The notes under the pieces: generated by a model | What the model was told of the DNA's origin: nothing | The model's database searches: none | The model's input: only the letters and a program-made list of their open reading frames with translations | Made by a program: the position numbers and the translations under genes | Origin: Phallusia mammillata | Lineage: Eukaryota | Assembly: GCA_965637545.1 (NCBI GenBank) | Contig: OZ281495.1 | Location: 4,526,001-4,590,000 of the forward strand | Direction of reading: 5' to 3' | Length of the DNA stretch: 64,000 nucleotides | In this document: in pieces, positions 1-64,000 of the stretch | Numbering within the stretch: the stretch's first letter is position 1 | Layout of the letters: the number at the start of each line of letters is the position of its first letter

Positions 1-1394
1 GAATTTGATCCATCTGGATAATTATCTTGATATTGACACTTAAGTAGTATGGTACCCTTTTCCAATGTGGTATTTGGTGAACCAAATGTCCCATTGGTTG
101 AGAGACTTGCAGTTGGAGCTGATGAATTGGTTGCGTTGGGTAATAAAAGAAAAATATAAACAATGCTACAATCAATAAGTATTGAGCTAGCATTCACAAT
201 ATCTTGATTGTTGTTACAAAGTGCAAAACGCGCTGCAGATGCAGTGTTTCCAAAAATTGCAACAAACCAACAATCTTACCCGACCAATATTTCACCATAT
301 TTTCAACATCCCATTGAGCCGTTGACAAACAAATTGTGTTAGTGTTAGTGGCTGGGTTTCCATCGTGACTAAACAAACTACCTCCGTTTGAACAAGTAAA
401 CTCTCCTTGTGCATTATAAAAACCATTTGGGGCCAACACAGATACATTATGATCCAACTTTCGTTGACAATCTAAAACAACCAATGATAAATGAAGTTAC
501 AGTGAAGCAATTACCCTCTTGTCGTAGTTTACAAACTTATTGTTGCGAAGTTTATTTGTCAACCAAAATTCCAAATTTTCTGCATAAGAATGACACATTT
601 ATACCTAATATAGTGACTCTTCAGTTCAAGGCCTATTTTAAGCAGGAAAGAGTACCTTTGACTATAATATTCCTTACAGCTTGATATGTATAAGAGGTAT
701 TCAATTCAACAATGCTGTTATTCAATGTAAAACTTCTCGGTGACGTTACACCAAATGTCGTGTTAACACAAGTTCCGTTCCATTCAAGTGTTGTATATAA
801 TCCAGATGTGTTAAATGAACCAACATCGTACTTCGGTGGATCGCAAGCTTTGCCACACCAAAAATGAACCGCTTGGTCGGTGGAACCGTTATTGAAACAA
901 ACCGTCCATTGCAAATCAGGTAGAGTTTCTCCGTTCACAATACATGTACTGTACCGATACATCGTTCCATTGTAGTTTGTCGCCCAAGTTGTTTGATTTG
1001 GATACAAAACATCTGCAGTAAACGTTGTAATAAATTTACTGCACTATATGTTTTTTTGCTAGCTAGACGATAGGACTTTTAATTCCCCAAAAAAACATTG
1101 TTGGTGAAACAATTCCATTTTCTTGACTAAAAGCGCCAAATCTTTAAAGCATTAATTTGGTCCACCAACCAATCAGCGTATATTCTGCAATGTTTATTAT
1201 TTGCAAAAATATACCAATACAATAGACTAATTCTTCTTAATGCGTGGTCGTGAAAACTATTTAACTATTAATATAAACTTTGCAGGAAGTTTTGAACAAT
1301 AAGTCCTACCTCGTGTGTCGCTTTGACTTGTGGATGTGTTAACCCAAAAACCAAAATACCACAAACAAACAACAATAGAACGAAACATTATCAT
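1..1394 (-). CDS. Receptor copy A, 5' part: signal peptide, Ig-like D1, sushi/CCP, start of second Ig-like domain; runs off the left edge
   Basis: Exons (minus) 1394-1310 (MIMFRSIVVCLWYFGFWVNTSTSQSDTR, signal-like), 1012-656 (357 nt, C..LPDLQW Ig pattern), 471-280 (192 nt, C..NG..GEFTC..C..W CCP pattern) and 118-1 (open to the edge). All have GT/AG sites in phase 1, with lengths identical to copy D. Confidence 0.85.
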
Positions 1395-2601
1395 GAGTCA
1401 ACTTGCTGTCGTGCTTTTTTGTGTTCGATCAGATTCTCACTCACTCAGAACTGACTGACGACCAAGACCATATGCCATCTTGCGAAGTAGCCGAATTTTT
1501 TCCTGTGTTTACCTAATCTATACGATCACGGTGTTATTTTTTTGTTAGAACAGCGTGAGCTCTTGCACCAACTACAGGTTTGAGAACATAATGGTTTAAT
1601 CCCTTTTGCTCCGCGAAAAATTTGGTGGCATAGTTAGTTGTGAAAATTAAATCAACTATGAACACTACATCAGTAAATGAGGGGTAAATGACAACGTATG
1701 CACGAAAAGCTACTTTTTGCGCGAGACTTTTGTAGTGCGAATTTAATGAGGGGGGCAATCAAAACAAATGAGGGGCAATCAAAACAGTTGTGAAAACAAT
1801 TTATAAATTGTTTGTTACGTAGTTAGATAAATACACGTACACAAAATTTGTGTGTTGATCTCCTGTTCCCGTCTAACGGATACCGAGTCGGCCAAAAACC
1901 TGGCCCGAAAGTAAAAGTACAAGCCCGAAACTAGATCCAAACCACATATTGATAAGGCAGAATTGAGTCCAAGCGATTTATCATCTTAAAATTGCGACAC
2001 TAAGACATGTTAACACACATCAACTCCTCTTGTAAAAAGACATTTTAAATATTTCTACTTTCTTTTTTACCGTATTTTGAACAGGTATAGCAAATTAAGG
2101 GTTTGGCAAAACCTTTAAACTGTTGCCAGCGGATAATTTTGACCCTGGACAATGTAAACTGTACAGCGTATGGCAAATACACGGAAGTTTCGACACAAGC
2201 TGCATAAACGCGTGTAAACCAAACACCTGAGTTTATGGCACATAGAAACACAATTGGCTAAAAAATGTGCGAGTCCACAACATTTACTCGACCAACATGA
2301 AACAACCCACTGAATTATCACAGTAAAATTGTTAACATTACCTACGTCCAATAACTTTTGGAGTGTTGTTAAGTTTGGAAGTAGCAAACACACACGTGGT
2401 TGTTCTTGTTTATGTTACCAAGTGACTGCAATAACTTACTCCTTGCCGACATCTAGGAGTATAAATTTTTCACAACGCCCTACATGTAAAAATGTGGACT
2501 TGGTCTATCTCTAAAAACATTACTGGTTTAAAAAGGTAGTTTCCTGAATCAAGTCTGTTTTAAGTTTCTTAAACTCTGAATTTGAATGTAATGATCTATA
2601 A

Positions 2602-2710
2602 CACCTATCTGTTTTTTTATACGCAATTCTTTTAAAACACATACTTTCGAGCTCTTAACACCTGTCTGTTTTTTTATACGCAATTATTTTAAAACACATA
2701 CTTTCGAGCT
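2602..2710. repeat. Local tandem duplication (~55 bp x2) private to the first unit
   Basis: acacct(a/g)tctgttttttatacgcaatt(c/a)ttttaaaacacatactttcgagct occurs twice here, but once at the equivalent sites near 10492 and 18303. Confidence 0.85.
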
Positions 2711-3129
2711 TTTTGGCTGCTACCTATAAGTCAGTTTTAAACCAAATGTTTTCTTTTAATCAAACGCAACACTTATCCATACAGAATCGTCTCTAAAATA
2801 GAATGAAAGGCACCTCAATAACAGTTCATTGAAACTATGCGGAGCCGAACAAAAGCGTGCCTCAGAAAAGACCACGGCAGTGGCCAGCATGTTACCATCA
2901 GTCACTTGTGAAGTAACCGTGCACTGCCAATTTGTGCAATAGCACACACATACACATTGTAAACAAATTTGTGACAGTATTACATCCAAGTGAACTGAGT
3001 TTCTTACATGAGTCTAAGCTATGTGGCACAGGGTGGTCGACATATGTAAAGATTACTTAGCGGGTTGTGGTGTGCTTTTCTACTTTGCGTAGTATCGGTG
3101 TGCCTGGAAATGCAAGAACAACAAGACGC

Positions 3130-4960
3130 ATACTTTAAGGTCAACGGCCATTTAAGCTGGTCTTGCTCACTGATAGGCTTATAGTCCCCAGTTGACGCAT
3201 ATTCGTGACACATGTGCTCACCTATGAAACGTGTTTTTTTCAGATTGTTCGTTGTTGCTCATAATCGTCGATGTTTTCAATTCAGGCGAGATAATTCTCA
3301 CAACTTGCTCGAGAAGACAAATACAGAAAAACCGAGTTTAAACAACCGGTGTCTTTGCAGTAGGTTATAGCTACTGAAGTTGAGTGTGCAAACAAAATCG
3401 TGACTGAATTTGCCGATCAGTTTATCTCTGCGGCATTCACCGGGGATTTGATGTTGGAGCTCACGACTCAAGTACTGTGCTACGTCCTTTCTGGTTGGGG
3501 ATAAATCTAAAGAGAGGATTAGAAAAAATCTTCTTTCAAGATAAAAAATGACAGATATAATAGCCACGTAATTGGCAGCCACGTGATTGAATCCAGCCAC
3601 TGTTGGTAACAATGTTATTTTTCCCAAAACTTGTTACACCAGCTTACCAGGAAAGATGTGCAACATTACCCCAAAGAACGTATCTTAAACCAGTGGTTCC
3701 CAAAAATTTTTAACGTAACTCAAAAACTTCTAAACAGTTTTTTGTGGTTTCTCGCGACTCCCGGATTGTTGTAATTTTAGTTGTATTTTTGTCTGGTTTA
3801 TTGTCAACTAATGCATCATTTTGGAAATGTTTAGTCAAAACATCAGACAGATATTATTCGTTTGTTTCACTAAATATTCTTATTTACCCGAAGTTTTTGG
3901 TGCATTGTCAGCCCATCAACACTTAACAATACGATGACAGACAACGTATCGCGTCGCAAACAAAGGTAAATATTAATACGGCAAAGAAATTTGTCATAAA
4001 ACATTTTGAAGCTTTCGGAAAAAAGCGACCAAAGAGGTTGATAGGGTTGGTTTTTAACATGGCAAACGAAAGTGCAATTTTACTGCTTTTTGTTCCAGAG
4101 CTCGAAAACCCACAAAAACTTGACATACTCGAATAGAAAACTAAAGTAAAAAATCAGCTAATAAGGCAGCATTTGAATTTGTATTTTATAAATAGCGCCA
4201 GTAACTTCCAACCACTACCAGTAACATTGTTATTATTTTAAAAATAGTTTTTCTGCAACGTGATGCCATTTTGAAGGTTTTAAACACTTATTTTATACAA
4301 TGACAACAATTTGCAATTCTACATTAAACAAAATGTGTTCAAAAATTTTTCCCGATGATAATCTGTCTGTATCAATGCCGTGAAATTGATAAGATACGAA
4401 GTAAAACGCGACCACGCGGTGGTGTGTTGGGAATTTGCAAACAAATGATGTCTGACAGGCAAAGATTCGGGCTATAAAATATTCGTCTTTATAACATCTG
4501 GACACATATGTTCTTCAACATGCTAATGCCGCAGTTAAAACTCTATTTGATACATATTACAATTGAAGCAATGGGTTTATGATTTATTCCCTTACTAAAG
4601 ACAAAACATTTCAATTTACATAGTGGTGTTAAAGGGGTTTGTCACTCTACCTTTAGCAGTTGTGTTCATACAGTTGACAAGCATGGGAACTGGAAGGCGT
4701 TATTTTTTTCAACTTATATGTTAATTAACCTAGAAAAAACAACCAGCTAAACCCTCGTGTTGAGCTGTAGTGTAACCTTACATGAAGCTCGGTGCCTACG
4801 TGAGACCAGAAGAAAAGTAAACTTTCATTGTTTGTTTCACAATCTTTCGTTGATAACTGTAGCACAGTGCTTGTTGACAGATACTTCAGGCCACAGTTGC
4901 AGCCTGGGAAAATTCAATACACTATCGCTGTGTTAACAATCTCATACTTGGTCCTGAATG
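3130..4960 (+). pseudogene. Possible decayed BTB-BACK-Kelch (Kelch-like) gene; copies at ~10960-12790, ~18760-20590 and partial ~27680-27990
   Basis: Broken plus-strand frames appear in the expected order: LLIIVDVFNSGEIILT (BTB-like, ~3250), CANKIVTEFADQFISAAF and ERIRKNLLSR (BACK-like, ~3390-3540), then YNIWTHM and IYIV..VHTVDKHGNW (Kelch-like, ~4490-4700). There are many stops and frameshifts. Motif recognition is by eye only. Confidence 0.3.
3691..3920. mobile_element. hAT-type MITE left-end remnant (also ~11519 and ~19310)
   Basis: Begins CAGTGGTTCCCAAA, the same terminus type as the complete hAT MITEs at 53425 and 58267. The right terminus is not recognisable. Confidence 0.4.
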
Positions 4961-5596
4961 TTAATTAGCCTAACTTTACAAAACAACTAAAAATAAGTTT
5001 TTCAAGTAATCACTAAACTAATACCAATTTGTCGGTTTTGATTTACTGCTTATTTTTTTAAAAACTTCTGATAACCTTTATTTTACAGCAACTTGCAAAT
5101 GATCTATTACGCAACTTGAGAATGTACCAATTAGTAATTAAGTACAAGCAACTAGCAGTAAGATAAATTTTAGGAATAAATCTGTTTTGGAGGGCAATGC
5201 GTATATCCTCTTATTCTTGCCACGATTGACAAGGATATATGTAAGAGAATATCAACAAACAATTAGTTATCACAACGCTAATATTGTCACATCACTTATC
5301 AACGTTTGGGATTGGGGTAAAAGTCTAGTGGAATGGCAAAATGCGAAGAAAGAAATAACTTACATGGTTGTCAAATTACAAAAATCATCACATAAAAACC
5401 ATGAGGTTAATTGTCAAAAACAAACTTATAACATCGACAAAACAACAACCATTGTGCAGAAAATTAGCTGTGTACAAGCATCTGGGTTATATAAAACCAG
5501 CAACCACTACAGTGCGAATCTAAAATGCAAGATAATCAAGGGCAATGGCATAGAATTTTCGAAATATTAGATATACCAAAAATATAGATTAAACGT

Positions 5597-8500
5597 TTAC
5601 TGGTCATACACTTCATAGGTTGTGTCTGTTGGTCCCTCTCTGTCATTATCTGTGCATGACAAATTAACTACTTTTTAACAGGTATTTCGGTTGAATATTG
5701 CAACTCAGCACTAACCATTTGAAGAGCGAAAGTCAGCAGTAGAATGGTCAACCTTCATTTCTTCGAAAAATAAAAAAAAAGTTTAATGAGTATACGGAAA
5801 ACATTATGGATATTTGTGTATTGACAACGAAAGAAATGCTACACCAACCTCAATTTCGATTCGCACTATTTGATTGTCTTCTTTAAAGATCTTAACACTT
5901 TCTCCACTTACCCGTCATGAGGAAAACATTCCTAGGCAGAAGAATTAATAACAGTCCAAACAATTCTATTAAAGCAATAGCACCCACGACACTAACAGCA
6001 ATAATAAGTGCTTGGTTTTCATTTCCATCACATATTTCGGATTCCATAATAATGGTAAACATCACAACAAGATCAGTAAATCCCTCAATTGGAGATTTAA
6101 TACGTAACTGGTAAGTTTCAACAGCTGCAAATGTCTTAAAAAGGTATATCAGTTGCGAACAATGATAATTAGAAAAAAAAAACTTACCTCAATTACAAAA
6201 ACAAACGTTTGGTTTGTGCTATCGTTGCGGTCAGCTGTTAAAGAACAACCACGACAAACCACAATTTCATCTACAAAAATGGCAATAAACAATAAGCACA
6301 CTTACATTACGGTGCTTGAATTTTGAATAAATGTTACCGTCTTTGGTCAACGTGTATTGAAATGAAGGGGGGTTGGAAGTAAACCTTACAAAACAACTTC
6401 CATTGACCACCTCATCCGATTGACAAGTTGTGTGACTGTTGATTTTTTCAGGTGAATCTGTCAAATACTTACATTTTAGTAATATTATTCAAATGCATTG
6501 AGATAAATAAATTGTAAATTTCATTAAAAAAGTATATTTTATTGAAAGTTACAGTACATGTTTAGCACCACCGACTTACATGTAACGTTTAAAAAGTATG
6601 TGCTTGTAAAATTTCCAAAAGCATCGCTTGTTAGGCAAATATAGTTTCCAAGGTCTTTTTTGGTCACATTATTCAAATTTAAAACGTTATTAAATTTGTC
6701 TATACCCCGCGTCTGGTCAGAAATTTGCCACTGAAATTTTGTGTCGAGTTCAATTGAATAGTCGATCGAGCAACTTAATGAGACATTTTCTCCGGCTTTT
6801 GTGGGTGTGTTGTTCACAACAAGCCCAGTAATGTAGGGTGCCCCTGAACAAAAACCAATTAATAATTTAACAAATCTACAAACAAAACATGAAACTCAAT
6901 ACTAAAACCTCCGGAACGTTTGTGGCAAACGTCATAAAAACTTACTAACGGTAACAACTGTGACATTAAGTTGCGAAACATCGCTACCAGCAATGTTACT
7001 TGAATTGCATGAAACTGATGCAGATTCTCCAAAACTGTGAGACAAAACACAAGAACTCTTGTTATGAATTATCTTTCCGATTTGAAATTTACAAATAGCA
7101 GGTGGATTTGCTTCTTTCAAACAGTTTAATGTCACTGTTTGTTCACCATCAAGAAAAACACCAAATTCATTTTCAATCGATAAATTACTAGATGTAATAT
7201 ATATCTTATTATGAATAGGTGGATCTGCAATAAATGTTGGTTGTTTTAGTTGTTTATGTTTCATTACGCATGAAAGCCAAAACCTACAAAAGACGTCAAG
7301 AAAAATCGTGCTCTGTAACATGTCGAATTTGTCTTCTGTCTGACATGTGTAGTTCCTTGTGTCAAACTTTTCTCAAGAATTGCTACTGTTCTTTTCTTTT
7401 TTCCCATTGAAAAGCCAATAACAGTTCGCAGGAGGATTTGCTTCATTTAAGCAATAAAATGTGACAATCTGTTCAGAGTTTAAAAGAATCACTTCACCCG
7501 ATGTTATTAGATTTGGTGATGCAAGATATGAGAGTTGTACATTATGTGGAGGATCTGTATAGCGTAAAGCATACATATTAAACTATGTAAATCTGTAGCA
7601 CAAATCTTACTTACACTGTTCATTCAGAATTGGAACGTTTGATTTTCCAAGTGTGTCGTCAAACTCCGTGTATGATGCGACATTCCTGTGCTTGAATGTT
7701 GGAGTAAACGGTACTCCTAGAGTCTATACAAATGTTTAAAAAATATCAAAACGCTATATTTCTAAACCTTCCGAAAAACGACTATACCAACGTTAAATAA
7801 ACATCACTAATATACACACTCGATTCCTGTCATCTTAAACCTCCTGGAATCAAACACCGTTAAACTAATAAAGCGACTGATCAAAAAACGAAACATCATA
7901 AACTTGAACAGTTTTTCCAATTATTGTATATATTGAGTATAACTTGCCTTGGAAACATTGTTATGGAGAATTGTACCAAAGTAATATCTAGAATTTGACC
8001 CATTTGGATATTGATTTTGATATTGACACTTAAGTAGTATGGTGCGATTTTCTGGTTTGGTATATGATGAACCAACAGTTCTATTGATTGAGACACTTGC
8101 AGTTGGAGCTGTATGTTTGTGTGGTTAATTGATTGCGTTCAGTAATAAAAGAAGCAGCAAAATAAGAACACTGCTACAATCAATATGTATTGAGCTAGCA
8201 TTTACAATATCTGGATTGTGGTTACAAACTGCAAAACGCGCTGCAGATACAGTGTTTCCAAAAATGCAACAAACCAACCAATCTTACCCGACCAATATTC
8301 CACTATATTTTCAACATCCCATTGAGCCGTTGACAAACACTTTGTGTTAGTGTTAGTGGCTGGGTTTCCATCGATAGTGAACAAACTTCCTTCGCTTGAA
8401 CAAGTAAACTCTCCTTGTGTGTTATAGAAACCATTTGGGGCCAACACAGATACATTATGATCCAACGTTCGTTGACAATCTAAAACAACCAATGATAAAT

Positions 8501-9334
8501 GAAGTTACAGTGAAGCAAATACCCTCTTGTCGTAGTTTTGAAACTAACTGTTGCAAAGTTTATTTGTCAACCGAAATTCGAAATTTTCTGCATAAGAATG
8601 ACACATTTGTACTTAATATAGTGACTCTTCAGTTCAAGGCCTATCAATTCAACAATGCTGTTATTCAATGAAAAACTTCTCGGTGACGTTACACCAAATG
8701 TCGTGTTAACACAAGTTCCGTTCCATTCAAGTGTTGTATATAATCCAGATGTGTTAAATGAACCAACATCGTACTTCGGTGGATCGCAAGCTTTGCCACA
8801 CCAAAAATAAACCGCTTGGTCGGTGGAACCGTTATTGAACCAAACCGTCCATTGCAAATCAGGTAGAGTTTCTCCGCTCACATTGCATGTACTATACCAA
8901 TACATCGTTCCATTGTAGTTTGTCGCCCAAGTTGTTTGATTTGGATACAAAACATCTGCAGTAAACGTTGTAATAAATTTACTGCACTATATGTTTTTTT
9001 ACTAGCTAGACGACTTTTAATTAAAAAAAAAAAACATTGTTGATGAAACAATTCCACTTTCTTGACCAAAAGCGCCAAATCTTTAAAGCATTAATTTAGT
9101 CCACCAACCAATCAGCATATATTCTGCAATGTTTTAAATTTGCAAAAATATATAAAATACAATGGACTAGTTTTTCTTAATCCGTGGTCCTGAAGACTAT
9201 TTAACTATTAATATAAACCTTGCAGAAAGTTTTGAACAATAACTCCTACCTCGTGTGTCGCTTTGACTTGTGGATGTGTTAACCCAAAAACAAAAACACC
9301 ACAAACAAACAACTAATGAACGAAACATTGTCAT
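5597..9334 (-). pseudogene. Receptor copy B, probably pseudogene (or truncated secreted product)
   Basis: Exons 9334-9250, 8955-(donor lost), 8479-8288, 8108-7948, 7723-7615, 7554-7373 (stop), 7224-6946, 6843-6580, 6457-6338, 6270-6188, 6134-5912 (TM) and tail exons to TAA at 5597. Lesions versus A/D: a 65-nt deletion at 8644/8645 removes the exon-2 donor, a 21-nt deletion in exon 5 removes the F-strand Cys, a ~350-nt deletion creates TGA at 7375-7373, and a ~54-nt deletion near 5884 removes the first tail-exon acceptor. Confidence 0.8.
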
Positions 9335-12300
9335 GAGCCAACTTCCTGCCTTGCTCTTTGTGTTCGATCAGATTCTCACACACTCAGCTTACTGACGGCC
9401 AAGACCATATGCCATATTGCGAAGTAGCTAAATTTTTTCATGTGTTTACCTAATCTATACGATCACGGTGTTATTTTTTTGTTAGAACAGCGTGAGCTCT
9501 TGCATCAACTACAGGTTTGCACGAAAAGCTACGAAAAGTTTAAACAGGTTAGTGTGAATTTAATAAGGGGGAGGGGTGGGGGGGGTAAATACGGTGCTAT
9601 ACTAAACTCAACAAACTATTCCAACAGAATAACATTAGGTCTAAATAAAACGATAGAAAATTGAAAGACGTCGACCCAATTAAAACAGTTGTGAAAAAGT
9701 CAATTTATAAATTGTTTGTTACGTAGTTAGGTAAATACACGTACACAAAATATGTGTGTTGATCTCCTGTTCCCGTCTAACGAATACCGAGTAGGCCAAA
9801 AACCCTAGCCCGAAAGTAAAAATACAAGCCCGAAACTAGATCCAAACCACATATTGATAAGGCAGAATTGAGTCCAAGCGATTTATCATCTTAAAATTGC
9901 GACACTAAGACATGTTAACACACATCAACTCCTCTTGTAAAAAGACATTTTAAATATTCCTACTTTCTTTATTACCATATTTTAAACAATCGTAGCAAAT
10001 TAAGGGTTTGACAAAACCTTTAAACTGTTGCCAGCGGATAACTTTGACCCTGGACTATGTAAACTGTACAGCGTATGGCAAATACACGGACGTTTGGGAC
10101 ACAAGCTGCATAAACGCGTGTAAACCAAACACCTGAGTTTATGGCACATCGAAACACAATTGGCTAAATAATGTGTGAGCCCACAACATTTACTCGACCA
10201 ACGTAAAACAACCCATTGAATTATGGCAATAAAATTGTTAACATAACCTACGACCGAAAACTTTTGGAGTGCTGTTAAATTTGGAAGTAGCAAACACACC
10301 GTGGTTGTTCTTGTTCATGTTACCCAGTGACTGCAATAACTTACTCCTTGGCGACATCTAGGAGTATAAATTTTTCACAACGCTATGGACTTGGTCTATC
10401 TCTAAAAACATTACTGGTTTAAAAAGGTAGTTTCCTGAATCCAGTCTGTTTTAAGTTTCTTAAACTCTGAATTTGAATGTAATGATCTATAACACCTATC
10501 TGTTTTTTTATACGCAATTATTTTAAAACACATACTTTCGAGCTTTATGGCTGCTACCTACAAGTCAGTTTTAAATCAAATGTTTTCTTTCAACCAAACG
10601 CAACACTGATCCATACAGAATCGTCTCTAAAATAGAATGAAAGGCACCACAATAAAAGTTCAATGAAACTATGCGGAGCCGAACAAAAGTGTGCCTCAGG
10701 AAAGACCACGGCAGTGGCCGGCATGTTACCATCAGACACTTGCGATATAACCGTGCACTGCAAATTTGTGCAAAGGCACACACACACACATTGTAAACAA
10801 ATTTGTGACAGTATTATACCCAAGTGAACTGAGTTTCTTACACGAGTCTCAGCTATCGACATATGTAAAGATTACTTAGCGGGTTGAGGTGTGCTTTTCT
10901 ACTTTGCGTAGTATCGGTGTGCGTGGAAATGCAAGAACAACAAGACGCATACTTTAAGGTCAACGGCCATTTAAGCTGGTCTTGCTCACTTTTAGGCTGA
11001 TAGTCCCCAGTTCACGCATATTCGTGACACATGTGCTCACCTATGAAACGTGTTTTTTCAGATTGTTCGTTGTTCCTCATAATCGTCGATGTTTTCAATT
11101 CAGGCGAGATAATTCTCACAACTTGCTCGAGAAGACAAACCGAGTTTGTACGGAACAACCGAGTTTAAACAACCGGTGTCTTTGCAGTAGGTTATATCTA
11201 CTGAAGTTGAGTGTGCAAACAAAATCGTCACAGAATTTGCCGATCAGTTTATCTATGCGGCATTCACCGGGGATTTGACGTTAAAGCTCACGACCCAAGT
11301 ACTGTGCTAGGTCCTTTCTGGTTGGGGATGAATCTAAAGACAGGATTAGAAAAAATCTTCTTTCAAGATTAAAAAATGACAGATATAATAGCCACGTAAT
11401 TGGCAGCCACGTGATTGAATCCAGCCACTGTTGGTAACAATGTTATTTTTCCCAAAACTTGTTACACCAGCTTACCAGGAAAGATGTGCAACATTACCCC
11501 AAAGAACGTATCTTAAATCAGTGGTTCCCAAAAATTTTTAACGTAACTCAAAAACTTCTAAACAGTTTTTTGTGGTTTATCGCGACTCCCGGATTGTTGT
11601 AATTTTAGTTGTATTTTTGTCTGGTTTATTGTCAACTAATGCATCATTTTGGAAATGTTTAGTCAAAACATCAGACAGATATTATTCGTTTGTTTCACTA
11701 AATATTCTTATTTACCCGAAGTTTTTGGTGCATTGTCAGCCCATCAACACTTAACAATACGATGACAGACAACGTATCGCGTCGCAAACAAAGGTAAATA
11801 TTAATACGGCAAAGAAATTTGTCATAAAACATTTTGAAGCTTCCGGAAAAAAGCGACCAAAGGGGTTGATAGGGTTGGTTTTTAACATGGCAAACGAAAG
11901 TGCATTTTTACTGCTTTTTGTTCCAGAGCTCGAAAACCCACAAAAACTTGACATACTCGAATAGAAAACTAAAGTAAAAAATCAGCTAATAAGACAGCAT
12001 TTGCATTTGTATCTTATAAATAACGCCAGTACCTTCCAACCACTACCAGAAACATTGTTGTTATTTCAAAAATAGTTTTTCTGCAACGTGATGCACTTTT
12101 GAAGGTTTTAAACACTTATTTTACACAATGACAACAATTTGCAAATCTACATTAAACAAAAAGTGTTTAAAAATTTTTCCCGATGATAATCTGTCTGTAT
12201 CAATGCCGTGAAATTGATAAGATACGAAGTAAAGCTCGACCACGCGGTGGTGTGTTGGGAATTTGCAAACAAATGATGTCCGATGATCTGATTCGGGCTA

Positions 12301-13436
12301 TAAAATATTCGTCTTTATAACATCTGGACACATATGTTCTTCAACATGCTAATGCCACAGTTTAAAACTCTATTTGATACATATTACAATTGAAGCAAAG
12401 GTTTATGATTTATTCCCTTACTAAAGACAAAACATTTCAATTTACATAGTGGTGTTAAAGGGGTTTGTCACTCTACCTTTAGCAGTTGTGTTCATACAGT
12501 TGACAAGCATGGGAACTGGAAGGCGTTATTTTTTCAACTTATATGTTAATTAACCTAGAAAAAAAACCCAGCTAAACCCTCGTGTTGAGCTGTAGTGTAA
12601 CCTTACATGAAGCTCGGTGCCTACGTGAGACCAGAAGAAAAGTAAACTTTCATTGTTTGTTTCACAATCTTTCGTTGATAACTGTAGCACAGTGCTTGTT
12701 GACAGATACTTCAGGCCACAGTTGCAGCCTGGGAAAATTCAATACACTATCGCTGTGTTAACAATCTCATACTTGGTCCTGAATGTTAATTAGCCTAACT
12801 TTACAAAACAACTAAAAATAAGTTTTTCAAGTAATCACTAAACTAATACCAATTTGTCGGTTTTGATTTACTGCTTATTTTTTTAAAAACTTCTGATAAC
12901 CTTTATTTTACATCAACTTGCAAATGATCTATTACGCAACTTGAGAATGTACCAACAACTAGTAATTAAGTACAAGCAACTAGCAGTAAGATAAATTTTA
13001 GGAATAAATCTGTTTTGGAGGGCAATGCGTATATCCTCTTATTCTTGCCACGATTGACAAGGATATATGTAAGAGAATATCAACAAACAATTAGTTATCA
13101 CAACGCTAATATTGTCACATCACTTATCAACGTTTGGGATTGGGGTAAAAGTCTAGTGGAATGGCAATATACGAAGTAAAGAAATAACTTACATGGTTGT
13201 CAAATTAAAAAAATCATCACATAAAAACCATGAGGTTAATTGTCAAAAACAAACTTATAACATCGACAAAACAACAACCACTGTGTACAAAATTAGCTGT
13301 GAACAAGCATCTGGGTTATATAAAACCAGCAACCACTACAGTGCGAATCTAAAATGCAAGATAATCAAGGGCAATGGCATAGAATTTTCGAAATATTAGA
13401 TATACCAAAAATTTATTAAGGAATAGATTAAACGTT

Positions 13437-16400
13437 TTATTGGTCATACACTTCATAGGTTGTTTCTGTTGGTCCCTCTCTGTCATTATCTGTGCATGAC
13501 AAATTAACTACTTTTTAACAGGTATTTCGGTTGAATATTGCAACTCAGCACTAACCATTTGAAGAGCGAAAGTCAGCAGTAGAATGGTCAACCTTCATTT
13601 CTTCTTCGAAAATAAAAAAAAAGTTTAATGAGTATACGGGAAACATTATGCCTTTTTATGCATTGACAACGAAAAAAATGATACACCAACCTAAATTTCG
13701 ATTCGCACTATTTGATTGTCTTCTTTGAGGACTTAGGTTTGTATCTGCGATAATGAGTTTAATCAAAACACGGTTTTCAAAGATCTTAACACAGTCTCCA
13801 CTTACCTACCTTGAGGAAAACATTCCTAGGCAGAAGAATCAATAACAGTCCAAATAATTCGATTAAAGCAATAGCACCGACGACACTAACAGCAATAATA
13901 AGTGCTTGGTTTTTATTTCCACCACATATTTCGGATTCCATAATAATGGTAAACATCACAACAAGATCAGTAAATCCCTCAATTGGAGATTTAATACGTA
14001 ACTGGTAAGTTTCAACAGCTGCAAATGTCTTAAAAAGGTATATCAGTTGCGAACAATGATAATTAGAAAAAAAAAACTTACCTCAATTACAAAAACAAAC
14101 GTTTGGTTTGTGCTATCGTTGCGGTCAGCTGTTAAAGAACAACCACGACAAACCACAATTTCATCTACAAAAAAGGCAATAAACAATAAGCACACTTACA
14201 TTACGGTGCTTGAATTTTGAATAAATGTTACCATCTTTGTCCAAACAACTTGACCACCTCATCCGATTGACAAGTTGTCTGACTGTTGATTTTTTCAGGT
14301 GAATCTGTCAAATACTTACATTTTAGTAATATTATTCAAATGCAGTGAGATAAATAAATTGTAAATTTCATTAAAAAAGTATATTTTATTGAAAGTTACA
14401 GTACATGTTTAGCACCACCGACTTACATGTGACGTTTAAAAAGTATGTGCTTGTAAAATTTCCAAAAGCATCGCTTGTTAGGCAAATATAGTTTCCAAGG
14501 TCTTTTTTGGTCACATTATTCAAATTTAAAACGTTATTAAATTTGTCTATACCCCGCGTCTGGTCAGAAATTTGCCACTGAAATTTTGTGTCGAGTTCAA
14601 TTGAATAGTCGATCGAGCAACTTAATGAGACATTTTCTCCGGCTTTTGTGGGTGTGTTGTTCACAACAAGCCCAGTAATGTAGGGTGCCCCTGAACAAAA
14701 ACCAATTAATAATTTAACAAATCTACAAACAAAACATGAAACTCAATACTAAAACCTCCGGAACGTTTATGGCAAACGTCATAAAAACTTACTAACGGTA
14801 ACAACTGTGACATTAAGTTGCGAAACATCGCTACCAGCAATGTTACTTGAATTGCATGAAACTGATGCAGATTCTCCAAAACTGTGAGACAAAACACAAG
14901 AACTCTTGTTATGAATTATCTTTCCGATTTGAAATTTACAAATAGCAGGTGGATTTGCTTCTTTCAAACAGTTTAATGTCACTGTTTGTTCACCATCAAG
15001 AAAAACACCAAATTCATTTTCAATCGATAAATTACTAGATGTAATATATATCTTATTATGAATAGGTGGATCTGCAATAAATGTTGGTTGTTTTAGTTGT
15101 TTATGTTTCATTACGCATGAAAGCCAAAACCTACAAAAGACGTCAAGAAAAATCGTGCTCTGTAACATGTCGAATTTGTCTTCTGTCTGACATGTGTAGT
15201 TCCTTGTGTCAAACTTTTCTCAAGAATTGCTACTGTTCTTTTCTTTTTTCCCATTGAAAAGCCAATAACAGTTCGCAGGAGGATTTGCTTCATTTAAGCA
15301 ATAAAATGTGACAATCTGTTCAGAGTTTAAAAGAATCACTTCACCCGATGTTATTAGATTTGTTGATGCAAGATATGAGAGTTGTACATTATGTGGAGGA
15401 TCTGTATAGCGTAAAGCATACATATTAAACTATGTAAATCTGTAGCACAAATCTTACTTACACTGTTCATTCAGAATTGGAACGTTTGATTTTCCAAGTG
15501 TGTCGTCAAACTCCGTGTATGATGCGACATTCCTGTGCTTGAATGTTGGAGTAAACGGTACTCCTAGAGTCTATACAAATGTTTAAAAAATATCAAAACG
15601 CTATATTTCTAAACCTTCCGAAAAACGACTATACCAACGTTAAATAAACATCACTAATATACACACTCGATTCCTGTCATCTTAAACCTCCTGGAATCAA
15701 ACACCGTTAAACTAATAAAGCGACTGATCAAAAAACGAAACACCATAAACTTGAACAGTTTTTCCAATTATTGTATATATTGAGTATAACTTGCCTTGGA
15801 AACATTGTTATGGAGAATTGTACCAAAGTAATATCTAGAATTTGACCCATTTGGATATTGATTTTGATATTGACACTTAAGTAGTATGGTGCGATTTTCT
15901 GGTTTGGTATATGATGAACCAACAGTTCTATTGATTGAGACACTTGCAGTTGGAGCTGTATGTTTGTGTGGTTAATTGATTGCGTTCAGTAATAAAAGAA
16001 GCAGCAAAATAAGAACACTGCTACAATCAATATGTATTGAGCTAGCATTTACAATATCTGGATTGTGGTTACAAACAGCAAAACGCGCTGCAGATACAGT
16101 GTTTCCAAAAATGCAACAAACCAACCAATCTTACCCGACCAATATTCCACTATATTTTCAACATCCCATTGAGCCGTTGACAAACACTTTGTGTTAGTGT
16201 TAGTGGCTGGGTTTCCATCGATAGTGAACAAACTTCCTTCGCTTGAACAAGTAAACTCTCCTTGTGTGTTATAGAAACCATTTGGGGCCAACATAGATAC
16301 ATTATGATCCAACGTTCGTTGACAATCTAAAACAACCAATGATAAATGAAGTTACAGTGAAGCAAATACCATCTTGTCGTAGTTTTGAAACTAACTGTTG

Positions 16401-17179
16401 CAAAGTTTATTTGTCAACCGAAATTCGAAATTTTCTGCATAAGAATGACACATTTGTACTTAATATAGTGACTCTTCAGTTCAAGGCCTATCAATTCAAC
16501 AATGCTGTTATTCAATGAAAAACTTCTCGGTGACGTTACACCAAATGTCGTGTTAACACAAGTTCCGTTCCATTCAAGTGTTGTATATAATCCAGATGTG
16601 TTAAATGAACCAACATCGTACTTCGGTGGATCGCAAGCTTTGCCACACCAAAAATAAACCGCTTGGTCGGTGGAACCGTTATTGAACCAAACCGTCCATT
16701 GCAAATCAGGTAGAGTTTCTCCGCTCACATTGCATGTACTATACCAATACATCGTTCCATTGTAGTTTGTCGCCCAAGTTGTTTGATTTGGATACAACAC
16801 ATCTGCAGTAAACGTTGTAATAAATTTACTGCACTATATGTTTTTTTACTAGCTAGACGACTTTTAATTAAAAAAAAAACATTGTTGATGAAACAATTCC
16901 ATTTTCTTGACCAAAAGCGCCAAATCTTTAAAGCATTAATTTAGTCCACCAACCAATCAGCATATATTCTGCAATGTTTTAAATTTGCAAAAATATATAA
17001 AATACAATAGACTAGTTTTTCTTAATCCGTGGTCCTGAAGACTATTTAACTATTAATATAAACCTTGCAGAAAGTTTTGAACAATAACTCCTACCTCGTG
17101 TGTCGCTTTGACTTGTGGATGTGTTAACCCAAAAACAAAAACACCACAAACAAACAACTAATGAACGAAACATTGTCAT
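13437..17179 (-). pseudogene. Receptor copy C, probably pseudogene
   Basis: Near-identical to B over exons 1-8, with the same lesions: donor deletion at 16491/16492, exon-5 deletion and TGA at 15222-15220. A private deletion shrinks exon 9 to 73 nt (14304-14232, versus 120 nt), causing a frameshift. ATG at 17179, terminal TAA at 13437. Confidence 0.8.
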
Positions 17180-20100
17180 GAGCCAACTTCCTGCCTTGCT
17201 CTTTGTGTTCGATCAGATTCTCACACACTCAGCTTACTGACGGCCAAGACCATATGCCATATTGCGAAGTAGCCAAATTTTTTCATGTGTTTACCTAATC
17301 TATACGATCACGGTGTTATTTTTTTGTTAGAACAGCGTGAGCTCTTGCATCAACTACAGGTTTGCACGAAAAGCTACGAAAAGTTTAAACAGGTTAGTGT
17401 GAATTTAATAAGGGGGAGGGGTGGGGGGGTAAATACGGTGCTATACTAAACTCAACAAACTATTCCAACAGAATAACATTAGGTCTAAATAAAACGATAG
17501 AAAATTGAAAGACGTCGACCCAATTAAAACAGTTGTGAAAAAGTCAATTTATAAATTGTTTGTTACGTAGTTAGGTAAATACACGTACACAAAATATGTG
17601 TGTTGATCTCCTGTTCCCGTCTAACGGATACCGAGTAGGCCAAAAACCTAGCCCGAAAGTAAAAGTACAAGCCCGAAACTAGATCCAAACCACATATTGA
17701 TAAGGCAGAATTGAGTCCAAGCGATTTATCATCTTAAAATTGCGACACTATGACATGTTAACACACATCAACTCCTCTTGTAAAAAGATATTTTAAATAT
17801 TTCTACTTTCTTTTCTACCATACTTTGAACAGTTGTAGCAAATTAAGGGTTTGGCAAAACTGTACAGCGTATGGCAAATACACGGAAGTTTGGGACACAA
17901 GCTGCACAAACGCGTGTAAACCAAACACTTCAGTTTATGGCAGATCGAAACACAATTGGCTAAATAATGTGCGACTCCACAACATTTACTCGACCAACAT
18001 GAAACAACCCACTGAATTATCACAGTAAAATTGTTAACATAACCTACGTCCAATAACTTTTGGAGTGTTGTTAAGTTTGGAAGTAGCAAACACACTCGTG
18101 GTTGTTCTTGTTCATGTTACCAAGTGACTGCAATAACTTACTCCTTGGCGACATCTAGGAGTATAAATTTTTCACAACGCCCTACATGTAAAAATGTGGA
18201 CTTGGTCTATCTCTAAAAACATTACTGGTTTAAAAAGATAGTTTCCTGAATCCAGTCTGTTTAAGTTTCTTAAACTCTGAATTAGAATGTAATGATCTAT
18301 TATACCTGTCTGTTTTTTTATACGCAATTATTTTAAAACACATACTTTCGAGCTTTTCGGCTGCTACCTATAAGTCAGTTTTAAACCAAATGTTTTCTTT
18401 CAATCAAACACAACACTTATCCATACGGAATCGTCTCTAAAATAGATGCAAGGGCACCACAATAACAGGTTTATGAAACTATGCGGAGCCGAACAAAAGT
18501 GTGCCTCAGGAAAGACCACGGCAGTGAACATGTTACCATCAGTCACTTGCGAAGTAACCGTGCACTGCCAATTTGTGCAATAGCACACACATACACATTG
18601 TAAACAAATTTGTGACAGTATTATACCCAAGTGAACTGAGTTTCTTACACGAGTCTAAGCTATCGACATATTTAAAGATTACTTAGCGGGTTGTGGTGTG
18701 CTTTTCTACTTTGCGTAGTATCGGTGTGCCTGGAAATGCAAGAACAACAAGGCGCATACTTTAACGTCAACGGCCATTTAAGCTGGTCTTGCTCACTGAT
18801 AGGCTTATAGTCCCCAGTTCACGCATATTCGTGACACATGTGCTCACCTATGAAACGTGTTTTTTTTCAGATAGTTCGTTGTTGCTCATTATCGTCGATG
18901 TTTTCAATTCAGGCGAGATAATTCTCACAACTTGCTCGAGAAGACAAATACAGAACAACCGAGTTTAAACAACCGGTGTCTTTGCAGTAGGTTATATCTA
19001 CTGAAGTTGAGTGTGCAAACAAAATCGTGACTAAATTTGCCAAACAGTTTATCTCTGCGGCATTCACCGGGGATTCGATGTTGGAGCTCACGACTCAAGT
19101 ACTGTGCTAGGTCCTTTCTTGTTGGGGATAAATCTAAAGACAAGATTAGAAAAAATATTCTTTCAAGATTAAAAATTACAGATATAATAGCCACGTAAAT
19201 CGGTAATGGAATCGAGCCACTTTTGGTAACAATGTTATTTTTCCCACAACCCGTTATACCAGCCCACAGGAAAGATGTGCAACATTACCCTAAACAACGT
19301 ATCTTAAACCAGTGGTTCCTAAAAAATTTTAACGTAACTCAAAAACTTCTAAACAGTTTTTTTGTGGTTTCTCGCGACTCCCGGATTGTTGTAATTTTAG
19401 TTGTATTTTTGTCTGGTTTATTGTCAACTAATGCATCATTTTGGAAATGTTTAGTCAAAACATCAGACAGATATTATTCGGTTTTTTTTCGACTAAATAT
19501 TCTTGTTTGCCCGATCTTCTTGGTGCATTGTCAGCCAGACAACACTTAACAATACGATGACAAACGACGTATCGCGTCGCAAACAAAGGTAAATATTAAT
19601 ACGTCAATGTAAGTTGTCGTAAAACATTTTGAAGCTTTCGGAAAAAAGAGACCAAAGAGGTTAATAGGGTTGGTTTTTAACATGGCAAACGAAAGTGCAT
19701 TTTTACTGCTTTTTGTTCCAGATCTCGAAAACCCACAAAAACTTGACATACTCGAATAGAAACCTAAAGTAAAAAATCAGCTAATAAGACAACATTTGCA
19801 TTTGTATCTTATAAATAACGCCAGTACCTTCCAACCACTACCAGAAACATTGTTATTATTTCAAAAATAGTTTTTCTGCAACGTGATGCACTTTTGAAGG
19901 TTTTAAACACTTATTTTACACAATGACAACAATTTGCAAATCTACATTAAACAAAAAGTGTTTAAAAAATTTTCCCGATGATAATCTGTCTGTATCATTG
20001 CCGTGAAATTGATAAGATACGAAGTAAAGCTCGACCACGCGGTGGTGTTTTGGGAATTTGCAAACAAATGATGTCTGACAGGCAAAGATTCGGGCTATAA

Positions 20101-21232
20101 AATATTCGTCTTTATAACTTCTGGACACATATGTTCTTCAACATGCTAATGCCACAGTTTAAAACTCTATTTGATACATATTACAATTGAAGCAAAGGTT
20201 TATGATTTATCCCCTTACTAAAGACAAAACATTTCAATCTACATAGTGGTGTTAAAGGGGTTTGTCATTCTACCTTTAGCAGTTGTGTTCATACAGTTGA
20301 CAAGCATGGGAACTGGAAGGCGTTATTTTTTGAACTTATATGTTAATTAACCTAGAAAAAACAACCAGCTAAACCCTCGTGTTGAGCTGTAGTGTAACCT
20401 TACATGAAGCTCGGTGCCTACGTGAGACCAGAAGAAAAGTAAACTTTCATTGTTTGTTTCACAATCTTTCGTTGATAACTGTAGCACAGTGCTTGTTGAC
20501 AGATACTTCAGGCCACAGTTGCAGCCTGGGAAAATTCAATACACTATCGCTGTGTTAACAATCTCATACTTGGTCCTGAATGTTAATTAGCCTAACTTTA
20601 CAAAACAACTAAACATAAGATTTTCAAGCAATCACTAAACTAATACCAATTTGTCGGTTTTGATTTACTGCTTATTTTTTAAAACCTCTGATAACCTTTA
20701 TTTTACATCAACCTGCAAATGATCTATTTACGCAACTTGAGAATGTACCAACAACTAGTAATTAAGTACAAGCAACTAGCAGTAAGATAAATTTTAGGAA
20801 TAAATCTGTTTTGGAGGGCAATGCGTATATCCTCTTATTCTTGGCACGATTGACAAGGATATATGTAAGAGAATATCAACAAACAATTAGTTATCAGGAG
20901 GCTAATATTGTCACATCACTTATCAACGTTTGGGATTGGGGTAAAAGTCTAGTGGAATGGCAATATACGAAGTAAAGAAATAACTTACATGGTTGTTTGA
21001 TTAAAAAAAACATCACAGCAAAACCATAAGGTTTATTGTCAAAAACAAACTCATAACATCGACAAAACAACAACCATTGTGTACAAAGTTAGCTGTGTAC
21101 AAGTATCTGGGTTATATAAAACCAGCAACCACTACAGTGTGAATCTAAAATGCAAGATAAGCAAGGCCAATGGCATAGAATTTTCGAAATATTAGATATA
21201 CCAAAAATTTATTAAGGAATAGATTAAACGTT

Positions 21233-24200
21233 TTATTGGTCATACACTTCATAGGTTGTGTCTGTTGGTCCCTCTCTGTCATTATCTGTGCATGACAAAT
21301 TAACTACTTTTAACAGGTATTTCGGTTGAAATATTGCAACTCAGCACTAACCATTTGAAGAGCTAAAGTCAGCAGTAGAATGGTCAACCTTCATTTCTTC
21401 GAAAAATAAAAAAACAGTTTAATGAGTATACGGAAAACATTATGGTTATTTGTGTATTGACAACGAAAGAAATGCTACACCAACCTAAATTTCGATTCGC
21501 ACTATTTGATTGTCTTCTTTGAGGACTTACTTTTGTGTCTGCGATAATGAGTTTAATCAAAACAGTTTTCAAAGATCTTAACACAGTCTCCACTTACCCG
21601 TCTTGAGGAAAACATTCCTAGGCAGAAGAATCAATAACAGTCCAAATAATTCGATTAAAGCAATAGCACCCACGACACTAACAGCAATAATAAGTGCTTG
21701 GTTTTTATTTCCACCACATATTTCGGATTCCATTATAATGGTAAACATCACAACAAGATCAGTAAATCCCTCAATTGGAGATTTAATACTTAATTGGTAA
21801 GTTTCAATAGCTGCCAATGTCTTAAAAAATATTTCGGTTGCAAACAATGATAATTGAGAAAAAAAAACTTACCTCAATTACAAAAACAAATGTTTGGTTC
21901 GTGCTATCGTTGCGGTCAGCTGTTAAAGAACAACCACGACAAACCACAATTTCATCTACAAAAAAGGCAATAAACAATAAGAACACTTACATTACGGTGC
22001 TTGAATTTTGAATAAATGTTACCGTCTTTGGTCAACATATATTGAAATGAAGGGGGGTTGGAAGTAAACCTTACAAAACAACTTCCATTGACCACCTCAT
22101 CCGATTGACAAGTTGTGTGACTGTTGATTTTTTCAGGTGAATCTGTAAAGTACTTACGTTTAAGTTATATTATTCAAATACATTGAGTTAATAAATTCTA
22201 AATTTCATTAAAAAAGTGCATTTAATTGAAAGTTGCAGTAACTGTTTAGCACCACCGACTTACATGTGACGTTTAAAAAGTATGTGCTTCTAAAATTTCC
22301 AAAAGCATCGCTTGTGTGGCAAATATAGTTTCCAAGGTCTTTTTTGGTCAAATTATTCAAATTTAAAGCGTTATTAAATTTGTCCATATCCCGCGTCGGG
22401 TCAGGAATTTGCCACTGAAATTTTGTGTCGAGTTCAATTGAATAGTCGATCGAGCAACTTAATGAGACATTTTCTCCGGCTTTTGTGGGTGTGTTGTTCA
22501 CAACAGGCCCAGTAATGTAGGGTGCCCCTGAACAAAAACCAATTAATAATTTAACAAATCTACAAACAAAACATGAAACTCAATATTAAAACCTCCGGAA
22601 CGTTTATTGCAAACGTCATAAAAACTTACTAACGGTAACAACTGTGACATTAAGTTGCGAAACATCGCTACCAGCAATGTTACTTGAATTGCATGAAACT
22701 GATGCTGATTCTGTAAACTTGTGAGACAAAACACAAGAACTCTCATTATGGATATTATTCCCTATTTGAAATTCACAACTGGCAGGTGGATTTGATTGTC
22801 TTGAACAGTTGAATGTCACTGTTTGTTCACCATCGAGAAAAACACCGAATTCATTTTCAACCGATAAATTACTGGATGTGATATATATCTCATTATGAAT
22901 CGGTGGATCTGCAACAAATGTTGTTTTAGTTTATTATGTGTTTTTTTATGCATGAAAGTCAAAACCTACAAAAGACATCAAGGAAAATCGTGATCTGCAA
23001 AGTGTCGAATTTGTCTACTGTCTGACATGTGTAGTTCCCTGTGTCAAATTTTGAAACGTTGTTTATGTTAAGAACTGGTTTGTTTAAATCTAACCCATGC
23101 ACATTTGTTGTCACATTCCAATGGAACGTTGTATTCAGCTCGTATTGATATTCAACATTGCAATTCAGTATAACATTATCTCCTTGTATAATTGTGTCAC
23201 CTCCAGAATTATCAATATTTACATATCCTATAAAAAAATCCTTGCAAATATTAACATAAATTCAACTTACATAAACAACTCAAATAAATATTTCGTACTG
23301 TTTTCCACGACAAGTAATTCAATCACAGTGGACGTGGCATTTCCTAAACTATTTTCCATAAAACAAGAAATGTTGCTTGAAGACGAAATGACTTCATTAA
23401 TTTGGCAAGAATTGCCACTGTTCTCTTCTTTTTTTCCATTGTGAAGCAAATAACAGTTTGCAGGTGGATTTGCATCATTTGAACAATAGAATGTAACATT
23501 TTGTGCAGAGTTTAAGAGAAACTCTTTGTCCGAACTTATGAAATAGTCTGATAGCATAATTCCCAAATTCGGTTCATATGGAGGATCTGTATACGGGGAA
23601 CAATGCATTTGATGTGTTAAACTAGTTTAATGTTTATTACTTACACTGTACATCCAAAACCGTAACTTGAGATTTGCCCAGTGTGTTATTGTATTTTGTG
23701 TACGGCGTAACAGCTTGGCACGAAATTTTAAAATTGTTATTCTCGCGTGTTGGGGTGAATTGCTTTGTTGTGTTCTGTAAAACCGTTATTATTGCTTTGT
23801 TTTTGAATTTATTTAAAAACTGTTTCAAAAGTTTTTTTTAATCTAAAGAAGTACCTGCCTAGCTTTAAAACCAAACCGCAAACTGAAACAAATAGCCAAT
23901 AATCCGCTGGTAATTATCTTAGCGTCTTGTTAATGGTTACCTTTAAACTTTCCTCCAAAAATGTGCCGAAATAATAGTTTGAACTCAATCCGATTGGATA
24001 AACATCTTCGTATTGGCACTTAGGCAGTAAAGTAGTGTTTTCTGTTGTGGTATATGATAAACCAACCGATCCATTGATGGAAAGTTTCACAATTGGAGCT
24101 GTACAAAAATTGTAATTTAGAAAAAAAGTATTACCAAAGTTTGTTTAAAATCACTGAAAATCTACATAACGTTGGAAAGACGGCATTAATGACACAAACT

Positions 24201-25575
24201 TACCCGCCCAACATTCCATGTTATTTTCATCTTCCCACTGAGAAGTTGACAAACACTTTGTGGTAGCGGTAATGGCTGGGTTTCCATCGTTAGTAAACAA
24301 ACTTCCTCCGTTTGAACAAGTAAACTCTCCTTGTGTGTTATAAAAACCATTTAGTGCCAACACAGATACATTGAAGTCTAACGCTTGTTGACAATCTGAA
24401 ACAATAACCAATGATAAATGAAGTTAGTGAAGCAATAAACTCTTGTCGTGAAACTTATTGTTGCAAAGTTTATTTGTCAACCAAAATTCAAAATTTTCTG
24501 TATAAGAATGGCACATTTATACTTATTATAGTGACTCTTCAGTTCAAGGCCTATTTTAAGCAGGAAAGAGTACCTTTAGCTGTAATATTCCTTACAGCTT
24601 CATATGTATAAGAGGTATTTAAATCAACAATGCTGTTATTCAATGTAAAACTTCTGGGTGACGTTACACCAAATGTTGTGTTAACACAAGTTCCGTTCCA
24701 TTCAAGTGTTGTACATAATCCGGGTGTAATAAAAGCACCAGCAATATACTGCGGTGGGTCGCAAAGTATGTCACACCATATATGAACGACTTGGTCGAAG
24801 GAACCGTCATTGAACCAAACTGTCCATTGCAATGTGGGTGGACTTTTTCCACTTACATAACATGTACTGTACCAATACATTGTTCCATTGTAGTTTGTCG
24901 CCCAAGTTGTTTGACTTGGATACAAAACATCTGCAGTAAAGTTGATATTAATTTACTGCTAATTTACAGCTGAAATATTTTGCTTAAAATTGATTACAAA
25001 GCTTTTTGCATTCGCTTTTACACACGTTCATTGAAAAAAAAAACTGACAATTTTTAGCATGACATCTAAAGGTACCAATCTTCTGACCCACCATAGTATT
25101 GACGTAATGCTTTTGCAATCAATTCAGCATATATCCTGCAATGTTAATAACTTGCAAATATATATTTCGAATACATTTGACTAGTGCTTTTCGCCTTTGT
25201 TCGTGACCCAAAACTAGGCCCCCGTTTAATTTGGTTGGTTCGTCGGTTAAACTAGTGGGGGCATTTTGTTGCATGTTCAATAGGCGTTTCTGATTTGCGA
25301 ATTAGGACAGAATAGTTCTATGACATTGCAAAACTTGGATTTTAAAAATTGGCAAATTGGTTCGCTATAAACTTTCGCTTTGCTGCCCAAAGAGGTGTGG
25401 CATTAGCCAAAATAAATCACTGTAATAAGTGTGAAAGTATTTGACTACTATTACAAACTTTGCAGAGAGTTATGAACAAACACTTCCTACCTTGTGTGTC
25501 TCTTTGACTTGTGGCTGTGACGAAGCAAAAATAAAAACACCACAAACAAACAACGAATGAACGAAACATTATCAT
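21233..25575 (-). CDS. Receptor copy D, intact type I membrane protein (~776 aa): SP - Ig D1 - CCP - five Ig-like domains - TM with Glu - ~58-aa tail ending TTYEVYDQ
   Basis: 14 exons: 25575-25491, 24930-24574, 24395-24204, 24098-23941, 23774-23645, 23586-23299, 22908-22630, 22527-22264, 22142-22023, 21955-21873, 21820-21598, 21538-21485, 21396-21352, 21285-21233. All are GT-AG, the phases join and there is no internal stop (2331 nt). Ig motifs include C..ANPPA.C and W..D.G.Y.C. TM is ALIIAVSVVGAIALIELFGLLLILL. AATAAA overlaps the stop. The three tail exons are less certain than the extracellular ones. Confidence 0.85.
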
Positions 25576-26429
25576 GAGTCAACTTGCTGCCGTGTTCTTT
25601 GTGTTCGATCTGATTCTCACTCGCTCAGAACTGGCTGACTAGACCAGACCAAACACTGTGTTGCTAATTAACCGGATTTTTTCCTGTATTCACCTAATCT
25701 GTGCGAACCCTGGTGCCAGTTTTTTGTTTGTTTTTTTGTTGGAACAACGTGAACTCGTGTATTAACTGCAGGCTTGAGGACATAATAGTTTGATCTTTTT
25801 GCTTCGCGAAACATTTTTGGAATACTTAATTGTAAAATCAAGTCAACTATCAACATCACATCAGTGAATAAAGGCTTAATGTAAATGTATGCACGAAAGC
25901 CTACTTTTTGCTAGATATAACATTAGATATGAATGAAACGATACAAAATTGAAAGGTGTCGACCCATTTGATGGTGTGCTTGAAACCCATTAACACAGTT
26001 TTGCGATAATTGATAGATTTATGCTGTAAATAAAAAAGTTGTGAAAACGATTCATAAATTGTTTGTTACGTAGGTAGGTAAATACACTTTCACAAAATAA
26101 GTTTCTTGATCTTCTGTTCCCGTTTAACGGATACTTTGCCCGAAAGCGAAAGTACAAGTCCGAAATTAGATCCAAACCACATATTGATAAGCCAGAGAGT
26201 TCAAAAGCTAGATTTATCAACTGAAAAGCGTGTCCCAAAGTGTCCGAGTGCAAAGTCAGGCCCCAAACACATCCGTTTTCCGAATTAAACCCAAAGCAGA
26301 AAAGTGATTCCCGCATTACAATTTATGTTCCTTTTCGACTTAAAAGTTTCCATAAAACAGGTTAAATCCCCTCCTCTGGTTAAAAGACATTTTAAATATT
26401 TTACTTTTTTCCCATATGTTGTAGAGAAT

Positions 26430-26572
26430 GAAGGGTTTGTAACGCAAAACATTGCCACGGTTGCCAGCCGATAACGTTGTTGGAACACTGAAATGCACTT
26501 GCGAAAACTGCGTATACCGTACAGTGTATTGCAAGAACACAGAAGATTGGGACATAAGCTGTGGTTGTTTAT
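26430..26572 (+). pseudogene. Degenerate Cys-rich CCP-like exon related to the F/G family (more decayed homologs at ~2095-2210, ~10005-10110, ~17845-17910)
   Basis: Reads LPADNVVGTLKCTCENCVYRTVYCKNTEDWDISC, with spacing similar to the G module (ITYTCTNGC..VSAFC...W....C). It is followed by the same tRNA-derived element as the G CCP exon. Confidence 0.4.
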
Positions 26573-26603
26573 GCTCATGTTTTTTTTTTTCTTATTTTTT
26601 TTT

Positions 26604-26707
26604 CACGGGGTTCGAACCCAAGACTCTCCCGGGGACGAATCCCGATCAGGGTTTTTTATGTCTGTATATGGGTCAGGCGCGCCGGACCATTCGGCCAAGT
26701 TCCTGCC
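26604..26707 (-). mobile_element. tRNA(Leu-like)-derived SINE-like element
   Basis: The minus strand has an A-box TGGCCGAATGG, a B-box GGTTCGAACCC and a poly-A tail. A close copy lies at 55176-55278. Confidence 0.7.
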
Positions 26708-28950
26708 AACTGACTATATTGACTTACTATTTGGCAACATCTAGGAAGTATGTTTTTATTATTTTTTAACCGCTAAGTGTCGTTACGAATACTACTTGTT
26801 AAATGCACAACAAACCTCCATCGTAAAATCAAACGTTTGGCTTGTGTTATCATTGATATCTGTTGAAAAGGAACAATTAGGACAAATAGTATTAAATCAT
26901 TATGAACCAACGTCAAATTGCAAGGAGATGGCACTTGACCAACCATTTATGTGTTAAGCATATTGAAATGGTGGGAACTAAATGTGCATGTAACACAACA
27001 ATTTTTATGGACCTGTTCATCCGATTGCCAGTTTGTCAGTTTGTGACGTTTGAGGCGAGTCCAGTCTGTTTAAGTTTCACCCGAATGACCTATAACACCG
27101 GTCTGGTAAGATATTTGGCCCTAAAACTTGTTTTCAACAAATGATGTTGTTACATTTAACTTTCTTTGAACAAAAAATGGCGGGTTTGTAAAAAAGTTTC
27201 AAGTTAAAACTTTTGGTTTGGTACTTTGCGATTTTTTCTCACGCAAATAAATAAAAGAAAAGATGGCCTTTTAAGCTTTTCGGGTGACCAAGAAGCTGTC
27301 AGTTACTTTTAAAGCATTTTTTTTCTTCAATTAAACGCAGCACGTTTCATACAGTAACGTATCCAAAATGGAAATAATGGCACCACAAAAACAGGTCAAT
27401 AATTCTACGAGGGCCACTGACCACAGAGTGTGCCTCAGGAAAGGCCATAGCATTGACAGGCATGCTGCCATCAGCCACTTGTGCCGTAACCGTGCACTAC
27501 CAACTTGTCCAAAGGCACAAACACACATTGTAAACAAATTTTCGACACTATTATACCCAAGTCAATTGAGTTTCTTCCATAAGCCGAAGTGTTGTGGCCC
27601 AAGTGGACCAATTCGTGTAAAAAGTACTACAAGCTAAGTAATGGTTTTTGCCTGTTACTTTTTGTAGTATCCGTGTGGCTTGAAATGCAAGAAGTAACAA
27701 CGCATATACACTACGGCTGATGTGTCTTTATGTTGGTCTTATTCATAAACAGGCTTAAAGTGGTCAGTTCACTAATACTCGTAACCCATACGCTCACCTT
27801 TGCAACGTGCTGGACAATACCCCGATTGTTTGTTGTTGCTCTTAAGCGTCGATATTTCCAATTCAGATATAACTTAATCATCATCAGATGCTCCAGTACA
27901 CAAACACAGAACAAACAGAATTTTTTAATTCTGCAACGGAGTCTTTGCAGTAATTGAGTGCAAAGTTGAGTGCACAAACGAATTTGCGACTGGATTTGCC
28001 TGGCATCTGAACACGCCCAATCAGTTACATCCCTGTGGCGCTTTCTGTGTTATCCTATTGTCCTTATGGCGCAAAGCGCGTTTTCAACACTTGAAAATCG
28101 ACTTTGCACTAGTTAACGCCCTTATCGTTCAGGGGCCCCACTTTAGTGCAATTTGACTTGATTACAGGATTTAAAGCTGTACTAATCTGTACACAGACCA
28201 CATTGTATGGGTTAAAAACATAGCGTGGTTACAATTTTTTCAAGAAAAAGTATACTGTAAACAACCAAAATTAGTCGTCCTTGCACAACTAGTGGAATAC
28301 CGTTGCTGGGACTTGGCGTGCTTGTCAAATCGTTACTGAACTGTTGCTGTCAGTTCCAGTTACGGTTTTAGCAATTCGGTTAGATATGTTATCTTTGGAA
28401 AAAAGTCCCTGCAAATGCGTTATGTTTCTCACATCTCTCTGTCAGATTCTGTGAACAGTCCAAAATCCAGTTACAACTGCTCATTACAGAAAATACCAAG
28501 TCTTTCTGATTTGTTATTATTTCTAAATTACCTTTAATGTTGTAATAGCTTAAAAAAGAACATCGACATATAAAGCGAAGCAGTTAACTACCAAAAGCCA
28601 GACGTCCACAGAAGGATAACACTTTGTTTCTTAAACCGGGCAAGATACGTTGGGCTCGCGGGTTATCACAGTTTAAAAATACTCCTGGCATAACCGGGAA
28701 CGAAAAAACACAGCTAATCGAGTGATGCGTGGAACATGAACATACACAAAGGATGACAGTAAAATAAAATAAAAAACTACTGCATGCAATCTTCTGGCGT
28801 TAAAGATTCACCGTCGAATAGTTAAGTTGGACTTATTTCGCTTGGCAAAAGAGCACATTGCCCCACAATGGCACTAAAACGATCACCGATGTTGTTAATA
28901 TAACAAAAAAGTGACAAATAGAAGCAGCATCGAAAACTTTTTGTTGTGCA

Positions 28951-31900
28951 TTATTTACTTGTCAGACAGCCGCCGGAGTTTTCTAACATATATTGCGCTA
29001 TTTCGTCTTTTATCTTATCTTCTGCATCACGGTAAGGTTTTTCTTGACTAATTCGTCTATTGTCGCGTTCCATATTTCTGCTTGACAGCATCTCCAGGTC
29101 TTTTGCCATTCTTTCTCGTCCATAAGCTTCGACTCGTTGCCAGAAAGTTTTGTTGAAATAATCGTATAGACGAATATCCTGAAAACATGTAAAACTAGAC
29201 AGAAAAAAAACAAACTTAAGTGACAATACTGAACGTGAGTTGAAATTAATAATGTGCCTAATATTCGATTTATCGAGTTAAGTGGACCTAATCGGCAGTG
29301 TTTCGAAGAGTCGGTTTCAGTCGAATAATTTGATGTGATTCGTCTGAAACTGAATCTTTTACTAAAACAAATTCAAAGCGTAAAGCGTGTCTTTTCTGCT
29401 CAAATACGTACCATAAAATTTTTAAACTCAGCTATTCTTAATATCGCGACAATAACTATGATTTTCATTAACGGTATCGTTTTGCCCATCCTACACGAAA
29501 AGTCAGCAATTCGTGGCCGGCGTTTTCGGGTGAACCCAATTTAAGCCGAGTACTTTAATCTCTAGTTAAAATCTTGTTAAAAAATCCTTCCTTCGTTTCT
29601 AAAATTGCGAAAATGAGATTATATAAGATATTTTTCACAAATTTATTCCTAAACTAAGCAAAGAATTCTGACTTACAATATTGTAGATTCGTTCAAATGA
29701 TTGTCTGTGTTTTTCAGTCAGAAATTTAGTTTCCCTTTGATAAGACTGAGATTTTCTGTTTCCAACAGACCATAAAACTTTCCAATCAAGACAAAGCAAT
29801 TCCTACAACAATACTTTGCTTTTAACTAGGTTTGAAAACCTAATTGTTTTCTCCATACCTATACCCTACATCAGGGCTACTCAAACTTTCATGCTCTGCG
29901 ACCCCATTTTAAAACAGAAATTTCTACGCGACCCCTTGATGGGTATGATGTATAGAAATACTTATATTATATATATACCATCCAATGGCGTCTAAAAAGT
30001 CTAAATTGATTCTAACTTGATACACAGATTGACAGTCTTAGTTTATATGACGTCATAATCTATATTGTCACGCTTGTGGTATCTGCTTTTTCGCATTGTT
30101 TGCACACATTAGGCATAAAAAAAATGTCTGGCGCATGTGGCTACTAGGCTGGTAATGCTCTTAGTTCTACAAAATGTGTTTAGAGCAGTTTAAATACACG
30201 GGAATGATGTTTAAACAATAAATGTACGCACGTATGCCATTTATTGTGACCAAAATTATATTACATCCCTAAAGTGTTGATGCGATCACGACACTCCAGT
30301 ATGCTTATCATAGTAAACCAGCCCTCTATTGAAGCCGTTGTTCGAATCAGCCGATCGCCATACATTTATATATATGTTAAGTCGTGGGTTTCAAAAAATT
30401 TTACCCAGCTGCGGGATTCGAACCGACGACAGGAGCTTTACCGTTGCTCTTCCGTGCTCTATCAATTAAGCTACAAAACCCTGTAACGTTTTGCAATTGC
30501 GTTTATTGTAACCGATAACTGGTGATTCTTGCAACCTTTCACTATGAAGCTGATGTGCAGTGTACTAGACAAACAACGGTACCTGTGATTCGACTTTCAA
30601 CTGACTCCCTGCCCAGCCTTTAGCTCAGTTACCAGTGCGAGTCTCAAAAGGACTTAGGTCGTGGTTTTAAATTCTACCGCAGGCTATATTTTTATAGCTT
30701 ACTTGCCCTATGGAACAGCGTGGTGACCGGTTGATTCGACATTACGCCTTCAATAGGTCCAGGTCAGTTAGATTTCTACATCTGTTGAAAAAATTTATCT
30801 GCCAAAGCAGCGCTATGAGGTGAGTCGGGACTTTACGATTTTTACGTTGTTTAAATATAATTTTATATTTATTTTACAAAACAAAAGTAACTAACCTTTA
30901 AAAGTATTAAGGACTCGTTTATGTACTCAGTTACCATAACCAGATCCAAATTTTGATCCAACTCCTGTAGTTTTCTGTTGATTTCGTTTTGGTCGTTTAA
31001 CATCGGATCAAAACCCAAATCATGTGCTTGGTGATTTCTCAATCTGTTATAAATTACAAAGTTTGTTCGATTTAGTTATCTTTAAGTTATGGATATATAT
31101 CTAGCCATTTTTACAAAGATTCAATTTCGGCACAATCAAAAAAGCATATTCAAGTTGCCGACATTCATTGTTAGTTGTCAGTAACTTGATACCACTGCTG
31201 AAAATTTTGTTTTATAGGAATGTATTTCAAGCCAAAAGGATTGTTGTGGACGCTTTCTTTTCCCTACTTCACAATCGACTGTTGCACGATTTTCATTAAT
31301 TAGAGCTTGGGATCCATGGCCTGACACTAGTTGAGAACCAACGCATTGCCAGGATCATTTTAAAAGTGATTTTGCAGCACATCAATAATACATATTGTTG
31401 AAACTGGTTTACCTAAAATACCACGGAACATTTGAATTCAACCAATCTGGTGAATTGAGTAGAAATTCGTTGAAATCTGTTGAGTTTGTTATCTGTTGAA
31501 TTTGCCTCAGGTATTGGAATGGCATCAGCAGACAATTTTCATCACTCTCTATCCTCCATTCGTAAAAATAGTAGGAGGATTGAAAAGCTTGCCAGGGTTC
31601 CCGAACAATGGAAAAAAACCTGAAAACATATTCAAGAGCTCCAAAAAGTAAGTTAGCGCACATTTTGTTTCATATAGATCTAGCATTTAGAAAACGACGA
31701 AATTATAATTCAGTTATACAAGATATTCTAATAATGGTGTTTAATCGAAGTTCAAAATACGTAAGAATTAAATCTTGGTTAATTTAATGCTTTGTAGTTT
31801 AAAATTTTTTTGGCTTCTATAGGGGACAACAACTGCTAATCAAATCCGATTTTTGTAGGTCAGCATTAAGAGAAATTATTGTTCAATTGCTGTTAAAACA

Positions 31901-33800
31901 TAAACATCCGAACTAATAATTAAATTACTAAAAAGCGTCAGAAAAATGACATCTGTTGTATTCCAAAAATCCAAAAACCATGGCGAAATTAGATGTTTAA
32001 AAAAATACTTTGGATGGTCACACTAGCAATCACGCCCTATCTTTTTTCACCTGCTAAACTGATGGATCCATGTTGGTCAAAACAGTGTGCATTTTCAGAA
32101 GCGTACAATAATTGGCTTGATGCTTTCACATAAAATGACATTGACTCATACTTAAAAATGGTTAACCCTTTTTTGACATGATTAAAACAAAAGCCTTTTC
32201 GCGAATTTCAAACCTCGTGTTGGTTGGAAAGCATTTCTTCATCTCGTCGGCGTCAAACCGCGAATGTCGGATGAGAGCAGTGCAGTAATTTGGAAACTTA
32301 AACTTGCACTTGAACTTTCCAGGATAGCCGCCGATAAAAGGTTTGGGTTGGGCTCTGCAAATGTTCTGAAAACAAATTGCTGATCTTTCAAAGTGAGATA
32401 TTACAAAAATTCGTTTATAATCAGTTGCAAGCAAAATGCTTTTCCTACACAACCTGTTTGTCTGTAGTAAGAGAGGAATTTATGAAGGTAACGTGGAAAA
32501 TCGTTAGTTACCAAACAATCAATCATTAAAAATGAGATTTTATGTTAAAAAAGCAATGCCAAAAATAAGAACCTAGTTGTTTTGTTGTCATTTATTGCAG
32601 GATTTAAGGAGTAAAGATATTGGTTAAAACAGTAGGATGGACAGCTAGCATTTTTGCCTTATAAAAACCAATGACATTTTCATGTGATTAAGCAGGTTCG
32701 AGTTTTTGGCCATTAAACTTATATCTAGTCCATTAGTATAACTATTATTAAATGCATTAAATAAACAAACAAACTTATCACCACAAGACCAAATTTTGCC
32801 AAGAACATTCATTACAAACATAATAAATACTAGTTAGTAAATTTAAACAGCATTTTTCTCACCTTATTCCAACCGTGTAGTTTTAAAAAATCTAACATCA
32901 AATCTTTAATACTGGTTGAGCCTGTTTTGTGGGTTTTTATAAAAACAAAATTTGAGACCGGATTTTGGCATTGTTTTCTTGTTTCTCTCAAAGAATAAGA
33001 GTTGTCGATATTTTCCTTTTTATCCGAATGAATTCTTTCAGTGGATTGATTGATGTGCTGAAACAGGAAGGTATGGTTATAAATATTTTGTTGAGTCTGT
33101 TTTAAGACATATAGAAAAATTAAACCTTTATTGCTCGTTTTCCAAAGCTTTTTTTAAGCATAGATTTATGCCTGAATGGGGTTGACAAAAAATGCACCCT
33201 TTAAAATAGTTTACAATTGACAAAATACAAAATTTGCACTTGTTTCTGGAGTTGTATAGTGTGTATTAGTTAAGGAACTAAATATAAGCGTTATGGTTTT
33301 ACCTTTAAATCCTTTTGTAATATTAAAAACTGTTTTTGACCACTCGAAGAGAAGTAATTGACCAAGAAAAAAATTAACAAAAATCCCACAACGAATTTAA
33401 CAATTTTTTTATACATGACGTTTATCAGTTAAAAATGATGCACTGCAAAACACTGGTTTGTTAATTACAGCTCAACTCATATAAACGTAGAGCTACCAAC
33501 ACGACAGCATGCGGCAGGCCAACATTTTACTCTAAGCCTCACGGAAGGACCATGATTTACACCATACCTGACGGAAAAAATGGGGTCACATATAAACGAT
33601 GGTTTATTTTTAAACTGGCGCCGCGCAAATGGTTGGAGACCTCTGCTATAATAGTCAACGGCATTCAACAGCAAGATACATACCATCTAATTTAACACAC
33701 GAGAGACTAAAAAAAACTATTGAAAAGGTGCACAAAATTACTACAAAGGATTCGCATTTCAAGGTAGCACTTCTTCGCTTCGTAACATTAATACCTGCAT
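28951..33800 (-). CDS. Galactose-3-O-sulfotransferase (GAL3ST family), type II Golgi membrane protein
   Basis: Exons 33057-32863 (CQNPVSNFVFIKTHKTGST, 5'-PSB motif), 32365-32214 (GYP..F..RHSRF), 31619-31413 (FSIVREP..FQSSY, 3'-PB motif), 31043-30896 (RNHQAHDLG..DLVMVTEYINESLILLK), 29802-29677 (ELLC..) and 29178-28951 (DIRLYDYFNKTFWQRVEAYGRERM). The phases join. A likely signal-anchor exon at ~33800-33680 (FVVILCTFSIVFFSLSCV) is present, but the start codon and the link to it are unresolved. Confidence 0.9.
30400..30482 (-). mobile_element. tRNA-derived SINE-like element
   Basis: The minus strand has an A-box TAGCTTAATTGATAGAGC and a B-box GGTTCGAATCCC. Its 3' end, cgcagctgggtaaaa, resembles the element at 35381-35450. 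Confidence 0.65.
30615..30685 (+). pseudogene. tRNA pseudogene or SINE head resembling elongator tRNA-Met
   Basis: AGCCTTTAGCTCAGTT..AGTCTCAAAAGGACTTAGGTCGTGG..AGGCT: the acceptor ends pair and the anticodon arm is foldable, but the B-box is degenerate and the CAT position reads CAA. Confidence 0.5.
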
Positions 33801-35380
33801 CACACACAGCAACTAATATTACAAGTACTTCTAAAGTCAACAAATAATCTGAAATTTATACCAAGCTGGCACTATTTGACTACATTTGCTTGCTTTGTAA
33901 CCTGCCATAGCGGCGTTACACGCTTCGCAAACCAGTTATTCAGACAAATGAACAGCAACGGATGTAGCGCACATTGCACCATGTAAAACATACGAATATA
34001 TTGTGAAGCGGCAAGTTGTGTAACTGTATAGAGCAAAATGCAAAATGCTTTACCACATAGTTACTAACATACATTGCCACAGAGGTTCAATAGCAATTCA
34101 TATGTTTCTGCGATGCCGGTCTACTTGAAATTAATTACAAATATTTTCATCTAGGGGTTATATTGCCAATACCATAAGGTCCTTGCTTGCACCTTCAAAA
34201 GTTTCTTAACAAACCAAAACAACATGTTATCATAGGAATTACTAACCAAACATTTGCCATGAGATAATTCACCTCATAGTAAAAATGTGACATACTTCAG
34301 AGATTAATACATGATAGTAAAGGTTTTTGTATTTCTTCATAAAAAGGATGAAAAAATTCTAGCAAACAGATACAAGTTAGCATTTAAGTGCAAATCATCA
34401 TAATTTGAAAGTTGTATTTTCTGCGACAACTGAAATACTGGCTTGTATTATTTTGCTCAGAATATTTAGAACATTGTGTACCCAGGGATGAAAAATCTTT
34501 TACTTCATTTGGTCAAATATTGTTTACAATGTCACCAATGTCATACACTCGCACTGGAAATTACTGTTAAAATGAATAAAATTGAAATTAGGTTGTTTTG
34601 CACAGCTACGCTGAATACGTATTCATGACTGATAGCAGTTTTTTTTAAGTTTTCGACTACAATAGACCTGATATACTATGATTTATATTTGAGTATGTTG
34701 TAATCGCTATAGCCTGTATGAACGCTTCAAGGCTGATCCCAATAATATATTCGTCACTTGATTAATGGTAAAGCCGGCTATCCCCTACCACAAAGCTGAC
34801 ATGCACAGAATACGAGACAGGCAATGGTGCTTGTGATTCGACAAACGACTTTTTATGGTTTTGCCAACAATCCATCGATTCTATAACTGAAAATATCACC
34901 AACGATTCTCGATATTGTAACCACGGTGAAATTTATATTGACATTGAATTACAGTAAACGATTTCTGGCTGATAAGTTATAGATATAAACAACAATCCAG
35001 AACTCTTGCCAACCTAGCTTTTGTGAGCAAGCATTCTTTACATGTGAAACCGTGCGCTTTGGCCCAACTTCATGTATCAAAGTCAATTACTTCCGGATGA
35101 TCAATCCTCTTTCAGTTGTACAGACATTGTGCGTTACAAAGCTTTCATGAACAGAATATAAAAAATAAATGCACAGAAGCTGTACTGCGGTCTTAAAAAG
35201 TGGTTGCTGTGCACTTTGGAAAAAATATTGCAACCAGAGTAGTACGTGGGCCTACAATTTAGGTCCGAACTCAACAGGACAAGATCCCAAAACCAGAAGC
35301 AAACTTGTTTTTATAAGTTACATAAATTTAATACTGGTATCAATCCTAAAGCATCCATGAGGACCACCGATTAAAAACAC

Positions 35381-35450
35381 ATTTACCCTGCGATGAGATT
35401 CGAAACCTCTACAAGTACTTTTCCAAATTACCAACTGAGCTGCATAGACT
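35381..35450 (-). mobile_element. tRNA-derived SINE-like element
   Basis: The minus strand has an A-box GCAGCTCAGTTGGTA and a B-box-like GTTTCGAATCTC, and ends cgcagggtaaa. Confidence 0.55.
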
Positions 35451-37239
35451 GAGTGGGGAACCTGTAGAAAGTCGAATTACAGCTTTGTAGTTTGTTAAAG
35501 ATCGAATAAAAGTCCCGATATTTGTGAGTTCTTGCCTTAACATTTACCGAACCGAACACCCAGGCTAGTTAAACAACAGGAATTAATTACAAAAAACGGA
35601 CGGACATTTTGGAAAAACTCAAGGCTAACATTTTTTAAAAATGTTCGTTTATTGGTACACAACTGTGCTAAGGACATAAACTTAAATTTTCGGATCGAAA
35701 GTGTTTTAGCAGCTAATATTAATGGTATTGTCAAACGTGATCAAATCGTTTAAAAACAGACATGCAAAAACGGTATTAGTAGTCTGTCGTCTGCAGGACG
35801 TGTCACATTGTCGCTATACAACAATTTACTCACTAAGTGTCGCACTTGAGCAGTGTAAGAATTTGATATTTTAGGTTTGTCACTTGAGGGAGTAACGAGC
35901 AACACATCAGCACATTTGGGTAAGATGTTGACAGTTTATGAGTTGTATGTCAGTTTTGTTTTTGTACATTTCCGTAATTTGACAAAGGCAACAGCATATG
36001 CCTTGTGCATTAACTTTACAAAACAAATACTTCAAAAAGCGACCCACTTGTTAACACGAATGTCATGCTTTAAATCAATTTTTAGATCATTTTTTACTTA
36101 GTTTTATTGTATTACGGCGCGTTGATATCATTTAAAGTTTATGCCACATTTAAGCATTTAAAAACATTTACTGAAAAAACAGTTTTTGGAAAAAAACACA
36201 GAAAATCTCGCATGTGTGGTAGTTGACATACTTACTTCGAATTGTAATTCAAGGTAAATTTGGGGATAATTTGAAAACTAAATTTTGGAGCCTATACTGC
36301 CTTTCATTCAAGGTCAGTGGTTGTCTCTATCAAGCACGAACCACAAGGCAAATAAAACACAGATGTTCGTAGTAGGCTATAATGGGATCAGCCAACAGAA
36401 TTTTGTTAATCACAACAATAAAACTGCTGATGAAGCTCGATTTTGCTTGGAACAGGAACACTAAAAAGCTATACAATTTACGATTTGTAAACACTGGTGT
36501 CTTTGAAAGAGTCGGTGAACGTGACACGAGCTTTACGGCTTTTTATATGCTCCAATTGTATGCAAACTAACATCAGTTGACTAGAACAAAATCACTTTCT
36601 TTTCTGAACAGAATTCTAGTTCCTGCATGATAAACCGACATAAAAGACTCGTTAATAAATGCCGACGATAAGAATGGCATAGTTTATATTATATATCTGT
36701 TTTTATCATATATATTTACAGTCAAAAATCGCTAAGCTTATACTCTACAGGAAATACCCCAAACAATAACATAAATTTCACAGACCACAACTGAATCCTA
36801 GAAGTTTTGTCAGTGCTCATTGTTCTCATTGCTCCACAACATGAGCTAATTTATTAGCGCAAAGTAAAGAATGGCATTTTAACCCAACAGCGATATACCG
36901 TTAGCATATTTACACTTTGTACAAAACAAAACAATGCAACAAGATCACTCAACAGCAAATGCGTATATAATTGAGAAAAGTAAAATGGTCGAATGAAAAG
37001 CTTACATTGGGATAGGGCAGATGCAAATTTCAATATCGACATGGAAAAGGGCCTTTCATGTTACTACAAGTGGTTGGAAGAACTTGATTGGATTTCGGAC
37101 GCTAAAGTTATTGTTGTCGGCTGAACTTGTTTTCTGCATGTGAACTGCTGAGTTGCAGGATATTTTCATAGCGACGTGACTGTGTTGTTTTATTGTCTAT
37201 GGCCACTCTTTCTAACGACCGTCAATTGTTTAACAATGC

Positions 37240-38320
37240 ACACCTTTGCCCAACTTAGAAACAACCCCATGAACGACAACGGAATTGTGGTGTAAAACAA
37301 TAATCGTTACCGTTTCACGCTTAGACAAGCCTAATATAATAGCCTATCCAGCTATTGTGTCTGCAAACCAACGTTGTCACAACCGAGCAAAGAGGAACTA
37401 CAAAATTTAACAACCTATTAAAGGTTACATGGCGTCAGGTTTATGGGGGTTTGAAAGAAACTGAAGATCATTTTATTTTTAACTGCCCCCTTTTCAACAC
37501 CTGTCGATCAATCGTAAAGTCGGGATCACGTTTCAGAGGAAGTGTATGTGGCGTAAAACTGCCATTTTAGTGAGTATGTTTTTTTCAAATAGTTGTCACA
37601 ACATTACCACCAATCGCTCAACTTCATAAATTCTTATATATATGCAACATAAAATACGATGGAAACATAGAAAAGAAAAATGAGATTTTAACGCAACAGT
37701 TTCTTTACATTTTCAACAAAATAAAGTAATTCAATAAAAGCACAGCGCAAGAGTATATAGGTGTTGATTTGTTCGAGCAATTTAAGAAATAGTATATTGG
37801 TATTAAACAGATGAACATTCAAGATACAACCATAACATATAAAATAGCGTGAGGACTTAAAATTGCTACAAATTGTTGGAAGATTCTTAGAATAATTAGG
37901 ATAAAAAAAAGTTTGTCGATACAACTTGTCATTGATACCTGACTGCTTTGTTGGCGCATGTTTTATTTGTGACGACAATATTGTTTTATTACCAATGGCA
38001 ACCGCCACAAAACAATATGTACCTGCGCCCAACTTAGAAACATTCCCTTTAACGACAAAAACAATATAATCGTCACCGCGCAGGGACATGTTTCGTGTCA
38101 ATTTTATCACTTTAGCTATTGAATGTCTGTAAAGCAACATCCTAACAACCAGACAAACAGGAACTCGACAATATAACAACCAATGAAAGATTTGATCGCT
38201 CTTTTGGGATGTGTACATTACACAAGAAATTTACGATCATTGTATTTTTAACTGCCGTAATATCGACACCTGCTGACAAGTTGTAAAATAGAGATCACGT
38301 ATCAGAGGACTTTTGCAAGT
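37240..38320 (+). repeat. Diverged local duplication (~37240-37560 and ~38010-38320); possible non-LTR retroelement 3' fragments
   Basis: Shared blocks cccaacttagaaaca..aacgaca, gatcatt.tatttttaactgcc and gatcacgt.tcagagg. The first copy reads ETEDHFIFNCPLF, like the C-terminal zinc-knuckle region of non-LTR ORF2 proteins. Confidence 0.45.
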
Positions 38321-38874
38321 GCATGTTGGTAAAAGTCAACCTCTTATTGACCTTTCAATTGTAAACTGATTAAACTGTGAGGTAAAACGAGCGACAAAAA
38401 CGAATTGAATTCAAGTCACCGAAACTATTCCACGACAGCTGCAATGTCAATAACTTTAGAAAAACTTTACAGAAAATCCGTAAATGTAGGACTGTTCGTT
38501 ACGCAGCATTTAATCAAACATTATCACACTAATAATAATGCGTGATGTAAATTAAACAAAACTAAGAATATGTGCAAAGAAGACGATTTTGAATGAAGTA
38601 ATAATTTGCTGATTCTTGATTGCGAATCCGGCAAAACTCGCCTCCGTCTCCTACTTTCTGAAAACATTTGGCTTTAATGAACCACTAGAACCAAACAAAC
38701 ATGATTTATCGATAAATGTCGGTTTTAAAAAGTATGTTAGCCAGCATAAATACGAATAAAAAGTACGAAACTTTTCTTCAAAAAGACATGTTATACATGT
38801 TTGAAGCCAATACGTAAAGGCTAATATACTTTGAAAACTAAACATTCAGTTTACTCACATTGTAAGAATCAAGA

Positions 38875-41800
38875 TCAGATGTTTGTTGAATCTGTTAAAT
38901 GAAAACGTTATCTGTAATACTAACAAATACACAAAAGCAGTAACTTACCTTTTGCTACAAGATTCGGTTTCTTCTTTATTGGAGGTTTAGATTTTTTTAT
39001 GCTGGGACCAGCTTCTGTTTTACCTAAAGTTGAACGAACATTTTATTCGCAGTAAGCGTAATGTCATACAAGACTACGAAAACCAGTCTGTGTAACAGGA
39101 TGATTCTGTTTGAGTAATCCAGAAACTGACGATGCCCTAATAGGCGAAATTAATATTTCTGTTTTGTAAATAAACGACGTCACTAATGTTGAAGGTTTTC
39201 CGCCGTATTTTATACACATTTTAAGTGTAACTTGCTTAACCAACATAAACTATGTTTTCTCACCGGTTGGTTTTGCCTTGTTTACTTGAGCATAAACATC
39301 TCCACTGGATGTGGGGCAGCTGCTATATTCTGAAATTTACGTGACGCTGCTTTAAGTGCAAAAAAACAAATTTTATAGCGATAACAAGTAGAGGTTATAA
39401 AGAAAAATTGAAAATTCATATTTTTTACTTAAGTTCGAAAAACATATAGTTTGTACTCAATGCAATGTATGTTACCATTCATACTTGCTTAAAGTATTTG
39501 TTAACTTTTGCAACAGACCTTTCATGGGGAAATCCTGTGGCGTAATTACGTGCAAAGGAATCCCAGTTGGTTGGTGAAAGTTGTACAAGGGATTCAGTTT
39601 TTCGTCTTTTTCAACTAAAAAGCATAATGAAAAGTGTAAAAGTAATTGACAATACAAACATTTAAACTAAAAAAAATGTTGTTAGAACGTAAATAGAGAC
39701 AATTATATTTTTGGATGAACTATTTTACTTTTTGTCTTTTTTGATTTGTCCACTTCAGCATAAACTTCATTTCCTGATGTTGCTGAACGTGATTCGTATA
39801 GTGAATTGACAGGTTCTTCTTTAACTAATCATAACGACAGAATTTACTGTTACGCACTTTAAGTTTTACATTAAACCTAACTATAGTCAATCGTTTCAAA
39901 AAAAGTGTTTTAATCATTAAGATTATTTTTTTTGTAAAAATTTCGTACATATTACAGATGATGCCATCAGGTGTTTTGTTTGACCAATTCGTGCTCAATT
40001 TCGTCCGACCAAACCAGGCTTTTTGAAATAAGTGTTGTGCGGTCCTCTAAGACGCTTTGAATTTAAAAGAAGTGTGATGCGATTTTTGTACAAAGCTAGG
40101 GACAATACTAGTGTTTTGATAAGCAATCAAGTAAAGTTCATTTATTCCAAAAAAAGGTTTCAGTAGTTGCATATTTAACTTGCCTTTCTGCTTTTTCTTG
40201 ATGTCAACTTGTGCGTACGTATCTCCAATCGTCACAGAGCGTTGTGGTGCATCTATTTGTAATCAAACTCAATCAACGGAGCTTGTTTACTTAACAGAAT
40301 AAAGCTTTGACCAACGAAGCACACCGAAAAACTTTTTAACAATTAAGTCCAATGGACCTTAACTCGTAAGTTTAGTCGATGTTGCACAAAAGTTTGTAAG
40401 AACTATAACTTAAGTGCTCGTTGTAAAGTAACTTATATTACAGATTACTTGCTTAATAGTCAACTTACCGTTAACAACTTTGCAATCTGAGCGTGGTGGG
40501 TTTATTCGTTCCTCGTTTTTAGAGCGTTGCACTTGTGTAAAGAACGTGTGTTAATATGCAAGGTATTGCAAAGAAAAAAATATGTCAAAAGTATTTTCTC
40601 TTACCAACAGCGTATGCATCAGTCGCTTCATCTGGGTCGCCACTGGTATCGTAAAGTGGATTGATTCTTTCTTCTTTTACACTACCTAAAACAAAAAAGC
40701 CAAATGAGTTTGGGGCTGGTTTGCTACAAAGAATGAGTATATATGCCATTTATTCGAATTGAATGAGTATCAGCTTATTCATCGTATGGCCCTGCACGTA
40801 AATATTATATTAACGAAGCAAAGCAAATTTGCTTACTAGCTCAAACATAAGTTTCAATTTTTTGTACACTACTTTGCAAATGCCCACCTAAGTCCGTATT
40901 TTCGTGATCAGATTGTCTTTTATCACTACCGGAATTTTCACCTTGGAATGTAAATAAATTTAGAAACAAAGATCAACTGGTACAGTATGTCAAAATAAAC
41001 TTACTGGATTTATTCAAATAATTTCTTCTCAAGAAAAACACCGCCACCAACACAATAACAATAAAAGCAATTGCACCCACTATACTTCCAGCGATTATGG
41101 CTGTTTGATTTCCGTTTCCATAAGGTACGTTGCTTTCCCTGGATATTGCAAACTCAACAACTAGATCATTAAATTCTTCCATTGGTGATTTAATTCTTAA
41201 CTGATATGTTTCTGTTTCAGAGAAAATCTAAAAAATGCAAACTTGCAGATATCTAAATACAGAAAATAACAACACACAGAATTTACCTCTATCATCAATA
41301 AAAATGTTTGCTTTGTGCTGTCCTTATTATCAGTTGTCAGGGAACAATTAAGGCAAAGCACGATACGACCTCAAAAAATGTCAATAAATATAAACCAAGC
41401 GAATTACAAAGAAAATAAAACTTGACTGACCATTATTTGTCAAAGTGTATTGAAACGAAGGTGGATTGGAGGTAAACGTAACAAAGCAATTTCCATTTAC
41501 CACTTCATCTGATTGACAGTTCGCGTTACTACTTATTTCCTGTGGAGAATCTGAAAAGTATTTTCACACAACATTTTTACGGGTCAAAAATTAATTAAAT
41601 AAAAGCAACTCACAAGTCACATTTAAAAAATGTCGACTGGTGTAATTTCCAAAAACATCACTTGTTTTGCAAACATAGTTTCCCAAATCCAATCTGGTCA
41701 AATTAGTCAAAATCAAAACATCATTTAATTTATCTATCACTCTCGTCTTATCAGGAATTTGCCACTGATACTTTGTATCGAGTTCAACAGAATAATTAAC

Positions 41801-44800
41801 GAAGCAAATTAGAGCAACAGTTTCGCCGGCTTTTATGGGTGCCTGGTTTACATCAGGTTCTGCAACTTGCGATGATCCTGCAAAATAGTTTGATGCTTTA
41901 CATGCTAAATCAAAATGAAAGCTACAGTAATTCACACTTACTATCTTTAACAACTGTAACATTAAGTTGTGAAAAGCCGCTGCCAGCAATATTACTTGCA
42001 TTGCATGAAACCAATACTGTATCTGTAAAGATGTGAGACAATACACAAGAATTTCCATATTGAATAAATGCGTCAATTTTAAATTCGCAACTGGGAGGGG
42101 GATTTGCGTCTCTTGAACAGTTTAGTGTAGCTGTCTGTTCACCATCAAGTAAAACACCATATTCATTTACAACTGATGAATTACTTGACGTCACAACAAT
42201 CTTGTCAAGAATTGGGGAATCTAAAAATATTTCCAAAAATAGTGGTTTGCCAAGTAAAATCTTTCATAACAAATAGAAACTGATGTAAGTGGTGTTTTAT
42301 AGAAGCAGTCTTCAGTTTGGTATATATAGTACAAGCTTTGAAAATTACAAGCTTTTTAAAACACTAACAAGCTTTGAAATAATAATAGTCTTTATAACTG
42401 AATTATCAGATAATAGTTTAAACAATTTTTTGTTGTTACATTCCATTGGAAGAATATATTGATTTCACAACGTTTAGTAATGTATTTGTCAAGATGCGCA
42501 AAATATTTGTTTTTATAATAACCGAACGCAAAATATATTATATTAAACTTACACTGCACGTTGAGCAAAGTTTCCGGTGAACGACCAAGTGCGGTATTGT
42601 ATTCCGTGTATGGAGTCACAGCTTGGCATGATACATTGAGATTGTTGTCTTCGCGTGTTGTATTAAAATAGACAGAAATAGCCTGAGGACAACAGTCAAA
42701 CAAGTAATTGGAAACGTTTGTAGAAGTGAACATCGTATAGCAACAATACGTTTGTTATTGAAAAGATAAACTTTGTTTGTGGTCTTTTTTTCGCAAACAA
42801 TGCTTTTATTGATATTTACTTGATGTATAAGTTCCTTTATTATTTTTATTATTTTTATCACAGTAGAGTGCCGATTTAGTTTTGCACAATTCAATGTAAC
42901 TCAACCATATAGTATTTTAAGTTATTTGTTTGCATTTTTTGCAAACCTGGGTTTGTTTGCAGCCAGTCTAGCACTTACTTTTGAAACATTGCGATAAACG
43001 TTTGTTCCTTTATAATAAACTGTATTTAATCCAACTGGGTATTCATCAGTGTACTGGCAATCGAATGTTAATATTTGATTTTCGTTGACCGTAAGTGTAG
43101 TGCTTGAATTTTCGTTGATTAACAGAGTTGGGCATGGCGCTTTAAAAACAAGATTAAATAGTATTCGTCCGTTACGCGTCAATGTTTCAATAAAGCCTAC
43201 CTAACCAACATTCAACTGTACTTTCCGACTCCCATTGGGCAGTTGACAAACATACTGTATTATTGCCAGGGAACGGTGTTAATTTGTTTGCGAACAATCT
43301 TCCATTGTTTAAGCAATTAAATTGTCCTTCTGTGTCGAAATATCCATTCTTAGAACTAACCGACACATTGAAATTGACCACTTTTTTGCATTCTTAAAAA
43401 AAAACGTTAATTTTTACCCCCTCGGTAATTGGTATGATAGTATTGATATGTTTTGTCCGTTTTTCATTTCACTTTGTCTGAACATAAATTATATGGTCTT
43501 AAAGAGATTCATACTTACGATGTGTTTAATTATGATTCATTCAGATTTTATCATTTTTACTGCTTTTTTGTAATGCAGATTGGTGTCGTTTTGTGTTTTC
43601 CTAAAATCAGTGACTTCAGCCAGTCGCATGTGTGTTTGGGAAAGGTTTCACCGCCAAATTTAACCAGCAAAATATTTATGCAAGTTTACGTACAATTTAT
43701 TAGATTGCAACAAGATTACAAGGGTGCTAGCAATTTGCCAGGTGTATGAGAGCAGAACAAATGTTTTCCAGACAGACCTGCAATTTTTGCTTAACATTTG
43801 TGCCCGGAATCAATATTGAGTAGCTTCCTAATTTCCAGAATTTTTGCGTCCAGTGGACTACAGCGCTTTTTAAAGTACACGAAACTGCTGTCACAAGGTG
43901 ATTTAAACAAAGGGGCAAACATCTCATCACGTTATTACTCAATACCAAGAGTTTGGTTTCTTCTGTTTCGGTAAATATGGATGTGTAAAGAGGTTTACGT
44001 GCTTCCCTTGTCTCTGCGATCATACACGGGATATGCAGACCAAACAACTCATCAACATGATTTTATGGCTATTTGGAAAACTTTTCATTGATGCTACGAA
44101 ACCTCATAGGAAGGCCAATCGCCAAAAAAATATGTCCAGTCGAACAGAATTCACCAAAACATATTTTAAAATATTTTTTCTACCTGAAAAGAAACAACTC
44201 TGTGATCATACAAGAAACTTTATCTCTATAGTAGTATTTGCATTTTACAAACAAATAGCGTTTGGGTAGTTCATAGCTATGCTATAAAACACAATATGAC
44301 GCCAATTTAGTTTCGCTTAACGTGTCTTCTGAAACTTTTGACAACTTGGATCACTGAGATACGGTAACCCAACGATACAGTATAAACTTTAATATTATAA
44401 TAAATGCATTGGTATTACTTACCTCGCGTGGTAATATTTTTGTACATTTTCGTTGCATTACCTTCTGCAGCCAGCAACGCTTGTCCAGCTTTTTCTGAAT
44501 CAGCAACTGTTAATGAAATGCTGCTGTTGTTCAAAGAAAAATTTGTAGGTAGAGGAACGCCAAACGTTGTATGAATGCAAGATTCATTCCATTGTAATGT
44601 TCCACGAAATTCTGTGAATTGAAATTTGCCATCATTGTACGATGAATTGCCCTTGTTCCAAGTAAAACTAATGGTGTCATTTATGTTGTTGTTCCAAATT
44701 TCCCATTTCAAGTTAGGCAGACGTTGGCCATCAGAGTAACATTTAGAGTACCAGTACATTGTTCCATTGTACTTTTCCGCCCAGATTGTTTGGTGTGGTT

Positions 44801-45116
44801 GTAGTTTGCTGTCTGTAAACATGTATAAAATATACGATAATTGGCAGCAACAAATGATACATTTTCTAAAATTTAGCGATATTAAGCAACAAAAGTGAAA
44901 ACTCTTTACAAAACGACGCAAACTGCAATAAAATACGGTGTTTAGAAACTTAGTATCAAACGGCCATATCTTAAAAACTTCTCTCAATTTTTAAGTTTCC
45001 AATTAAGACCGGAAAAATGTCAAAAAGTAAATACCATCTGCAGCATCCAGCGTAAACAACCAGAGTAGCACACAAATTTTGTACACCATACTTCCCGAAC
45101 GTGTATGAGCTGCCAT
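38875..45116 (-). CDS. Receptor paralog E, intact (~807 aa): SP - Ig D1 - CCP - four Ig-like domains - uncharged TM - long tyrosine-motif tail
   Basis: 17 exons: 45116-45035, 44812-44423, 43392-43201, 43139-42979, 42682-42553, 42220-41942, 41877-41614, 41550-41431, 41369-41287, 41227-41005, 40685-40605, 40252-40184 (GC donor), 39824-39729, 39614-39519, 39329-39264, 39023-38949, 38891-38875. Exon lengths 192/130/279/264/120/83/223 match D exactly. TM is AIIAGSIVGAIAFIVIVLVAVFFL. The 39519 donor and the last exon are tentative. Confidence 0.85.
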
Positions 45117-47100
45117 GTTTCTGATAGGTTTGTTTTGTCTCTGCGAAGTAGCGTAGCGTTGCCGTTTTTTGTCAATATTTGCCTTAGAGCTATGCAACCC
45201 GGGTCACAGAAATACTTAGGGCGTACAATACGAAGACGGGTCGTTTTTTTATTCAAGCTGCTAACTAAAGTAAAAAAGTGAATAAAACGTAATACTTCTT
45301 TTTCTTTTATGTTTTATTGTAGACAAAAGAAACTCAGAAAATGTTCAGTAAGGGCGTTTTTCTGGTGACATTCACAGTTATACTCAAGCAGTTTGCAACC
45401 AAGGCCCAAATAGGTGAGTTTATGTTTAGTAGGAAAATACAAAGTTGAGTTTGTGTGCCACAAGCTGTTTTCTTAAAAAAGGGTGGTAATATCAGTCGTG
45501 CTTTTTTGGGAGACTTTTATTCAAGGCCGTGTCAATTTTCAGATATGGTTGGGTAATTGATGCTTTATGTTGACGTTGGTATTGATTAAATTATAGTCGC
45601 TTTGTTTCTGTTGCATTAAGTTAGTTTACTTCGTTTTCGCATTTGCAGTTGTTAGTAATATGACATGTAACGTATTACTTCAAAAAGGAGTAAATGTGGT
45701 AAAAAATGTACTTTGTTCTGTAGTTTGTCATAGTTTTGTATTACATGTAACTGTATGCTATAACGCTGTTGCAGAAAGTGCTTTTTAGTGGAAATGCACC
45801 AAAAATGCTGAATCAACTGAATGAGTTATAATGTCATGCAAATAAGTACACTACGCGTTGGACATGAATCTACCGGTCTAACAGTGGTTTTAACACAAAA
45901 AATAGTTGTATTTGTTTAACATTTTCGTTTTGCAGTGTTTAAGATTGCCTTATACATGGTTGTCAGCCTGCCAGTTTGTCTGGAGTGGGAAACGATAATC
46001 TTGGCCGAAACCGAATCTTTGTAAAATTGGCCAAACAGGCCAAACAAATTCGGCACACCTCATATTCGGTACATCTCTACCATTAACAGTAACATGGCAA
46101 ACTAATAGTAAGCGGCTCCAATAAAAGCATAAACAACTTAGCTATCATTTTTGACGCATTACTTATGCGAGTACATATTTTCTGTGATAAAGACGAAACA
46201 GCAAAACTGGACGTGAATTGTGGTCAATAATTCCCAAGGTGGTGGTGCTTCACAGCGACAAAACAAGCTCAATGTTTTCATTTTATTAATCTTGTAATGA
46301 CCTTCATTGCTTGAAATTTGCTATGTTGTGAAAAGTCCGCGATAAAATTTTAGTTTTAAAACCGGTCCGCAGCGTCTAAAACCAAACGGTTGCCCACACC
46401 TGCTTTGAATGAGGTCACTTTCCGGTCAGTCTTAATGACAAGTACGCAACTGTCTGTACACTTTTTTAGTAGGTGATATAAACATTTAACTTACATAATA
46501 AACAGTTAATCAAACCATAATTATAATATTTTTAGTAAATACCCCTCTTTCTCTTGACACAACGACCGGTTGCAAAACTGCAGGAAGCCAAGTTGCGGCC
46601 ACGGTGGGACTGTCTGGGGGATCTTATACCATGTATTGGAAAATTAATACAACGGTATTTTACGACGTGATTAAGTTAAGTTGATAATTGTTGATTCATG
46701 CACGACTTTTACAGACAGTAGCCTCGTGTTTATATCCAGCCAAAACCTGCAATCCGGTTTCTGGATCAATTTTCGAATCAAGAATCAGGGCAAGGTAAGT
46801 TCGTTACATTTCCGTACCTTTTAGTTTTTGAAGCTATCGCTTGGTGCAACCTTTGCAAATTCTTTTCGATTATTGCATTTTTTGTGCACAACATATCTAA
46901 AGACTTTTGCTAATATTTGGTATCTTTAAATGTGTTTTTAACAGTTGATGCAATTGCTCTCCATATTAATTGGACAAACAATCTAAGGTCCTGCTATCGG
47001 TTAAACTTATTTCTTTTTCGCATGTAAACATAAGTACATAGAATAAAATTCTTCAAATGATATTTTATACTGTACTTAAATTAATATTACTTTGGTGAAG

Positions 47101-49883
47101 CTATTCTTCATCAAAATATTACTTGCATCTCAACACTACTGCCACTGATCAGGAGACAACCATTTATGTGTTGGATGCCTTGCGACTACAATTGGCAAAA
47201 AAGTCCTTTACAGTTGAAACCAGTAGGTGTTTTTTCCAACAGTATTTAAATTTGTTTAATACATTTATACGCTAGATTTCTATAATGATTTTTCATGTAA
47301 TGATTTTCAGTCAAAAATAGACCATACGTTCATGTAAAAACATGACTTTGTGACACATCTTATGCCATTCATAAAACAAAAGAATCTAAATCTGTATAAT
47401 ACTGAGAATTATGTACCTAATTACTTCTAAATTTATTTAGACTGTTTCATTTGTTCAAGTGAAGTGAATTGTTCGACATTAACATGTGGCCTTAACTGCA
47501 CAACCCAACTCAATTGCGTTGGAAATTACACTGGTAGTAAAACAGGAGTTTGTCAAGATGATTGTTCTTTTTCAGAAACGGGTACTTGTTGCAAAGGTAA
47601 TCAATAATACATACGGTAGCAAAGACCTGTAAAAGGACACTATTTGACAAGAAGCATTTTCTTGATATTTTTTGTCCACCAGGCTGCTCTTTACCGACAT
47701 CTATTGGTTGTGGCTGTGAACAGGAGTGCAATATTAGTTCAGCCAAGAATTCTTTGCACTGTGGTGAAAGCATCCAAGTGACGTGTACAAACAAGTGCGA
47801 GGCGGGGACTACCGAAGTTCAATGTAGCTCAGAAGGCAACTTGACCGCAAAATTGTGCAATCCAAGTAAGTTTTGATTTTTTCTGGCCAGAAATGCCATT
47901 TTGCCAACTACCGACCAGTTTTGACTTTCGAAAGACTTTTTAGTTGATTTATGTGTCAAAACGTAATTGTCTTTTTTTGTATTTTGATTTCTTTTAACTA
48001 CTTTTACACAGTACAATAAGAGAATAGGGAAGATAAACAGCCTGAATTGCATATAATTGATTGCAAAATACGTCAAACGATACCTTCATCGAAGAACATT
48101 TTATTCCTAACGTGCGTCGAATACTTGACCTACTTTACATTGATATTGATATTTTTGCTTGCTATTCAATTTCGGCAATTTTTCAACACCAATCATGTAA
48201 AAACATAAGCAAACATACCCACCATGCAATGTTGCGTACCAACATAAGGAGTTTTTACAAATAGATCCAGATTTTTAGACATAATCACTCGGGCTATTTT
48301 CAGTAAAATGCTTGGTGCCGGACTCAATAAATTGCGGTTGTCAAGAAGATTGTAGCTTTGCGACATCAAGCGGAGATGAAGTTATTTTGAATACAACTAT
48401 CTCGGTGCCCTGTCCACAAGGTTGCACTGGAACTGCCGTTGCACAATGTGGAGATGATGGAAAGTTTGTGGTTACGCAAACTTGTGCTGACGGTATGGTT
48501 TGGTTGTAGAGCCAAAAAAGCACGACAGCTTCCCAAAACCAACGTTTTGCCCAGTGATTTTTTGTTTTGTTTTTTATAACGGTTTGCATTGGGGTGTGCG
48601 AAAGGTGGTTCACTTCCAATATCATATATATTTTTTTTTATTTGAGAAAAGTTGGTAATATATCTTCATTTTGTTAATTTCTGTTTCGTTTCAGTGGAGT
48701 GTGTAAGGCCTGAGTCAATTTTTTGTGGTTGCGAAAGTGAAGAGTGTAGTTTCCCTGAAGGTGACAACGTTCAATTCGGCCAAACTGTTCAACTTGACTG
48801 TCCTGTCGGTTGCAATGGAACCGCTATAGCACGCTGTTTGACAGATGGAAACTTTGAAACAACGGATTGTCCAGGAGGTAATCATGTTGCATGCAGGGAT
48901 ACGTTAAAAAATATTATGTGTGAAATTTAAAAATATGGTGTAAAAATTTAAATGTATGGTGTACAAAGCAAACGGTATTGGGACTATTGTGGTTGGGAAA
49001 AGGTTAGTTATTAAAAATAACCTATTATAATACATAGTCGTGAATTGTCCCCAAAGCTGCAAATATCTAAGGTCGTTAAGCTTCCAATCAGAATCGAGCA
49101 CATATTTGTAACATCTCGAGTTAGTAACTCTACCCATCGTTTAAGCCAGGCATCAGCAAACAGAATTTAAATGCTACACGGTGTCTTCAGTGAACCATTC
49201 CCATTTATATATTCATGACATATATCTGTGGTCATTTCCATTAACGACCACAAAATCGCATAATGTTTGCACTGATTGAGTATGGGAAAACCATACCCGC
49301 GCCTTTATCACAATATTAAGTCCAAATACTGCAGTTAGAACATGGAAGAAGCAGCAGCTAGTTACGAAGGGACGATATACTAAAACAAATTTGTACCGGC
49401 GGAACATTTTTTTAGACAGCTCAACAATGTGATTCGACCTATAAACGTTACTGCATACAACGTCCAACATTCACAGTTTCACAGTACATTTTATTTTAGC
49501 AACATTACGTAACGCCTGTTTGTACTACTTAATTTTGAGCAACTTCCCGCAATATCACAGTACACAGATTGTTTTTTTTCCAATTTGTTTCACAACAAGG
49601 TAGACTTCTCATTGTTTCAAGTAAATCTATATTGTTTTTTTCCACATTTGTCTTTATTTCTATTGCCACGCAACTTTATTAATGACCTTAAACTTATAAC
49701 GGCAATGTCTTTGAAAAGAGTATAGACAGTGACAGCGGTTTATTTGCTTTTCTTGTTTTAGGGGACGATAAAGGAAAATCTTTGTCTGCCGGAGCAGTAG
49801 CTGGAATAGTAGTTGGATGTGTATTAGGGTGTTGTATGATTGCGGGGGCGATTTATTGTTGCTGCTGTAGAGGAAAAACATAA
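47101..49883 (+). CDS. Gene F: type I membrane protein with four Cys-rich CCP-like modules, TM and a YCCCCRGKT tail; 5' exons (probably from ~46530) unresolved
   Basis: Exons 47101-47222, 47441-47596 (10 Cys), 47683-47865 (9 Cys), 48304-48492 (8 Cys), 48695-48877 (8 Cys) and 49762-49883 (AGAVAGIVVGCVLGCCMIAGAIYCCCCRGKT*). The module exons are symmetric phase 1-1 with GT/AG. Candidate upstream exons at 46715-46794 and 46945-46987 do not join in phase. Confidence 0.75.
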
Positions 49884-52658
49884 CCTTAGCATATGTTTTA
49901 ACGTGTTATTTCATGTAAATATACAAATTTCATGTTTGCATAAATCCAGGAAACGAGTTTCAATTCATTACATTTGTTCATTACATTTCTAATCACTTTT
50001 TGACCAACATTGTGGTCTCAGCAAAAATTCTGAAACAAGTAAACCGTTCTCATGTTTATCTATCATGCGACAACTAAAAGCATTTAATTGTGTTTGTAAG
50101 TTCATATACAAACAAACCTTCACTTTTTTAATGAATAATTTAATTGCCAATTTGCCGAAACGCTGAACAATAATGTAGCTTACCTATGTCGCTTTTGAAA
50201 ACTTGGCTGTTACATTTCTCATTAGTTTATGACCAGATCCTTGTACAATGTTTCAGATATGCATAATTTTATTTTAAATAAACGTCACTGTTAAATTACC
50301 GTGACATTTTTTTATTTTATACAAAAAATTGTTGAGTTTTGTCGTATTTCTTCTTCACCGCTGCCAGTTAAAAATTTTTACGATACATAGCACGGACGTT
50401 TTGTTTTTATGGTTACATAGCCTTAACGATACATAGCACGGAGTATGTATTTATAGCTACATAGCCTTAACTAATAGTAAGTCTAACACGAAACCTGTGG
50501 TGGGGTCACAGTGTGGTGTTATAGATACGCTTGACACGTCGAGTTTTATAAGCAAGTTAATACGATTTAAAATCCACATGTACAGGATAAAAGTAAATAA
50601 AATCTTTGGTAAAAGTGTTGATTTAACGCAGGTTGGTAGGTTTATATAAGACCGGCTTTGATTCAAAAATAAAATAAATATGTAACAAATTGTAAAATTT
50701 CGATTTTATTTTAACCAAAGCTTGATTTCTAATACTGTTGCTGACTCCTTCAAAATAAAGTATGCCTCTGTAACTTTGAACTTAAAGCCCGACAATAAAC
50801 CATCAAACGTAACAACTGCTTTCTTTATAATTGTTGATTACCACAATTATTTATATTCCGATTTGATTTTTTCTCCTATAAAAAAATAAAGACTATATGC
50901 TTCAGATGGTCCATTTATGTAATTTTAATATTTTCCTTCAAAGCCATTAGTAAACCGTATTATTTAATAAAAACGAAAAAAAGGCAAATTATTAAATTAA
51001 AAATTGGATGTTGCTGCGCTACATTGCGTCAAACAACACTGAGACACGAAAATATACACTAAAATATTCACCAAACCAAATTGCTGTCCAATATTCCAAA
51101 AGTGTAATCTAAAACTTTAAAAACTTGCTGTCACTGATAGTCATGCAATGTAAATGGTGGTGGTGTGTATTTACCAACGAATAAACACAACTTTAATAAT
51201 ATGTTCCCTCATTAACATTTATTTGCTGGTGGGTCGCAAGTCCAGAAAACTTTTCCACAGGCGGCGCAACAAAAAAAGTTTGAGAACCACTGATTTAAAT
51301 ATATGTGGCAATGGTTTGCGTTATCACCACGAAACAAACGCTACCACCACCACTTTGCAAGTGAGCAAAATATGTGCAAAGCGTGTAGTTACTGTTATCG
51401 CTGTTTCGTTGCAAACTAAACATGACCCACGAATAGATTTTTGGTGGCAGTTAATGTAACATTTCTAATATTACAAGATGTTATGCCACTGCTGCACTGT
51501 CGTTTTTAAGCGATGCACGTTTGGCACGTTTAAAACAATGTTTTATGTAACTTAACAGGACATAAACTGGACTAACTAACTTGGCTTTTTATTTCACGGA
51601 TGATGGCATGAGCATTTTGCGAAATTTTAATTACTGGACAAACTGTTAAGATTTATGATGACAAAAAGTAGCTCTGGCCATACAGTCTTAAATTATAACC
51701 ATAACTTTGTTAAGCGTAGTAGAAACAATATTGTAATTGTAAACGAATATTTTGCCTGGAATCAAAAACGTGTTAAACCACTGAATTACAGCGATATCTC
51801 CAACATACCTTTGCAATAAACCTGTGCCATTAGGTTTACAAAGTGCAAACACATGTGGTAGTAGATGTTCCCGTGATCGATGTATTTTTATGCTTTATTT
51901 GTTTGCAAACAAACTCGAACTAGCGTTAGAAAGGGTTCCAACAACAACTGTTTGTAGCATTCTACAAGCCAATATTTTGGTATTGTTAATACCTTAATTA
52001 TATTTTATTTATTTTTATTTTGAGCACTTGTTGATGAAAAATTGGTCGCAGAACATAACAAACAGAACACTGTTAAAACCTTAACCTGTGTAGTGTGCAT
52101 TTTTGTGGCAAATCTTAGCCTACATAATATACTTCTGCTAATAGCTGCTCTAAACGGAGCTAAACACCAACTCTGAAACAAAACTAAGTAGAAAGTTGTT
52201 GCATTGCGAGCAAATATTTACGCAGAGGGTGATGATACCCTACGATGTCATCACATCATAGCTCGTTACTTGTAGCGTTTATTGAACGTGCTGTTGCGAG
52301 ACAAAGTGAAAGTAAAGTTAACACAGGCTTCATCTGCGAACGTGGACAAAACCAACACTTAAAAGTTAAAACACATGTTTTTGTCGTTAGTCATGTGACT
52401 CTTTTGTCCGTGCCCTTTTAAAAATAGCTAGTGAATTGAAAAGCTGAGTGTCGTTTAACACTTAATTGTTAGCAAAGTATAGCTGAAAAACTCCTAAAGG
52501 AAAATAGCAACTCCTATTGGCAAACACTAACTTTTCAATGGTAGCAGGTTAAGTCACATCACATGCGTTTGGTTGTTTCGCCTTTCAGTAGGAGTACACC
52601 TACGACTGTTTTAAGACTTTTTTATTTTTAGGCAGTAATATATTCTTCTTTAGACAAA

Positions 52659-55600
52659 ATGGAAACGTTTACTGGAAGATGCCAAAAGCTTCGCCAGATT
52701 ATTCTTTACTGTAGTTTTTTGCATCAACTTATGTGTAAGTAAGTGGTTTTATATATCTAGACAAAACATGTAACATATTATTACACACTCTGCGCATTAT
52801 AGGAGCTTAATACATCAGAAAACATTTATTTTATATCTATATAAACATCGAGTCGATAAATAATAAGTAAGCGATAGACAGTGCACACTGTTTTCTCAAA
52901 AAGATCTCTTCGGTGCATTTGGTGACAAGACAAAAGTCGTGTTGGCTAGCGCAGCAAAAAATGCACCCTAGCTTGTTTTCATGCTTTTTGGCGTGTAGCA
53001 TTCGAAAAAGTTATCGATTCCTAAAGCCATACATTATTCAATATGTTTAATTGATTTTAGTTGTAGTAAATGTCGGTGCTTCGTTTTCTGACCTGACCGT
53101 TGAGCAGCCTGCTTCCGCTTATAACTACACAGCAATTTTAGCTACAACAGCAACACGGACTATGGACAATGCTACGCTTACTTGGACAATTAATGGCGTG
53201 AGTAAACATTGGAGAAAAAATGGAATACTTAACGCAAGCTAGAATATAACACCAACAACATTAAAATTTTAGACTGACGTTTACCAAGTTGACGACAGTC
53301 TTACTCAAACTGCAACAACTGTCTATGCAACAAAATATCAACCGTTTATAAGTATATTGTGAGTTGTACAGAAATTCTGATTCTTTTCAGCATGGCTAAC
53401 CACGGTTAATTTTACCAACTAGAGCAGGGGTTCCCAACCGGGGGTACTCGTACCCCTTGGGGGTACGAGATTGAACAGCAAGGGGTACGAAGCTCCTTCG
53501 CCACAAAGCAGCTTTTCAAACGAATTTCACAGTAGTCAGTACAGTTTTATTTTGAAATTGTAAATGATTATATGGTATATGCCATTACGGCCTTTGCTTC
53601 AAAAAACACACAAATATCTGCAAATAATTGTTGTTATTTAGTAAGAAGCCTCATTGTCTCATAACAATGCGTTTTTTACTTGCTGTCAGCAATAAACAAC
53701 AAAGTTAGGAAGAAAACGCACAGACAAATGAGGCATTTATTGTAGTCTTGCAGTAAATCTGCTATCTCTAGAACCAGAGAAGTTGTTTTTATATTAAATG
53801 AACTGTCACTACCATTTTGTTTTGCGTAACATCTTTAATTTGGCAATATGTATATAAATCAGGGAGTCGAGCCGGAACTGAACCCGAACCAGCGAACCGG
53901 TTAATTTCATTAAACCCGAACCGATTACGATTTTGTAAAAACCTGAACCGGAGTTGAACCCAATATTTTGTTTGGCGTCGGACCTGAACCGGAACCAAAC
54001 CATTAAAAAATGCAGTCTGTTTTATAATTTGCAATTTTTTTCAAAACACTGAAGAATACGCGAGATATAGGGCGTGTCAAAAATAACAGTGCTCCAGTGA
54101 AATTATTTTGAAGTTTGATAAGGCCAGGTTTAAAAACGACAAACCAGTTCGGACCGCGGATAATTGCCCAAACCGGAACCAAACCCAAACCCGAAGATAC
54201 ACATTTTTGAAAACCTGAACCGAACCAGAACCCTTAAAAACAAAACCAAGTGAACCCAAACCGAACCTGAACCAATATGACAAGCAGTTAGACTCCCTGA
54301 TATGAATATTTCCATCATAATTTTTTGGGGGTACGAAGAATGCTCTGACCTGGCAAGGGGGTACGAGCAGCAAAAAAGGTTGGGAACCCCTGAACTAGAG
54401 GTACACAGTACCAAAGCAGGAGTTCGAGTTACGGAGCAAAAACAGTGTTGCGTAAACCCTTTTATATATCGGTATAGGGTGTCAATTTAGATAACAATCA
54501 CTAAATTTTATTTATTTCTGCCAGTTGTTTCAGATAAACGATACAAAGATTCCCTGTTTTTTGGGGTTCAATGGGTTCAAAGCGGTTAAGAACACTGGTC
54601 CAAAGCAATGTTCCTGTACTACCCTCAGCAACAAAGTACATTTACAGTATTACAACATTTTGTATTCTAGAATTTTCAAGCCTTCGCCGACATCCGTATA
54701 TATGGAGTTAAGTGTCAAACTGCAACTGTTTATGGACACACTTCCAGTTCAAGTTTCGGACCTGACAGAATCTACAAATGCTGTAACTCTCAATGTTTCC
54801 GGTGTGTAACCTCATGATTAAATTCATCACTATTCAAATATTTACTTTTGTTCACTCTTAAAACAGAGTGTGTGGCAGACAACAATACATGTGTGACACC
54901 AAACGTAACACACTCTCCGTGCGGTCTTGGATGTAACATAACATACACATGTACTAATGGATGTTCTGGTGAGACAGTGTCTGCTTTCTGTTCTCATGAT
55001 GCGACTTGGAGTAATTCGCCACGGTGCACAAGTAAGTTTACAACAAATTAAACTTTTTATAGGCAAATTTATAACATATAAAACGATATTACAAGAAATG
55101 AAGGCTTTAGTGTTCACCACATACGGAGACAATATATGGCACTTGTTTATATAATGTTTTATGTAAGGTTTTTTTCACGGGGTTTGAAACCAGGACACTC
55201 CCGGGGACGAATCCCGATCAGGTTTTTTTATGTCTGTATATGGGTCAGGCGCTCTCGACTATTCGGAAAAGTTCCTGCTCGTTTTATGTAAAGTGAGTAC
55301 ATTATGAATTACGTCCAGCCCGAGAGCGACCACTTGTGTGGTATCGCACACGATTCTACTTGCCACGTTAAACCTGAGGCCAGTACAATGGCACAAGCAA
55401 ATAAAAGTGTCACTGCTTTCGTACCTGCCAAAGTTAGGAGATTTAATGTGATTAATTACTGTAAACAACTTCAACAACAAACAACCTTTTCTGTATCACT
55501 AGAAATATCAAATGCACTATATCATTTGTTTTGTAACACAACATTTTTTTTCAGAAAAGGAACAGCTTTCACGTAAGTAGCAGCAAACTATGTTTTAGAT

Positions 55601-56383
55601 TGACGTAATATTACTTACCTCTGTGTTGTCTAATCTAAAGGGCTGGAGATATGCCTGATTATCTGCTCTGTTTCACTGTTTATCGGAATTCTACTGGGCT
55701 GTTTGTGGGACACATTTAAAGGTAAGCATACGCTAAAATAGTAAAGACCTGTGAAAAGGACAGTTTTTTTTTTTTTTTTTGCTTTGATTTGAAGCACACA
55801 GGTCGACTTTAAGTTTACTACAAATGCAGGAAAAATTCAAAACTTGTAATTGGTTCACTTCCTTGTGGATACAAATTTGTAACTATTTTCAGATGACTAA
55901 ATAGTGACAATTTGCCACAAGACTGTTAAAAGGCCTGGAGTAAGTGCATACTGTTTAGATCACACTCTGAAGAGCCATGCCTTTGTGATGTTACCCATGG
56001 GCATCAAATAAAAGCAAACTGGCTTTAAACAAATTCTTGAAAACCAAAGTAGTTTCCATTTAGTGTCATTAAAATCTACTTAAAAAACGTTTGTGCGAAA
56101 ATGTAAATTTGCTTATATTCCAAAAGATTATTAAAGGTTAGCTAAGTGTAAAGACAAAGAATTTAATCAATGTATTTTGACAGATCTATGCTGTTGCTGT
56201 GCATACCGATGTGAGGACACATGTTATCTTATCTGTAGCTGTCGTAGCGAAGAGACTCTCTGTTTCAAATGTTTCTGCAAGCATAAGGATTGCTTATCTT
56301 GTGGCTACAGATGTGGAGAGGATAATAATTGTTGTTGCGTCAGCTGTTCATGCAACTCCAAAGTTGAAGACCATCCATCTTAA
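52659..56383 (+). CDS. Gene G: signal peptide - Cys-less Ig-like domain - 8-Cys CCP-like module - TM - Cys-rich cytoplasmic tail
   Basis: Exons 52659-52734, 53061-53197, 53273-53358, 54671-54801, 54867-55031, 55641-55721 (GLEICLIICSVSLFIGILLGCLW, TM) and 56184-56383 (stop). Phases 1/0/2/1/1/1 join without stops. The CGLGC module matches the first F module (CGLNC). Confidence 0.75.
53425..54392. mobile_element. Non-autonomous hAT element (968 bp) in a gene G intron
   Basis: Perfect TIRs CAGGGGTTCCCAACC / GGTTGGGAACCCCTG and a perfect 8-bp TSD AACTAGAG (53417-53424 and 54393-54400). Confidence 0.95.
53860..54299. mobile_element. Nested hAT-type MITE with internal GAACC(C/G)-rich repeats
   Basis: TIR CAGGGAGTC / GACTCCCTG; 8-bp flanks ATATAAAT / ATATGAAT (7 of 8 match); many aacccgaacc-type internal repeats. 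Confidence 0.8.
55176..55278 (-). mobile_element. tRNA(Leu-like)-derived SINE-like element
   Basis: Close copy of 26604-26707 (cccggggacgaatcccgatcagg..tatgtctgtatatgggtcaggcgc). Confidence 0.7.
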
Positions 56384-57179
56384 CCTAGCTGTTAATTTTT
56401 TTCACGCACTATATGCTAATCTATTTCAATGTTTGAAGTGTTATACAAAAGCGCCATATTTAATTTAGTGTTCTTGTCGTTGTTAAAGTATCCTCGATTT
56501 CGAAATTGTGTGTTTTGTTTTCTAATAGTATTTGGGTGAAGTTCAAACTTTTTTTATCGCATTTTAGCAGTTATCAGAAGACGTGTACAATTTTGATATC
56601 CGCAAGTCCATCAAAACATCAAATGCATAAATAAGTATTTTGCGTTAAAAACACTAATCACTGACTGGCTCTAGGTAACTCAACCACTAACTGGTAGCTA
56701 AGAGCAATATTGGTCAACACAATTATTTTGCTAGTGCGGATATTTAATATAAAAAAATTAACGCCTGGTAGAAATAAGAGTAACATTTTTAACCAAGTGT
56801 CAGGTTATAGCTATTACTAAACATAAAAACATACGGCCTCATCTTAAACACAAATCATTTAAAATGAAGGAAACTGATTCTATTTGTGTTGTATTTTACA
56901 AAAAAAGGTTTGCTCGATGAGAGATAAAATGTAAAAAATGATGTAGCTTTCACAGTCAGCGTGGTTCGTTGCTCAGAAGTTTGATGAATTCGAGATTACA
57001 TGCTTGTAGAACTGTTTTTAAATAAGATTTTATCTGCAGTGTTTATCGTGCCTACAATCTTTTATGTTAATTATATACTGCTGACGTAAGAGTTAAACAA
57101 ACGTACGCAGGTCTAGAGTTAAATTCAAATACTTCGCATCAGTTTTTGATCGAGGTCGATTGCTATGTAAAACACCAAC

Positions 57180-57700
57180 TACAAAATATCGTTGACAGAC
57201 GTGTACCAACTTGGCGACAGTTCTACTCAAACTGCAAATATTCTCTTTGCTACAAAATACCAACCATTTCAAAGTATAAATAAGCTATTGCTGACAGGCA
57301 TAGTATCAAGTTTATATAGCTTCATAAACTTTATTCCTAGGTATATTGTTAGTTGTACATAAACTCCGATTCTTTTAAGCATGGGTTTTCAACCAGGGTC
57401 ACGTATCCCCTGGAGTTATAAAGCACCAATGTGGTGAGTGCGTTGTAAATTATGATGAAAAAATTAAACTAGTGTGAATCTTTATATGAAGAGGTAAGGC
57501 ATGTCAATTTATTTCACAATTTATAATACTACTTCATTAATTTTTGTCAGTCATTTTTGGTCAAAGGGTAAGTAATTTACAATGTACGAACGCAAAAAAA
57601 GGTTAAGAACCACTGCTTTTTACCAAAATATTCCAGTTCTACCGTTGACGTCAAAGTACATTTACTACGATTGTATCATAAATGAAATAAAAAATATATT
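57180..57700 (+). pseudogene. Orphan duplicate of gene G exon 3 and following intron
   Basis: Reads DVYQLGDSSTQTANILFATKYQPFQ versus G TDVYQVDDSLTQTATTVYATKYQPFI. The acceptor AG is lost, and the downstream intron sequence matches 53352-53400 and ~54600-54660. Confidence 0.7.
57380..57615. mobile_element. Old hAT-type MITE (~236 bp)
   Basis: Degenerate left end CATGGGTTTTCAACC and right end GGTTAAGAACCACTG; flanks CTTTTAAG / CTTTTACC (6 of 8 match). Confidence 0.55.
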
Positions 57701-58266
57701 TTTCTCCGCTAGGTGGAAATGAGAGCAACACATTTAACCACTCAAATGTCAGGTTAATTGGTATTGAAAATTTAGCAAATGGCCTCATTTTTAACACAAA
57801 TTATTTAAAATGAAGGAAATTGATCTTCGCGGAATTAATTTTCAAAAAAATTTAAGCTTGAACAGAAAAAGAAGAAATGTAAAAATGATGTAACATTTAC
57901 AATAAGCGTGGGTTTGTCGTTTAGAAATATCGTTCTCAGATTACAAGTCGTAGTTTTACATAGGATTGCATCGTCAGAAGATTGAAACAAATGTCGAGTG
58001 TGATCGTACCTATCAATCGTGTATGCTAATTATATTGTGCTGATGTGAGAGTTAAACAAACGTACACAAACGATCGATTTTATTTGCTATTGTTGAAGTA
58101 GGGGGTTTCATGAGAAAATTAAACAAACCATTTATAGTCTGCTAACGCTTTCATTTCTTGTTCTTGACTAACAACAGTTCGCGTAATACAATACTTAACC
58201 ATTTTTTCTTGTCTGCACCCCCTTATATTGTCGGCGGAATTGGAATAATTTCCAATCGCTCTAATC

Positions 58267-59146
58267 CAGTAGTTCTAAACGGGGGCGCCAGCGCCCCCCT
58301 GGGGGCGTTTGCTATCACTAATGGGGCGCTCGAGAATAATTGAGCAATCGGGGGGCGCTGAGAGAAGATGGAGCAGTCAAAACGAAACAAAACGACCAAG
58401 TTATTTTTGTCATATCTCTTCCAGTGACCAGTATAAGTAAATTTATTTCTCACTAAATTATATTTTCTAGTATTTACTGTATTAGGTTCTTTGTTTTGCA
58501 AGGTGTTTTTGATTATAATGTCACAATGAATTTTGTGCAAATCACTATTGCGTCATTTGTCGGGGCTTGTCTGCGCTTTAATAGCAAAATCAGGTAGTGA
58601 TTGAGTTGTGCTTTGCCAAACCGAGCCAGAGGAACCCGAGTACTCGGTATTTTTGATGCTCGGTTCTCGAACGCAGAGCGTTAGACAATCACTGTAACCG
58701 TACTACGAATTGATCACTTGTTAATTTTATAACGTAACGGGTTAGTCACAAACGGGTTTCGTAACATCACAACTGAACGTGTGATCTGTTCTCTGTTGAC
58801 GTACTGACGTAGAATTCCCAAGAATAAAAGTGCTCGTTTTTAAAAACGTCAAATAGTGGGCACACGCGCAGCCAAAAGCGTTATGAATTAGTTGTTGTTT
58901 GTTACTTAAAAAACGTTGGCGTTTCATCTAGCGTTGGCTTGCCTCGCATGTTCTGCATAAGGAACCTCTACAGCTTAAATACGGCCCCCGGGAAAAAAAT
59001 TAGATTGTTAAAGATTAGACTTCCAATTATGACATTGACATTGAACGTGAAATTAAATCGTTTTGTTTTTTGACAGTTAAGGGGGGCGTTTATAAATAAT
59101 GTAGGTCTAAAAGGGGCGTTACAGGAAAAAAGGTTGAGAAACACTG
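58267..59146. mobile_element. Non-autonomous hAT element (880 bp)
   Basis: TIRs CAGTAGTTCTAAAC / GTTGAGAAACACTG and a perfect 8-bp TSD CTCTAATC (58259-58266 and 59147-59154), with GGGGGCG subterminal repeats at both ends. Confidence 0.9.
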
Positions 59147-62100
59147 CTCTAATCAATATAAACATTTTTGCCCCAGTACCAGGCCTGGTTTTGCTTTGCC
59201 TACCCCTTTTAATCCCTTTTAACTTGGTTTATTTTGTTAAGTTATTAACTGTTTTTGACAGATTTTTGGACGACCTTTAGACGCATTTATTTGTGACCGT
59301 AACTTTTTTGGGGACTAACTTTTTTGAAGCTACATTAAAATCGTAAACTAATTTTCTAGTTTTACTCGTTACCAATTCCACCTCCAGGTGTGAGGTTTTA
59401 TGAGTAATGGTCAATGTCATTCACTCGTAAGTGGTGCACTTTAAATACAGTTTATTTCCAATAGGTGATAAAAATGTAAAAAAAGTTCCAATAATTTCCG
59501 AAAAACAAAGGTAATCCTTATAGTGATTTCTACGTTAAACTTGACCTCATATTGGTTTACACTTCATGGTATTTTACACAACATTATAATCTTGTAGGCT
59601 AATTTTTATCAAACATATCACATCTGTCATCATCTAGTATGCTTTTCGCGCAGACCGCGATAATATTTATCGCCGTCGTAAAACTACGTTTATGAGAAAA
59701 AGTTGCAACAGTGTCAACACACAGATCCGTAAATTGCCTGTCCCGTAAGAATTGCTTGTTATACCATGGTTGCCTTTCACATATGTTCATTTAAAATCCT
59801 AGAAAACAAGTACACTTACTACCGACATGTTAACGTAGATTATTACTTGATTTTTGCATGATGTACTGAGAAATGCAAAATACTTTTACATTGTGCAAAC
59901 AAACACGTTGGCATACCAGTATCCACATTTCGCTTGATGTAAAATTCGCTGAATGTAGCAGATGGGTGAAAAAGGAAGACAAACAACATCCTTAACGCCA
60001 TTGCCATGATTTAATGCACCACATGTACACACAATGAACACCACATGGTACCAGCACGTATGCCTTGTAAATTTTACGGTTTGTTAACATGTGTCTGGCA
60101 CTGTGGTATTATTAGCCTCGGATAGTTAACGATCTGGGAAAATTAAACATCCTGATGAAGAAACCTGCTTTTGTTTTTGTAACGCTATATAATTAAGTTA
60201 AGGGGCAGATACTATTTTAAAGACATGTTTCGAAAATTGGAAAATCAAATTTGCACAATTTTGCGTGCTTGCGGTAATCTATTTTTACTATAACACTGCA
60301 GCAACAATTTACAAAACAAACACTGTACAATCATTCAACTTTTTAGGAAAAGACACAAATGGATCGTGATAGAGATGGGTGAAAGTAATTCCTTCCAAAT
60401 ATTTGTTGTCGGACATTGTTTTTAACCATGTTTTTCGTCTTAAGTGTATACGCATAAAGTTTCAAAATGCATTTTGAAATCAACCCTAGTTGTAAGCAGC
60501 ACGTCGGTTAATATAATTTAAATTCAAAAATTCGGTTTCAAACATGCTGAAAGCAGCAAAAGAAAACCGCATTGAGTTCTGAAAAAAGTAGCTAAAAAAA
60601 CATTACAACACTCCATTTCTCAGTAAAGAGTTTTTACTGTGGTTTAGTTTTGAATGTTTGCTCGGCATATTTTATGTCCAAAAATGTGTGGTGCTCGTTA
60701 TTATAACGCCGGTGAGCAAAAACGAGAGAATACGAAATGACTGAGACCAGCAACCTACAGTTGACGTTAAAATGCTGTTCAAATCTTATGTGCTGTAAAA
60801 CGTTAACGTTAAACCAAAAAAATAAATAACTACTTTTTTATTTATTTATTTTTACTTTTCGTAAGTTTCGTCAGTTTATTTGTTTTTGTTAGTTTTTGCA
60901 TGTTTAAAATCAAAAACATTGTTTTCAATGCGTCTTATTCCTCTCGCTAAGAAAGCTGTGTTTTTCAGCGAGTACCGAAAATAAACTCATCCTTTGCAAT
61001 CTCAGGGTCATGAGCGGGCATAGTCCAAGTTTGCATTATTGTTGCGGTGTGTATGGTCACAAAATACTGCAAGGTGTCCTATACCAGTGCATATCATTTA
61101 TTTGTACCATTTGAGGGCGTGGTTAGGGCGTATGGATCCAATAAAGTGATTGTTAATTTTACTGAAGTCTATCCTCTTCAGTTATCATCGGTCATTGCCA
61201 AACACTAGTTAGCCCTTTACGTATGTTTTGAAACGATAAATTCGTTGAAACGACCATATTAAATTAACGGCCTGGGAAAAGCCAACATTGCTCATTATTT
61301 AGGGATTACTTTCGTTTTAGACTGGGTCATGCAAAAAATGCGACCTAGCCGTTCACCCTCAAGCTCGACCAAATTTTGTGAATGTACTTTGAATCCACTA
61401 CGTGCTTGTTTATCCTAGTCTTTCGATGTTTTTGTAATCTTCAATCGATTTCTGTAGACACGCCGATGGGGGGGACCGCCCACTCCTACGGTGCCTAACA
61501 AAAATAGGGTTTGGAAATCCTATGAATAATAATCAACAAATTACGTATGCCGTTGTCCAATCTTTAGTCAATGTACATCCAGCTACTAGATTCTAGTATC
61601 ATAACATTCATTTTCAACAACCAATGTAATTTGTCATAAACCAAACAAAGATTTTGAGGACAAATCTGCGAGATTGCCGTAGAGTTTACGCTTGTGTCAT
61701 ATTAAAGACAATGATGAAAGGTAGCACCAACGTATTTACTTTCAAATTACATTAGACTCTTCTGCAGTTCCGGTATAGTTGCAACATTATCTATTGTGCA
61801 AACACCAAGCATGGCACATGACTTGAGTCATAAAAACACAACAGTACAATCGCTATAAATGTATTAAACGACGACGGAAAGTGAAAACGCCTCGTTTTAT
61901 TGTTATTCACACATGGGATGAACGGCATCAAAATTTACGACTTTTAAACGTGCGTCAATATCACTGCTATTTTAGGGTTTACTGGGAATTCGATTAGATT
62001 TATTGCCTAGATTCAATGGGCACACAAATACTGCTATGGCGTTAAGCATAATAAAAGACGGCTATAAAGCAAAAATAATCATTTCTTGGAAACGTATGTT

Positions 62101-63436
62101 GTAAATGCTTTAAAACGTTTTGTCGCCGTAATAAATATTTTGCACCAACCATTGTGGTCCGTTACTTGGAGTAAAGTTTTCTAACGTTTGCATTTTTTAA
62201 ACGTGGGTTTCCCAGTACTAGGTTTTTATTCCTGATACATGTACTCATTAGTAAATTTCTTTTCAAATGCAGAGATTTTTTAAAAGAATTATTACTTTTA
62301 AATTACTTTCGCTTTTCCGTGATCAAAAGTTTGACAGAAAAAAGACAAAATTGTCAGGACCATCGGCATTCAAGGTGATACAGTATACACTTAACAAAAA
62401 TACTGAATTGTGGAAAACAGCCTTATGCAAGTAAATAATTGGTCAAATGGAATATTTGTTTTACGAAATACTCTACACAGAAAATATAACTTAAATCAAC
62501 AAAAAGCGATAGTTGCAATTGCCCATTTGAAGTGAAAAAAAAATAACATTTATATTTCCATAAATGATGCTTATAATTTAAAATTAAGTTTTTTTGTAAT
62601 AAATTGTTTTGCATTGAATTTCAAAACATACAACATGCAAAAGCTATAGTTGAACAATGCTAGGAATAAAAAAAACGATTAAAGCACATGGAGTTTTGTG
62701 GCATGTAGCTACTCATCGAGAGTTGTGGTCTGTTTACAAAGGAGATATAATTTATAATAAATAAATGAAAGAGTCTGCAGTACACGCCTATGTTATTATA
62801 CAACATTGCCAATAGTGGAAGATATAACTGCGTTAGGTGTATCTTTAAACAACTTTTAAAAACACATTTTTTGATTAATTTGTACGATTATAAACAACGC
62901 ATGATTTTAACGGAAATGGTTGTTAAACCGCCGAACAAGCAAATTAGCAAATGTACTTGGCTGAGGGCCAGCTTATGACTTTATGGCGATCAACGGTATG
63001 GAACTTGTTTGATCTTGAATTAACCGACGACTACTGTATCTTGTTTTCACTGAGTTGTCCGGGGTTTTATATGTCTGAGCCTATTTAAATGGCTGTTGCT
63101 AAACCAGTTACTGGTTTAGGTAAATACTTGATAGTTATCGCATTGGACTGACAAACTTAGTTAATTATTACCGCGCGACATTTAGTAGTAAATGGTAAAC
63201 AACTTACTGTTGTGCAGTTTTTTAATCAAAAAATAAAAAGGATAAAAAGTTTGTAGCGTCGCTTCACGCCTATTGCGTTTAGAGATAACACGCTGTACTA
63301 TAATGGTCTCATCAGTATTGTCACAATGTAGTTTTACATGAAACAAATAAAACAAAGCATTTCTCGAAACCTCTTGTCGACAGGCGAGTTTGATGACAAA
63401 AGTTAATTTGTCACAAAACACTTAATTTAGTGAAAA

Positions 63437-63956
63437 TTAATTAATGCTTACATCGCTTACATGGAGGTCACGTGTTGGAGAATTTTTGCCTGAAACAAAC
63501 AAATCAATTCGGTGTATGGATGTCAAACAAACGAACCTACTGTTAGAATTTAAGTTTAGCGTCTTACGTGTTGGAGGTTTAGGTGCCATAGATTTTTTGC
63601 CGGAATTTGTCGACTGGTCTTCTGCAAAAAATCTTGATAAGTTGCGGTTAAAATACACAATCAAGCCAAAAACTCATTTAGGAAAAAATACATATCAAGC
63701 TTACATCTTGTTTGTTCTTATGTTGGAAAGTCGATTCATGTATTAAAATAATTTGTTCAGTCGTTTTTAGATTTAAATAGCCCGATACAAACAGCACAAA
63801 ACTGAATATAACCTTTACCATTATGTTCATAATCCAGGTTTGAAGTTTGATAAGAAGCTCCCCCGTATAAGGGATTAATTCTCTCTTCCTTTTCACCTGC
63901 TGGGCGCACCTCCACATCGCTTGCAACATAAATTGGATTCAAACGTTCCTCTTTAA
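63437..63956 (-). CDS. Receptor member I: last cytoplasmic exons of another E-type paralog; the rest lies beyond the right edge
   Basis: Exons 63956-63819 (KEERLNPIY...GEKEERINPLYGGASYQTSNLDYEHN), 63621-63541 (KKSMAPKPPTRK) and 63489-63437 (stop). All are phase 1. KEERINPLY is identical to the first tail exon of E. Confidence 0.75.
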
Positions 63957-64000
63957 CTACAAAACATAATATATAAGACTAAGTATCAAATCACTACCAG

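What the first reader, a model, noticed from the sequence alone, without database searches (positions are those of the whole stretch)
1..64000. Candidate undescribed paired-receptor / allorecognition-type locus of Ig-CCP receptors
At least six members of one Ig-CCP-Ig(n)-TM family share an ectodomain plan but fall into two signalling classes. D-type members (B, C, D) have an acidic TM residue and a short tail. E-type members (E, I) have a neutral TM (seen in E) and a long multi-tyrosine tail. The cluster shows birth-and-death evolution (fresh duplicates, pseudogenes, exon gain or loss) and a hypervariable N-terminal domain. Established: this combination characterises vertebrate paired receptors (KIR, LILR, Siglec, SIRP), Hydractinia Alr genes are clustered polymorphic Ig receptors, and the Botryllus fuhc locus has Ig- and sushi-containing membrane proteins. 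Inference: this may be an independently evolved immune or self/non-self locus. I do not recognise the Ig-CCP-Ig5-TM architecture as a named family.
Basis: partly seen in the sequence, partly recalled or inferred. Interest (0 to 1): 0.88.

Follow-up and report, generated by a model that had tools for sequence, protein, structure and literature searches.

The report
FcoR-like Ig–Sushi receptor gene cluster
A probable sea-squirt genome carries a fast-evolving tandem cluster of cell-surface receptor genes whose layout closely matches the 'fester co-receptor' (FcoR) family described in 2024-25 at the tissue-compatibility locus of the colonial sea squirt Botryllus, so it is real and interesting but not an undescribed kind of receptor.

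Summary
The minus strand carries one family of multi-exon type-I receptor genes. Each has a signal peptide, a family-specific beta-rich N-domain, a Sushi/CCP domain, 4-6 Ig-like domains and one TM helix. Only D (21598-25575) and E (38873-45116) look intact. B and C are lesion-bearing near-duplicates. A and I are cut by the window edges, and a relic lies at 26.8-27.0 kb.

D-type TM helices carry a mid-membrane Glu and the tails are short. The E-type tail (about 188 aa) is built of mini-exons with repeated [KE]EER[IL]NPxY and [DE]xYAxV motifs.

Evolution is birth-and-death with mosaic identity and a diverged patch in the N-domain, but dN/dS is below 1.

"Undescribed" is outdated. Botryllus FcoR proteins (PNAS 2025, PMC12582321) have the plan SP-Ig-Sushi-Ig-Ig-TM with a Tyr-motif tail, including a [A/D]VYxxV motif, and sit in birth-and-death clusters.

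This locus differs from FcoR in four ways: more Ig domains, NPxY modules, TM-Glu short-tail forms, and no FF partner within the window.

Homology to FcoR, the species and the function are untested. The strict vertebrate "paired receptor" criteria are not met.

First-stage notes report similar Ig/CCP receptor arrays 60 kb upstream and on another piece of this genome.

The parts
1..1396 (-). Member A, 5' part only (SP exon ~1308-1396, N-domain exon 656-1012, Sushi exon ~278-473, start of Ig2 4-120). Cut by the window start. Sushi Cys4 is replaced by Tyr (codon 287-289).
5910..9336 (-). Member B, D-type, probable pseudogene. Lesions: a 64-bp deletion at 8644/8645 removes the N-domain exon end and its donor; Sushi Cys4->Tyr (8295-8297); Ig2b lacks its Cys; in-frame TGA at 7373-7375 in an Ig3/Ig4 hybrid exon. 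The TM helix is 5937-6011 with Glu at 5964-5966.
13810..17181 (-). Member C, near-copy of B (99.2% over 14250-17860 vs 6403-10017) with the same lesions (stop at 15220-15222). It also has a truncated Ig7a exon with a 5-bp deletion. The TM helix is 13831-13905 with Glu at 13858-13860.
21598..25575 (-). Member D, apparently intact. Exons: SP 25491-25575, N-domain 24574-24930, Sushi 24204-24395, Ig2 24098-23941 + 23774-23645, Ig3 23299-23586, Ig4 22970-23227, Ig5 22630-22908, Ig6 22264-22527, Ig7-like 22023-22142 + 21873-21955, stalk/TM ~21598-21823. The TM helix is 21623-21697 with Glu at 21650-21652.
21230..21597 (-). Putative short D-type tail. Either read-through (KTGKWRLC*) or three phase-1 mini-exons ending ...TTYEVYDQ*. 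It has no NPxY or YAxV modules.
   Evidence: inferred, no transcript data
24713..24859 (-). Diverged central patch of the N-domain (codons 24-72). It holds 21 of the 27 amino-acid differences between D and A.
   Evidence: Fisher p=1.8e-5; pS 0.35, pN 0.23 vs flanks pS 0.07-0.13, pN 0.04
26813..27033 (-). Relic of Ig7-like exons from a decayed family member upstream of D. The surrounding 25.4-27.9 kb is an older copy (72-79% identity) of the repeat unit's spacer.
41005..45116 (-). Member E ectodomain and TM. Exons: SP 45035-45116, N-domain 44423-44812, Sushi 43201-43392, Ig2 42979-43139 + 42553-42682, Ig5-type 41942-42220, Ig6-type 41614-41877, Ig7-like 41431-41550 + 41287-41369, stalk/TM 41005-41227. 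The neutral TM helix is 41030-41104. E lacks the Ig3/Ig4 pair of D.
38873..40941 (-). E cytoplasmic tail: 7-8 phase-1 mini-exons (40888-40941, 40605-40685, 40469-40531, 39729-39818, 39519-39614, 39264-39329, 38949-39023, 38873-38891). They carry NPLY...DAYAV, (NPPR), NSLY...EVYAEV, NPLY and DVYAQV. An extra exon-like piece at ~40180-40256 (DTYAQV) has no phase-compatible donor.
63437..63956 (-). Tail of member I (E-type): VKEERLNPIY...EKEERINPLY...SYQTS...LDYEHN, then a basic K/P-rich exon and the terminal exon. The ectodomain lies beyond the window end.

Best explanation
This is part of a lineage-specific, rapidly turning-over cluster of type-I surface receptor genes in a probable ascidian. 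Their plan is: signal peptide, a family-specific beta-rich (V-like?) N-domain, one Sushi domain, a stalk of 4-6 Ig-like domains, and one TM helix. This is the plan of the Botryllus FcoR 'fester co-receptor' family with a longer Ig stalk.

Shown:
- The gene models.
- The two TM/tail classes.
- Long-term purifying selection between D and E.
- Tandem duplication, mosaic identity consistent with gene conversion or recombination, exon loss and pseudogenes.
- A diverged patch in the membrane-distal N-domain.

Inferred mechanism:
- The N-domain plus Sushi tip binds a ligand.
- E-type receptors signal when their repeated NPxY-x(11-13)-[DE]xYAxV modules are tyrosine-phosphorylated and recruit PTB and/or SH2 (possibly tandem-SH2) proteins.
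- D-type receptors have no such tail. They signal, or are regulated, through a partner held by the mid-membrane glutamate.
- The biological role is cell-surface recognition of the immune or self/non-self type, by analogy with FcoR. This is the weakest step.
For: - Family and tandem structure.
- Consistent phase-1 exon models with open frames of 812 aa (D) and 801-822 aa (E).
- Ig exons pass the Pfam thresholds for ig/Ig_3.
- C2-set-like Ig5.
- Sushi: language-model match score 0.95, 201 shared features, 74 of 100 hits carry Sushi, plus C-x24-C-x20-C-x5-W-x8-C spacing.
- N-domain model is all-beta with 9 strands, and the Foldseek list is rich in TCR-V, antibody-V and PD-1 domains.
- 26-30 N-glycosylation sequons and a single TM helix.
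- TM Glu in B, C and D; neutral TM in E.
- Tail motifs are confined to E and I.
- D vs E dN/dS is about 0.25 over 308 codons.
- Mosaic identity, 5' half 70-88% vs 3' half 90-98%.
Against: - No sequence-level link to any FcoR/FF protein could be tested.
- The N-domain has no detectable homolog anywhere, and its Ig fold is unproven: pLDDT 56, best Foldseek E-value 0.08.
- Pfam and PDB HMM searches do not recognise the Sushi exon, and its AF2 model is poor.
- FcoR has two membrane-proximal Ig domains, not 4-6.
- No FF-like Ig-Sushi-3TM gene lies head-to-head with these genes in this window.
- No canonical ITIM or hemITAM is present.
- NPxY motifs are not reported for FcoR.
- No expression or polymorphism data exist, the species is unknown, and only two of the copies are intact.
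Confidence: 0.6

Rival explanations
1. One reading: an independently evolved, convergent paired-receptor system. D-type would be activating receptors (charged TM, adaptor-coupled) and E-type inhibitory receptors that share the same ligands, unrelated to any described family.
For: There are two TM/tail classes on one ectodomain plan. The cluster shows birth-and-death dynamics. No sequence homolog of the N-domain exists in 1.84 billion proteins.
Against: D and E ectodomains are only 43-66% identical, and D has two extra Ig domains, so shared ligands are unlikely. The TM charge is acidic, the opposite of vertebrate activating receptors. No canonical ITIM is in the E tail. The same Ig-Sushi-Ig...TM-Tyr plan already exists in tunicates as FcoR, so common descent is more economical than convergence.
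Confidence: 0.15
2. An IgSF adhesion, engulfment or endocytic receptor family with no role in self/non-self recognition. The NPxY motifs would serve as PTB-adaptor or internalisation signals (as in LDLR, integrin beta or Draper/CED-1 tails), and the long glycosylated Ig stalk would mediate cell-cell or cell-matrix contact.
For: [KE]EER[IL]NPxY is repeated three times in E and twice in I. The Ig5-type domain resembles C2-set domains of adhesion molecules such as CD22, CD80 and CEACAM. Purifying selection acts on the stalk domains.
Against: There is no ortholog-like conservation. Turnover is rapid, with pseudogenes and exon loss. The most diverged part is a patch of the membrane-distal domain. 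The NPxY motifs are coupled at fixed spacing to YAxV motifs of the type found in FcoR tails.
Confidence: 0.2
3. A mostly decaying array. The D-type units are non-functional remnants or decoys kept similar by gene conversion, and only E (and perhaps I) is a working gene.
For: B and C share at least four disabling lesions. A, B and C lack Sushi Cys4. Relics lie at 26.8-27.0 kb and 18.2-18.3 kb.
Against: D has an uninterrupted 12-exon frame with intact splice sites and all the conserved Cys residues. D vs E dN/dS is 0.25. The TM Glu and juxtamembrane sequence are identical in all three D-type copies.
Confidence: 0.1

Closest known systems
Botryllus schlosseri FcoR (fester co-receptor) family, Rodriguez-Valbuena et al., PNAS 2025 (PMC12582321)
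   Same: Both are type-I proteins with a signal peptide, an N-terminal Ig-like domain encoded here by one exon, a Sushi domain in second position, further Ig domains, a single TM helix and a tail of varying length with tyrosine motifs. E's DVYAQV fits the 'core-2' [A/D]VYxxV motif, and YAVV, YAEV and YAQV fit 'core-1'. The tail is spread over many small exons. The family is clustered and shows duplication, recombination of 5' and 3' gene halves, and partial or pseudogene copies. The second type of Ig domain is CD22/C2-like in both.
   Different: This locus has 4 (E) or 6 (D) Ig-like domains after Sushi instead of 2. It has repeated NPxY modules and no canonical ITIM or hemITAM. Its short-tail members carry a TM glutamate, which is not described for FcoR. 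No head-to-head FF partner is present in this window. Paralogs here are much more alike than the 32% average reported for FcoR. Sequence homology, species, expression and polymorphism are untested.
Botryllus Fester family (FF: fester/FF1, uncle fester/FF3)
   Same: Both have the N-terminal Ig-like plus Sushi cassette. FF proteins lack tyrosine motifs, as the D-type tail largely does. Both are fast-evolving clustered families.
   Different: FF proteins have three TM helices and no Ig stalk. D-type proteins have one TM helix and six further Ig-like domains.
Vertebrate paired receptors (KIR, LILR, SIRP, Siglec/CD22)
   Same: All are clustered IgSF genes with birth-and-death evolution, long-tail and short-tail forms, and a charged residue in the TM helix of the short-tail form. 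The V-like tip on a C2-type stalk is Siglec-like.
   Different: The TM charge here is acidic, not basic. No ITIM is present. Ectodomains of the two classes are only 43-66% identical. A Sushi domain is inserted after the tip domain. There is no sequence relationship.
Hydractinia Alr allorecognition cluster
   Same: Both are large clusters of polymorphic or fast-evolving Ig-like type-I receptors, some with ITAM/ITIM-like tails.
   Different: Alr proteins have no Sushi domain and different (V-set-like/I-set-like) domain types. Hydractinia is a cnidarian and the genes are unrelated in sequence.
Draper/CED-1/MEGF10 engulfment receptors
   Same: In both, the tail combines NPxY (a PTB-adaptor site) with a second tyrosine motif at ITAM-like spacing.
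   Different: Their ectodomain is EMI/EGF repeats, not Ig-Sushi. They are conserved single-copy orthologs, not a fast-evolving cluster.

Membership tests
FcoR family (Botryllus, PMC12582321) | Type-I membrane protein: signal peptide and a single TM helix | tested here: met
   Hydrophobic N-terminal exons are present: MIMFRSFVVCLWCFYFCFVTATSQ in D and ...VYKICVLLWLFTLDAAD in E. Each gene has one 25-aa TM segment.
FcoR family (Botryllus, PMC12582321) | N-terminal Ig-like (often V-type) domain | tested here: inconclusive
   The AF2 model has 9 strands but pLDDT 56 and pTM 0.52. Foldseek against PDB gives a best E-value of 0.08; many TCR-V, antibody-V and PD-1 hits have TM scores of 0.3-0.4. AFDB hits are generic beta-sandwiches. 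There are no Pfam or PDB HMM hits. hhalign to the family's own Ig exons is uninformative. The Cys23-x11-Trp35 and Cys81 spacing is Ig-like.
FcoR family (Botryllus, PMC12582321) | Sushi/CCP domain in second position | tested here: met
   The four-Cys plus Trp spacing fits Sushi. The language-model match to Sushi clusters scores 0.95 with 201 shared features, and 74 of 100 hits are Sushi. Caveat: no Pfam or PDB HMM hit, a poor AF2 model, and Cys4 is lost in A, B and C.
FcoR family (Botryllus, PMC12582321) | Two further Ig domains between Sushi and TM (four ectodomain modules in all) | tested here: not met
   E has 4 Ig-like modules after Sushi and D has 6. Ig3-Ig4 and Ig5-Ig6 form an internal duplicate pair.
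FcoR family (Botryllus, PMC12582321) | Cytoplasmic tail with ITIM, hemITAM, core-1 (YxxI/L/V) or core-2 ([A/D]VYxxV) tyrosine motifs | tested here: met
   The E tail has DVYAQV (core-2), EVYAEV, and YAVV/YAEV/YAQV (core-1). It has no canonical ITIM or hemITAM. Spacing of the last two motifs is 55 aa, not 29-33. D-type tails lack these motifs.
FcoR family (Botryllus, PMC12582321) | Clustered multigene family diversifying by duplication, copy-number change and intergenic recombination | tested here: met
   Tandem 7.85-kb units, a 99.2% identical B/C tract, mosaic 5'/3' identity, exon loss, pseudogenes and relics. Haplotype copy-number variation itself is not testable from one assembly.
FcoR family (Botryllus, PMC12582321) | Head-to-head pairing with an FF gene (Ig-Sushi-3TM); this holds for the chr5/chr11 clusters but not the chr9 FcoR-only cluster | tested here: not met
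   There are no plus-strand family hits and no multi-TM gene in the window. An unchecked first-stage note (s1-351703) describes head-to-head Ig/CCP pairs 60 kb upstream.
FcoR family (Botryllus, PMC12582321) | Detectable sequence or structural homology to deposited FcoR proteins; same or related species | not testable with these tools
   The FcoR sequences are in GenBank but could not be fetched. Spliced queries cannot be submitted, and single-exon queries found nothing. The species was not identified.
Vertebrate-type paired receptors (KIR/LILR/SIRP logic) | Activating and inhibitory members with near-identical ectodomains | tested here: not met
   D vs E identity: N-domain 43%, Sushi 48%, Ig2 47%, Ig5-7 60-66%. 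D has two extra Ig domains.
Vertebrate-type paired receptors (KIR/LILR/SIRP logic) | Short-tail member with a basic TM residue that docks an acidic ITAM adaptor | tested here: not met
   The TM residue is Glu (acidic) in B, C and D. No gene with a basic-TM partner was seen in the window.
Vertebrate-type paired receptors (KIR/LILR/SIRP logic) | Long-tail member with a canonical ITIM [ILVS]xYxx[ILV] | tested here: not met
   None of the 8 tail tyrosines of E fits the motif. The -2 positions are D, E, P, R or S, with a wrong +3 residue.
Immunoglobulin superfamily (Pfam ig / Ig_3) | At least one domain above the Pfam gathering score | tested here: met
   D Ig4: Ig_3 33.9 bits, ig 32.8 bits. D Ig6: ig 31.7, Ig_3 30.7. 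E Ig6: ig 27.7. The Ig5-type domain is C2-set-like by language model.

The most novel reading that the evidence does not exclude
The locus is a true homolog of the Botryllus FF/FcoR histocompatibility-receptor superfamily in a different, possibly solitary, ascidian. That would show that this receptor system predates botryllid coloniality. Here the split between a tail-less 'sensor' and a tyrosine-motif signaller would be made inside one single-TM family, by a TM glutamate and short tail versus NPxY-YAxV modules, rather than by separate FF and FcoR families.
Probability: 0.25. Interest if true: 0.8.

Novelty: new variant of a known kind. Interest (0 to 1): 0.5.

Why it matters
The Botryllus authors state that invertebrate allorecognition genes have 'no obvious homologs outside of familial clades'. 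An FcoR-like cluster in another ascidian would give a handle on where the fuhc-linked receptors came from. It would also allow asking what such receptors do in an animal that may not fuse, and whether the tail logic (YAxV 'core' motifs, here coupled to NPxY) is conserved.

The TM-glutamate short-tail forms suggest a testable partner-docking mechanism that has not been described for this receptor kind.

If the genome turns out to be a botryllid, the finding reduces to re-annotation of a known cluster.

Tried and rejected
- Profile HMM search of the N-domain against 1.84 billion representatives gave only three spurious bacterial repeat proteins.
- The same profile against PDB sequences gave nothing. 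The Sushi profile against PDB gave nothing meaningful.
- The metagenome contig scan for the N-domain found no relative.
- Exact-ORF look-ups to identify the source species found three ORFs not on record.
- AF2 on single exons with 4-sequence alignments gave low-confidence models, so the fold searches are only suggestive.
- hhalign of the N-domain against the family's own Ig exons was uninformative; even the two Ig exon types do not match each other at this alignment depth.
- Rfam found no RNA family.
- Pfam on spacer ORFs and on the plus-strand Cys-rich exons found nothing.
- tblastn and a motif scan found no E-type tail relics downstream of the D-type genes.
- A test for positive selection in the N-domain gave pN/pS 0.66, not above 1. 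Ig6 shows 9.5 nonsynonymous vs 0.5-1.5 synonymous changes between D and B/C, but the numbers are too small to interpret. The TM row was misregistered by one codon and is ignored.
- Full-length searches with spliced proteins were not possible. Spliced sequences have no reference and I did not type them in, so the search for homologous proteins was left unused.
- The paper's supplementary sequences are not held.

Full report
**What is there**

The window is AT-rich (GC about 35%) eukaryotic DNA with very short introns. Self-blastn shows three tandem units of about 7.85 kb on 1-23.7 kb. An older, 72-79% identical copy of the unit's spacer lies at 25.4-27.9 kb.

Stop-free stretches on the minus strand line up as exons of one gene family. 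I built spliced models from AG/GT sites and reading-frame phase.

D (25575->21598) has 12 exons. All introns are phase 1 except two phase-0 introns that split Ig2 and separate Ig7 from the TM exon. The model gives an open 812-aa frame through the juxtamembrane region.

E (45116->38873) has 10 ectodomain/TM exons plus 7-8 cytoplasmic mini-exons. It gives 801-822 aa ending in a stop.

tblastn with both models finds the following members:
- A: 5' part only, cut by the window start.
- B, C, D and E.
- Ig7-like relics at 26813-27033 and an Ig6-like relic at 18229-18324.
- An E-type tail (I) at 63437-63956, whose upstream exons lie beyond the window end.
- Nothing on the plus strand.

**Domain content**

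- Pfam recognises the Ig4/Ig6-type exons above the gathering score and the Ig3/Ig5-type exons weakly. A protein-language-model search places the Ig5-type exon with C2-set/Ig_2 domains of the CD22 and CD80 kind.
- The second exon has the spacing C-x24-C-x20-C-x5-W-x8-C. It matches Sushi clusters at 0.95 with 201 shared features, and 74 of 100 hits are Sushi. Pfam and a PDB HMM search do not detect it, and its AF2 model is poor. I accept Sushi with that caveat.
- The N-domain (118 aa, one exon) is family-specific. It has no Pfam hit, no PDB hit and no real hit among 1.84 billion representative proteins. Its AF2 model is all-beta with nine strands, but pLDDT is only 56.
- Foldseek for the N-domain returns many TCR-V, antibody-V and PD-1 domains at weak scores. 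The AFDB search returns generic beta-sandwiches. An Ig-like fold is plausible (Cys23-x11-Trp, Cys81) but not shown.
- The ectodomains carry 26-30 N-glycosylation sequons.

**Two classes**

B, C and D share the TM helix ALIIAVSVVGAIALIELFGLLLILL, with a mid-membrane Glu (codons 5964-5966, 13858-13860, 21650-21652). The TM exon ends at a consensus donor. The tail is therefore either eight residues by read-through or about 55 aa from three plausible phase-1 mini-exons ending TTYEVYDQ. Exon and intron identity between copies is too uniform to decide between these.

E has a neutral TM helix and a tail of about 188 aa with eight tyrosines. These are arranged as repeated modules of [KE]EER[IL]NPxY followed 12-13 residues later by [DE]xYAxV: NPLY...DAYAV, NSLY...EVYAEV, NPLY...DVYAQV, and a degenerate NPPR...DTYAQV pair. 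The I tail has NPIY and NPLY. These motifs occur nowhere else in the window, so the D-type genes are not simply E-type genes with visible decayed tails.

**Integrity and evolution**

Only D and E look intact. B and C share these lesions:
- A 64-bp deletion that removes the end of the N-domain exon and its donor.
- An in-frame TGA inside an Ig3/Ig4 hybrid exon.
- An Ig2b exon that has lost its Cys.
- Sushi Cys4->Tyr, which A also has.

C additionally has a truncated Ig7a exon.

B and C are 99.2% identical over 3.6 kb. D is 70-88% identical to B/C in the 5' half (SP to Ig2) but 90-98% identical in the 3' half (Ig5 to TM). This is a mosaic consistent with gene conversion or recombination between the 5' and 3' gene halves. 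E lacks the Ig3-Ig4 pair, which in D is an old internal duplicate of Ig5-Ig6.

D vs E gives dN/dS of about 0.25 over 308 gap-free codons, so both lineages have been under purifying selection.

Within the N-domain, 21 of the 27 D-A differences fall in codons 24-72 (Fisher p=1.8e-5). Synonymous divergence is raised there too (pS 0.35 vs 0.07-0.13 in the flanks), and pN/pS is 0.66. The next intron is 94% identical. This is a retained or imported divergent tract, not demonstrated positive selection.

**Comparison with what is known**

A full-text search led to Rodriguez-Valbuena et al., PNAS 2025 (PMC12582321).

- In Botryllus schlosseri, fester and uncle fester belong to a Fester family (FF: Ig-Sushi-3TM, no Tyr motifs).
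- FcoR tails carry ITIMs, hemITAMs, core-1 (YxxI/L/V) or core-2 ([A/D]VYxxV) motifs.
- FcoR genes lie in clusters on three chromosomes that evolve by birth and death and by intergenic recombination. Two of these clusters hold head-to-head FF/FcoR pairs and one holds FcoR genes only.
- Homologs were first seen in Botrylloides at about 20% identity.

The family in this window has the same order of modules, a single-exon N-domain, a tail spread over many small exons, a DVYAQV that fits core-2, and the same evolutionary style. Its Ig5-type domain resembles CD22 C2 domains, as reported for FcoR.

It differs in having 4-6 rather than 2 membrane-proximal Ig-like domains and in having NPxY modules, which are not mentioned in the paper. 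It has no canonical ITIM or hemITAM, its short-tail members carry a TM Glu, and no FF partner lies in this window. The locus is best described as FcoR-like.

**What could not be tested**

I could not test sequence or structural homology to FcoR. Spliced proteins cannot be submitted by reference, the paper's sequences are not held, and single-exon queries find nothing.

The species is unknown. First-stage notes report Ciona-type spliced leaders elsewhere in this genome. The compact gene structure argues for a small-genome ascidian. The absence of any N-domain homolog in public proteomes argues against a well-annotated species, though I had no positive control for that library's coverage.

**The paired-receptor analogy**

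Three defining features of vertebrate paired receptors fail here. The ectodomains are only 43-66% identical. The TM charge is acidic rather than basic. There is no ITIM. The resemblance is therefore at the level of 'clustered IgSF receptors with long-tail and short-tail forms', not at the level of the mechanism of KIR, LILR or SIRP.

**Most likely mechanism (inferred)**

- The membrane-distal N-domain plus Sushi forms the ligand-binding tip on a glycosylated Ig stalk.
- E-type receptors are phosphorylated on the NPxY and YAxV tyrosines. They recruit PTB and/or SH2 proteins, and the 12-13-residue spacing would suit a tandem-SH2 protein.
- D-type receptors rely on the TM glutamate to bind a partner with a basic TM residue, or to self-associate.
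- An immune or self/non-self role is suggested only by the FcoR analogy. An adhesion or engulfment role is a serious rival.

**Links to other notes of this scan**

All of these are unchecked by me unless I state a test.
- s1-351703 describes head-to-head Tyr-free Ig/CCP genes coupled to Tyr-motif Ig genes 60 kb upstream. If true, that strengthens the FF/FcoR parallel.
- s1-349196 describes an Ig/Sushi receptor with five tail tyrosines on another piece of this genome.
- Notes on my own window about the TM Glu, the E tail mini-exons and the N-domain centre agree with what I measured.

Noticed in passing
window 28950-33150 (-): A multi-exon gene whose exons carry galactose-3-O-sulfotransferase motifs (FVFIKTHKTGSTS...; weak Pfam PF06990 hit, E=1.9e-4). 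It sits between the D-type array and E and could serve as a conserved 'framework' gene for synteny tests.
   Followed up: partly
window 47440-49880 (+): A plus-strand gene head-to-head with E. It has three Cys-rich 'CGC...C...GC.G...C' modules (weak HRM hit for the third, E=0.02) and one Cys-rich TM helix (AGAVAGIVVGCVLGCCMIAGAIYCCCC). It is not related to the Ig-Sushi family by tblastn. It is a different receptor family, possibly Sushi/HRM-like.
   Followed up: partly
window 53050-56400 (+): A second plus-strand gene with a similar Cys-rich module (54818-55048), a TM segment near 55643-55705, and an extremely Cys-rich stretch (56135-56380). No Pfam match.
   Followed up: no
window 2729-3285 vs 27301-27866; 1250-1720 vs 25431-25911: Only two blocks of the repeat-unit spacer are still alignable (72-79% identity) with the older copy upstream of D. 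One covers the signal-peptide exon and its 5' flank. The other has no recognisable coding content and may be a regulatory element or a dispersed repeat.
   Followed up: no
window ~40180-40256 (-): An exon-like piece in the E tail region (APQRSVTIGDTYAQVDIKKKQKGK) has a good acceptor but no phase-compatible donor and reads on to a stop. It could be an alternative terminal exon, comparable to the tail-switching splice variants reported for FcoR3/4, or a decayed module.
   Followed up: partly
window 4608-4670, 12434-12496, 20231-20293 (+): A hydrophobic 21-aa stretch containing a Lys (IYIVVLKGFVTLPLAVVFIQL) is present on the plus strand of each repeat-unit spacer. It is probably chance. I mention it only because a basic-TM partner for the D-type Glu would be of interest.
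   Followed up: no
window 2599-2710: A 57-bp unit repeated twice in tandem (96% match) in the spacer of the first unit.
   Followed up: no

Follow-up and report, generated by a model that had tools for sequence, protein, structure and literature searches.

The 64-kb window, by which we mean the whole stretch of DNA analysed, contains part of a fast-evolving cluster of Ig/CCP-type single-pass receptor genes. Three of them, the D-type copies B, C and D, are arranged on the minus strand as 7.85 kb tandem units, and they are a young, short-tailed branch of the receptor family that arose by tandem duplication. A paralogue, E, lies about 17 kb from D on the same strand, with exons 41-62 % identical to the D-type ones. 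Two neighbouring sushi-type membrane genes are on the plus strand, and their transmembrane (TM) segments, at 49806-49868 and 55643-55705, are uncharged. All gene models are based solely on splice signals and paralogue comparison.

Gene D (21233..25575, minus strand) is the sole D-type copy in the window with an unbroken reading frame. Its spliced model has AG/GT boundaries and consistent phases, and the frame stays open for 815 codons between the start of the N-domain and the stop. The predicted protein, of about 843 aa, has a type I architecture, with a candidate signal-peptide exon that is conserved with B (MIMFRSFVVCLWCFYFCFVTATSQRDTQ, 25575-25491) and one hydrophobic helix, encoded by the TM exon (21820-21598). 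Between them lie the N-domain exon (24930-24574), a CCP-like exon (24395-24204), Ig1a (24098-23941) and Ig1b (23774-23645), Ig2 (23586-23299), Ig3 (23227-22970), Ig4 (22908-22630), Ig5 (22527-22264) and two stalk exons (22142-22023 and 21955-21873), which together give an ectodomain of about 750 residues in about nine extracellular modules. Two tail exons (21396-21352 and 21285-21233, the latter with the stop) close the gene. The Pfam ig model matches the Ig3 exon with 33.5 bits and the Ig5 exon with 33.0 bits (cut-off 21.8), and Ig2 and Ig4 weakly, while the exact sequences of the N-domain, CCP-like, stalk and TM exons gave no Pfam match; the label sushi/CCP consequently reflects only a pattern of four cysteines plus a tryptophan. 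The N-domain, which carries one extra cysteine in D, is probably an Ig-like sandwich, as judged from an AlphaFold model (pLDDT 66.6) for which Foldseek against the PDB found weak V-type Ig-like matches only (best E = 0.015).

The three D-type genes each encode the TM helix ALIIAVSVVGAIALIELFGLLLILL. It lies at 21623..21697 in D, at 6011-5937 within the TM exon of B (5912..6134) and at 13905-13831 within that of C (13806..14028), all on the minus strand. The span 5912-21820, to which the sequence-only reading had assigned a common TM motif with a conserved glutamate, fits the 3' end of the B exon and the 5' end of the D exon, and the motif itself, GAIALIELFGLLLILL, is indeed encoded three times (B 5984-5937, C 13878-13831, D 21670-21623). 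The glutamate codon is GAA in all three genes (B 5966-5964, C 13860-13858, D 21652-21650). As that reading had also noted, its neighbours differ synonymously, the flanking Ile codon being ATA in B and ATC in C and D, and the flanking Leu codon TTG in B and TTA in C and D; furthermore, a later Leu codon is TTA in B and TTG in C and D, and one Val in C is GTC for GTG. Among the differences listed between gene D and the contigs of four DNA runs there is no variant at 21650-21652. The known B-type differences at 21647 and 21632 are likewise missing from this list, which leaves out 229 differences and therefore does not show the absence of variation at the codon.

The glutamate (residue 57 of the exon peptide) is position 16 of an unbroken hydrophobic run of 25, flanked by 15 hydrophobic residues on its N-terminal side and by 9 on its C-terminal side. 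Because the hydrophobic helix is continuous and neither flank is long enough alone to span the membrane, the glutamate must be in the bilayer. The best insertion windows of 19-25 residues include it in every case, and the segment stays favourable for insertion with the glutamate present (-1.4 to -3.2 kcal/mol on an approximate Hessa scale). AlphaFold likewise gives a continuous helix for residues 39-65 of the exon peptide, with a block pLDDT of 79-88. The residue is closer to the cytosolic side, with Pro-Arg 9 residues away. The TM glutamate is a real, lineage-specific feature of the D-type genes in the half of the helix that faces the inner leaflet, and its earlier placement within the TM helix is borne out.

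In E, the TM exon (41005..41227, minus strand; helix AIIAGSIVGAIAFIVIVLVAVFFL) has at the aligned position a valine, GTT at 41059-41057, within FIVIV, in agreement with the VIV first reported there. The D-type and E share IIA.S.VGAIA.I, the outer half of the helix, and Cys35, Glu57, Gly60 and Pro67 distinguish the D-type exon. A frameshift origin of the glutamate-bearing half was rejected, since from GAIA to RN the codons of D match up one by one with those of E, without gaps. A profile built from the aligned TM exons of B, C, D and E and run with HMMER against 1.84 billion public representative proteins found no true relative; the sole match, a vertebrate phosphatase-like protein (E = 7e-4), was judged spurious, only the hydrophobic helix being aligned.

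Besides the glutamate, the D-type genes have gained, when compared with E, a membrane-proximal cysteine and a short tail. The cysteine, Cys35, occurs in all three D-type copies (codon 21718-21716 in D), 7-8 residues outside the helix, and is absent from E. E is a long-tailed paralogue whose mini-exons (39264..40685, minus strand) encode NPLY, DAYAV, EVYAEV and DVYAQV; it lacks the Ig2-Ig3 pair, which makes D the longer protein. The tail of D has 40 residues, PRNVFLKTEMKVDHSTADFSSSNDNDREGPTDTTYEVYDQ, and contains no ITAM and no YxxL/I pair, its single tyrosine cluster being YEVY at the C-terminus. The last D-type exon, which ends in TTYEVYDQ and a stop (B 5597..5649, C 13489-13437, D 21285-21233, minus strand), aligns to the DVYAQV exon of E; the D-type stop coincides with the Val (+3) position there, so that it cuts an [E/D]VYxxV-type motif to EVYDQ and leaves the second tyrosine without a +3 residue. 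The D-type is a short-tailed subfamily near a long-tailed tyrosine-motif paralogue that has no TM charge.

The glutamate had been described as conserved, but here its sharing by the copies is no evidence of selection. Whole B, C and D units are 92-99 % identical, introns and spacers included. Between B or C and D, exons diverge by 5.7-5.9 % and introns by 7.1-7.8 %, and between B and C by 1.5 % and 2.6 %, respectively; a neutral GAA codon at such divergence would keep its amino acid with a probability of 0.77-0.83, so the retention of the glutamate does not exceed chance. Gene conversion is visible in the TM exon of C, a mosaic in the codon alignment with a B-like 5' end and a D-like 3' end. 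The identity of the glutamate in B, C and D reflects a single origin, recent duplication and gene conversion, and not long-term conservation. The dN/dS ratio is 0.35-0.39 (0.39 from Ig4 to the stop). Between B and D, 3 synonymous changes and no non-synonymous one fall in the 25-residue helix, with about 4 non-synonymous ones expected if neutral (P = 0.017), and the remainder of the TM exon has 6 non-synonymous and 2 synonymous ones (Fisher's test of helix against remainder, p = 0.06). This is weak and marginal evidence (P about 0.02-0.06) of constraint, and it applies to the entire helix and not to the glutamate itself.

Copies B and C are damaged. By alignment, both share a 65-bp deletion (B 8646..8650, C about 16493-16497, minus strand) that takes the final 16 codons of the N-domain exon and its GT donor. 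Both also have a fused Ig2/Ig3 exon, which in B (7273..7553, minus strand) carries an in-frame TGA at 7375-7373, as seen from three-frame reading and ORF starts, and in C a TGA at 15222-15220. In C only, 57 bases of the stalk exon St1 are replaced by 10 (14240..14249, minus strand), a net 47-bp deletion that shifts the frame. B and C have also lost one Ig cysteine, and they carry a GC donor. Contigs of DNA runs X1 and X2 contain the joint 24554>24624 of the 65-bp deletion (in D coordinates), a loose end at 23052 for the Ig2/Ig3 fusion junction, and the St1 joint 22030>22088 with 10 inserted letters. Judging from their reading frames, only D among the three appears to have the capacity for a full-length protein, and the D-type branch may be decaying, because frame-breaking lesions are found in two of its three copies. 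Given that the duplication is recent and that only one of the three copies is undamaged, the shared glutamate indicates common origin and does not prove function. The lesioned exons are all of phase 1-1, so that splicing past them would preserve the frame. A transcript that lacked only the fused Ig2/Ig3 exon would have the domain order of E (N, CCP, Ig1, Ig4, Ig5), and one that also lacked the damaged N-domain exon would be without N.

A short-tailed chain with a charged TM segment beside a long-tailed tyrosine-motif paralogue is a layout typical of assembly-dependent receptors. By analogy, we tentatively put forward, at slightly less than an even chance, that the glutamate, Cys35 and the truncated tail make D an assembly-dependent subunit. 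The glutamate would act jointly with the D-type-specific membrane-proximal cysteine and the truncated tail, the D chain would need a polar or charged intramembrane contact with a partner chain, which could be a further D chain or a different protein, and long-tailed tyrosine-motif chains such as E would have in D their short-tailed counterpart. Such an arrangement would parallel vertebrate CD300C and CD300A. D shares with charged-TM paired Ig receptors of the CD300C or KIR2DS kind a charge in the TM core, a short tail and a long-tailed paralogue nearby. Human CD300C is a short-tailed Ig receptor whose TM Glu191 is needed for FcR-gamma signalling, and it is paired with the ITIM-bearing CD300A (PMC12447643). 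Both pairs place a short-tailed Ig receptor with a TM glutamate beside a long-tailed tyrosine-motif paralogue with an uncharged TM segment, and both have related ectodomains homogenised by gene conversion (PMC12447643). The pairs have no sequence homology, however; D has about nine modules and CD300C one Ig domain, the motifs of E are [E/D]VYxxV and NxxY and not canonical ITIMs, and the partner of CD300C is FcR-gamma, whereas that of D is only hypothetical. The sequence-only reading had treated the acidic receptor residue as a reversal of the usual polarity; Glu191 of CD300C is a precedent for it (PMC12447643).

A neutral or degenerative origin must be weighed against this, and we hold it possible, although we lean against it. 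Here the D-type would be a dying offshoot, and the change from valine to glutamate, the extra cysteine and the truncation of the tail would be accidents, tolerated or mildly harmful, which spread when the 7.85 kb unit was duplicated, and the glutamate would have no specific role. The deleted donor, in-frame stop, lost Ig cysteine and GC donor in B and C and the frameshift in C are what such decay would produce, but D, about 6 % diverged from B and C, keeps its 815 open codons and every splice site, and the damaged phase 1-1 exons could be skipped in frame. Similarly, exon divergence is near intron divergence, and the chance retention of the glutamate codon is about 0.8, yet dN/dS is 0.35-0.39 and not 1, and the helix has undergone no amino-acid change despite 3-4 synonymous ones. 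The tail tyrosine motif cut by the stop also fits a degenerating gene, as does the expression search, in which none of the sequencing runs on record as RNA contained any words of the locus.

Acidic TM residues together with a membrane-proximal extracellular cysteine are found in DAP12, FcR-gamma, CD3 and CD79, of which the last two also possess Ig ectodomains; an ITAM consists of YxxL/I, 6-8 residues, and a second YxxL/I. D-type chains might themselves be adaptor-like, with cysteine-linked dimers whose two glutamates pair with a basic residue of another receptor and which signal through YEVY, as had been proposed from the terminal TTYEVYDQ. We consider this quite improbable. B, C and D carry an acidic TM residue and Cys35, both absent from E, as might suit a disulfide-linked dimer of the DAP12, FcR-gamma or CD3 type, and YEVY matches the FcoR-tail class 'tyrosine core-1 YxxY/L/V/I'; the reading is weak, however, because the tail has no ITAM and only YEVY before a stop at +3, a single short cluster at the extreme C-terminus of a 40-residue tail. 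The ectodomain of about 750 residues is very large and unlike those of DAP12, FcR-gamma or zeta, and given the extra cysteine in the N-domain of D, the juxtamembrane one is not demonstrably unpaired. Furthermore, no basic-TM receptor was seen locally. A scan of all six frames of the 64 kb for TM-like segments, with or without one internal Lys or Arg, found none with such a residue that was gene-like, and the only repeated candidate, on the plus strand (4608-4670, 12434-12496 and 20228-20290) was rejected as a gene, being located in the duplicated spacer with a stop three codons upstream and no start codon.

That the true TM segment is shifted, with the glutamate interfacial or snorkelling to the cytosolic side, accords with its nearness to Pro-Arg but is very improbable given the 15 and 9 flanking hydrophobic residues, the insertion windows and the single helix described above.

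The assembly-dependent reading of D can be set beside what is described in another tunicate. The fester co-receptors (FcoR) of Botryllus schlosseri are Ig-containing type I proteins that occur as activating, inhibitory and neutral variants and switch among them, and their tails contain YxxY/L/V/I and [E/D][V/I]YxxV/L motifs (PMC11507803). By description, the cluster analysed here is similar, being from a tunicate and encoding type I, single-pass, Ig-containing proteins in fast-evolving tandem arrays that adjoin sushi-type membrane genes. The tail of E has EVYAEV, DVYAQV, DAYAV and NPLY; the D-type has only YEVY, which fits the core-1 pattern, and the cut EVYDQ. With its extra Ig2-Ig3 pair, D, at about 843 aa, is longer than FcoR, at 520-610 aa. 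Two FcoR papers do not use the word 'charged' (0 times in both) and mention no charged TM residue, and a literature search on charged-TM pairing in ascidians returned nothing relevant. Ascidians have been reported to lack homologues of DAP12 and DAP10 (PMC11507803). That the D-type represents a tunicate receptor assembly through intramembrane charge, in which a disulfide-linked, glutamate-bearing, short-tailed Ig chain joins a putative partner, is a broader proposal that we regard as unlikely.

Together, these results partly confirm the first observation and partly support its interpretation; with one intact gene and two damaged recent copies, the case amounts to a lead rather than a result. 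In tunicates, which among living animals are closest to vertebrates, polymorphic clusters of Ig and sushi receptors decide self from non-self. If a short-tailed member of such a cluster depends on an intramembrane glutamate, it would offer a concrete test of receptor assembly and signalling, and would be relevant to the question of an ancestral or a convergent origin of paired charged-TM and long-tailed receptors. Should the broader proposal be true, the 'TM charge' principle known from the NK, T-cell and Fc receptors of vertebrates would be older than vertebrates, or else would have had an independent origin, in an FcoR-like recognition cluster.

The window is AT-rich (G+C about 35 %), is free of N runs, and on self-comparison resolves into tandem repeats, each about 7.85 kb long, of which three are complete and others partial, with 92-99 % identity between units that is alike in exons, introns and spacers. 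Three minus-strand sites (5984-5937, 13878-13831 and 21670-21623) encode the peptide GAIALIELFGLLLILL, in the short-tailed, D-type receptor genes B, C and D respectively, and about 380 bases downstream of each lies TTYEVYDQ followed by a stop. Gene models were built from stop-free segments, tblastx of the units against the divergent long-tailed paralogue E, AG/GT boundaries and consistent phases. The model of gene D, on the minus strand, comprises a candidate signal-peptide exon (25575-25491), an N-terminal domain (24575-24928, with counterparts at 657-1010 and 44463-44810), a CCP-like module with four Cys plus Trp, an Ig domain split over two exons, four more Ig-type exons, a two-exon stalk that contains Cys, the TM exon (21820-21598) and a tail of two small exons ending at 21233. 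Once spliced, it reads through 815 codons without interruption, beginning at the N-domain and ending at the stop. Pfam scores are above threshold for the Ig3 and Ig5 exons, and the other exons give weak matches or none. The N-terminal domain has the pattern C...W...C-x4-FG, with a fifth Cys in D that is missing from A (a further copy at the window start), B and C; its AlphaFold model has a pLDDT of 66.6 and weak matches to V-type Ig-like domains only, the best being HCMV UL141 (E = 0.015). An Ig pair is duplicated inside gene D (22970-23586 versus 22264-22908), Ig2 resembling Ig4 and Ig3 resembling Ig5, with 45 % amino-acid identity between the pairs; E has one such pair only. The outer limits assigned to the feature by the sequence-only reading, 5912 and 21820, coincide with the outer ends of the B and D TM exons in these models.

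The TM exon peptide consists of two beta-strands, a short Cys-containing loop, and then NQ-ALIIAVSVVGAIALIELFGLLLILL-PRN. Glu57 (codons 5966-5964 in B, 13860-13858 in C and 21652-21650 in D) is residue 16 in an uncharged run of 25, with 15 residues before it and 9 after, and neither flank can span a bilayer alone. The best insertion windows of 19-25 residues all contain the Glu, with sums of -1.4 to -3.2 kcal/mol, compared with -4.4 to -6.2 when Val is substituted (approximate figures, on the Hessa 2005 scale). AlphaFold, given a four-sequence alignment, predicts a single continuous helix over exon residues 39-65 (block pLDDT 79-88). Rather than placing the Glu outside the bilayer, the hydrophobic run, the insertion windows and the AlphaFold helix all include it; the residue is real and membrane-embedded.

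The TM exons of E (41005-41227, minus strand) and D align codon for codon. The D-type genes and E have the outer half of the helix in common (IIA.S.VGAIA.I), whereas the inner half has Glu57, Gly60 and Pro67 in D-type genes and Val, Leu and Arg in E, and the Cys in the D-type loop just outside the membrane is missing from E. The long tail of E is made of phase-1 mini-exons with NPLY, DAYAV, EVYAEV and DVYAQV. The PTSSGDVYAQV exon of E aligns to the final D-type exon, PTDTTYEVYDQ-stop, and over this short alignment the D-type stop would sit exactly at the +3 Val position of the E motif. Searched exhaustively as a profile in a set of 1.84 billion representative proteins, the TM-exon alignment had no real relative, its sole match being helix-only and rejected as spurious; the juxtamembrane/TM module is therefore without a detectable public relative.

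The sequence-only reading had described the Glu as conserved in all three D-type copies. Exon divergence is 5.7-5.9 % for B or C against D and 1.5 % for B against C; the corresponding intron figures are 7.1-7.8 % and 2.6 %. At the B/C-versus-D divergence, a neutral GAA codon would still encode Glu with a probability of 0.77-0.83. Moreover, the TM exon of C (13806-14028) is a mosaic, B-like in its first 11 codons and D-like in codons 36-73, which indicates gene conversion or recombination/unequal crossing-over among tandem copies; B, C and D are not independent. Between B and D there are three synonymous and no non-synonymous differences inside the helix, and two synonymous and six non-synonymous in the extracellular part of the exon (neutral probability of no non-synonymous change in the helix 0.017; Fisher's test p = 0.06); dN/dS is 0.39 over the stretch that starts at Ig4 and ends at the stop. 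The synonymous changes beside the retained GAA are thus a real pattern, but one that marginally suggests weak constraint on the helix as a whole and nothing beyond chance for the Glu itself. The original observation was accurate, but its weight was overestimated: the three identical helices count as roughly one evolutionary event.

Contigs of four DNA sequencing runs from three studies were compared with gene D. Among the differences listed, which leave aside 229, known B-type ones included, none falls at 21650-21652, the Glu codon itself, and the sole neighbouring one is 21653 G>T, a synonymous change of ATC to ATA, as in B. A contig of run X3, a 2018 sample, covers 21200-21701 (502 bases) and departs from gene D at 4 positions. 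Since contig depth summed over the TM exon is several times single-copy (256 versus 46-52 in run X1, about 4-5 times; about 3.7 times in run X2), additional near-identical copies probably lie outside the window. Gene A, of which the window contains the 5' exons alone (656-1012 and downstream), is a candidate for a further copy. Contigs of X1, X2 and X5 carry 21722 T>G, which turns a Glu of the juxtamembrane ESE into Asp; this variant is missing from B, C and D of the assembly, and therefore further D-type copies or alleles exist. Among runs recorded as RNA, none contained sequence words from this locus.

Two lesions are common to B and C: a 65-bp deletion, through which the N-domain exon has lost its final 16 codons and its donor, and a fused Ig2/Ig3 exon, produced by a deletion between Ig2 and Ig3, with an in-frame TGA (7375-7373 in B, 15222-15220 in C). 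Both lack the second Cys of Ig1, and their Ig1a exon ends in AAG|GCAAGT (at 7945-7950 in B and the equivalent place in C), with a GC donor versus GT in D; in C only, the first stalk exon has a 47-bp net deletion. The B/C lesion junctions are found in contigs of X1 and X2 and are therefore not assembly slips. Because the affected exons are all phase 1-1 and can be skipped in frame (skipping the fused exon alone yields the domain order of E), B and C are no more than probably disabled for a full-length product.

D-type chains had been proposed to pair with a basic-TM partner or to act as their own adaptor. The window yielded no exon-like TM segment in which a Lys or Arg lies internally. The only repeated candidate, a one-Lys hydrophobic stretch, ISIYIVVLKGFVTLPLAVVFIQL (plus strand, 4608-4670, 12434-12496 and 20228-20290), was rejected: probably a chance ORF, it lies in the duplicated spacer, follows a stop codon and has no start codon. 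The TM helices (49806-49868 and 55643-55705) of two sushi-type membrane genes on the plus strand (47400-56400), both with Cys-rich sushi-like modules, are uncharged. The first of these genes is head-to-head with gene E, an arrangement resembling the fester/FcoR pairs described in Botryllus. A minus-strand open segment (32833-33153) contains FIKTHKTGSTS, which may correspond to a motif of galactose-3-O-sulfotransferase-like enzymes.

Botryllus FcoR are type I Ig receptors with ITIM, hemITAM, core-1 YxxY/L/V/I and core-2 [E/D][V/I]YxxV/L motifs, whose forms switch between activating, inhibitory and neutral, and ascidians are stated to be without DAP12, DAP10, LAT and SLP-76 homologues (PMC11507803, preprint). 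Neither that preprint nor a 2025 review mentions charged TM residues. The reversed polarity of the D-type Glu is not new in principle: in vertebrates, CD300C provides a precedent for an acidic TM residue in a ligand-binding chain, with a short tail, TM Glu191, loss of FcR-gamma signalling in the E191V mutant, and an ITIM-bearing counterpart, CD300A (PMC12447643).

A neutral or decaying Glu, considered beside the chance-level retention of its codon and the lesions of B and C on one side and the marginal constraint on the helix on the other, is possible, and nearly as likely as the assembly hypothesis. Because the embedded Glu is accompanied by a Cys close to the membrane and a shortened tail, all in a short-tailed branch beside a long-tailed paralogue, the assembly hypothesis for D-type chains is reasonable, if still tentative.

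What the first reader, a model, noticed from the sequence alone, without database searches (positions are those of the whole stretch)
24574..24930. Hypervariable centre of the N-terminal domain between A and D
Comparing A and D exon 2, 21 of 49 residues differ in the central stretch (IVNGETLPD...SGLY versus YVSGKSPPT...PGLC). The next 29 residues (TTLEW...NNSIV) are identical, and even the following intron start is nearly identical. Exon 4 is likewise much more divergent between A and B than exons 2-3. Focal amino-acid divergence in the membrane-distal domain is the usual signature of a ligand-binding site under diversifying selection or patchwork conversion.
Basis: partly seen in the sequence, partly recalled or inferred. 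Interest (0 to 1): 0.72.

Follow-up and report, generated by a model that had tools for sequence, protein, structure and literature searches.

The report
Mosaic exon in sea-squirt receptor genes
Two neighbouring sea-squirt surface-receptor genes differ sharply in the middle of their outermost domain, mainly because the sequence on either side was recently copied between the genes while the middle kept its old divergence; selection for novelty is not shown.

Summary
In exon 2 (D 24574-24930, A 656-1012, minus strand), 21 of 49 central residues differ, the next 29 are identical, and intron 2 is 94% identical. The clustering is beyond chance (0 of 1500 permutations).

Centre dN/dS is 0.52-0.59. 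Centre dS is 0.48, against 0.08-0.16 in the flanks. The non-synonymous to synonymous ratio is the same in centre and flanks (p 0.47).

The flanks are the outliers, not the centre. Introns 1 and 3 are unalignable between D and A. Exons 4-6 are more diverged than the centre (dN 0.31-0.44, dS 0.6 to over 2). A 430-nt low-divergence tract (24289-24716) runs through non-coding intron 2. So this is patchwork gene conversion around an old segment. That segment is also the least constrained part of the domain: against paralog E, dN is 0.79 in the centre and 0.30 in the flanks.

Context:
- B and C are chimeric dead copies.
- A, B and C lack a conserved cysteine in exon 3.
- The exon-2 domain has no detectable relatives in 1.84 billion proteins and no confident fold.
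- The layout resembles Botryllus FcoR/Fester receptors, but membership is unproven.
- One individual's D allele carries the paralog codon at residue 48.

The parts
24574..24930 (-). Exon 2 of gene D (357 nt, phase 1-1). It encodes the 119-residue membrane-distal domain.
   Evidence: Open frame with AG/GT boundaries. An RNA contig of run X8 covers 24604-24932 with 1 difference and leaves the window sequence exactly at the acceptor.
24713..24859 (-). Divergent centre, codons 25-73. This is the old, unconverted and weakly constrained segment.
   Evidence: 74% nt and 57% aa identity to A. dN 0.28, dS 0.48, dN/dS 0.59. No N-glycosylation sequon in D, against 2-3 in A, B, C and E.
24860..24960 (-). 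Short high-identity tract: the end of intron 1 plus codons 1-24.
   Evidence: 96-98% identity to A, while the rest of intron 1 is 45-79%.
24289..24712 (-). Long low-divergence tract: exon 2 codons 74-119, all of intron 2 (24396-24573) and the first ~105 nt of exon 3.
   Evidence: Only 20 sites in 360 set D apart from A and B. Intron 2 is 94.3% identical and the 3' flank 94.2%.
24204..24395 (-). Exon 3 of D: a four-cysteine, one-tryptophan module that is sushi/CCP-like by spacing only.
   Evidence: Candidate exon with AG/GT boundaries in phase 1. Alignment A4. No hit in Pfam or PDB, and AF2 pLDDT is 49.
25491..25575 (-). Exon 1 of D (start codon and signal peptide). Its last base completes codon 1 of exon 2.
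   Evidence: Sequence and donor G|GTAGGA. Conserved in A, B and C.
656..1012 (-). Exon 2 of gene A, the comparator. It is intact, but two tryptophans that are invariant in the other copies are replaced (W20R, W39C).
8645..8955 (-). Exon 2 remnant of B. A 65-nt deletion removed the last 45 coding nt and the splice donor.
16492..16802 (-). Exon 2 remnant of C, with the same 65-nt deletion as B.
44469..44812 (-). Exon 2 of the distant paralog E, 41% identical to D. Flanks are 55-67% identical and the centre 27%.
15136..15399 (-). Hybrid exon of C (B has the same at 7289-7552): the exon-6-type 5' half, an in-frame TGA at the duplication junction, then the exon-7-type 3' end.

Best explanation
Genes A and D are old paralogs in a tandem cluster of lineage-specific immunoglobulin-superfamily receptor genes of an ascidian. 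Their membrane-distal halves diverged long ago: introns are unalignable and dS ranges from about 0.5 to over 1. More recently, short stretches were copied between the paralogs by interlocus gene conversion or unequal recombination. One tract of about 100 nt covers the start of exon 2. One of about 430 nt covers the end of exon 2, all of intron 2 and the start of exon 3. The 147-nt centre lies between the two tracts and kept its old divergence, so it looks hypervariable against its flanks. A second, independent factor adds to this. The centre is the least constrained part of the domain in the whole family, so replacement changes accumulate there about 2.5 times faster than in the flanks. What is shown: the mosaic of divergence, its extension through non-coding DNA, and dN/dS below 1. 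What is inferred: conversion as the mechanism, its direction, and the idea that the centre forms exposed loops of a beta-sandwich.
For: Regional identity D vs A is 56% at the intron 1 end, 95.8% in the 5' flank, 74.1% in the centre, 94.2% in the 3' flank, 94.3% in intron 2, 83.3% in exon 3 and 49% at the intron 3 start. The sliding window shows the same pattern. Centre dS is 0.48, against 0.075 and 0.156 in the flanks, and centre dN/dS is 0.52-0.59. Synonymous differences are 11/31 in the centre against 15/221 at neutral-like sites of the flanks plus intron 2 (p 3.7e-5). The N:S ratio is the same in centre and flanks (p 0.47). Across the gene, dS between D and B runs from 0.03 to over 2, and exons 4-6 have higher dN (0.31-0.44) than the centre. 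The low-divergence tract 24289-24716 has 20 D-specific sites in 360. Against paralog E, where dS is saturated everywhere, dN is 0.79 in the centre and 0.30-0.32 in the flanks. Exchange seems to continue. In run X1 the D allele differs from the window at only two adjacent bases in 364 nt (24788, 24789), and these turn codon 48 GTC into GCG, the exact codon of A, B and C. A contig end of run X6 reads codons 63-70 as a mix of A-type and D-type codons (decoded by me).
Against: Only five copies were available, three of them near-identical, so no site model or formal breakpoint test (GARD, GENECONV) could be run. The synonymous counts are small: 11 against 5 within the exon, p 0.02 without the intron. 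The flanks are also conserved at protein level in E, so part of their identity reflects purifying selection. Neither the direction nor the donor of the conversion is known. The comparator lineage A/B/C shows signs of decay, which could inflate replacement changes. Further paralogs exist outside the window (loose ends), so the centre could instead have been imported.
Confidence: 0.62

Rival explanations
1. Diversifying (positive) selection on a ligand-binding surface drives the amino-acid divergence of the centre. The flanks are simply the conserved scaffold.
For: The centre is the fastest-evolving part of the domain at depth: against E, dN is 0.79 in the centre and 0.30 in the flanks. Differences fall in runs and at alternating positions. 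All three residues inside the C53-C57 mini-loop differ, as do six of the nine residues after C24. N-glycosylation sequons are gained and lost only in the centre. Centre dN/dS of 0.5-0.6 is high for a folded domain. Botryllus FF1 and FcoR7 concentrate allelic variation in the N-terminal domain (PMC12582321).
Against: Pairwise dN/dS is below 1. Synonymous divergence is elevated 3- to 6-fold in the same segment. The N:S ratio does not differ between centre and flanks. The high identity of the flanks continues through 178 nt of intron, which protein-level selection cannot explain. Exons 3 and 6 have similar or higher dN/dS of 0.56 and 0.74.
Confidence: 0.15
2. The centre, not the flanks, is the converted part. 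An exon 2 that was once uniformly similar in A and D received a foreign centre from a third, divergent paralog elsewhere in the genome.
For: Contig ends in runs X1 and X6 show further paralogs. They share the conserved 5' block of the exon but continue with other centres or 3' ends. The X6 variant is a mix of A-type and D-type codons.
Against: High divergence is the background state of the D head: introns 1 and 3 are unalignable, and exons 4-6 have dS from 0.6 to over 2. It is more economical to treat the two low-divergence tracts as the events. No donor is present in the window; the profile search of all six frames finds only the five copies.
Confidence: 0.15
3. Decay of the comparator. A, B and C are dying genes, and the centre differences are mostly neutral replacements on their lineage.
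For: B and C lack the exon 2 donor and carry an in-frame stop at the duplication junction. A, B and C all have Tyr in place of the fourth cysteine of exon 3, which D and E keep. A alone has replaced two tryptophans that are invariant in B, C, D and E. A-B dN/dS over exon 2 is 0.8.
Against: Decay would hit flanks and centre alike. It does not explain the elevated synonymous divergence of the centre or the 94% identical intron. A to B/C divergence is only 2-3% in exon 2, far too little to account for 26% in the centre.
Confidence: 0.06

Closest known systems
Botryllus schlosseri fester co-receptors (FcoR) and Fester family (FF), PMC12582321
   Same: Both are ascidian type I membrane proteins in tandem, copy-number-variable multigene clusters. 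Both have a signal peptide, an N-terminal domain encoded by one exon, a small four-cysteine module, further Ig domains and a single TM. In both, divergence is highest in the ectodomain and especially in the N-terminal domain (against the gene model).
   Different: No sequence similarity was detectable: the profile search of 1.84 billion proteins returned no ascidian protein. The N-terminal domain could not be shown to be Ig-like, nor exon 3 to be a sushi domain. D has about six modules between exon 3 and the TM, where FcoR has two Ig domains. The host is said to be a solitary ascidian, which has no colony fusion.
Mosaic evolution by interlocus gene conversion in vertebrate immune receptor clusters (KIR, Ly49, MHC class I/II, paired receptors). 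This comparison rests on my own knowledge.
   Same: Tandem paralogs have patchy identity, with conversion tracts that cross introns. A divergent segment persists in the membrane-distal domain. Dead copies lie beside live ones. Paralog-type codons appear as polymorphisms.
   Different: The family is unrelated and the ligand unknown. dN/dS above 1 at contact residues is documented for those families but is not shown here.
Ciona vCRL1 (variable complement-receptor-like 1), cited in PMC6916515
   Same: It is a highly polymorphic ascidian surface receptor said to contain CCP modules (architecture from my own knowledge).
   Different: vCRL1 is a single polymorphic locus built of CCP repeats. Here the variable part is an orphan 119-residue domain, and the variation documented is between paralogs.

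Membership tests
Codon region under diversifying selection | dN/dS above 1 in the variable segment | tested here: not met
   Nei-Gojobori dN/dS for codons 25-73 is 0.59 (A-D) and 0.52 (B-D, C-D). Against E, dN is 0.79 with dS saturated at 1.4-2.5. No site models were possible with five copies.
Codon region under diversifying selection | Synonymous divergence not elevated in the variable segment relative to its flanks | tested here: not met
   dS is 0.48 in the centre against 0.075 and 0.156 in the flanks. Synonymous differences are 11/31 in the centre against 15/221 at flank synonymous plus intron 2 sites, p 3.7e-5.
Interlocus gene-conversion mosaic | Differences between paralogs significantly clustered along the sequence | tested here: met
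   Maximum chi-square 28.1, reached by 0 of 1500 and 1 of 300 permutations.
Interlocus gene-conversion mosaic | The low-divergence tract continues through non-coding DNA while neighbouring non-coding DNA is diverged | tested here: met
   Intron 2 is 94.3% identical, while the intron 1 end is 56% and the intron 3 start 49%. The tract 24289-24716 has 5.5% D-specific sites.
Interlocus gene-conversion mosaic | Donor and direction identified; phylogenetic incongruence between segments | tested here: inconclusive
   Three-way informative sites show only branch-length heterogeneity and no change of topology. Further paralogs lie outside the window.
Immunoglobulin superfamily receptor | At least one Ig domain above the Pfam threshold, plus a signal peptide and a TM segment | tested here: met
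   Exon 9 of D (22264-22527) scores 32.8 bits on PF00047 ig, above the cut-off of 21.8. Other exons give sub-threshold Ig hits. The signal-peptide exon and a TM exon are present.
Botryllus FcoR / Fester family | N-terminal V-type Ig-like domain | tested here: inconclusive
   Pfam gives no hit and neither does a PDB profile search. The AF2 model has pLDDT 35 and is all-beta. hhalign against the gene's own Ig exons gives probability 1%. A Cys24-Trp36-Cys82 triad is invariant in all five copies, and the only remote hits are bacterial Ig-like repeats with E 1e-5 to 1e-4.
Botryllus FcoR / Fester family | Sushi/CCP domain as the second module | tested here: inconclusive
   D and E have the spacing C-x25-C-x20-C-x5-W-x7-C. 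Pfam and PDB give nothing meaningful: Pfam 0 families for D's exon 3 and PDB best E about 1. AF2 pLDDT is 49. A, B and C have Tyr in place of the fourth Cys.
Botryllus FcoR / Fester family | Detectable sequence homology to FF or FcoR proteins | tested here: not met
   A profile HMM of exon 2 searched against 1.84 billion representative proteins gave three weak bacterial hits and no tunicate protein. The word search found nothing. I could not confirm that FF/FcoR sequences are in that library.
Botryllus FcoR / Fester family | Tyrosine-based signalling motifs in the tail; high allelic polymorphism and copy-number variation | not tested
   Tails were not examined here; another first-reader note (s1-349169) reports tyrosine motifs in E. 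On alleles, X3 is identical to the window, X1 differs by one codon, and no contig of X6 matched the centre at 93% or above.

The most novel reading that the evidence does not exclude
D is a live receptor gene of an FcoR-like, lineage-specific family in a solitary ascidian. Its membrane-distal domain would be diversified in the population by very short conversion tracts, templated by the dead copies next to it (B, C, perhaps A) and by unlinked paralogs. This would be a germline, pseudogene-templated way of generating receptor alleles. Selection would keep the centre from being homogenised while the scaffold is freely exchanged.
Probability: 0.13. Interest if true: 0.7.

Novelty: new member of a known kind. 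Interest (0 to 1): 0.33.

Why it matters
The pattern itself is familiar from vertebrate and plant receptor clusters: a divergent patch between converted flanks in a tandem receptor family. It is not evidence of adaptive hypervariability here. Two things make the locus worth a further look. First, the domain is an orphan, with no relative found in 1.84 billion proteins and no confident fold, yet it sits on a receptor whose layout parallels the Botryllus allorecognition co-receptors described in 2025. If the two are related, that receptor type would predate coloniality. Second, there are first hints (the codon-48 allele and the X6 mosaic) that paralog-to-paralog exchange creates allelic variants in the centre. 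Cheap amplicon sequencing could test this.

Tried and rejected
- Relatives of exon 2 (the N-terminal domain): Pfam gave nothing. The word search gave nothing, though it only sees proteins of 65-208 aa. The PDB profile search gave nothing.
- Big HMMER profile search: three bacterial repeat proteins with Ig-like or FN3-like domains, E 1e-5 to 1e-4 summed over 3-7 repeats. I treat these as a composition or fold-level echo, not homology.
- AF2 of exon 2 (pLDDT 35) and of exon 3 (pLDDT 49): both too poor for a fold search or for mapping variable residues, so no fold search was run.
- hhalign of the exon 2 profile against the gene's own Ig exons: probability 1%.
- Six-frame profile search of the window for further copies: only the five known.
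- Three-way informative sites (A=D, B=D) to find the direction of conversion: no clustering.
- Search for the upstream part of the X8 transcript in the window: no match to the 30-mer at up to 3 mismatches. A fuzzy search then found its homologue, the leader exon ending at 25694, 17295, 9450 and 1513.
- Earlier findings by sequence and by words: nothing on this family beyond the notes on this window.
- Literature: no paper on this family in Phallusia.
- Not run: PAML or HyPhy site models, because they are not installed and five copies are too few.
- No N runs in the window.

Full report
**What is there.** The window is AT-rich eukaryotic DNA (about 35% GC) with no N runs. Earlier notes of this scan call the genome an ascidian, most likely Phallusia mammillata; I did not test that. 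The finding's coordinates, 24574-24930, are a phase 1-1 exon on the minus strand. It has an AG acceptor and a GTACTC donor and encodes 119 residues. tblastn and a profile search of all six frames find exactly five copies, all on the minus strand: A 657-1013, B 8645-8956, C 16492-16803, D 24575-24931 and the distant E 44469-44804.

**Gene model of D.** Open frames with AG/GT boundaries in phase 1 give these parts:
- signal-peptide exon 1 at 25491-25575
- exon 2
- exon 3 at 24204-24395, a four-cysteine, one-tryptophan module
- exons 4-5
- four Ig-type exons 6-9
- exon 10
- a TM exon near 21598-21810

Pfam confirms Ig only for the downstream exons; exon 9 scores 32.8 bits on PF00047.

**Transcript evidence.** Run X8 holds a contig that joins a D-like exon 5 to an exon 6 start. 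The break is at the predicted donor 23645, where the window continues with GTAAGT. So X8 is RNA and the model's splice sites are used. Another X8 contig covers exon 2 (24604-24932) with one difference and leaves the genome exactly at the acceptor.

**The observation.**
- Codons 25-73, A against D: 21 of 49 residues and 38 of 147 nt differ.
- Codons 74-102: 0 of 29 residues and 2 of 87 nt differ.
- Codons 1-24: 2 of 24 residues differ.

A two-breakpoint maximum chi-square on the nucleotide differences gives 28.1. It was reached by 1 of 300 and 0 of 1500 permutations. Intron 2 is 94.3% identical over its 178 nt. Exon 4 is indeed more diverged between A and B (64% protein identity) than exon 3 (86%).

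**The selection test.** Nei-Gojobori estimates for the centre are dN 0.28, dS 0.48 and ratio 0.59 (A-D), or 0.52 against B and C. The flanks have dS 0.075 (5') and 0.156 (3'). Synonymous differences are 11 of 31 sites in the centre, against 15 of 221 neutral-like sites in the flanks plus intron 2 (p 3.7e-5). The ratio of replacement to silent differences is the same in centre (27:11) and flanks (6:5), p 0.47. Both classes of change rise together. That means the centre is older than its flanks; it has not been driven by replacement changes alone.

**Which part is the outlier.** Aligning the whole 5' halves of the genes shows that deep divergence is the rule between D and the A/B/C type:
- Intron 1 is 45-79% identical and intron 3 is about 49%.
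- The region 23052-24230 is 40-75% identical.
- By exon, D against B: dS 0.26 (exon 3), 0.99 (exon 4), over 2 (exon 5), 0.59 (exon 6). It then drops to 0.24, 0.03, 0.03 and 0.11 in exons 8-11.
- dN in exons 4-6 (0.31-0.44) exceeds that of the exon 2 centre.

Against this background two islands stand out. One of about 100 nt lies at the intron 1/exon 2 boundary (96-98% identical). One of about 430 nt, 24289-24716, has only 20 D-specific sites in 360 and runs through the non-coding intron 2. Protein-level constraint cannot keep an intron 94% identical when its neighbours are unalignable. Recent copying between paralogs can. So the centre is an old segment left between two conversion tracts.

**A second component.** Paralog E is so old that dS is saturated in all segments. 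Against it, the flanks have dN 0.30-0.32 and the centre 0.79, with protein identity of 55-67% against 27%. The centre is therefore the least constrained part of the domain family-wide. Several features change only there:
- E lacks the C53/C57 pair and three residues.
- All three residues between C53 and C57 differ between A and D.
- Six of the nine residues after C24 differ.
- D has no N-glycosylation sequon in the centre, while A has two, B and C three, and E two.

This fits exposed loops on a conserved scaffold. Cys24, Trp36 and Cys82 are invariant in all five copies. It is compatible with some positive selection, but it does not show it.

**History of the array.** The self-comparison gives a 7834-bp unit. 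Its junction lies at 23052 in D exon 7, matching 15217 in C and 7370 in B. In B and C the corresponding exon is a hybrid. It has an exon-6-type 5' half, an in-frame TGA at the junction, then the exon-7-type 3' end. B and C also share a 65-nt deletion that removes the last 45 nt of exon 2 and its donor. They are therefore dead by-products of an unequal duplication that fused an A-type head to a D-type tail. A and D are the original genes. A is cut off by the start of the window. A, B and C all carry Tyr in place of the fourth cysteine of exon 3, which D and E keep. A alone has replaced two tryptophans that are invariant elsewhere. So the comparator lineage may itself be decaying. I confirm that and add the mechanism.

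**Hints of ongoing exchange (contig data).**
- Run X3 matches the window exactly and is probably the source of the assembly.
- Run X1, a different sample, has a D allele that differs at just two adjacent bases in 364 nt (24788 and 24789). They change codon 48 from GTC to GCG, the exact codon of A, B and C.
- A contig end of run X6 reads codons 63-70 as a blend of A-type codons (64, 68), a D-type codon (70) and two new replacements.
- Other loose ends in X1 and X6 show further paralogs that share the conserved 5' block but have other centres.

These are contigs, not reads, and I could not retrieve them. They are leads only.

**What the domain is.**
- Exon 2 has no Pfam hit, no PDB hit and no word-search hit.
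- A profile search of 1.84 billion representative proteins gave only three weak bacterial proteins made of Ig-like repeats.
- AF2 gave an all-beta model with pLDDT 35, too poor to map residues.
- hhalign against the gene's own Ig exons was negative.
- Exon 3 has sushi-like cysteine spacing, but no Pfam or PDB support and pLDDT 49.

The layout is signal peptide, single-exon N-terminal domain, small four-cysteine module, Ig domains, one TM. It parallels the FcoR family, and partly the Fester family, of Botryllus (PMC12582321). There the N-terminal domain was recognised as Ig-like only by structure prediction, and it carries most of the allelic variation. Membership is unproven here, because two defining domains are inconclusive and no sequence homology was found.

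**Verdict.** Its main cause is patchwork conversion around an old, weakly constrained segment. I did not search or fold the joined spliced protein.

Noticed in passing
7289-7552 and 15136-15399 (junction 7370 / 15217, equal to 23052 in D): B and C are chimeric dead genes. Their hybrid exon joins an exon-6-type 5' half to an exon-7-type 3' end, with an in-frame TGA exactly at the junction of the 7834-bp tandem unit. This shows how the array was built: unequal duplication from mid-gene to mid-gene.
   Followed up: yes
8600-8645 and 16447-16492, compared with 636-701 in A: B and C share a 65-nt deletion that removes the last 45 nt of exon 2 and the splice donor.
   Followed up: yes
281-469, 8289-8477, 16136-16324, compared with 24205-24393 (D) and 43205-43393 (E): The fourth cysteine of the exon 3 module is Tyr in A, B and C but is kept in D and E. 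A alone also has W20R and W39C in exon 2, at tryptophans that are invariant in the other four copies. The A-type lineage may be losing function.
   Followed up: partly
24788-24789: In run X1 the D allele differs from the window only here, across 364 nt. The two adjacent changes turn codon 48 (GTC, Val) into GCG (Ala), the exact codon of A, B and C. This is either a very short conversion tract (under 17 nt between flanking informative sites) or a retained ancestral polymorphism.
   Followed up: partly
25694 (D), 17295 (C), 9450 (B), 1513 (A); X8 contig on 24604-24932: A leader exon ending in AGATTAG, followed by GT, lies upstream of the signal-peptide exon in all four copies. An RNA contig of run X8 joins such a leader directly to exon 2 and skips exon 1. 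In D the leader is open for about 75 codons in phase with exon 2, with ATG codons. In A, B and C the same frame has stops. It could be an alternative N-terminus or a non-productive isoform.
   Followed up: partly
24646, 24746, 24866, 24914 (loose ends of X1 and X6 contigs): Contigs from two other individuals match only the conserved blocks of exon 2 and then continue with different sequence. Decoded by me, one reads codons 23-32 as a fourth variant and another reads codons 63-70 as a mix of A-type and D-type. More paralogs or divergent alleles exist outside this window.
   Followed up: partly
22264-22527 (D exon 9) against 6581-6841 (B): In the almost identical tail halves this Ig exon has 9.5 replacement against 1.5 silent differences (dN/dS 1.7). 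The counts are too small to be significant.
   Followed up: no
24713-24859 against the same columns of A, B, C and E: D has no N-x-S/T sequon in the centre and carries an extra cysteine at residue 73, giving an odd total of five. A has sequons at residues 42 and 68 and an extra cysteine at 39. B and C have three sequons and E two. Sequons in the flanks (15, 79, 98) are conserved.
   Followed up: yes
22970-23586 (D exons 6-7) against E 41615-42215: D has two pairs of alternating Ig-type exons (6/7 and 8/9), where E appears to have one pair. This looks like an internal duplication of a two-domain unit in D.
   Followed up: no

What the first reader, a model, noticed from the sequence alone, without database searches (positions are those of the whole stretch)
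38875..40685. E tail is assembled from duplicated phase-1 mini-exons carrying NxxY and [DE]xYAxV motifs
The tail exons give KEERINPLY..DAYAV, GDTYAQVDIKKK, KEEPVNSLY..NEVYAEVDKSKK, KDEKLNPLY, GDVYAQVNK and KKSKPPIKKKP, and tentatively end DSTNI (class I PDZ-like T-x-I). Established: NPxY binds PTB domains and drives endocytosis, and YxxV binds SH2 domains. The three YAxV sites all have an acidic residue at -2, so they are not canonical ITIMs. All the exons are symmetric, so alternative splicing could tune motif number without frameshift. This looks like a lineage-specific signalling code.
Basis: partly seen in the sequence, partly recalled or inferred. Interest (0 to 1): 0.72.

Follow-up and report, generated by a model that had tools for sequence, protein, structure and literature searches.

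The report
Repeat-exon tyrosine tail of sea-squirt receptor
The inner tail of this sea-squirt immunoglobulin-type surface receptor is built from small in-frame exons that repeat a two-tyrosine docking unit (NPxY plus an acidic YAxV). The same one-exon unit is kept in a neighbouring gene and in another organism's DNA, so it is a real, apparently undescribed signalling or sorting module, but its expression and partners are untested.

Summary
On the minus strand, after the membrane-anchor exon (41211-41005), nine short exons (40941 to 38875) have AG/GT borders (one GC donor), lengths divisible by three and phase 1.

The repeats are not chance. A profile built only from four unit exons of another organism (metagenome contigs L001-L006) picks e3, e5, e4 and e6 of this tail, plus a paralogue's exon at 63956-63819, out of 3,982 six-frame fragments.

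The ancestral unit is one ~36-residue exon: basic/acidic lead, NPxY, 11-15 residues, [DE]xYAxV, lysine run. Gene E holds a partly decayed array: 3 NxxY and 3 YAxV sites, one YAV, one Y-to-H loss, and one possible extra exon.

No ITIM, ITSM, ITAM or hemITAM is present. One site matches the 'core-2' motif published in 2025 for Botryllus fester co-receptors, whose layout gene E resembles; that paper never mentions NPxY.

The scan had already noted the same tail type in paralogues 115-235 kb away in this genome.

The parts
41005..41211 (-). Exon e1. It encodes the juxtamembrane segment, the single TM helix (AIIAGSIVGAIAFIVIVLVAVFFL, no charged residue) and the start of the tail (RRNYLNKS).
   Evidence: It is 53-57% identical to the TM exons of the three D-type copies. 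Acceptor cag, donor gtaagt.
40888..40941 (-). Exon e2, 54 nt, phase 1-1 (ENSGSDKRQSDHENTDL).
   Evidence: It is homologous to a 54-nt exon of the D-type copy at 13744-13691, which has the same length and donor position (p 0.004).
40605..40685 (-). Exon e3, 81 nt. This is unit 1: KEERINPLY, 12 residues, then DAYAV. The second motif is truncated by the donor.
   Evidence: HMM from the other organism gives E 7.6e-10, and the match runs past the donor into the read-through GKRK.
40469..40531 (-). Candidate extra exon e3b, 63 nt, phase 1-1 (QRSKNEERINPPRSDCKVVN). It is a decayed NPxY half. If included, the e3/e3b junction would read DAYAVV.
Evidence: The donor gtaagt is strong. The HMM hit is not significant (E 8.4).
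40184..40252 (-). Exon e4, 69 nt. It is a second-half-only unit (GDTYAQVDIKKKQK) with a GC donor.
   Evidence: HMM E 0.019 on model positions 21-36. No phase-compatible GT donor exists.
39729..39824 (-). Exon e5, 96 nt. It is a complete unit in one exon (KEEPVNSLY, 11 residues, EVYAEVDKSKKTK).
   Evidence: HMM E 3.8e-6 over model positions 4-36.
39519..39614 (-). Exon e6, 96 nt. It is a unit with an intact NPLY and a decayed second half (PLHVIT in place of xxYAxV).
   Evidence: HMM E 0.022 on the first half only.
39264..39329 (-). Exon e7, 66 nt. It is a second-half-only unit (SGDVYAQVNKAKPT). DVYAQV is an exact match to the Botryllus core-2 motif [A/D]VYxxV.
   Evidence: DNA similarity to e5 has z 7.6. 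HMM is marginal (E 1.5).
38949..39023 (-). Exon e8, 75 nt. It encodes a basic proline/lysine stretch (KSKPPIKKKPNLVAK).
   Evidence: There is weak similarity to the paralogue exon at 63621-63541 (KSMAPKPPTRKT; E 0.17).
38875..38891 (-). Predicted last coding piece, e9 (DSTNI plus stop). This is tentative.
   Evidence: ATTAAA lies about 200 nt downstream at 38678-38673. There is no support from paralogue, homologue or RNA.
63819..63956 (-). Exon F1 of a paralogous tail; that gene runs off the window end. It is 138 nt, phase 1-1, and holds two NPxY halves (KEERLNPIY and KEERINPLY). The second Tyr is kept at +12 (LDYEHN), but the YAxV is lost.
   Evidence: HMM E 4.3e-9.
41614..41877 (-). Membrane-proximal Ig-domain exon of gene E, given as context (264 nt, phase 1-1).
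   Evidence: Pfam ig (PF00047) E 2.8e-6. Borders read.
45035..45089 (-). Exon 1 of gene E, given as context. It holds the start codon and a signal-peptide-like MVYKICVLLWLFTLDAADG.
   Evidence: by reading. The donor is G|gtattt, phase 1.

Best explanation
Gene E (about 45.09 to 38.87 kb, minus strand) is an intact-looking type I immunoglobulin-superfamily receptor gene of a sea squirt. Its predicted 192-residue cytoplasmic tail is a partly decayed tandem array of one ancestral exon-sized unit.

The unit is about 32-40 residues long, always phase 1-1, and reads: K/E-rich lead, [ILV]-N-P-x-Y, 11-15 linker residues, [DE]-x-Y-A-x-V, lysine-rich end. Because the exon is symmetric, it could be duplicated, split, truncated or skipped without breaking the frame.

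In E the array now offers:
- 3 NxxY sites (2 NPLY, 1 NSLY);
- 3 acidic YAxV sites;
- relics: YAV in e3, LHVIT in e6, NPPR in e3b.

Shown here: the sequence features, their phases, their homology to one another, their homology to a paralogue, and their homology to clean one-exon units in another organism.

Inferred: the tail is a multivalent tyrosine docking scaffold.
- The NPxY halves would recruit PTB-domain adaptors of the CED-6/GULP, Dab, Numb, Shc or Dok type.
- The acidic YAxV halves, once phosphorylated by a Src- or Syk-type kinase, would recruit SH2 proteins.
- They are not expected to bind SHP-type phosphatases in the classical ITIM mode, because -2 is acidic.

Context supports this. 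Three neighbouring D-type copies share the juxtamembrane/TM exon but carry a glutamate in the TM helix and a short tail. E therefore looks like the long-tailed, self-signalling member of a paired-receptor set.
For: - Exon borders, phases and translations.
- Motif enrichment: 5 hits against 0.03 expected, and 3 against 0.47 expected.
- DNA-level similarity of the motif cores between exons: z 4.5-9.2.
- Unit alignments.
- Metagenome loci L001-L006 hold a gene with a TM exon followed by five AG/GT, phase 1-1 exons of 108-120 nt. Four of them are complete NPLY..[DE]xY[AS]xV..K-rich units.
- These loci have no blastn match to the window, so conservation is at the protein-unit level only.
- The motif residues are invariant among the six haplotype-like contigs, while linker residues vary.
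- An HMM from those foreign units finds exactly the predicted exons in the window.
- e2 is supported by a same-length homologous exon in the D-type copy.
- Gene E has a signal-peptide exon, an Ig exon with a Pfam hit and no internal stops in the model.
- Published Botryllus FcoR tails carry tyrosine motifs including core-2 [A/D]VYxxV (PMC12582321).
- The CED-1 tail combines FQNPLY with YASL and YADI, and binds the CED-6 PTB domain (PMC11228867).
Against:
- No database protein matches the TM exon.
- The exhaustive search with the Ig exon gave only giant multi-Ig proteins at 37% identity or less.
- e4 needs a GC donor. e2 (gtgggc) and e6 (gtctgt) have weak donors.
- The last exon is 17 nt and unsupported.
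- Several units are decayed, which could mean relaxed constraint on this copy.
- Phase-compatible AG..GT segments are common in this AT-rich DNA.
- No binding, phosphorylation or localisation data exist.
- The organism behind L001-L006 is not identified. A very divergent paralogue of the same species cannot be formally excluded.
Confidence: 0.7

Rival explanations
1. The tail is mainly an endocytic or sorting tail, not a phosphotyrosine signalling tail. NPxY would be read by PTB-type clathrin adaptors. YAxV would be read, unphosphorylated, by the mu2 subunit of AP2 as a YxxPhi signal. Multiple copies would give fast constitutive internalisation or recycling, as in LDLR/LRP1, Yolkless or CED-1.
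For: - YAQV and YAEV fit YxxPhi, and NPLY fits NPxY.
- PMC11228867 documents that CED-1, with FQNPLY, YASL and YADI, depends on CED-6 and AP2/clathrin for correct surface display. It also documents that LRP1 and LDLR combine NPxY with YxxPhi.
- No SH3 (PxxP) or Grb2-type motif accompanies the units.
Against: - The aromatic residue at -5 of the classical [FY]xNPxY signal is missing; here R/K/P sits at -5 and I/V/L at -4.
- Strict conservation of D/E at -2/-3 and of Ala at +1 in both organisms is more than YxxPhi needs. It fits kinase and SH2 specificity better.
- The gene sits in a cluster of fast-evolving receptor copies with paired long and short tails, which is the usual setting of immune-type signalling receptors.
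- The two readings are not exclusive.
Confidence: 0.2
2. Only part of the predicted tail is used. The mature mRNA ends early through intron retention or an alternative polyadenylation site after e3, e4 or e5. The downstream 'exons' would then be relics of a formerly longer array, or gene E as a whole would be a decaying copy.
For: - Decayed units: YAV in e3, LHVIT in e6, NPPR in e3b.
- The e4 donor is GC, and e2 and e6 have weak donors.
- Read-through of the e3, e5 or e8 donors meets a stop within 6-10 codons; read-through of e4 meets one after about 40.
- In Botryllus FcoR3/4, the documented tail variants arise by intron retention with premature stops (PMC12582321).
- Two of the three neighbouring D-type copies were judged damaged by an earlier follow-up. 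I did not check this.
Against: - e5 and e7, which lie downstream, keep intact motifs, good acceptors and donors, and open frames.
- AG|GCAAGT is the standard GC-AG donor consensus (own knowledge).
- All 17-18 predicted exons of E are open from the signal peptide to the stop.
Confidence: 0.12
3. The pattern is a chance product of AT-rich, lysine- and glutamate-coding sequence and of the reader's free choice among many AG..GT segments.
For: 56 phase-compatible AG..GT candidates, at about 20 distinct places, exist in the 2.2-kb region.
Against: - Motif counts are far above shuffles.
- An HMM from another organism's exons hits precisely these segments, at E down to 7.6e-10, and no non-exon fragment of the 64 kb scores better than E 1.9.
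- Exons are richer in G+C than the introns, 0.386 against 0.315.
Confidence: 0.01

Closest known systems
Botryllus schlosseri fester co-receptors (FcoR), PNAS 2025, PMC12582321
   Same: - Both are type I IgSF receptors of an ascidian, laid out as signal peptide, N-terminal Ig-like domain, Sushi-like module, further Ig domains, one TM helix, and a tail of variable length with two or more tyrosine motifs.
- The genes lie in clusters of divergent copies.
- The 'core-2' motif [A/D]VYxxV is matched exactly by DVYAQV (e7) and within one residue by EVYAEV and DTYAQV.
- The Tyr-to-Tyr distance e4-e5 is 32 residues. The paper gives 29-33 for paired core-2 motifs, without saying how the distance is counted.
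- YAxV/L cores also occur in the FcoR3/4 motifs LAYAIV, VAYAIV and DDVYAIL.
   Different: - The paper never mentions NPxY (0 occurrences), or a repeated one-exon bipartite unit.
- It describes tail variants by intron retention, not by skipping of symmetric exons.
- It treats only Botryllus, naming Botrylloides once and no solitary ascidian.
- Homology of gene E to FcoR proteins could not be tested, because no FcoR sequences are reachable with these tools.
- The Sushi and N-terminal Ig assignments for E rest on reading only.
CED-1 / Draper / MEGF10-type engulfment receptor tails
   Same: One tail combines an NPxY (CED-1: FQNPLY) read by a PTB adaptor (CED-6/GULP) with YAxL/I-type YxxPhi motifs (YASL, YADI) (PMC11228867). 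This is the nearest known case of what gene E's tail may work like.
   Different: - The ectodomain is unrelated (EGF repeats, not Ig).
- The motifs are single, far apart and not arranged as a repeated exon unit.
- The Phe at -5 is present in CED-1 and absent here.
ITIM / ITSM tails of vertebrate inhibitory IgSF receptors (e.g. SLAM-family TIYAQV; own knowledge)
   Same: The Y-A-Q-V core and the Y..V spacing are shared. So are the long tyrosine-rich tail on an Ig receptor and the short-tailed relatives with a charged TM residue nearby, which is paired-receptor logic.
   Different: The defining -2 residue ([ILVS] for ITIM, T for ITSM) is D/E in all sites here and in the other organism. The tail is therefore not a member of either class.
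Integrin beta cytoplasmic tails (NPxY, 11 residues, NxxY)
   Same: Both have NPLY/NPIY followed by a second tyrosine 12 residues later (own knowledge for integrins). There is a weak, sub-threshold Pfam Integrin_b_cyt match of exon F1 (E 0.14).
   Different: The match is below threshold, the second motif differs (NxxY against [DE]xYAxV), the integrin tail has a single copy, and the ectodomain is unrelated. This is resemblance only.

Membership tests
FcoR family (Botryllus; PMC12582321) | Signal sequence, single TM, type I topology | tested here: met
   Exon 1 reads MVYKICVLLWLFTLDAADG. There is one hydrophobic 24-residue helix in e1 followed by RR. Both were judged by reading; no predictor was run.
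FcoR family (Botryllus; PMC12582321) | N-terminal Ig domain followed by a Sushi domain | tested here: inconclusive
   The exon at 43202-43390(-) has four Cys and a Trp in Sushi-like spacing, by eye. Pfam finds nothing for it or for the N-terminal exon. The single-sequence AlphaFold model has pLDDT 45 and was unusable.
FcoR family (Botryllus; PMC12582321) | Two further Ig domains before the TM | tested here: inconclusive
   One exon (41614-41877) hits Pfam ig at E 2.8e-6. The exon before it (41943-42221) gives no Pfam hit, though it has an Ig-like Cys pair by eye.
FcoR family (Botryllus; PMC12582321) | Tail longer than 60 aa with two or more tyrosine motifs (ITIM, hemITAM, core-1 YxxI/L/V or core-2 [A/D]VYxxV) | tested here: met
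   The tail model is 192 aa with three core-1 matches, one of which is also an exact core-2 match.
FcoR family (Botryllus; PMC12582321) | Sequence homology to Botryllus FcoR proteins; adjacency to and co-expression with a fester-family partner | not testable with these tools
   No FcoR sequences are held and the supplements are not available. The exhaustive search with the Ig exon returned only multi-Ig giants.
Core-2 pair (Botryllus FcoR) | [A/D]VYxxV in pairs 29-33 residues apart at the C-terminal end | tested here: inconclusive
   DVYAQV is an exact match. EVYAEV and DTYAQV each differ by one residue. Tyr-Tyr spacings are 32 and 55. In L003 the sites read DAYAEV, EPYAEV and DAYSTV, at spacings of 36-41.
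ITIM | [I/L/V/S]xYxx[I/L/V] | tested here: not met
   There is no match in the tail model with or without e3b. Position -2 is D or E at all YAxV sites.
ITSM | TxYxx[V/I] | tested here: not met
   No match. In DTYAQV the Thr sits at -1, not -2.
ITAM / hemITAM | YxxL/I, 6-12 residues, YxxL/I; or [DE][DE][DE]xYxxL | tested here: not met
   No match. Position +3 is Val, and only one or two acidic residues precede the Tyr.
NPxY PTB/endocytic signal | NPxY core, classically [F/Y]xNPxY | tested here: inconclusive
   The NPLY core is present twice, and NSLY once. The aromatic at -5 is absent: R, P or K sits at -5 and I, V or L at -4. Binding was not tested.
Class I PDZ ligand | [S/T]-x-hydrophobic at the free C-terminus | tested here: inconclusive
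   The model ends in ..STNI. This rests on an unverified 17-nt exon, and the paralogue F's predicted end (..DVSIN) does not fit.

The most novel reading that the evidence does not exclude
The bipartite one-exon unit (NPxY plus acidic YAxV plus Lys run) is an ascidian-wide signalling cassette, and the Botryllus 'dual core-2' motif is a two-copy remnant of it.
- It would couple a PTB adaptor and an SH2 effector on each repeat.
- Its copy number would be tuned by exon gain, exon decay and in-frame exon skipping.
- Gene E (long tail, neutral TM) and the D-type copies (TM glutamate, tail cut down to one relic unit) would form an inhibitory/activating-style receptor pair in a sea squirt, evolved independently of vertebrate paired receptors.
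Probability: 0.2. Interest if true: 0.7.

Novelty: new variant of a known kind. Interest (0 to 1): 0.45.

Why it matters
Tyrosine-motif tails are how immune-type Ig receptors decide between activation, inhibition and uptake. In tunicates, the closest relatives of vertebrates, the only described case is the Botryllus FcoR family (2025), whose 'core' motifs have no known function.

A conserved, exon-sized unit that always pairs an NPxY with an acidic YAxV gives those motifs a defined context. It also gives a testable partner hypothesis (PTB plus SH2) and a simple evolutionary mechanism for changing valency: symmetric phase-1 exons.

The unit is also a practical search handle. A 36-column profile can find such receptors in unannotated ascidian genomes.

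This particular gene is a partly decayed example, and the scan has already met cleaner copies nearby. The added value here is the independent cross-organism confirmation and the link to the published core-2 motif.

Tried and rejected
No splice junction was verified.
- Exhaustive protein search with the Ig exon 41615-41875(-): 858 hits, but the top 150 are giant multi-Ig proteins at 24-37% identity. There was no self or close hit, and none carries the tail motifs. The Ig exon was a poor choice of query for this single job.
- Word search with the TM exon: no candidates.
- Pfam on every tail exon and on the unit alignment, and PDB sequences with the unit profile: nothing, apart from a sub-threshold Integrin_b_cyt match (E 0.14), which I reject as evidence.
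- AlphaFold on the Sushi-like exon without an alignment: pLDDT 45. I did not send it to a fold search.
- Supplements of the two Botryllus papers are not held, so there was no FcoR sequence comparison.
- Exon against intron divergence among the L001-L006 haplotypes: rates are similar and the alignment ends are noisy. I do not use it as evidence of constraint beyond the invariance of the motif residues.
- My first ungapped-offset identity script (first part) used a bad scoring rule. Ignore it; only the base-composition part is used.
- The look-up of the foreign unit in the scan's notes by sequence was blank, which means little.
- The joined spliced protein was used only inside scripts, for translation and motif counts.
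Full report
**What is there**

The feature lies on the minus strand. After an exon that encodes a juxtamembrane segment, one uncharged TM helix and RRNYLNKS (e1, 41211-41005), I located nine further segments with AG acceptors and GT donors. Each has a length divisible by three and is read in phase 1:
- e2: 40941-40888
- e3: 40685-40605
- e4: 40252-40184
- e5: 39824-39729
- e6: 39614-39519
- e7: 39329-39264
- e8: 39023-38949
- e9: 38891-38875, which ends DSTNI-stop

- e4 has a GC donor (AAAG|gcaagt). No phase-compatible GT donor exists there.
- There is an additional in-frame phase-1 candidate exon, e3b (40531-40469), with a strong gtaagt donor. It encodes a decayed first half (KNEERINPPR).
- e6 contains a decayed second half (PLHVIT at the place of xxYAxV), and e3 ends in YAV, one residue short of the motif.

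**The gene**

Upstream exons are also phase 1. They comprise:
- a signal-peptide exon at 45089-45035;
- an odd N-terminal domain;
- a four-Cys, one-Trp Sushi-like exon (43390-43202, by eye);
- further Ig-like exons, of which 41877-41614 hits Pfam ig at E 2.8e-6.

All predicted exons are open. The tail model has 192 residues and 9 tyrosines. Earlier notes of this scan call the genome a sea squirt, and one names Phallusia mammillata. I did not check either.

**Is it more than chance?**

Phase compatibility alone is weak evidence. The same 2.2 kb holds 56 AG..GT open phase-1 candidates at about 20 places. The repeat is the real signal:
- [KE][DE]E..N..Y occurs five times in the six-frame translation of the window against 0.03 expected. 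All five are on the minus strand: three in this tail and two in a second tail at 63956-63819.
- [DE].YA.V occurs three times within 1 kb against 0.47 expected per window.
- The motif cores are also similar at DNA level (z 4.5-9.2). Only about 30 nt per exon align, so the duplications are old.
- Exons are G+C-richer than the introns, 0.386 against 0.315.

**Independent confirmation from other DNA**

I scanned JGI metagenome contigs with the first-half pattern taken from alignment A2. This returned six loci. They are 93-100% identical to each other, like haplotypes of one locus, and have no blastn match to the window.

In L003 a TM exon is followed by five AG/GT exons of 111, 111, 114, 120 and 108 nt, all phase 1-1. 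Four of them are complete units. Two examples are KEERVNPLY..EDAYAEVEKKTKKAK and KEEKVNPLY..EEPYAEVGNKKTNKK.

Only the first half was used to find these loci. The second half, its spacing and the repetition were seen afterwards, so they are independent observations. Among the six contigs the motif residues never vary, while linker residues do.

I then built an HMM from those four foreign units alone and searched all 3,982 stop-free six-frame fragments of the window:

| Segment | E-value |
|---|---|
| e3 | 7.6e-10 |
| F1 | 4.3e-9 |
| e5 | 3.8e-6 |
| e4 | 0.019 |
| e6 | 0.022 |
| e7 | 1.5 |
| best non-exon fragments | 1.9 and 2.4 |
| e3b | 8.4 |

The top six hits are the predicted exons. The e3 match runs past its donor into the read-through GKRK, which aligns with the foreign EKKTKK. 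The e3 donor therefore lies inside a former full unit.

The organism behind the contigs is unknown. A different ascidian is the simplest reading, because neither E nor F was found in the same collection. A very divergent paralogue of the same species cannot be excluded.

**Anatomy**

The ancestral module is one symmetric exon: K/E-rich lead, [ILV]NPxY, 11-15 residues, [DE]xYAxV, Lys run (alignment A3). The state of each E exon is:

| Exon | State |
|---|---|
| e3 | unit with truncated second half |
| e3b | relic first half; use unknown |
| e4 | second half only |
| e5 | full unit |
| e6 | unit whose second Tyr became His |
| e7 | second half only |
| e8 | basic Pro/Lys exon, weakly like one in paralogue F |
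| e9 | unsupported |

If e3b were included, the junction would create a fourth site, DAYAVV.

Paralogue F keeps two NPxY halves in one 138-nt exon and a second Tyr at +12, but has no YAxV.

The three D-type copies share e1 at 53-57% identity and a same-length e2. They carry a Glu in the TM helix and have a short tail ending ..TTYEVYDQ.

**Comparison with what is known**

None of the ITIM, ITSM, ITAM or hemITAM patterns matches the tail.

The closest published system is the Botryllus FcoR family (PMC12582321):
- The layout is the same: signal peptide, Ig, Sushi, two Ig domains, TM, tyrosine-motif tail.
- The paper defines a 'core-2' motif [A/D]VYxxV, found in pairs 29-33 residues apart. Its function is unknown. 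It is typical of the monomorphic FcoRs, including the partner of the activating receptor uncle fester.
- DVYAQV (e7) is an exact core-2 match. EVYAEV and DTYAQV each differ by one residue. The e4-e5 Tyr-Tyr distance is 32.
- The paper has no occurrence of NPxY. It discusses no solitary ascidian. It reports tail variants by intron retention, not by exon skipping.

The nearest functional analogue is the CED-1 tail: FQNPLY read by the CED-6 PTB domain, plus YASL and YADI as YxxPhi signals (PMC11228867).

A library search for NPxY together with tunicate terms found no paper that holds NPxY. Pfam and PDB hold nothing like the unit.

**Mechanism**

Most likely (inference), the tail is a multivalent docking scaffold:
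- PTB adaptors would sit on the NPxY halves.
- SH2 proteins would sit on the phosphorylated acidic YAxV halves.
- Valency would be set by how many units survive or are spliced in.

The main rival is that both halves act as clathrin sorting signals, with a PTB adaptor on NPxY and AP2 mu2 on YxxPhi. The two readings can coexist.

A further rival is that this copy is truncated in its mRNA or is decaying.

**Limits**

- The word search with the TM exon was blank.
- The joined protein was used only inside scripts and no search was made with it.

**Relation to the scan's earlier notes**

Notes s1-408634, s1-351753 and s1-382300 report the same tail type in paralogues 115-235 kb before this window. 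One follow-up states that it is conserved across ascidian orders and unpublished. My metagenome result agrees with conservation outside this gene, but I could not name the other organism.

**Verdict**

The feature is real at the sequence level. It is a partly decayed member of a conserved repeat-exon tyrosine tail on FcoR-like ascidian receptors. It is a new variant of a known kind, and its function and expression are untested.

Noticed in passing
window 13810-14010, 5928-6116, 21599-21802 (minus strand), with tail exons at 13744-13691, 13603-13556 and about 13491-13439: Three D-type copies share the juxtamembrane/TM exon of gene E at 53-57% identity. They have a Glu in the TM helix (..IALIELFGLL..) and a short tail ending ..TTYEVYDQ-stop. 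Their e2 is homologous to E's e2 and has the same length. The last exon weakly resembles a relic first-half unit (REGPTDTTYE against KEEPVNSLYE, p 0.04). Together with E this gives a long-tail/short-tail paired-receptor pattern.
   Followed up: partly
window 63541-63956 (minus strand): A second receptor gene (F) runs off the window end. Its tail has a 138-nt exon with two NPxY halves and no YAxV, then an 81-nt basic Pro-rich exon (KSMAPKPPTRKT) resembling e8, and a predicted end ..DVSIN.
   Followed up: partly
L003 1-7991 (JGI metagenome contig Ga0210059_1007728), together with L001, L002, L004, L005 and L006: Eukaryotic, intron-bearing receptor DNA with five repeat-unit tail exons sits in five different metagenome samples as 93-100% identical haplotype-like contigs. 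The host organism is unidentified. The contig end also carries GC-rich repeat-like stretches (about 6300-6380 and 7940-7991).
   Followed up: partly
window 48312-48930 (plus strand) and 49773-49856 (plus strand): A plus-strand gene with Cys-rich 'CGC' Sushi-like modules, followed by a TM-like segment, lies a few kb upstream of gene E's start on the opposite strand (divergent orientation). This recalls the small Sushi membrane genes that earlier notes saw between FcoR-like receptors.
   Followed up: no
window 40594-40605 (minus strand): Retention of the e3 intron would end the protein at ..DAYAVGKRKYF-stop after a single unit. This gives a ready-made short-tail isoform of the kind reported, through intron retention, for Botryllus FcoR3/4.
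   Followed up: no

Follow-up and report, generated by a model that had tools for sequence, protein, structure and literature searches.

The window analysed here, by which we mean the whole 64 kb stretch of DNA (G000:C2:4526001-4590000 within a 240-Mb assembly), consists of AT-rich, intron-rich eukaryotic DNA with a GC content of ~35%. Two of its genes, F and G, are described below together with two paralogues, H, located just beyond the end of the window, and P14, located at C2:4.40 Mb (L014, G000:C2:4396000-4405999, minus strand). In gene F, upstream of G, a sushi-like exon at 47467-47589 is accompanied by three 'CGC' modules (its Cys modules lie at 47.4-48.9 kb) and by a terminal transmembrane (TM) exon (49763-49883, plus strand), in which a Gly/Ala-rich membrane helix is directly followed by YCCCCRGKT and a stop codon. 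The C terminus of F, ..GAIYCCCCRGKT, is contained within the TM exon (..AIYCCCCRGKT and stop), and its four-Cys end resembles a miniature version of the tail of G. The CGC modules are present in H, P14, and F and absent from G. A model joining F and G into a single gene was rejected, since a sushi-like exon, CGC modules, a TM exon, and a stop codon all belong to F itself.

Gene G, rebuilt with the paralogues as guides, comprises eight in-frame exons on the plus strand, with a total of 852 nt encoding 283 residues plus the stop codon. All of them are open and in phase, and their splice sites are canonical except for the donor of exon 1. The predicted product appears to be a small type I membrane glycoprotein in which a signal peptide precedes a Cys-free domain and a single divergent sushi/CCP module, followed by one helix and a cytoplasmic tail of 66 residues.

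Exon 1 (52961-52994) carries the start codon and a short signal peptide (MHPSLFSCFLA..) and ends in phase 1. Its donor is weak (T/GTAGCA), and an alternative end at 53009 (AAAAA/GTTATC) is likewise in phase 1, whereas the short signal exons found at the corresponding position in P14 and H end with T/GTAAGT, also in phase 1. The weak donor region (52994-53011) may mark decay or inefficient splicing in G. Exon 2 (53061-53197, donor GTGAGT), 45% identical to its counterpart in H, encodes the first part of the Cys-free glycosylated ectodomain (..NATLTWTING). The exon that follows, 2b (53273-53358), is 86 nt long, runs from phase 0 to phase 2, encodes TDVYQVDDSLTQTATTVYATKYQPFISI, and is matched in H by an exon with good splice sites (L013 4043-4128). 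Without it, the frame would be lost between exons 2 and 3 in G as well as in H and P14, and a junction of exon 2 with an acceptor at 54648 was dropped once this conserved exon had been found; automatic gene models may overlook it. Exon 3 (54671-54801, 52% identity to H) encodes the end of the Cys-free glycosylated domain (..LPVQVSDLTESTNAVTLNVS), which spans ~118 residues. Exon 4 (54867-55031, phase 1-1) encodes the putative sushi/CCP module with its eight Cys residues ('PCGLGC...ATWSNSPRC'), and exon 5 (55555-55572, phase 1-1) is an 18-nt mini-exon, (K)KEQLS, which keeps the frame and is flanked by ttttttcAG and GTAAGT. The membrane helix, (R)LEICLIICSVSLFIGILLGCLWDTFK, is encoded by exon 6 (55641-55721), which is present as a single copy in its own genome and ends with the phase-1 donor AAAG/GTAAGC. 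Exon 7 (56184-56383) is the terminal one and encodes the Cys-rich tail followed by TAA.

A partial duplicate of exon 2b (71% protein identity, still open) and a piece of the intron following it are found at 57195-57278 and 57594-57665 (plus strand). The duplicate is located ~0.8 kb past the stop codon of G, with no other G-like exons accompanying it, and seems to be the remnant of a local duplication between G and H.

Ten exons on the chromosome carrying G are paralogous to exon 4, and the alignment of 11 members reveals the conservation of C18, C22, C28, C41, and W47. The Pfam Sushi family matches two of these 11 members (best E 3.7e-5), with no Pfam match for the exon of G taken alone, and a profile of the exon-4 family searched against the PDB identifies CR1 (E 6e-4), CD46, CSMD1, and DAF. 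In an AF2 model of exon 4 (pLDDT 80), nearly all of the top Foldseek matches are CCP modules (TMq 0.5-0.69), with E values of at least 0.07 for this small domain. The profile and the model together identify the product of exon 4 as a divergent sushi/CCP module. Six N-glycosylation sequons are located in the ectodomain exons of G and none in the helix and tail, in agreement with the proposal of the first-pass annotation that G encodes a predicted single-pass surface protein. Since the signal exon, the six sequons, and the sushi module are all N-terminal to the helix, and no sequon is present in the tail, the latter is most likely cytoplasmic. Unlike the usual positive-inside flank, the segment directly past the helix is net acidic (DTFKD..ED). 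The helix ends with ..LLGCLW, the CCCC cluster occupies residues +7 to +10, and eight Cys residues are found within the first 24 positions.

The tail and TM exons join in phase, with a junction codon composed of g (55721) and at (56184-85) that specifies Asp, and with the acceptor ttttgacAG directly preceding the tail exon. Translation of 56186-56382 (plus strand) yields LCCCCAYRCEDTCYLICSCRSEETLCFKCFCKHKDCLSCGYRCGEDNNCCCVSCSCNSKVEDHPS and then TAA, beginning with LCCCCAYRCED and ending with VEDHPS. Counting the junction Asp, the tail comprises 66 residues, 19 of which (29%) are Cys. Both the Cys count and the in-phase joining had been reported in the first-pass annotation and are confirmed here, the latter at the level of the predicted donor and acceptor. 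The Cys residues form clusters of eight (CCCCAYRCEDTCYLICSC), three (CFKCFC), and eight (CLSCGYRCGEDNNCCCVSCSC), separated by charged linkers, with the overall pattern xxCCCCxxxCxxxCxxxCxCxxxxxxCxxCxCxxxxCxxCxxxCxxxxxCCCxxCxC that includes three CxC and three CxxC motifs, as well as CCC. The remaining residues include three Tyr, two Phe, two His, seven Lys/Arg, and several Leu/Ile/Val. The internal repeat noted previously as AYRCED/GYRCGED is real but modest and extends wider than these motifs, over ~22-24 residues (CCCCAYRC-EDT--CYLICSCRSE vs. CLSCGYRCGEDNNCCCVSCSCNSK), with its score equalled by two of 500 shuffled sequences. A test for an amphipathic helix in the tail gave no signal, and AF2 modeling of the isolated tail (pLDDT 54.8) was uninformative and set aside.

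The open reading frame of the tail has no ATG (Met), and the intron preceding it holds just two weak combinations of an ATG with a donor; with no Met in the tail, an upstream exon is needed, and the tail would have no protein start on its own. In-phase alternative acceptors located upstream would start the exon at 56142, 56154, or 56160, adding 8-14 residues to the tail. Frame +1 of the tail exon (56181-56465, plus strand) is also open, over 95 codons, and is Val/Ala-rich; its openness results from the TGY richness and does not point to a second product.

Homology searches for G were run exon by exon, and the search of representatives with the tail was performed without a length limit, so that it was the one search able to reach full-length relatives of ~280 residues. 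With E values of up to 10 allowed, no family in Pfam-A matched the tail, including the Cysteine-string protein, Sprouty SPR, CYSTM, and keratin-associated Cys-rich families. A phmmer search of PDB sequences returned nothing below E 0.4 and no metallothionein, with vanabin 1VFI unmatched at E up to 10, and a phmmer search of 1.84 billion protein representatives (of ~15 billion proteins) returned no match at E up to 1e-3. Searches of a word index, of ESM Atlas features, and of metagenome contigs were all blank, and a search of its own 240-Mb genome, at both protein and DNA levels, found the tail itself and no paralogue. The 55721-56184 junction had no match in the metagenome contigs, a result of little weight, since this collection is unlikely to hold RNA of this animal. 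Descent of the tail from the extracellular Cys modules was considered and rejected, with E > 6 in comparisons of the tail with the sushi and CGC exons. The predicted tail is therefore an orphan with no detectable relatives in the databases searched, which bears out the earlier description of it as unusual.

The 3' part of P14 (~6924-7278 of L014) has the same layout as that of G, with a TM exon, a phase-1 GTAAGC donor, and a terminal exon GIKAVIDFIMKHLKCCCCCCCCCPCSDEPVKTDIELET with a stop codon, which ends with ..KHLKCCCCCCCCCPCSDEPVKTDIELET and is followed ~40 nt further on by AATAAA. Nine consecutive Cys residues in this exon are encoded by a (TGY)9 run, after which PCSDEPVKTDIELET follows; the membrane-proximal part of P14 (NWKCIWEAIKKCLMAIWSGIKAVIDFIMKHLK) looks amphipathic. 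Two further relatives, L017 7225-7447 (C2 5.42 Mb) and L025 223-447 (5.69 Mb), have a Gly/Val-rich helix followed by 9 and ~13 Cys residues, respectively, within 40-50 residues. These two are 42% identical (E 9e-14) and share several Cys positions (..FE.AKT.LC..C....CC), with both exons running on through phase-1 GTAAGT donors. Kinship of the tail of G with these two Cys-rich stretches was rejected (E 3.5-67). Some other relatives are short of Cys past the helix, with one such residue in L016 and none in L024. In H, the TM exon (L013 6885-6995) ends with ..EKWFEGKI and a phase-1 GTAAGT donor with no Cys past the helix, and neither its tail exon nor any Cys-rich exon was found within 13 kb past it (L013, L027). 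A five-Cys reading frame (L027 48-131) was dropped as the tail of H, being out of phase and having a poor acceptor. Clusters of Cys predicted to lie just inside the membrane are nevertheless a recurrent and partly conserved trait of these putative receptors, and G is its extreme case.

Splice-site and coding features indicate that the tail exon is probably used in the protein encoded by G. TGY codons are confined almost entirely to a single frame (19, 0, and 1 in frames 0, 1, and 2, respectively), and the non-Cys residues are written with varied codons, which excludes a simple repeat. The GC content of the exon is 41.5%, compared to ~33% nearby, raised as it is for coding exons. Among all stop-free windows of 66 codons in six frames over 64 kb, the tail exon ranks first for Cys, with 20 TGY codons compared to 12 in the runner-up. 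In addition, 176 AG acceptors are present in the 3.3 kb past the TM exon, and the longest phase-1 terminal frames are all located inside the tail exon.

These features bear on the strongest alternative, according to which the tail exon would lie outside any working protein, either because G is a young duplicate that is silent or in decay, or because the TM exon ends the message or joins elsewhere; in that case, the Cys-rich frame would have arisen in this lineage as a by-product of TGY-rich DNA, and read-through of the TM exon would give ..TFKGKHTLK and a stop. Several observations are consistent with such a fate, namely the lack of any protein match, relative, or junction match in the databases searched, the single copy of the tail with no paralogous one, the weakness of the exon-1 donor in comparison with GTAAGT of P14 and H, the absence from G of the CGC modules shared by H, P14, and F, and the partial duplicate of exon 2b just downstream, indicative of local rearrangement. 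Furthermore, no canonical poly(A) signal was found by a hexamer scan within 1 kb of the stop codon of G, with the first ATTAAA at 57463 and the first AATAAA at 57686, although sequence reading together with the same scan points to a possible variant signal, CATAAA or AATAAG, at 56626-56635 (plus strand), ~245 nt past the stop. Against this alternative stand the eight open, in-phase exons with canonical sites at all positions but one, the restriction of Cys codons to one frame amid otherwise varied codons, the raised GC content, and the concentration of the longest phase-compatible frames in this very exon. Moreover, the TM exon ends with a strong phase-1 donor, a feature of the family that demands an exon downstream. 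On balance, we assign to this alternative a small, though appreciable, probability.

The role proposed for the tail is that of a heavily S-acylated, membrane-apposed segment that would set the sorting or clustering of the receptor, as an extreme form of a habit of the local family. Cysteines facing the cytosol beside a membrane helix are classic targets of DHHC S-acyltransferases. In the SARS-CoV-2 spike, clusters of membrane-proximal Cys located up to 20 residues from the helix are S-acylated at several sites (PMC8379822). By analogy, the tail of G could serve as a substrate of DHHC enzymes, with the CCCC cluster, seven residues beyond the helix, acylated first. Once acylated, this cluster would draw the later ones to the inner leaflet, where they might be acylated in turn, and the tail would then be spread flat along the membrane, anchored to it by multiple lipids. 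We can speculate that the role of such an anchor would lie in the control of sorting, of clustering, or of partition into ordered membrane, rather than in the docking of signaling proteins, and that the tail probably originated from runs of TGY repeats and one internal duplication. The hydrophobic and aromatic residues mixed among the Cys residues (CYLIC, LCFKCFC, CCCVSC) are also compatible with acylation. Among the four roles offered in the first-pass annotation (metal binding, redox sensing, multiple palmitoylation, and the clasping of a kinase), multiple palmitoylation fits best, because the relatives carry CCCC, nine consecutive Cys, and 9 to ~13 Cys after their helices.

Some features argue against this reading. 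The 19 Cys residues spread over 57 positions go well beyond any acylated tail that we know of, and many of them are in CxC or CxxC spacing, which is also suited to metal binding. The acidic flank past the helix, the weak donor of exon 1, the distance to a canonical poly(A) signal, and the absence of such a tail in H count against it as well, as do the lack of an amphipathic-helix signal and the blank searches of the word index and of the protein representatives. Overall, we give acylation as the main role of a tail that is indeed expressed about an even chance of being correct; this estimate is the product of a good probability that the exon is used and a slightly lower, still favorable, probability that acylation is then its main role.

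A different role is suggested by the composition of the tail, which could act as a membrane-tethered metal-thiolate domain, metallothionein-like in function. The two eight-Cys clusters and CFKCFC would then bind Zn, Cd, or Cu, or contribute to the handling of vanadium or of redox state on the inner membrane face, and the tail might serve as a sensor or buffer tied to the sushi ectodomain, with the proximal CCCC cluster possibly still acylated. Classical metallothioneins are small proteins that stand on their own and contain few aromatic or His residues, if any, and mammalian metallothionein has 20 Cys residues in 61. The description of the tail as 'metallothionein-like' in the first-pass annotation holds as far as Cys composition is concerned, since 19 of 66 residues place it within the ~25-30% Cys, with CxC, CC, and CxxC motifs, that is typical of metallothioneins, and the two His residues and the two-cluster layout created by the internal repeat are also in line with metal binding. 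It does not extend to the architecture of the tail, in which aromatic residues and His are present and a start codon is missing, and which is joined in phase to a TM exon rather than free-standing. None of the five chordate metallothionein Cys motifs, compared as regular expressions (ascidian 12-Cys, appendicularian 12C, vertebrate alpha, and cephalochordate 11C and 9C, taken from Table 1 and the text of PMC8476144), matches the tail, nor did the Pfam, PDB, and sequence searches reveal similarity to metallothioneins or vanabins. Three Tyr, two Phe, and several Leu/Ile/Val residues are likewise foreign to classical metallothioneins. The plain Cys runs of the relatives (CCCC and nine Cys), placed beside the helix, resemble acylation sites and not metal sites, and seven Lys/Arg residues are few compared to the V(IV)-binding surface of Vanabin2. 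On the other hand, metallothionein domains of tunicates arise de novo and by modular duplication (PMC8476144), and vanadium is accumulated by ascidians, whose Cys-rich vanabins are cytoplasmic (PMC9486056). With these arguments taken together, metal binding as the function of the tail is considered unlikely, and slightly less credence still is given to its strict form, in which the tail of this sushi-type receptor, in a metal-accumulating ascidian, would have originated de novo as a genuine metal-thiolate or redox domain and would link extracellular binding to the metal or redox state at the inner face. Acylation and metal binding are not mutually exclusive.

The remaining option, in which the tail would be a docking module sharing Zn with a cytoplasmic partner by analogy to the CxC of CD4/CD8 and the CxxC of Lck, could draw on the three CxC and three CxxC motifs and on the lack of a Tyr-based signaling motif in the tail, which would make a partner necessary for signaling, but it is very improbable, as two Cys residues suffice for such a clasp rather than 19, no partner is known, and no similarity to CD4/CD8 tails was found.

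If the exon is used, the cytoplasmic tail of G would, to our knowledge, surpass in Cys density that of any other cellular single-pass protein, and it would be a clear-cut case of a protein segment newly created from TGY-repeat DNA and duplication. The predicted receptor family would have placed runs of Cys (four, about 10, and 19) just inside the membrane several times, and such a series of run lengths lends itself to studying the effect that the number of acylated Cys residues has on receptor sorting, clustering, and partition into membrane domains. Should metal binding be true instead, the tail would represent a new type of membrane-anchored metallothionein.

Comparison of the tail and of the whole predicted protein with known systems places them as follows. 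The 12-Cys domain of ascidian and thaliacean metallothioneins, found in the same animal group, is similar to the tail in its Cys content (~30%), in the presence of CxC and CC motifs, and in internal duplication (PMC8476144). However, its pattern, [CxC]x5[CxC]x2Cx2Cx2[CxC]x4[CxC]x3-6CC, is unmatched in the tail, which contains aromatic residues, is located behind a helix, and has no sequence similarity to this domain. Vanabins, which are found in vanadium-rich ascidians, are likewise cytoplasmic and rich in Cys, with 16-18 such residues (PMC9486056). They differ from the tail in being soluble four-helix proteins with nine disulfides and with Lys/Arg metal sites, whereas the tail is poor in Lys/Arg and matches neither 1VFI nor a Pfam family.

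As far as the ectodomain is concerned, CR1, CD46, CD55, and the complement-receptor-like genes of ascidians resemble G in having CCP modules in a type I membrane protein, and G itself is a member of a tandem gene cluster. The predicted product of G differs from them in having one module, with eight instead of four Cys residues, and an additional Cys-free N-terminal domain. We know of no CCP protein with such a tail.

Cysteine-string protein (DNAJC5) has a very Cys-dense stretch, thought to act as a multi-lipid membrane anchor, but it is a soluble J-domain protein with no helix in the membrane, whereas G has no J domain and its Cys residues are arranged in spaced clusters rather than in one string. 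In Sprouty and SPRED, the SPR domain forms a long cytoplasmic segment, rich in Cys and palmitoylated, which keeps the protein at the membrane. This domain consists of ~110 residues, is found in proteins devoid of a membrane helix, and shows conservation throughout the animals, whereas the tail of G is an orphan with no Pfam match.

A parallel in design is the endodomain of the coronavirus spike, a type I glycoprotein which, like the predicted product of G, has dense Cys clusters right past the helix, followed by an acidic stretch; the P14 segment ..CCCCCCCCCPCSDEPV.. shares this design. In the spike, the Cys residues are contained within ~20 residues, while in G 19 of them extend over 57; there is no sequence relation between the two, and G is a cellular sushi-domain protein for which acylation is a prediction. 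The predicted tail of G would be a new, orphan variant of the known Cys-rich acylated cytoplasmic tails, and its assignment as such is a well-formed prediction.
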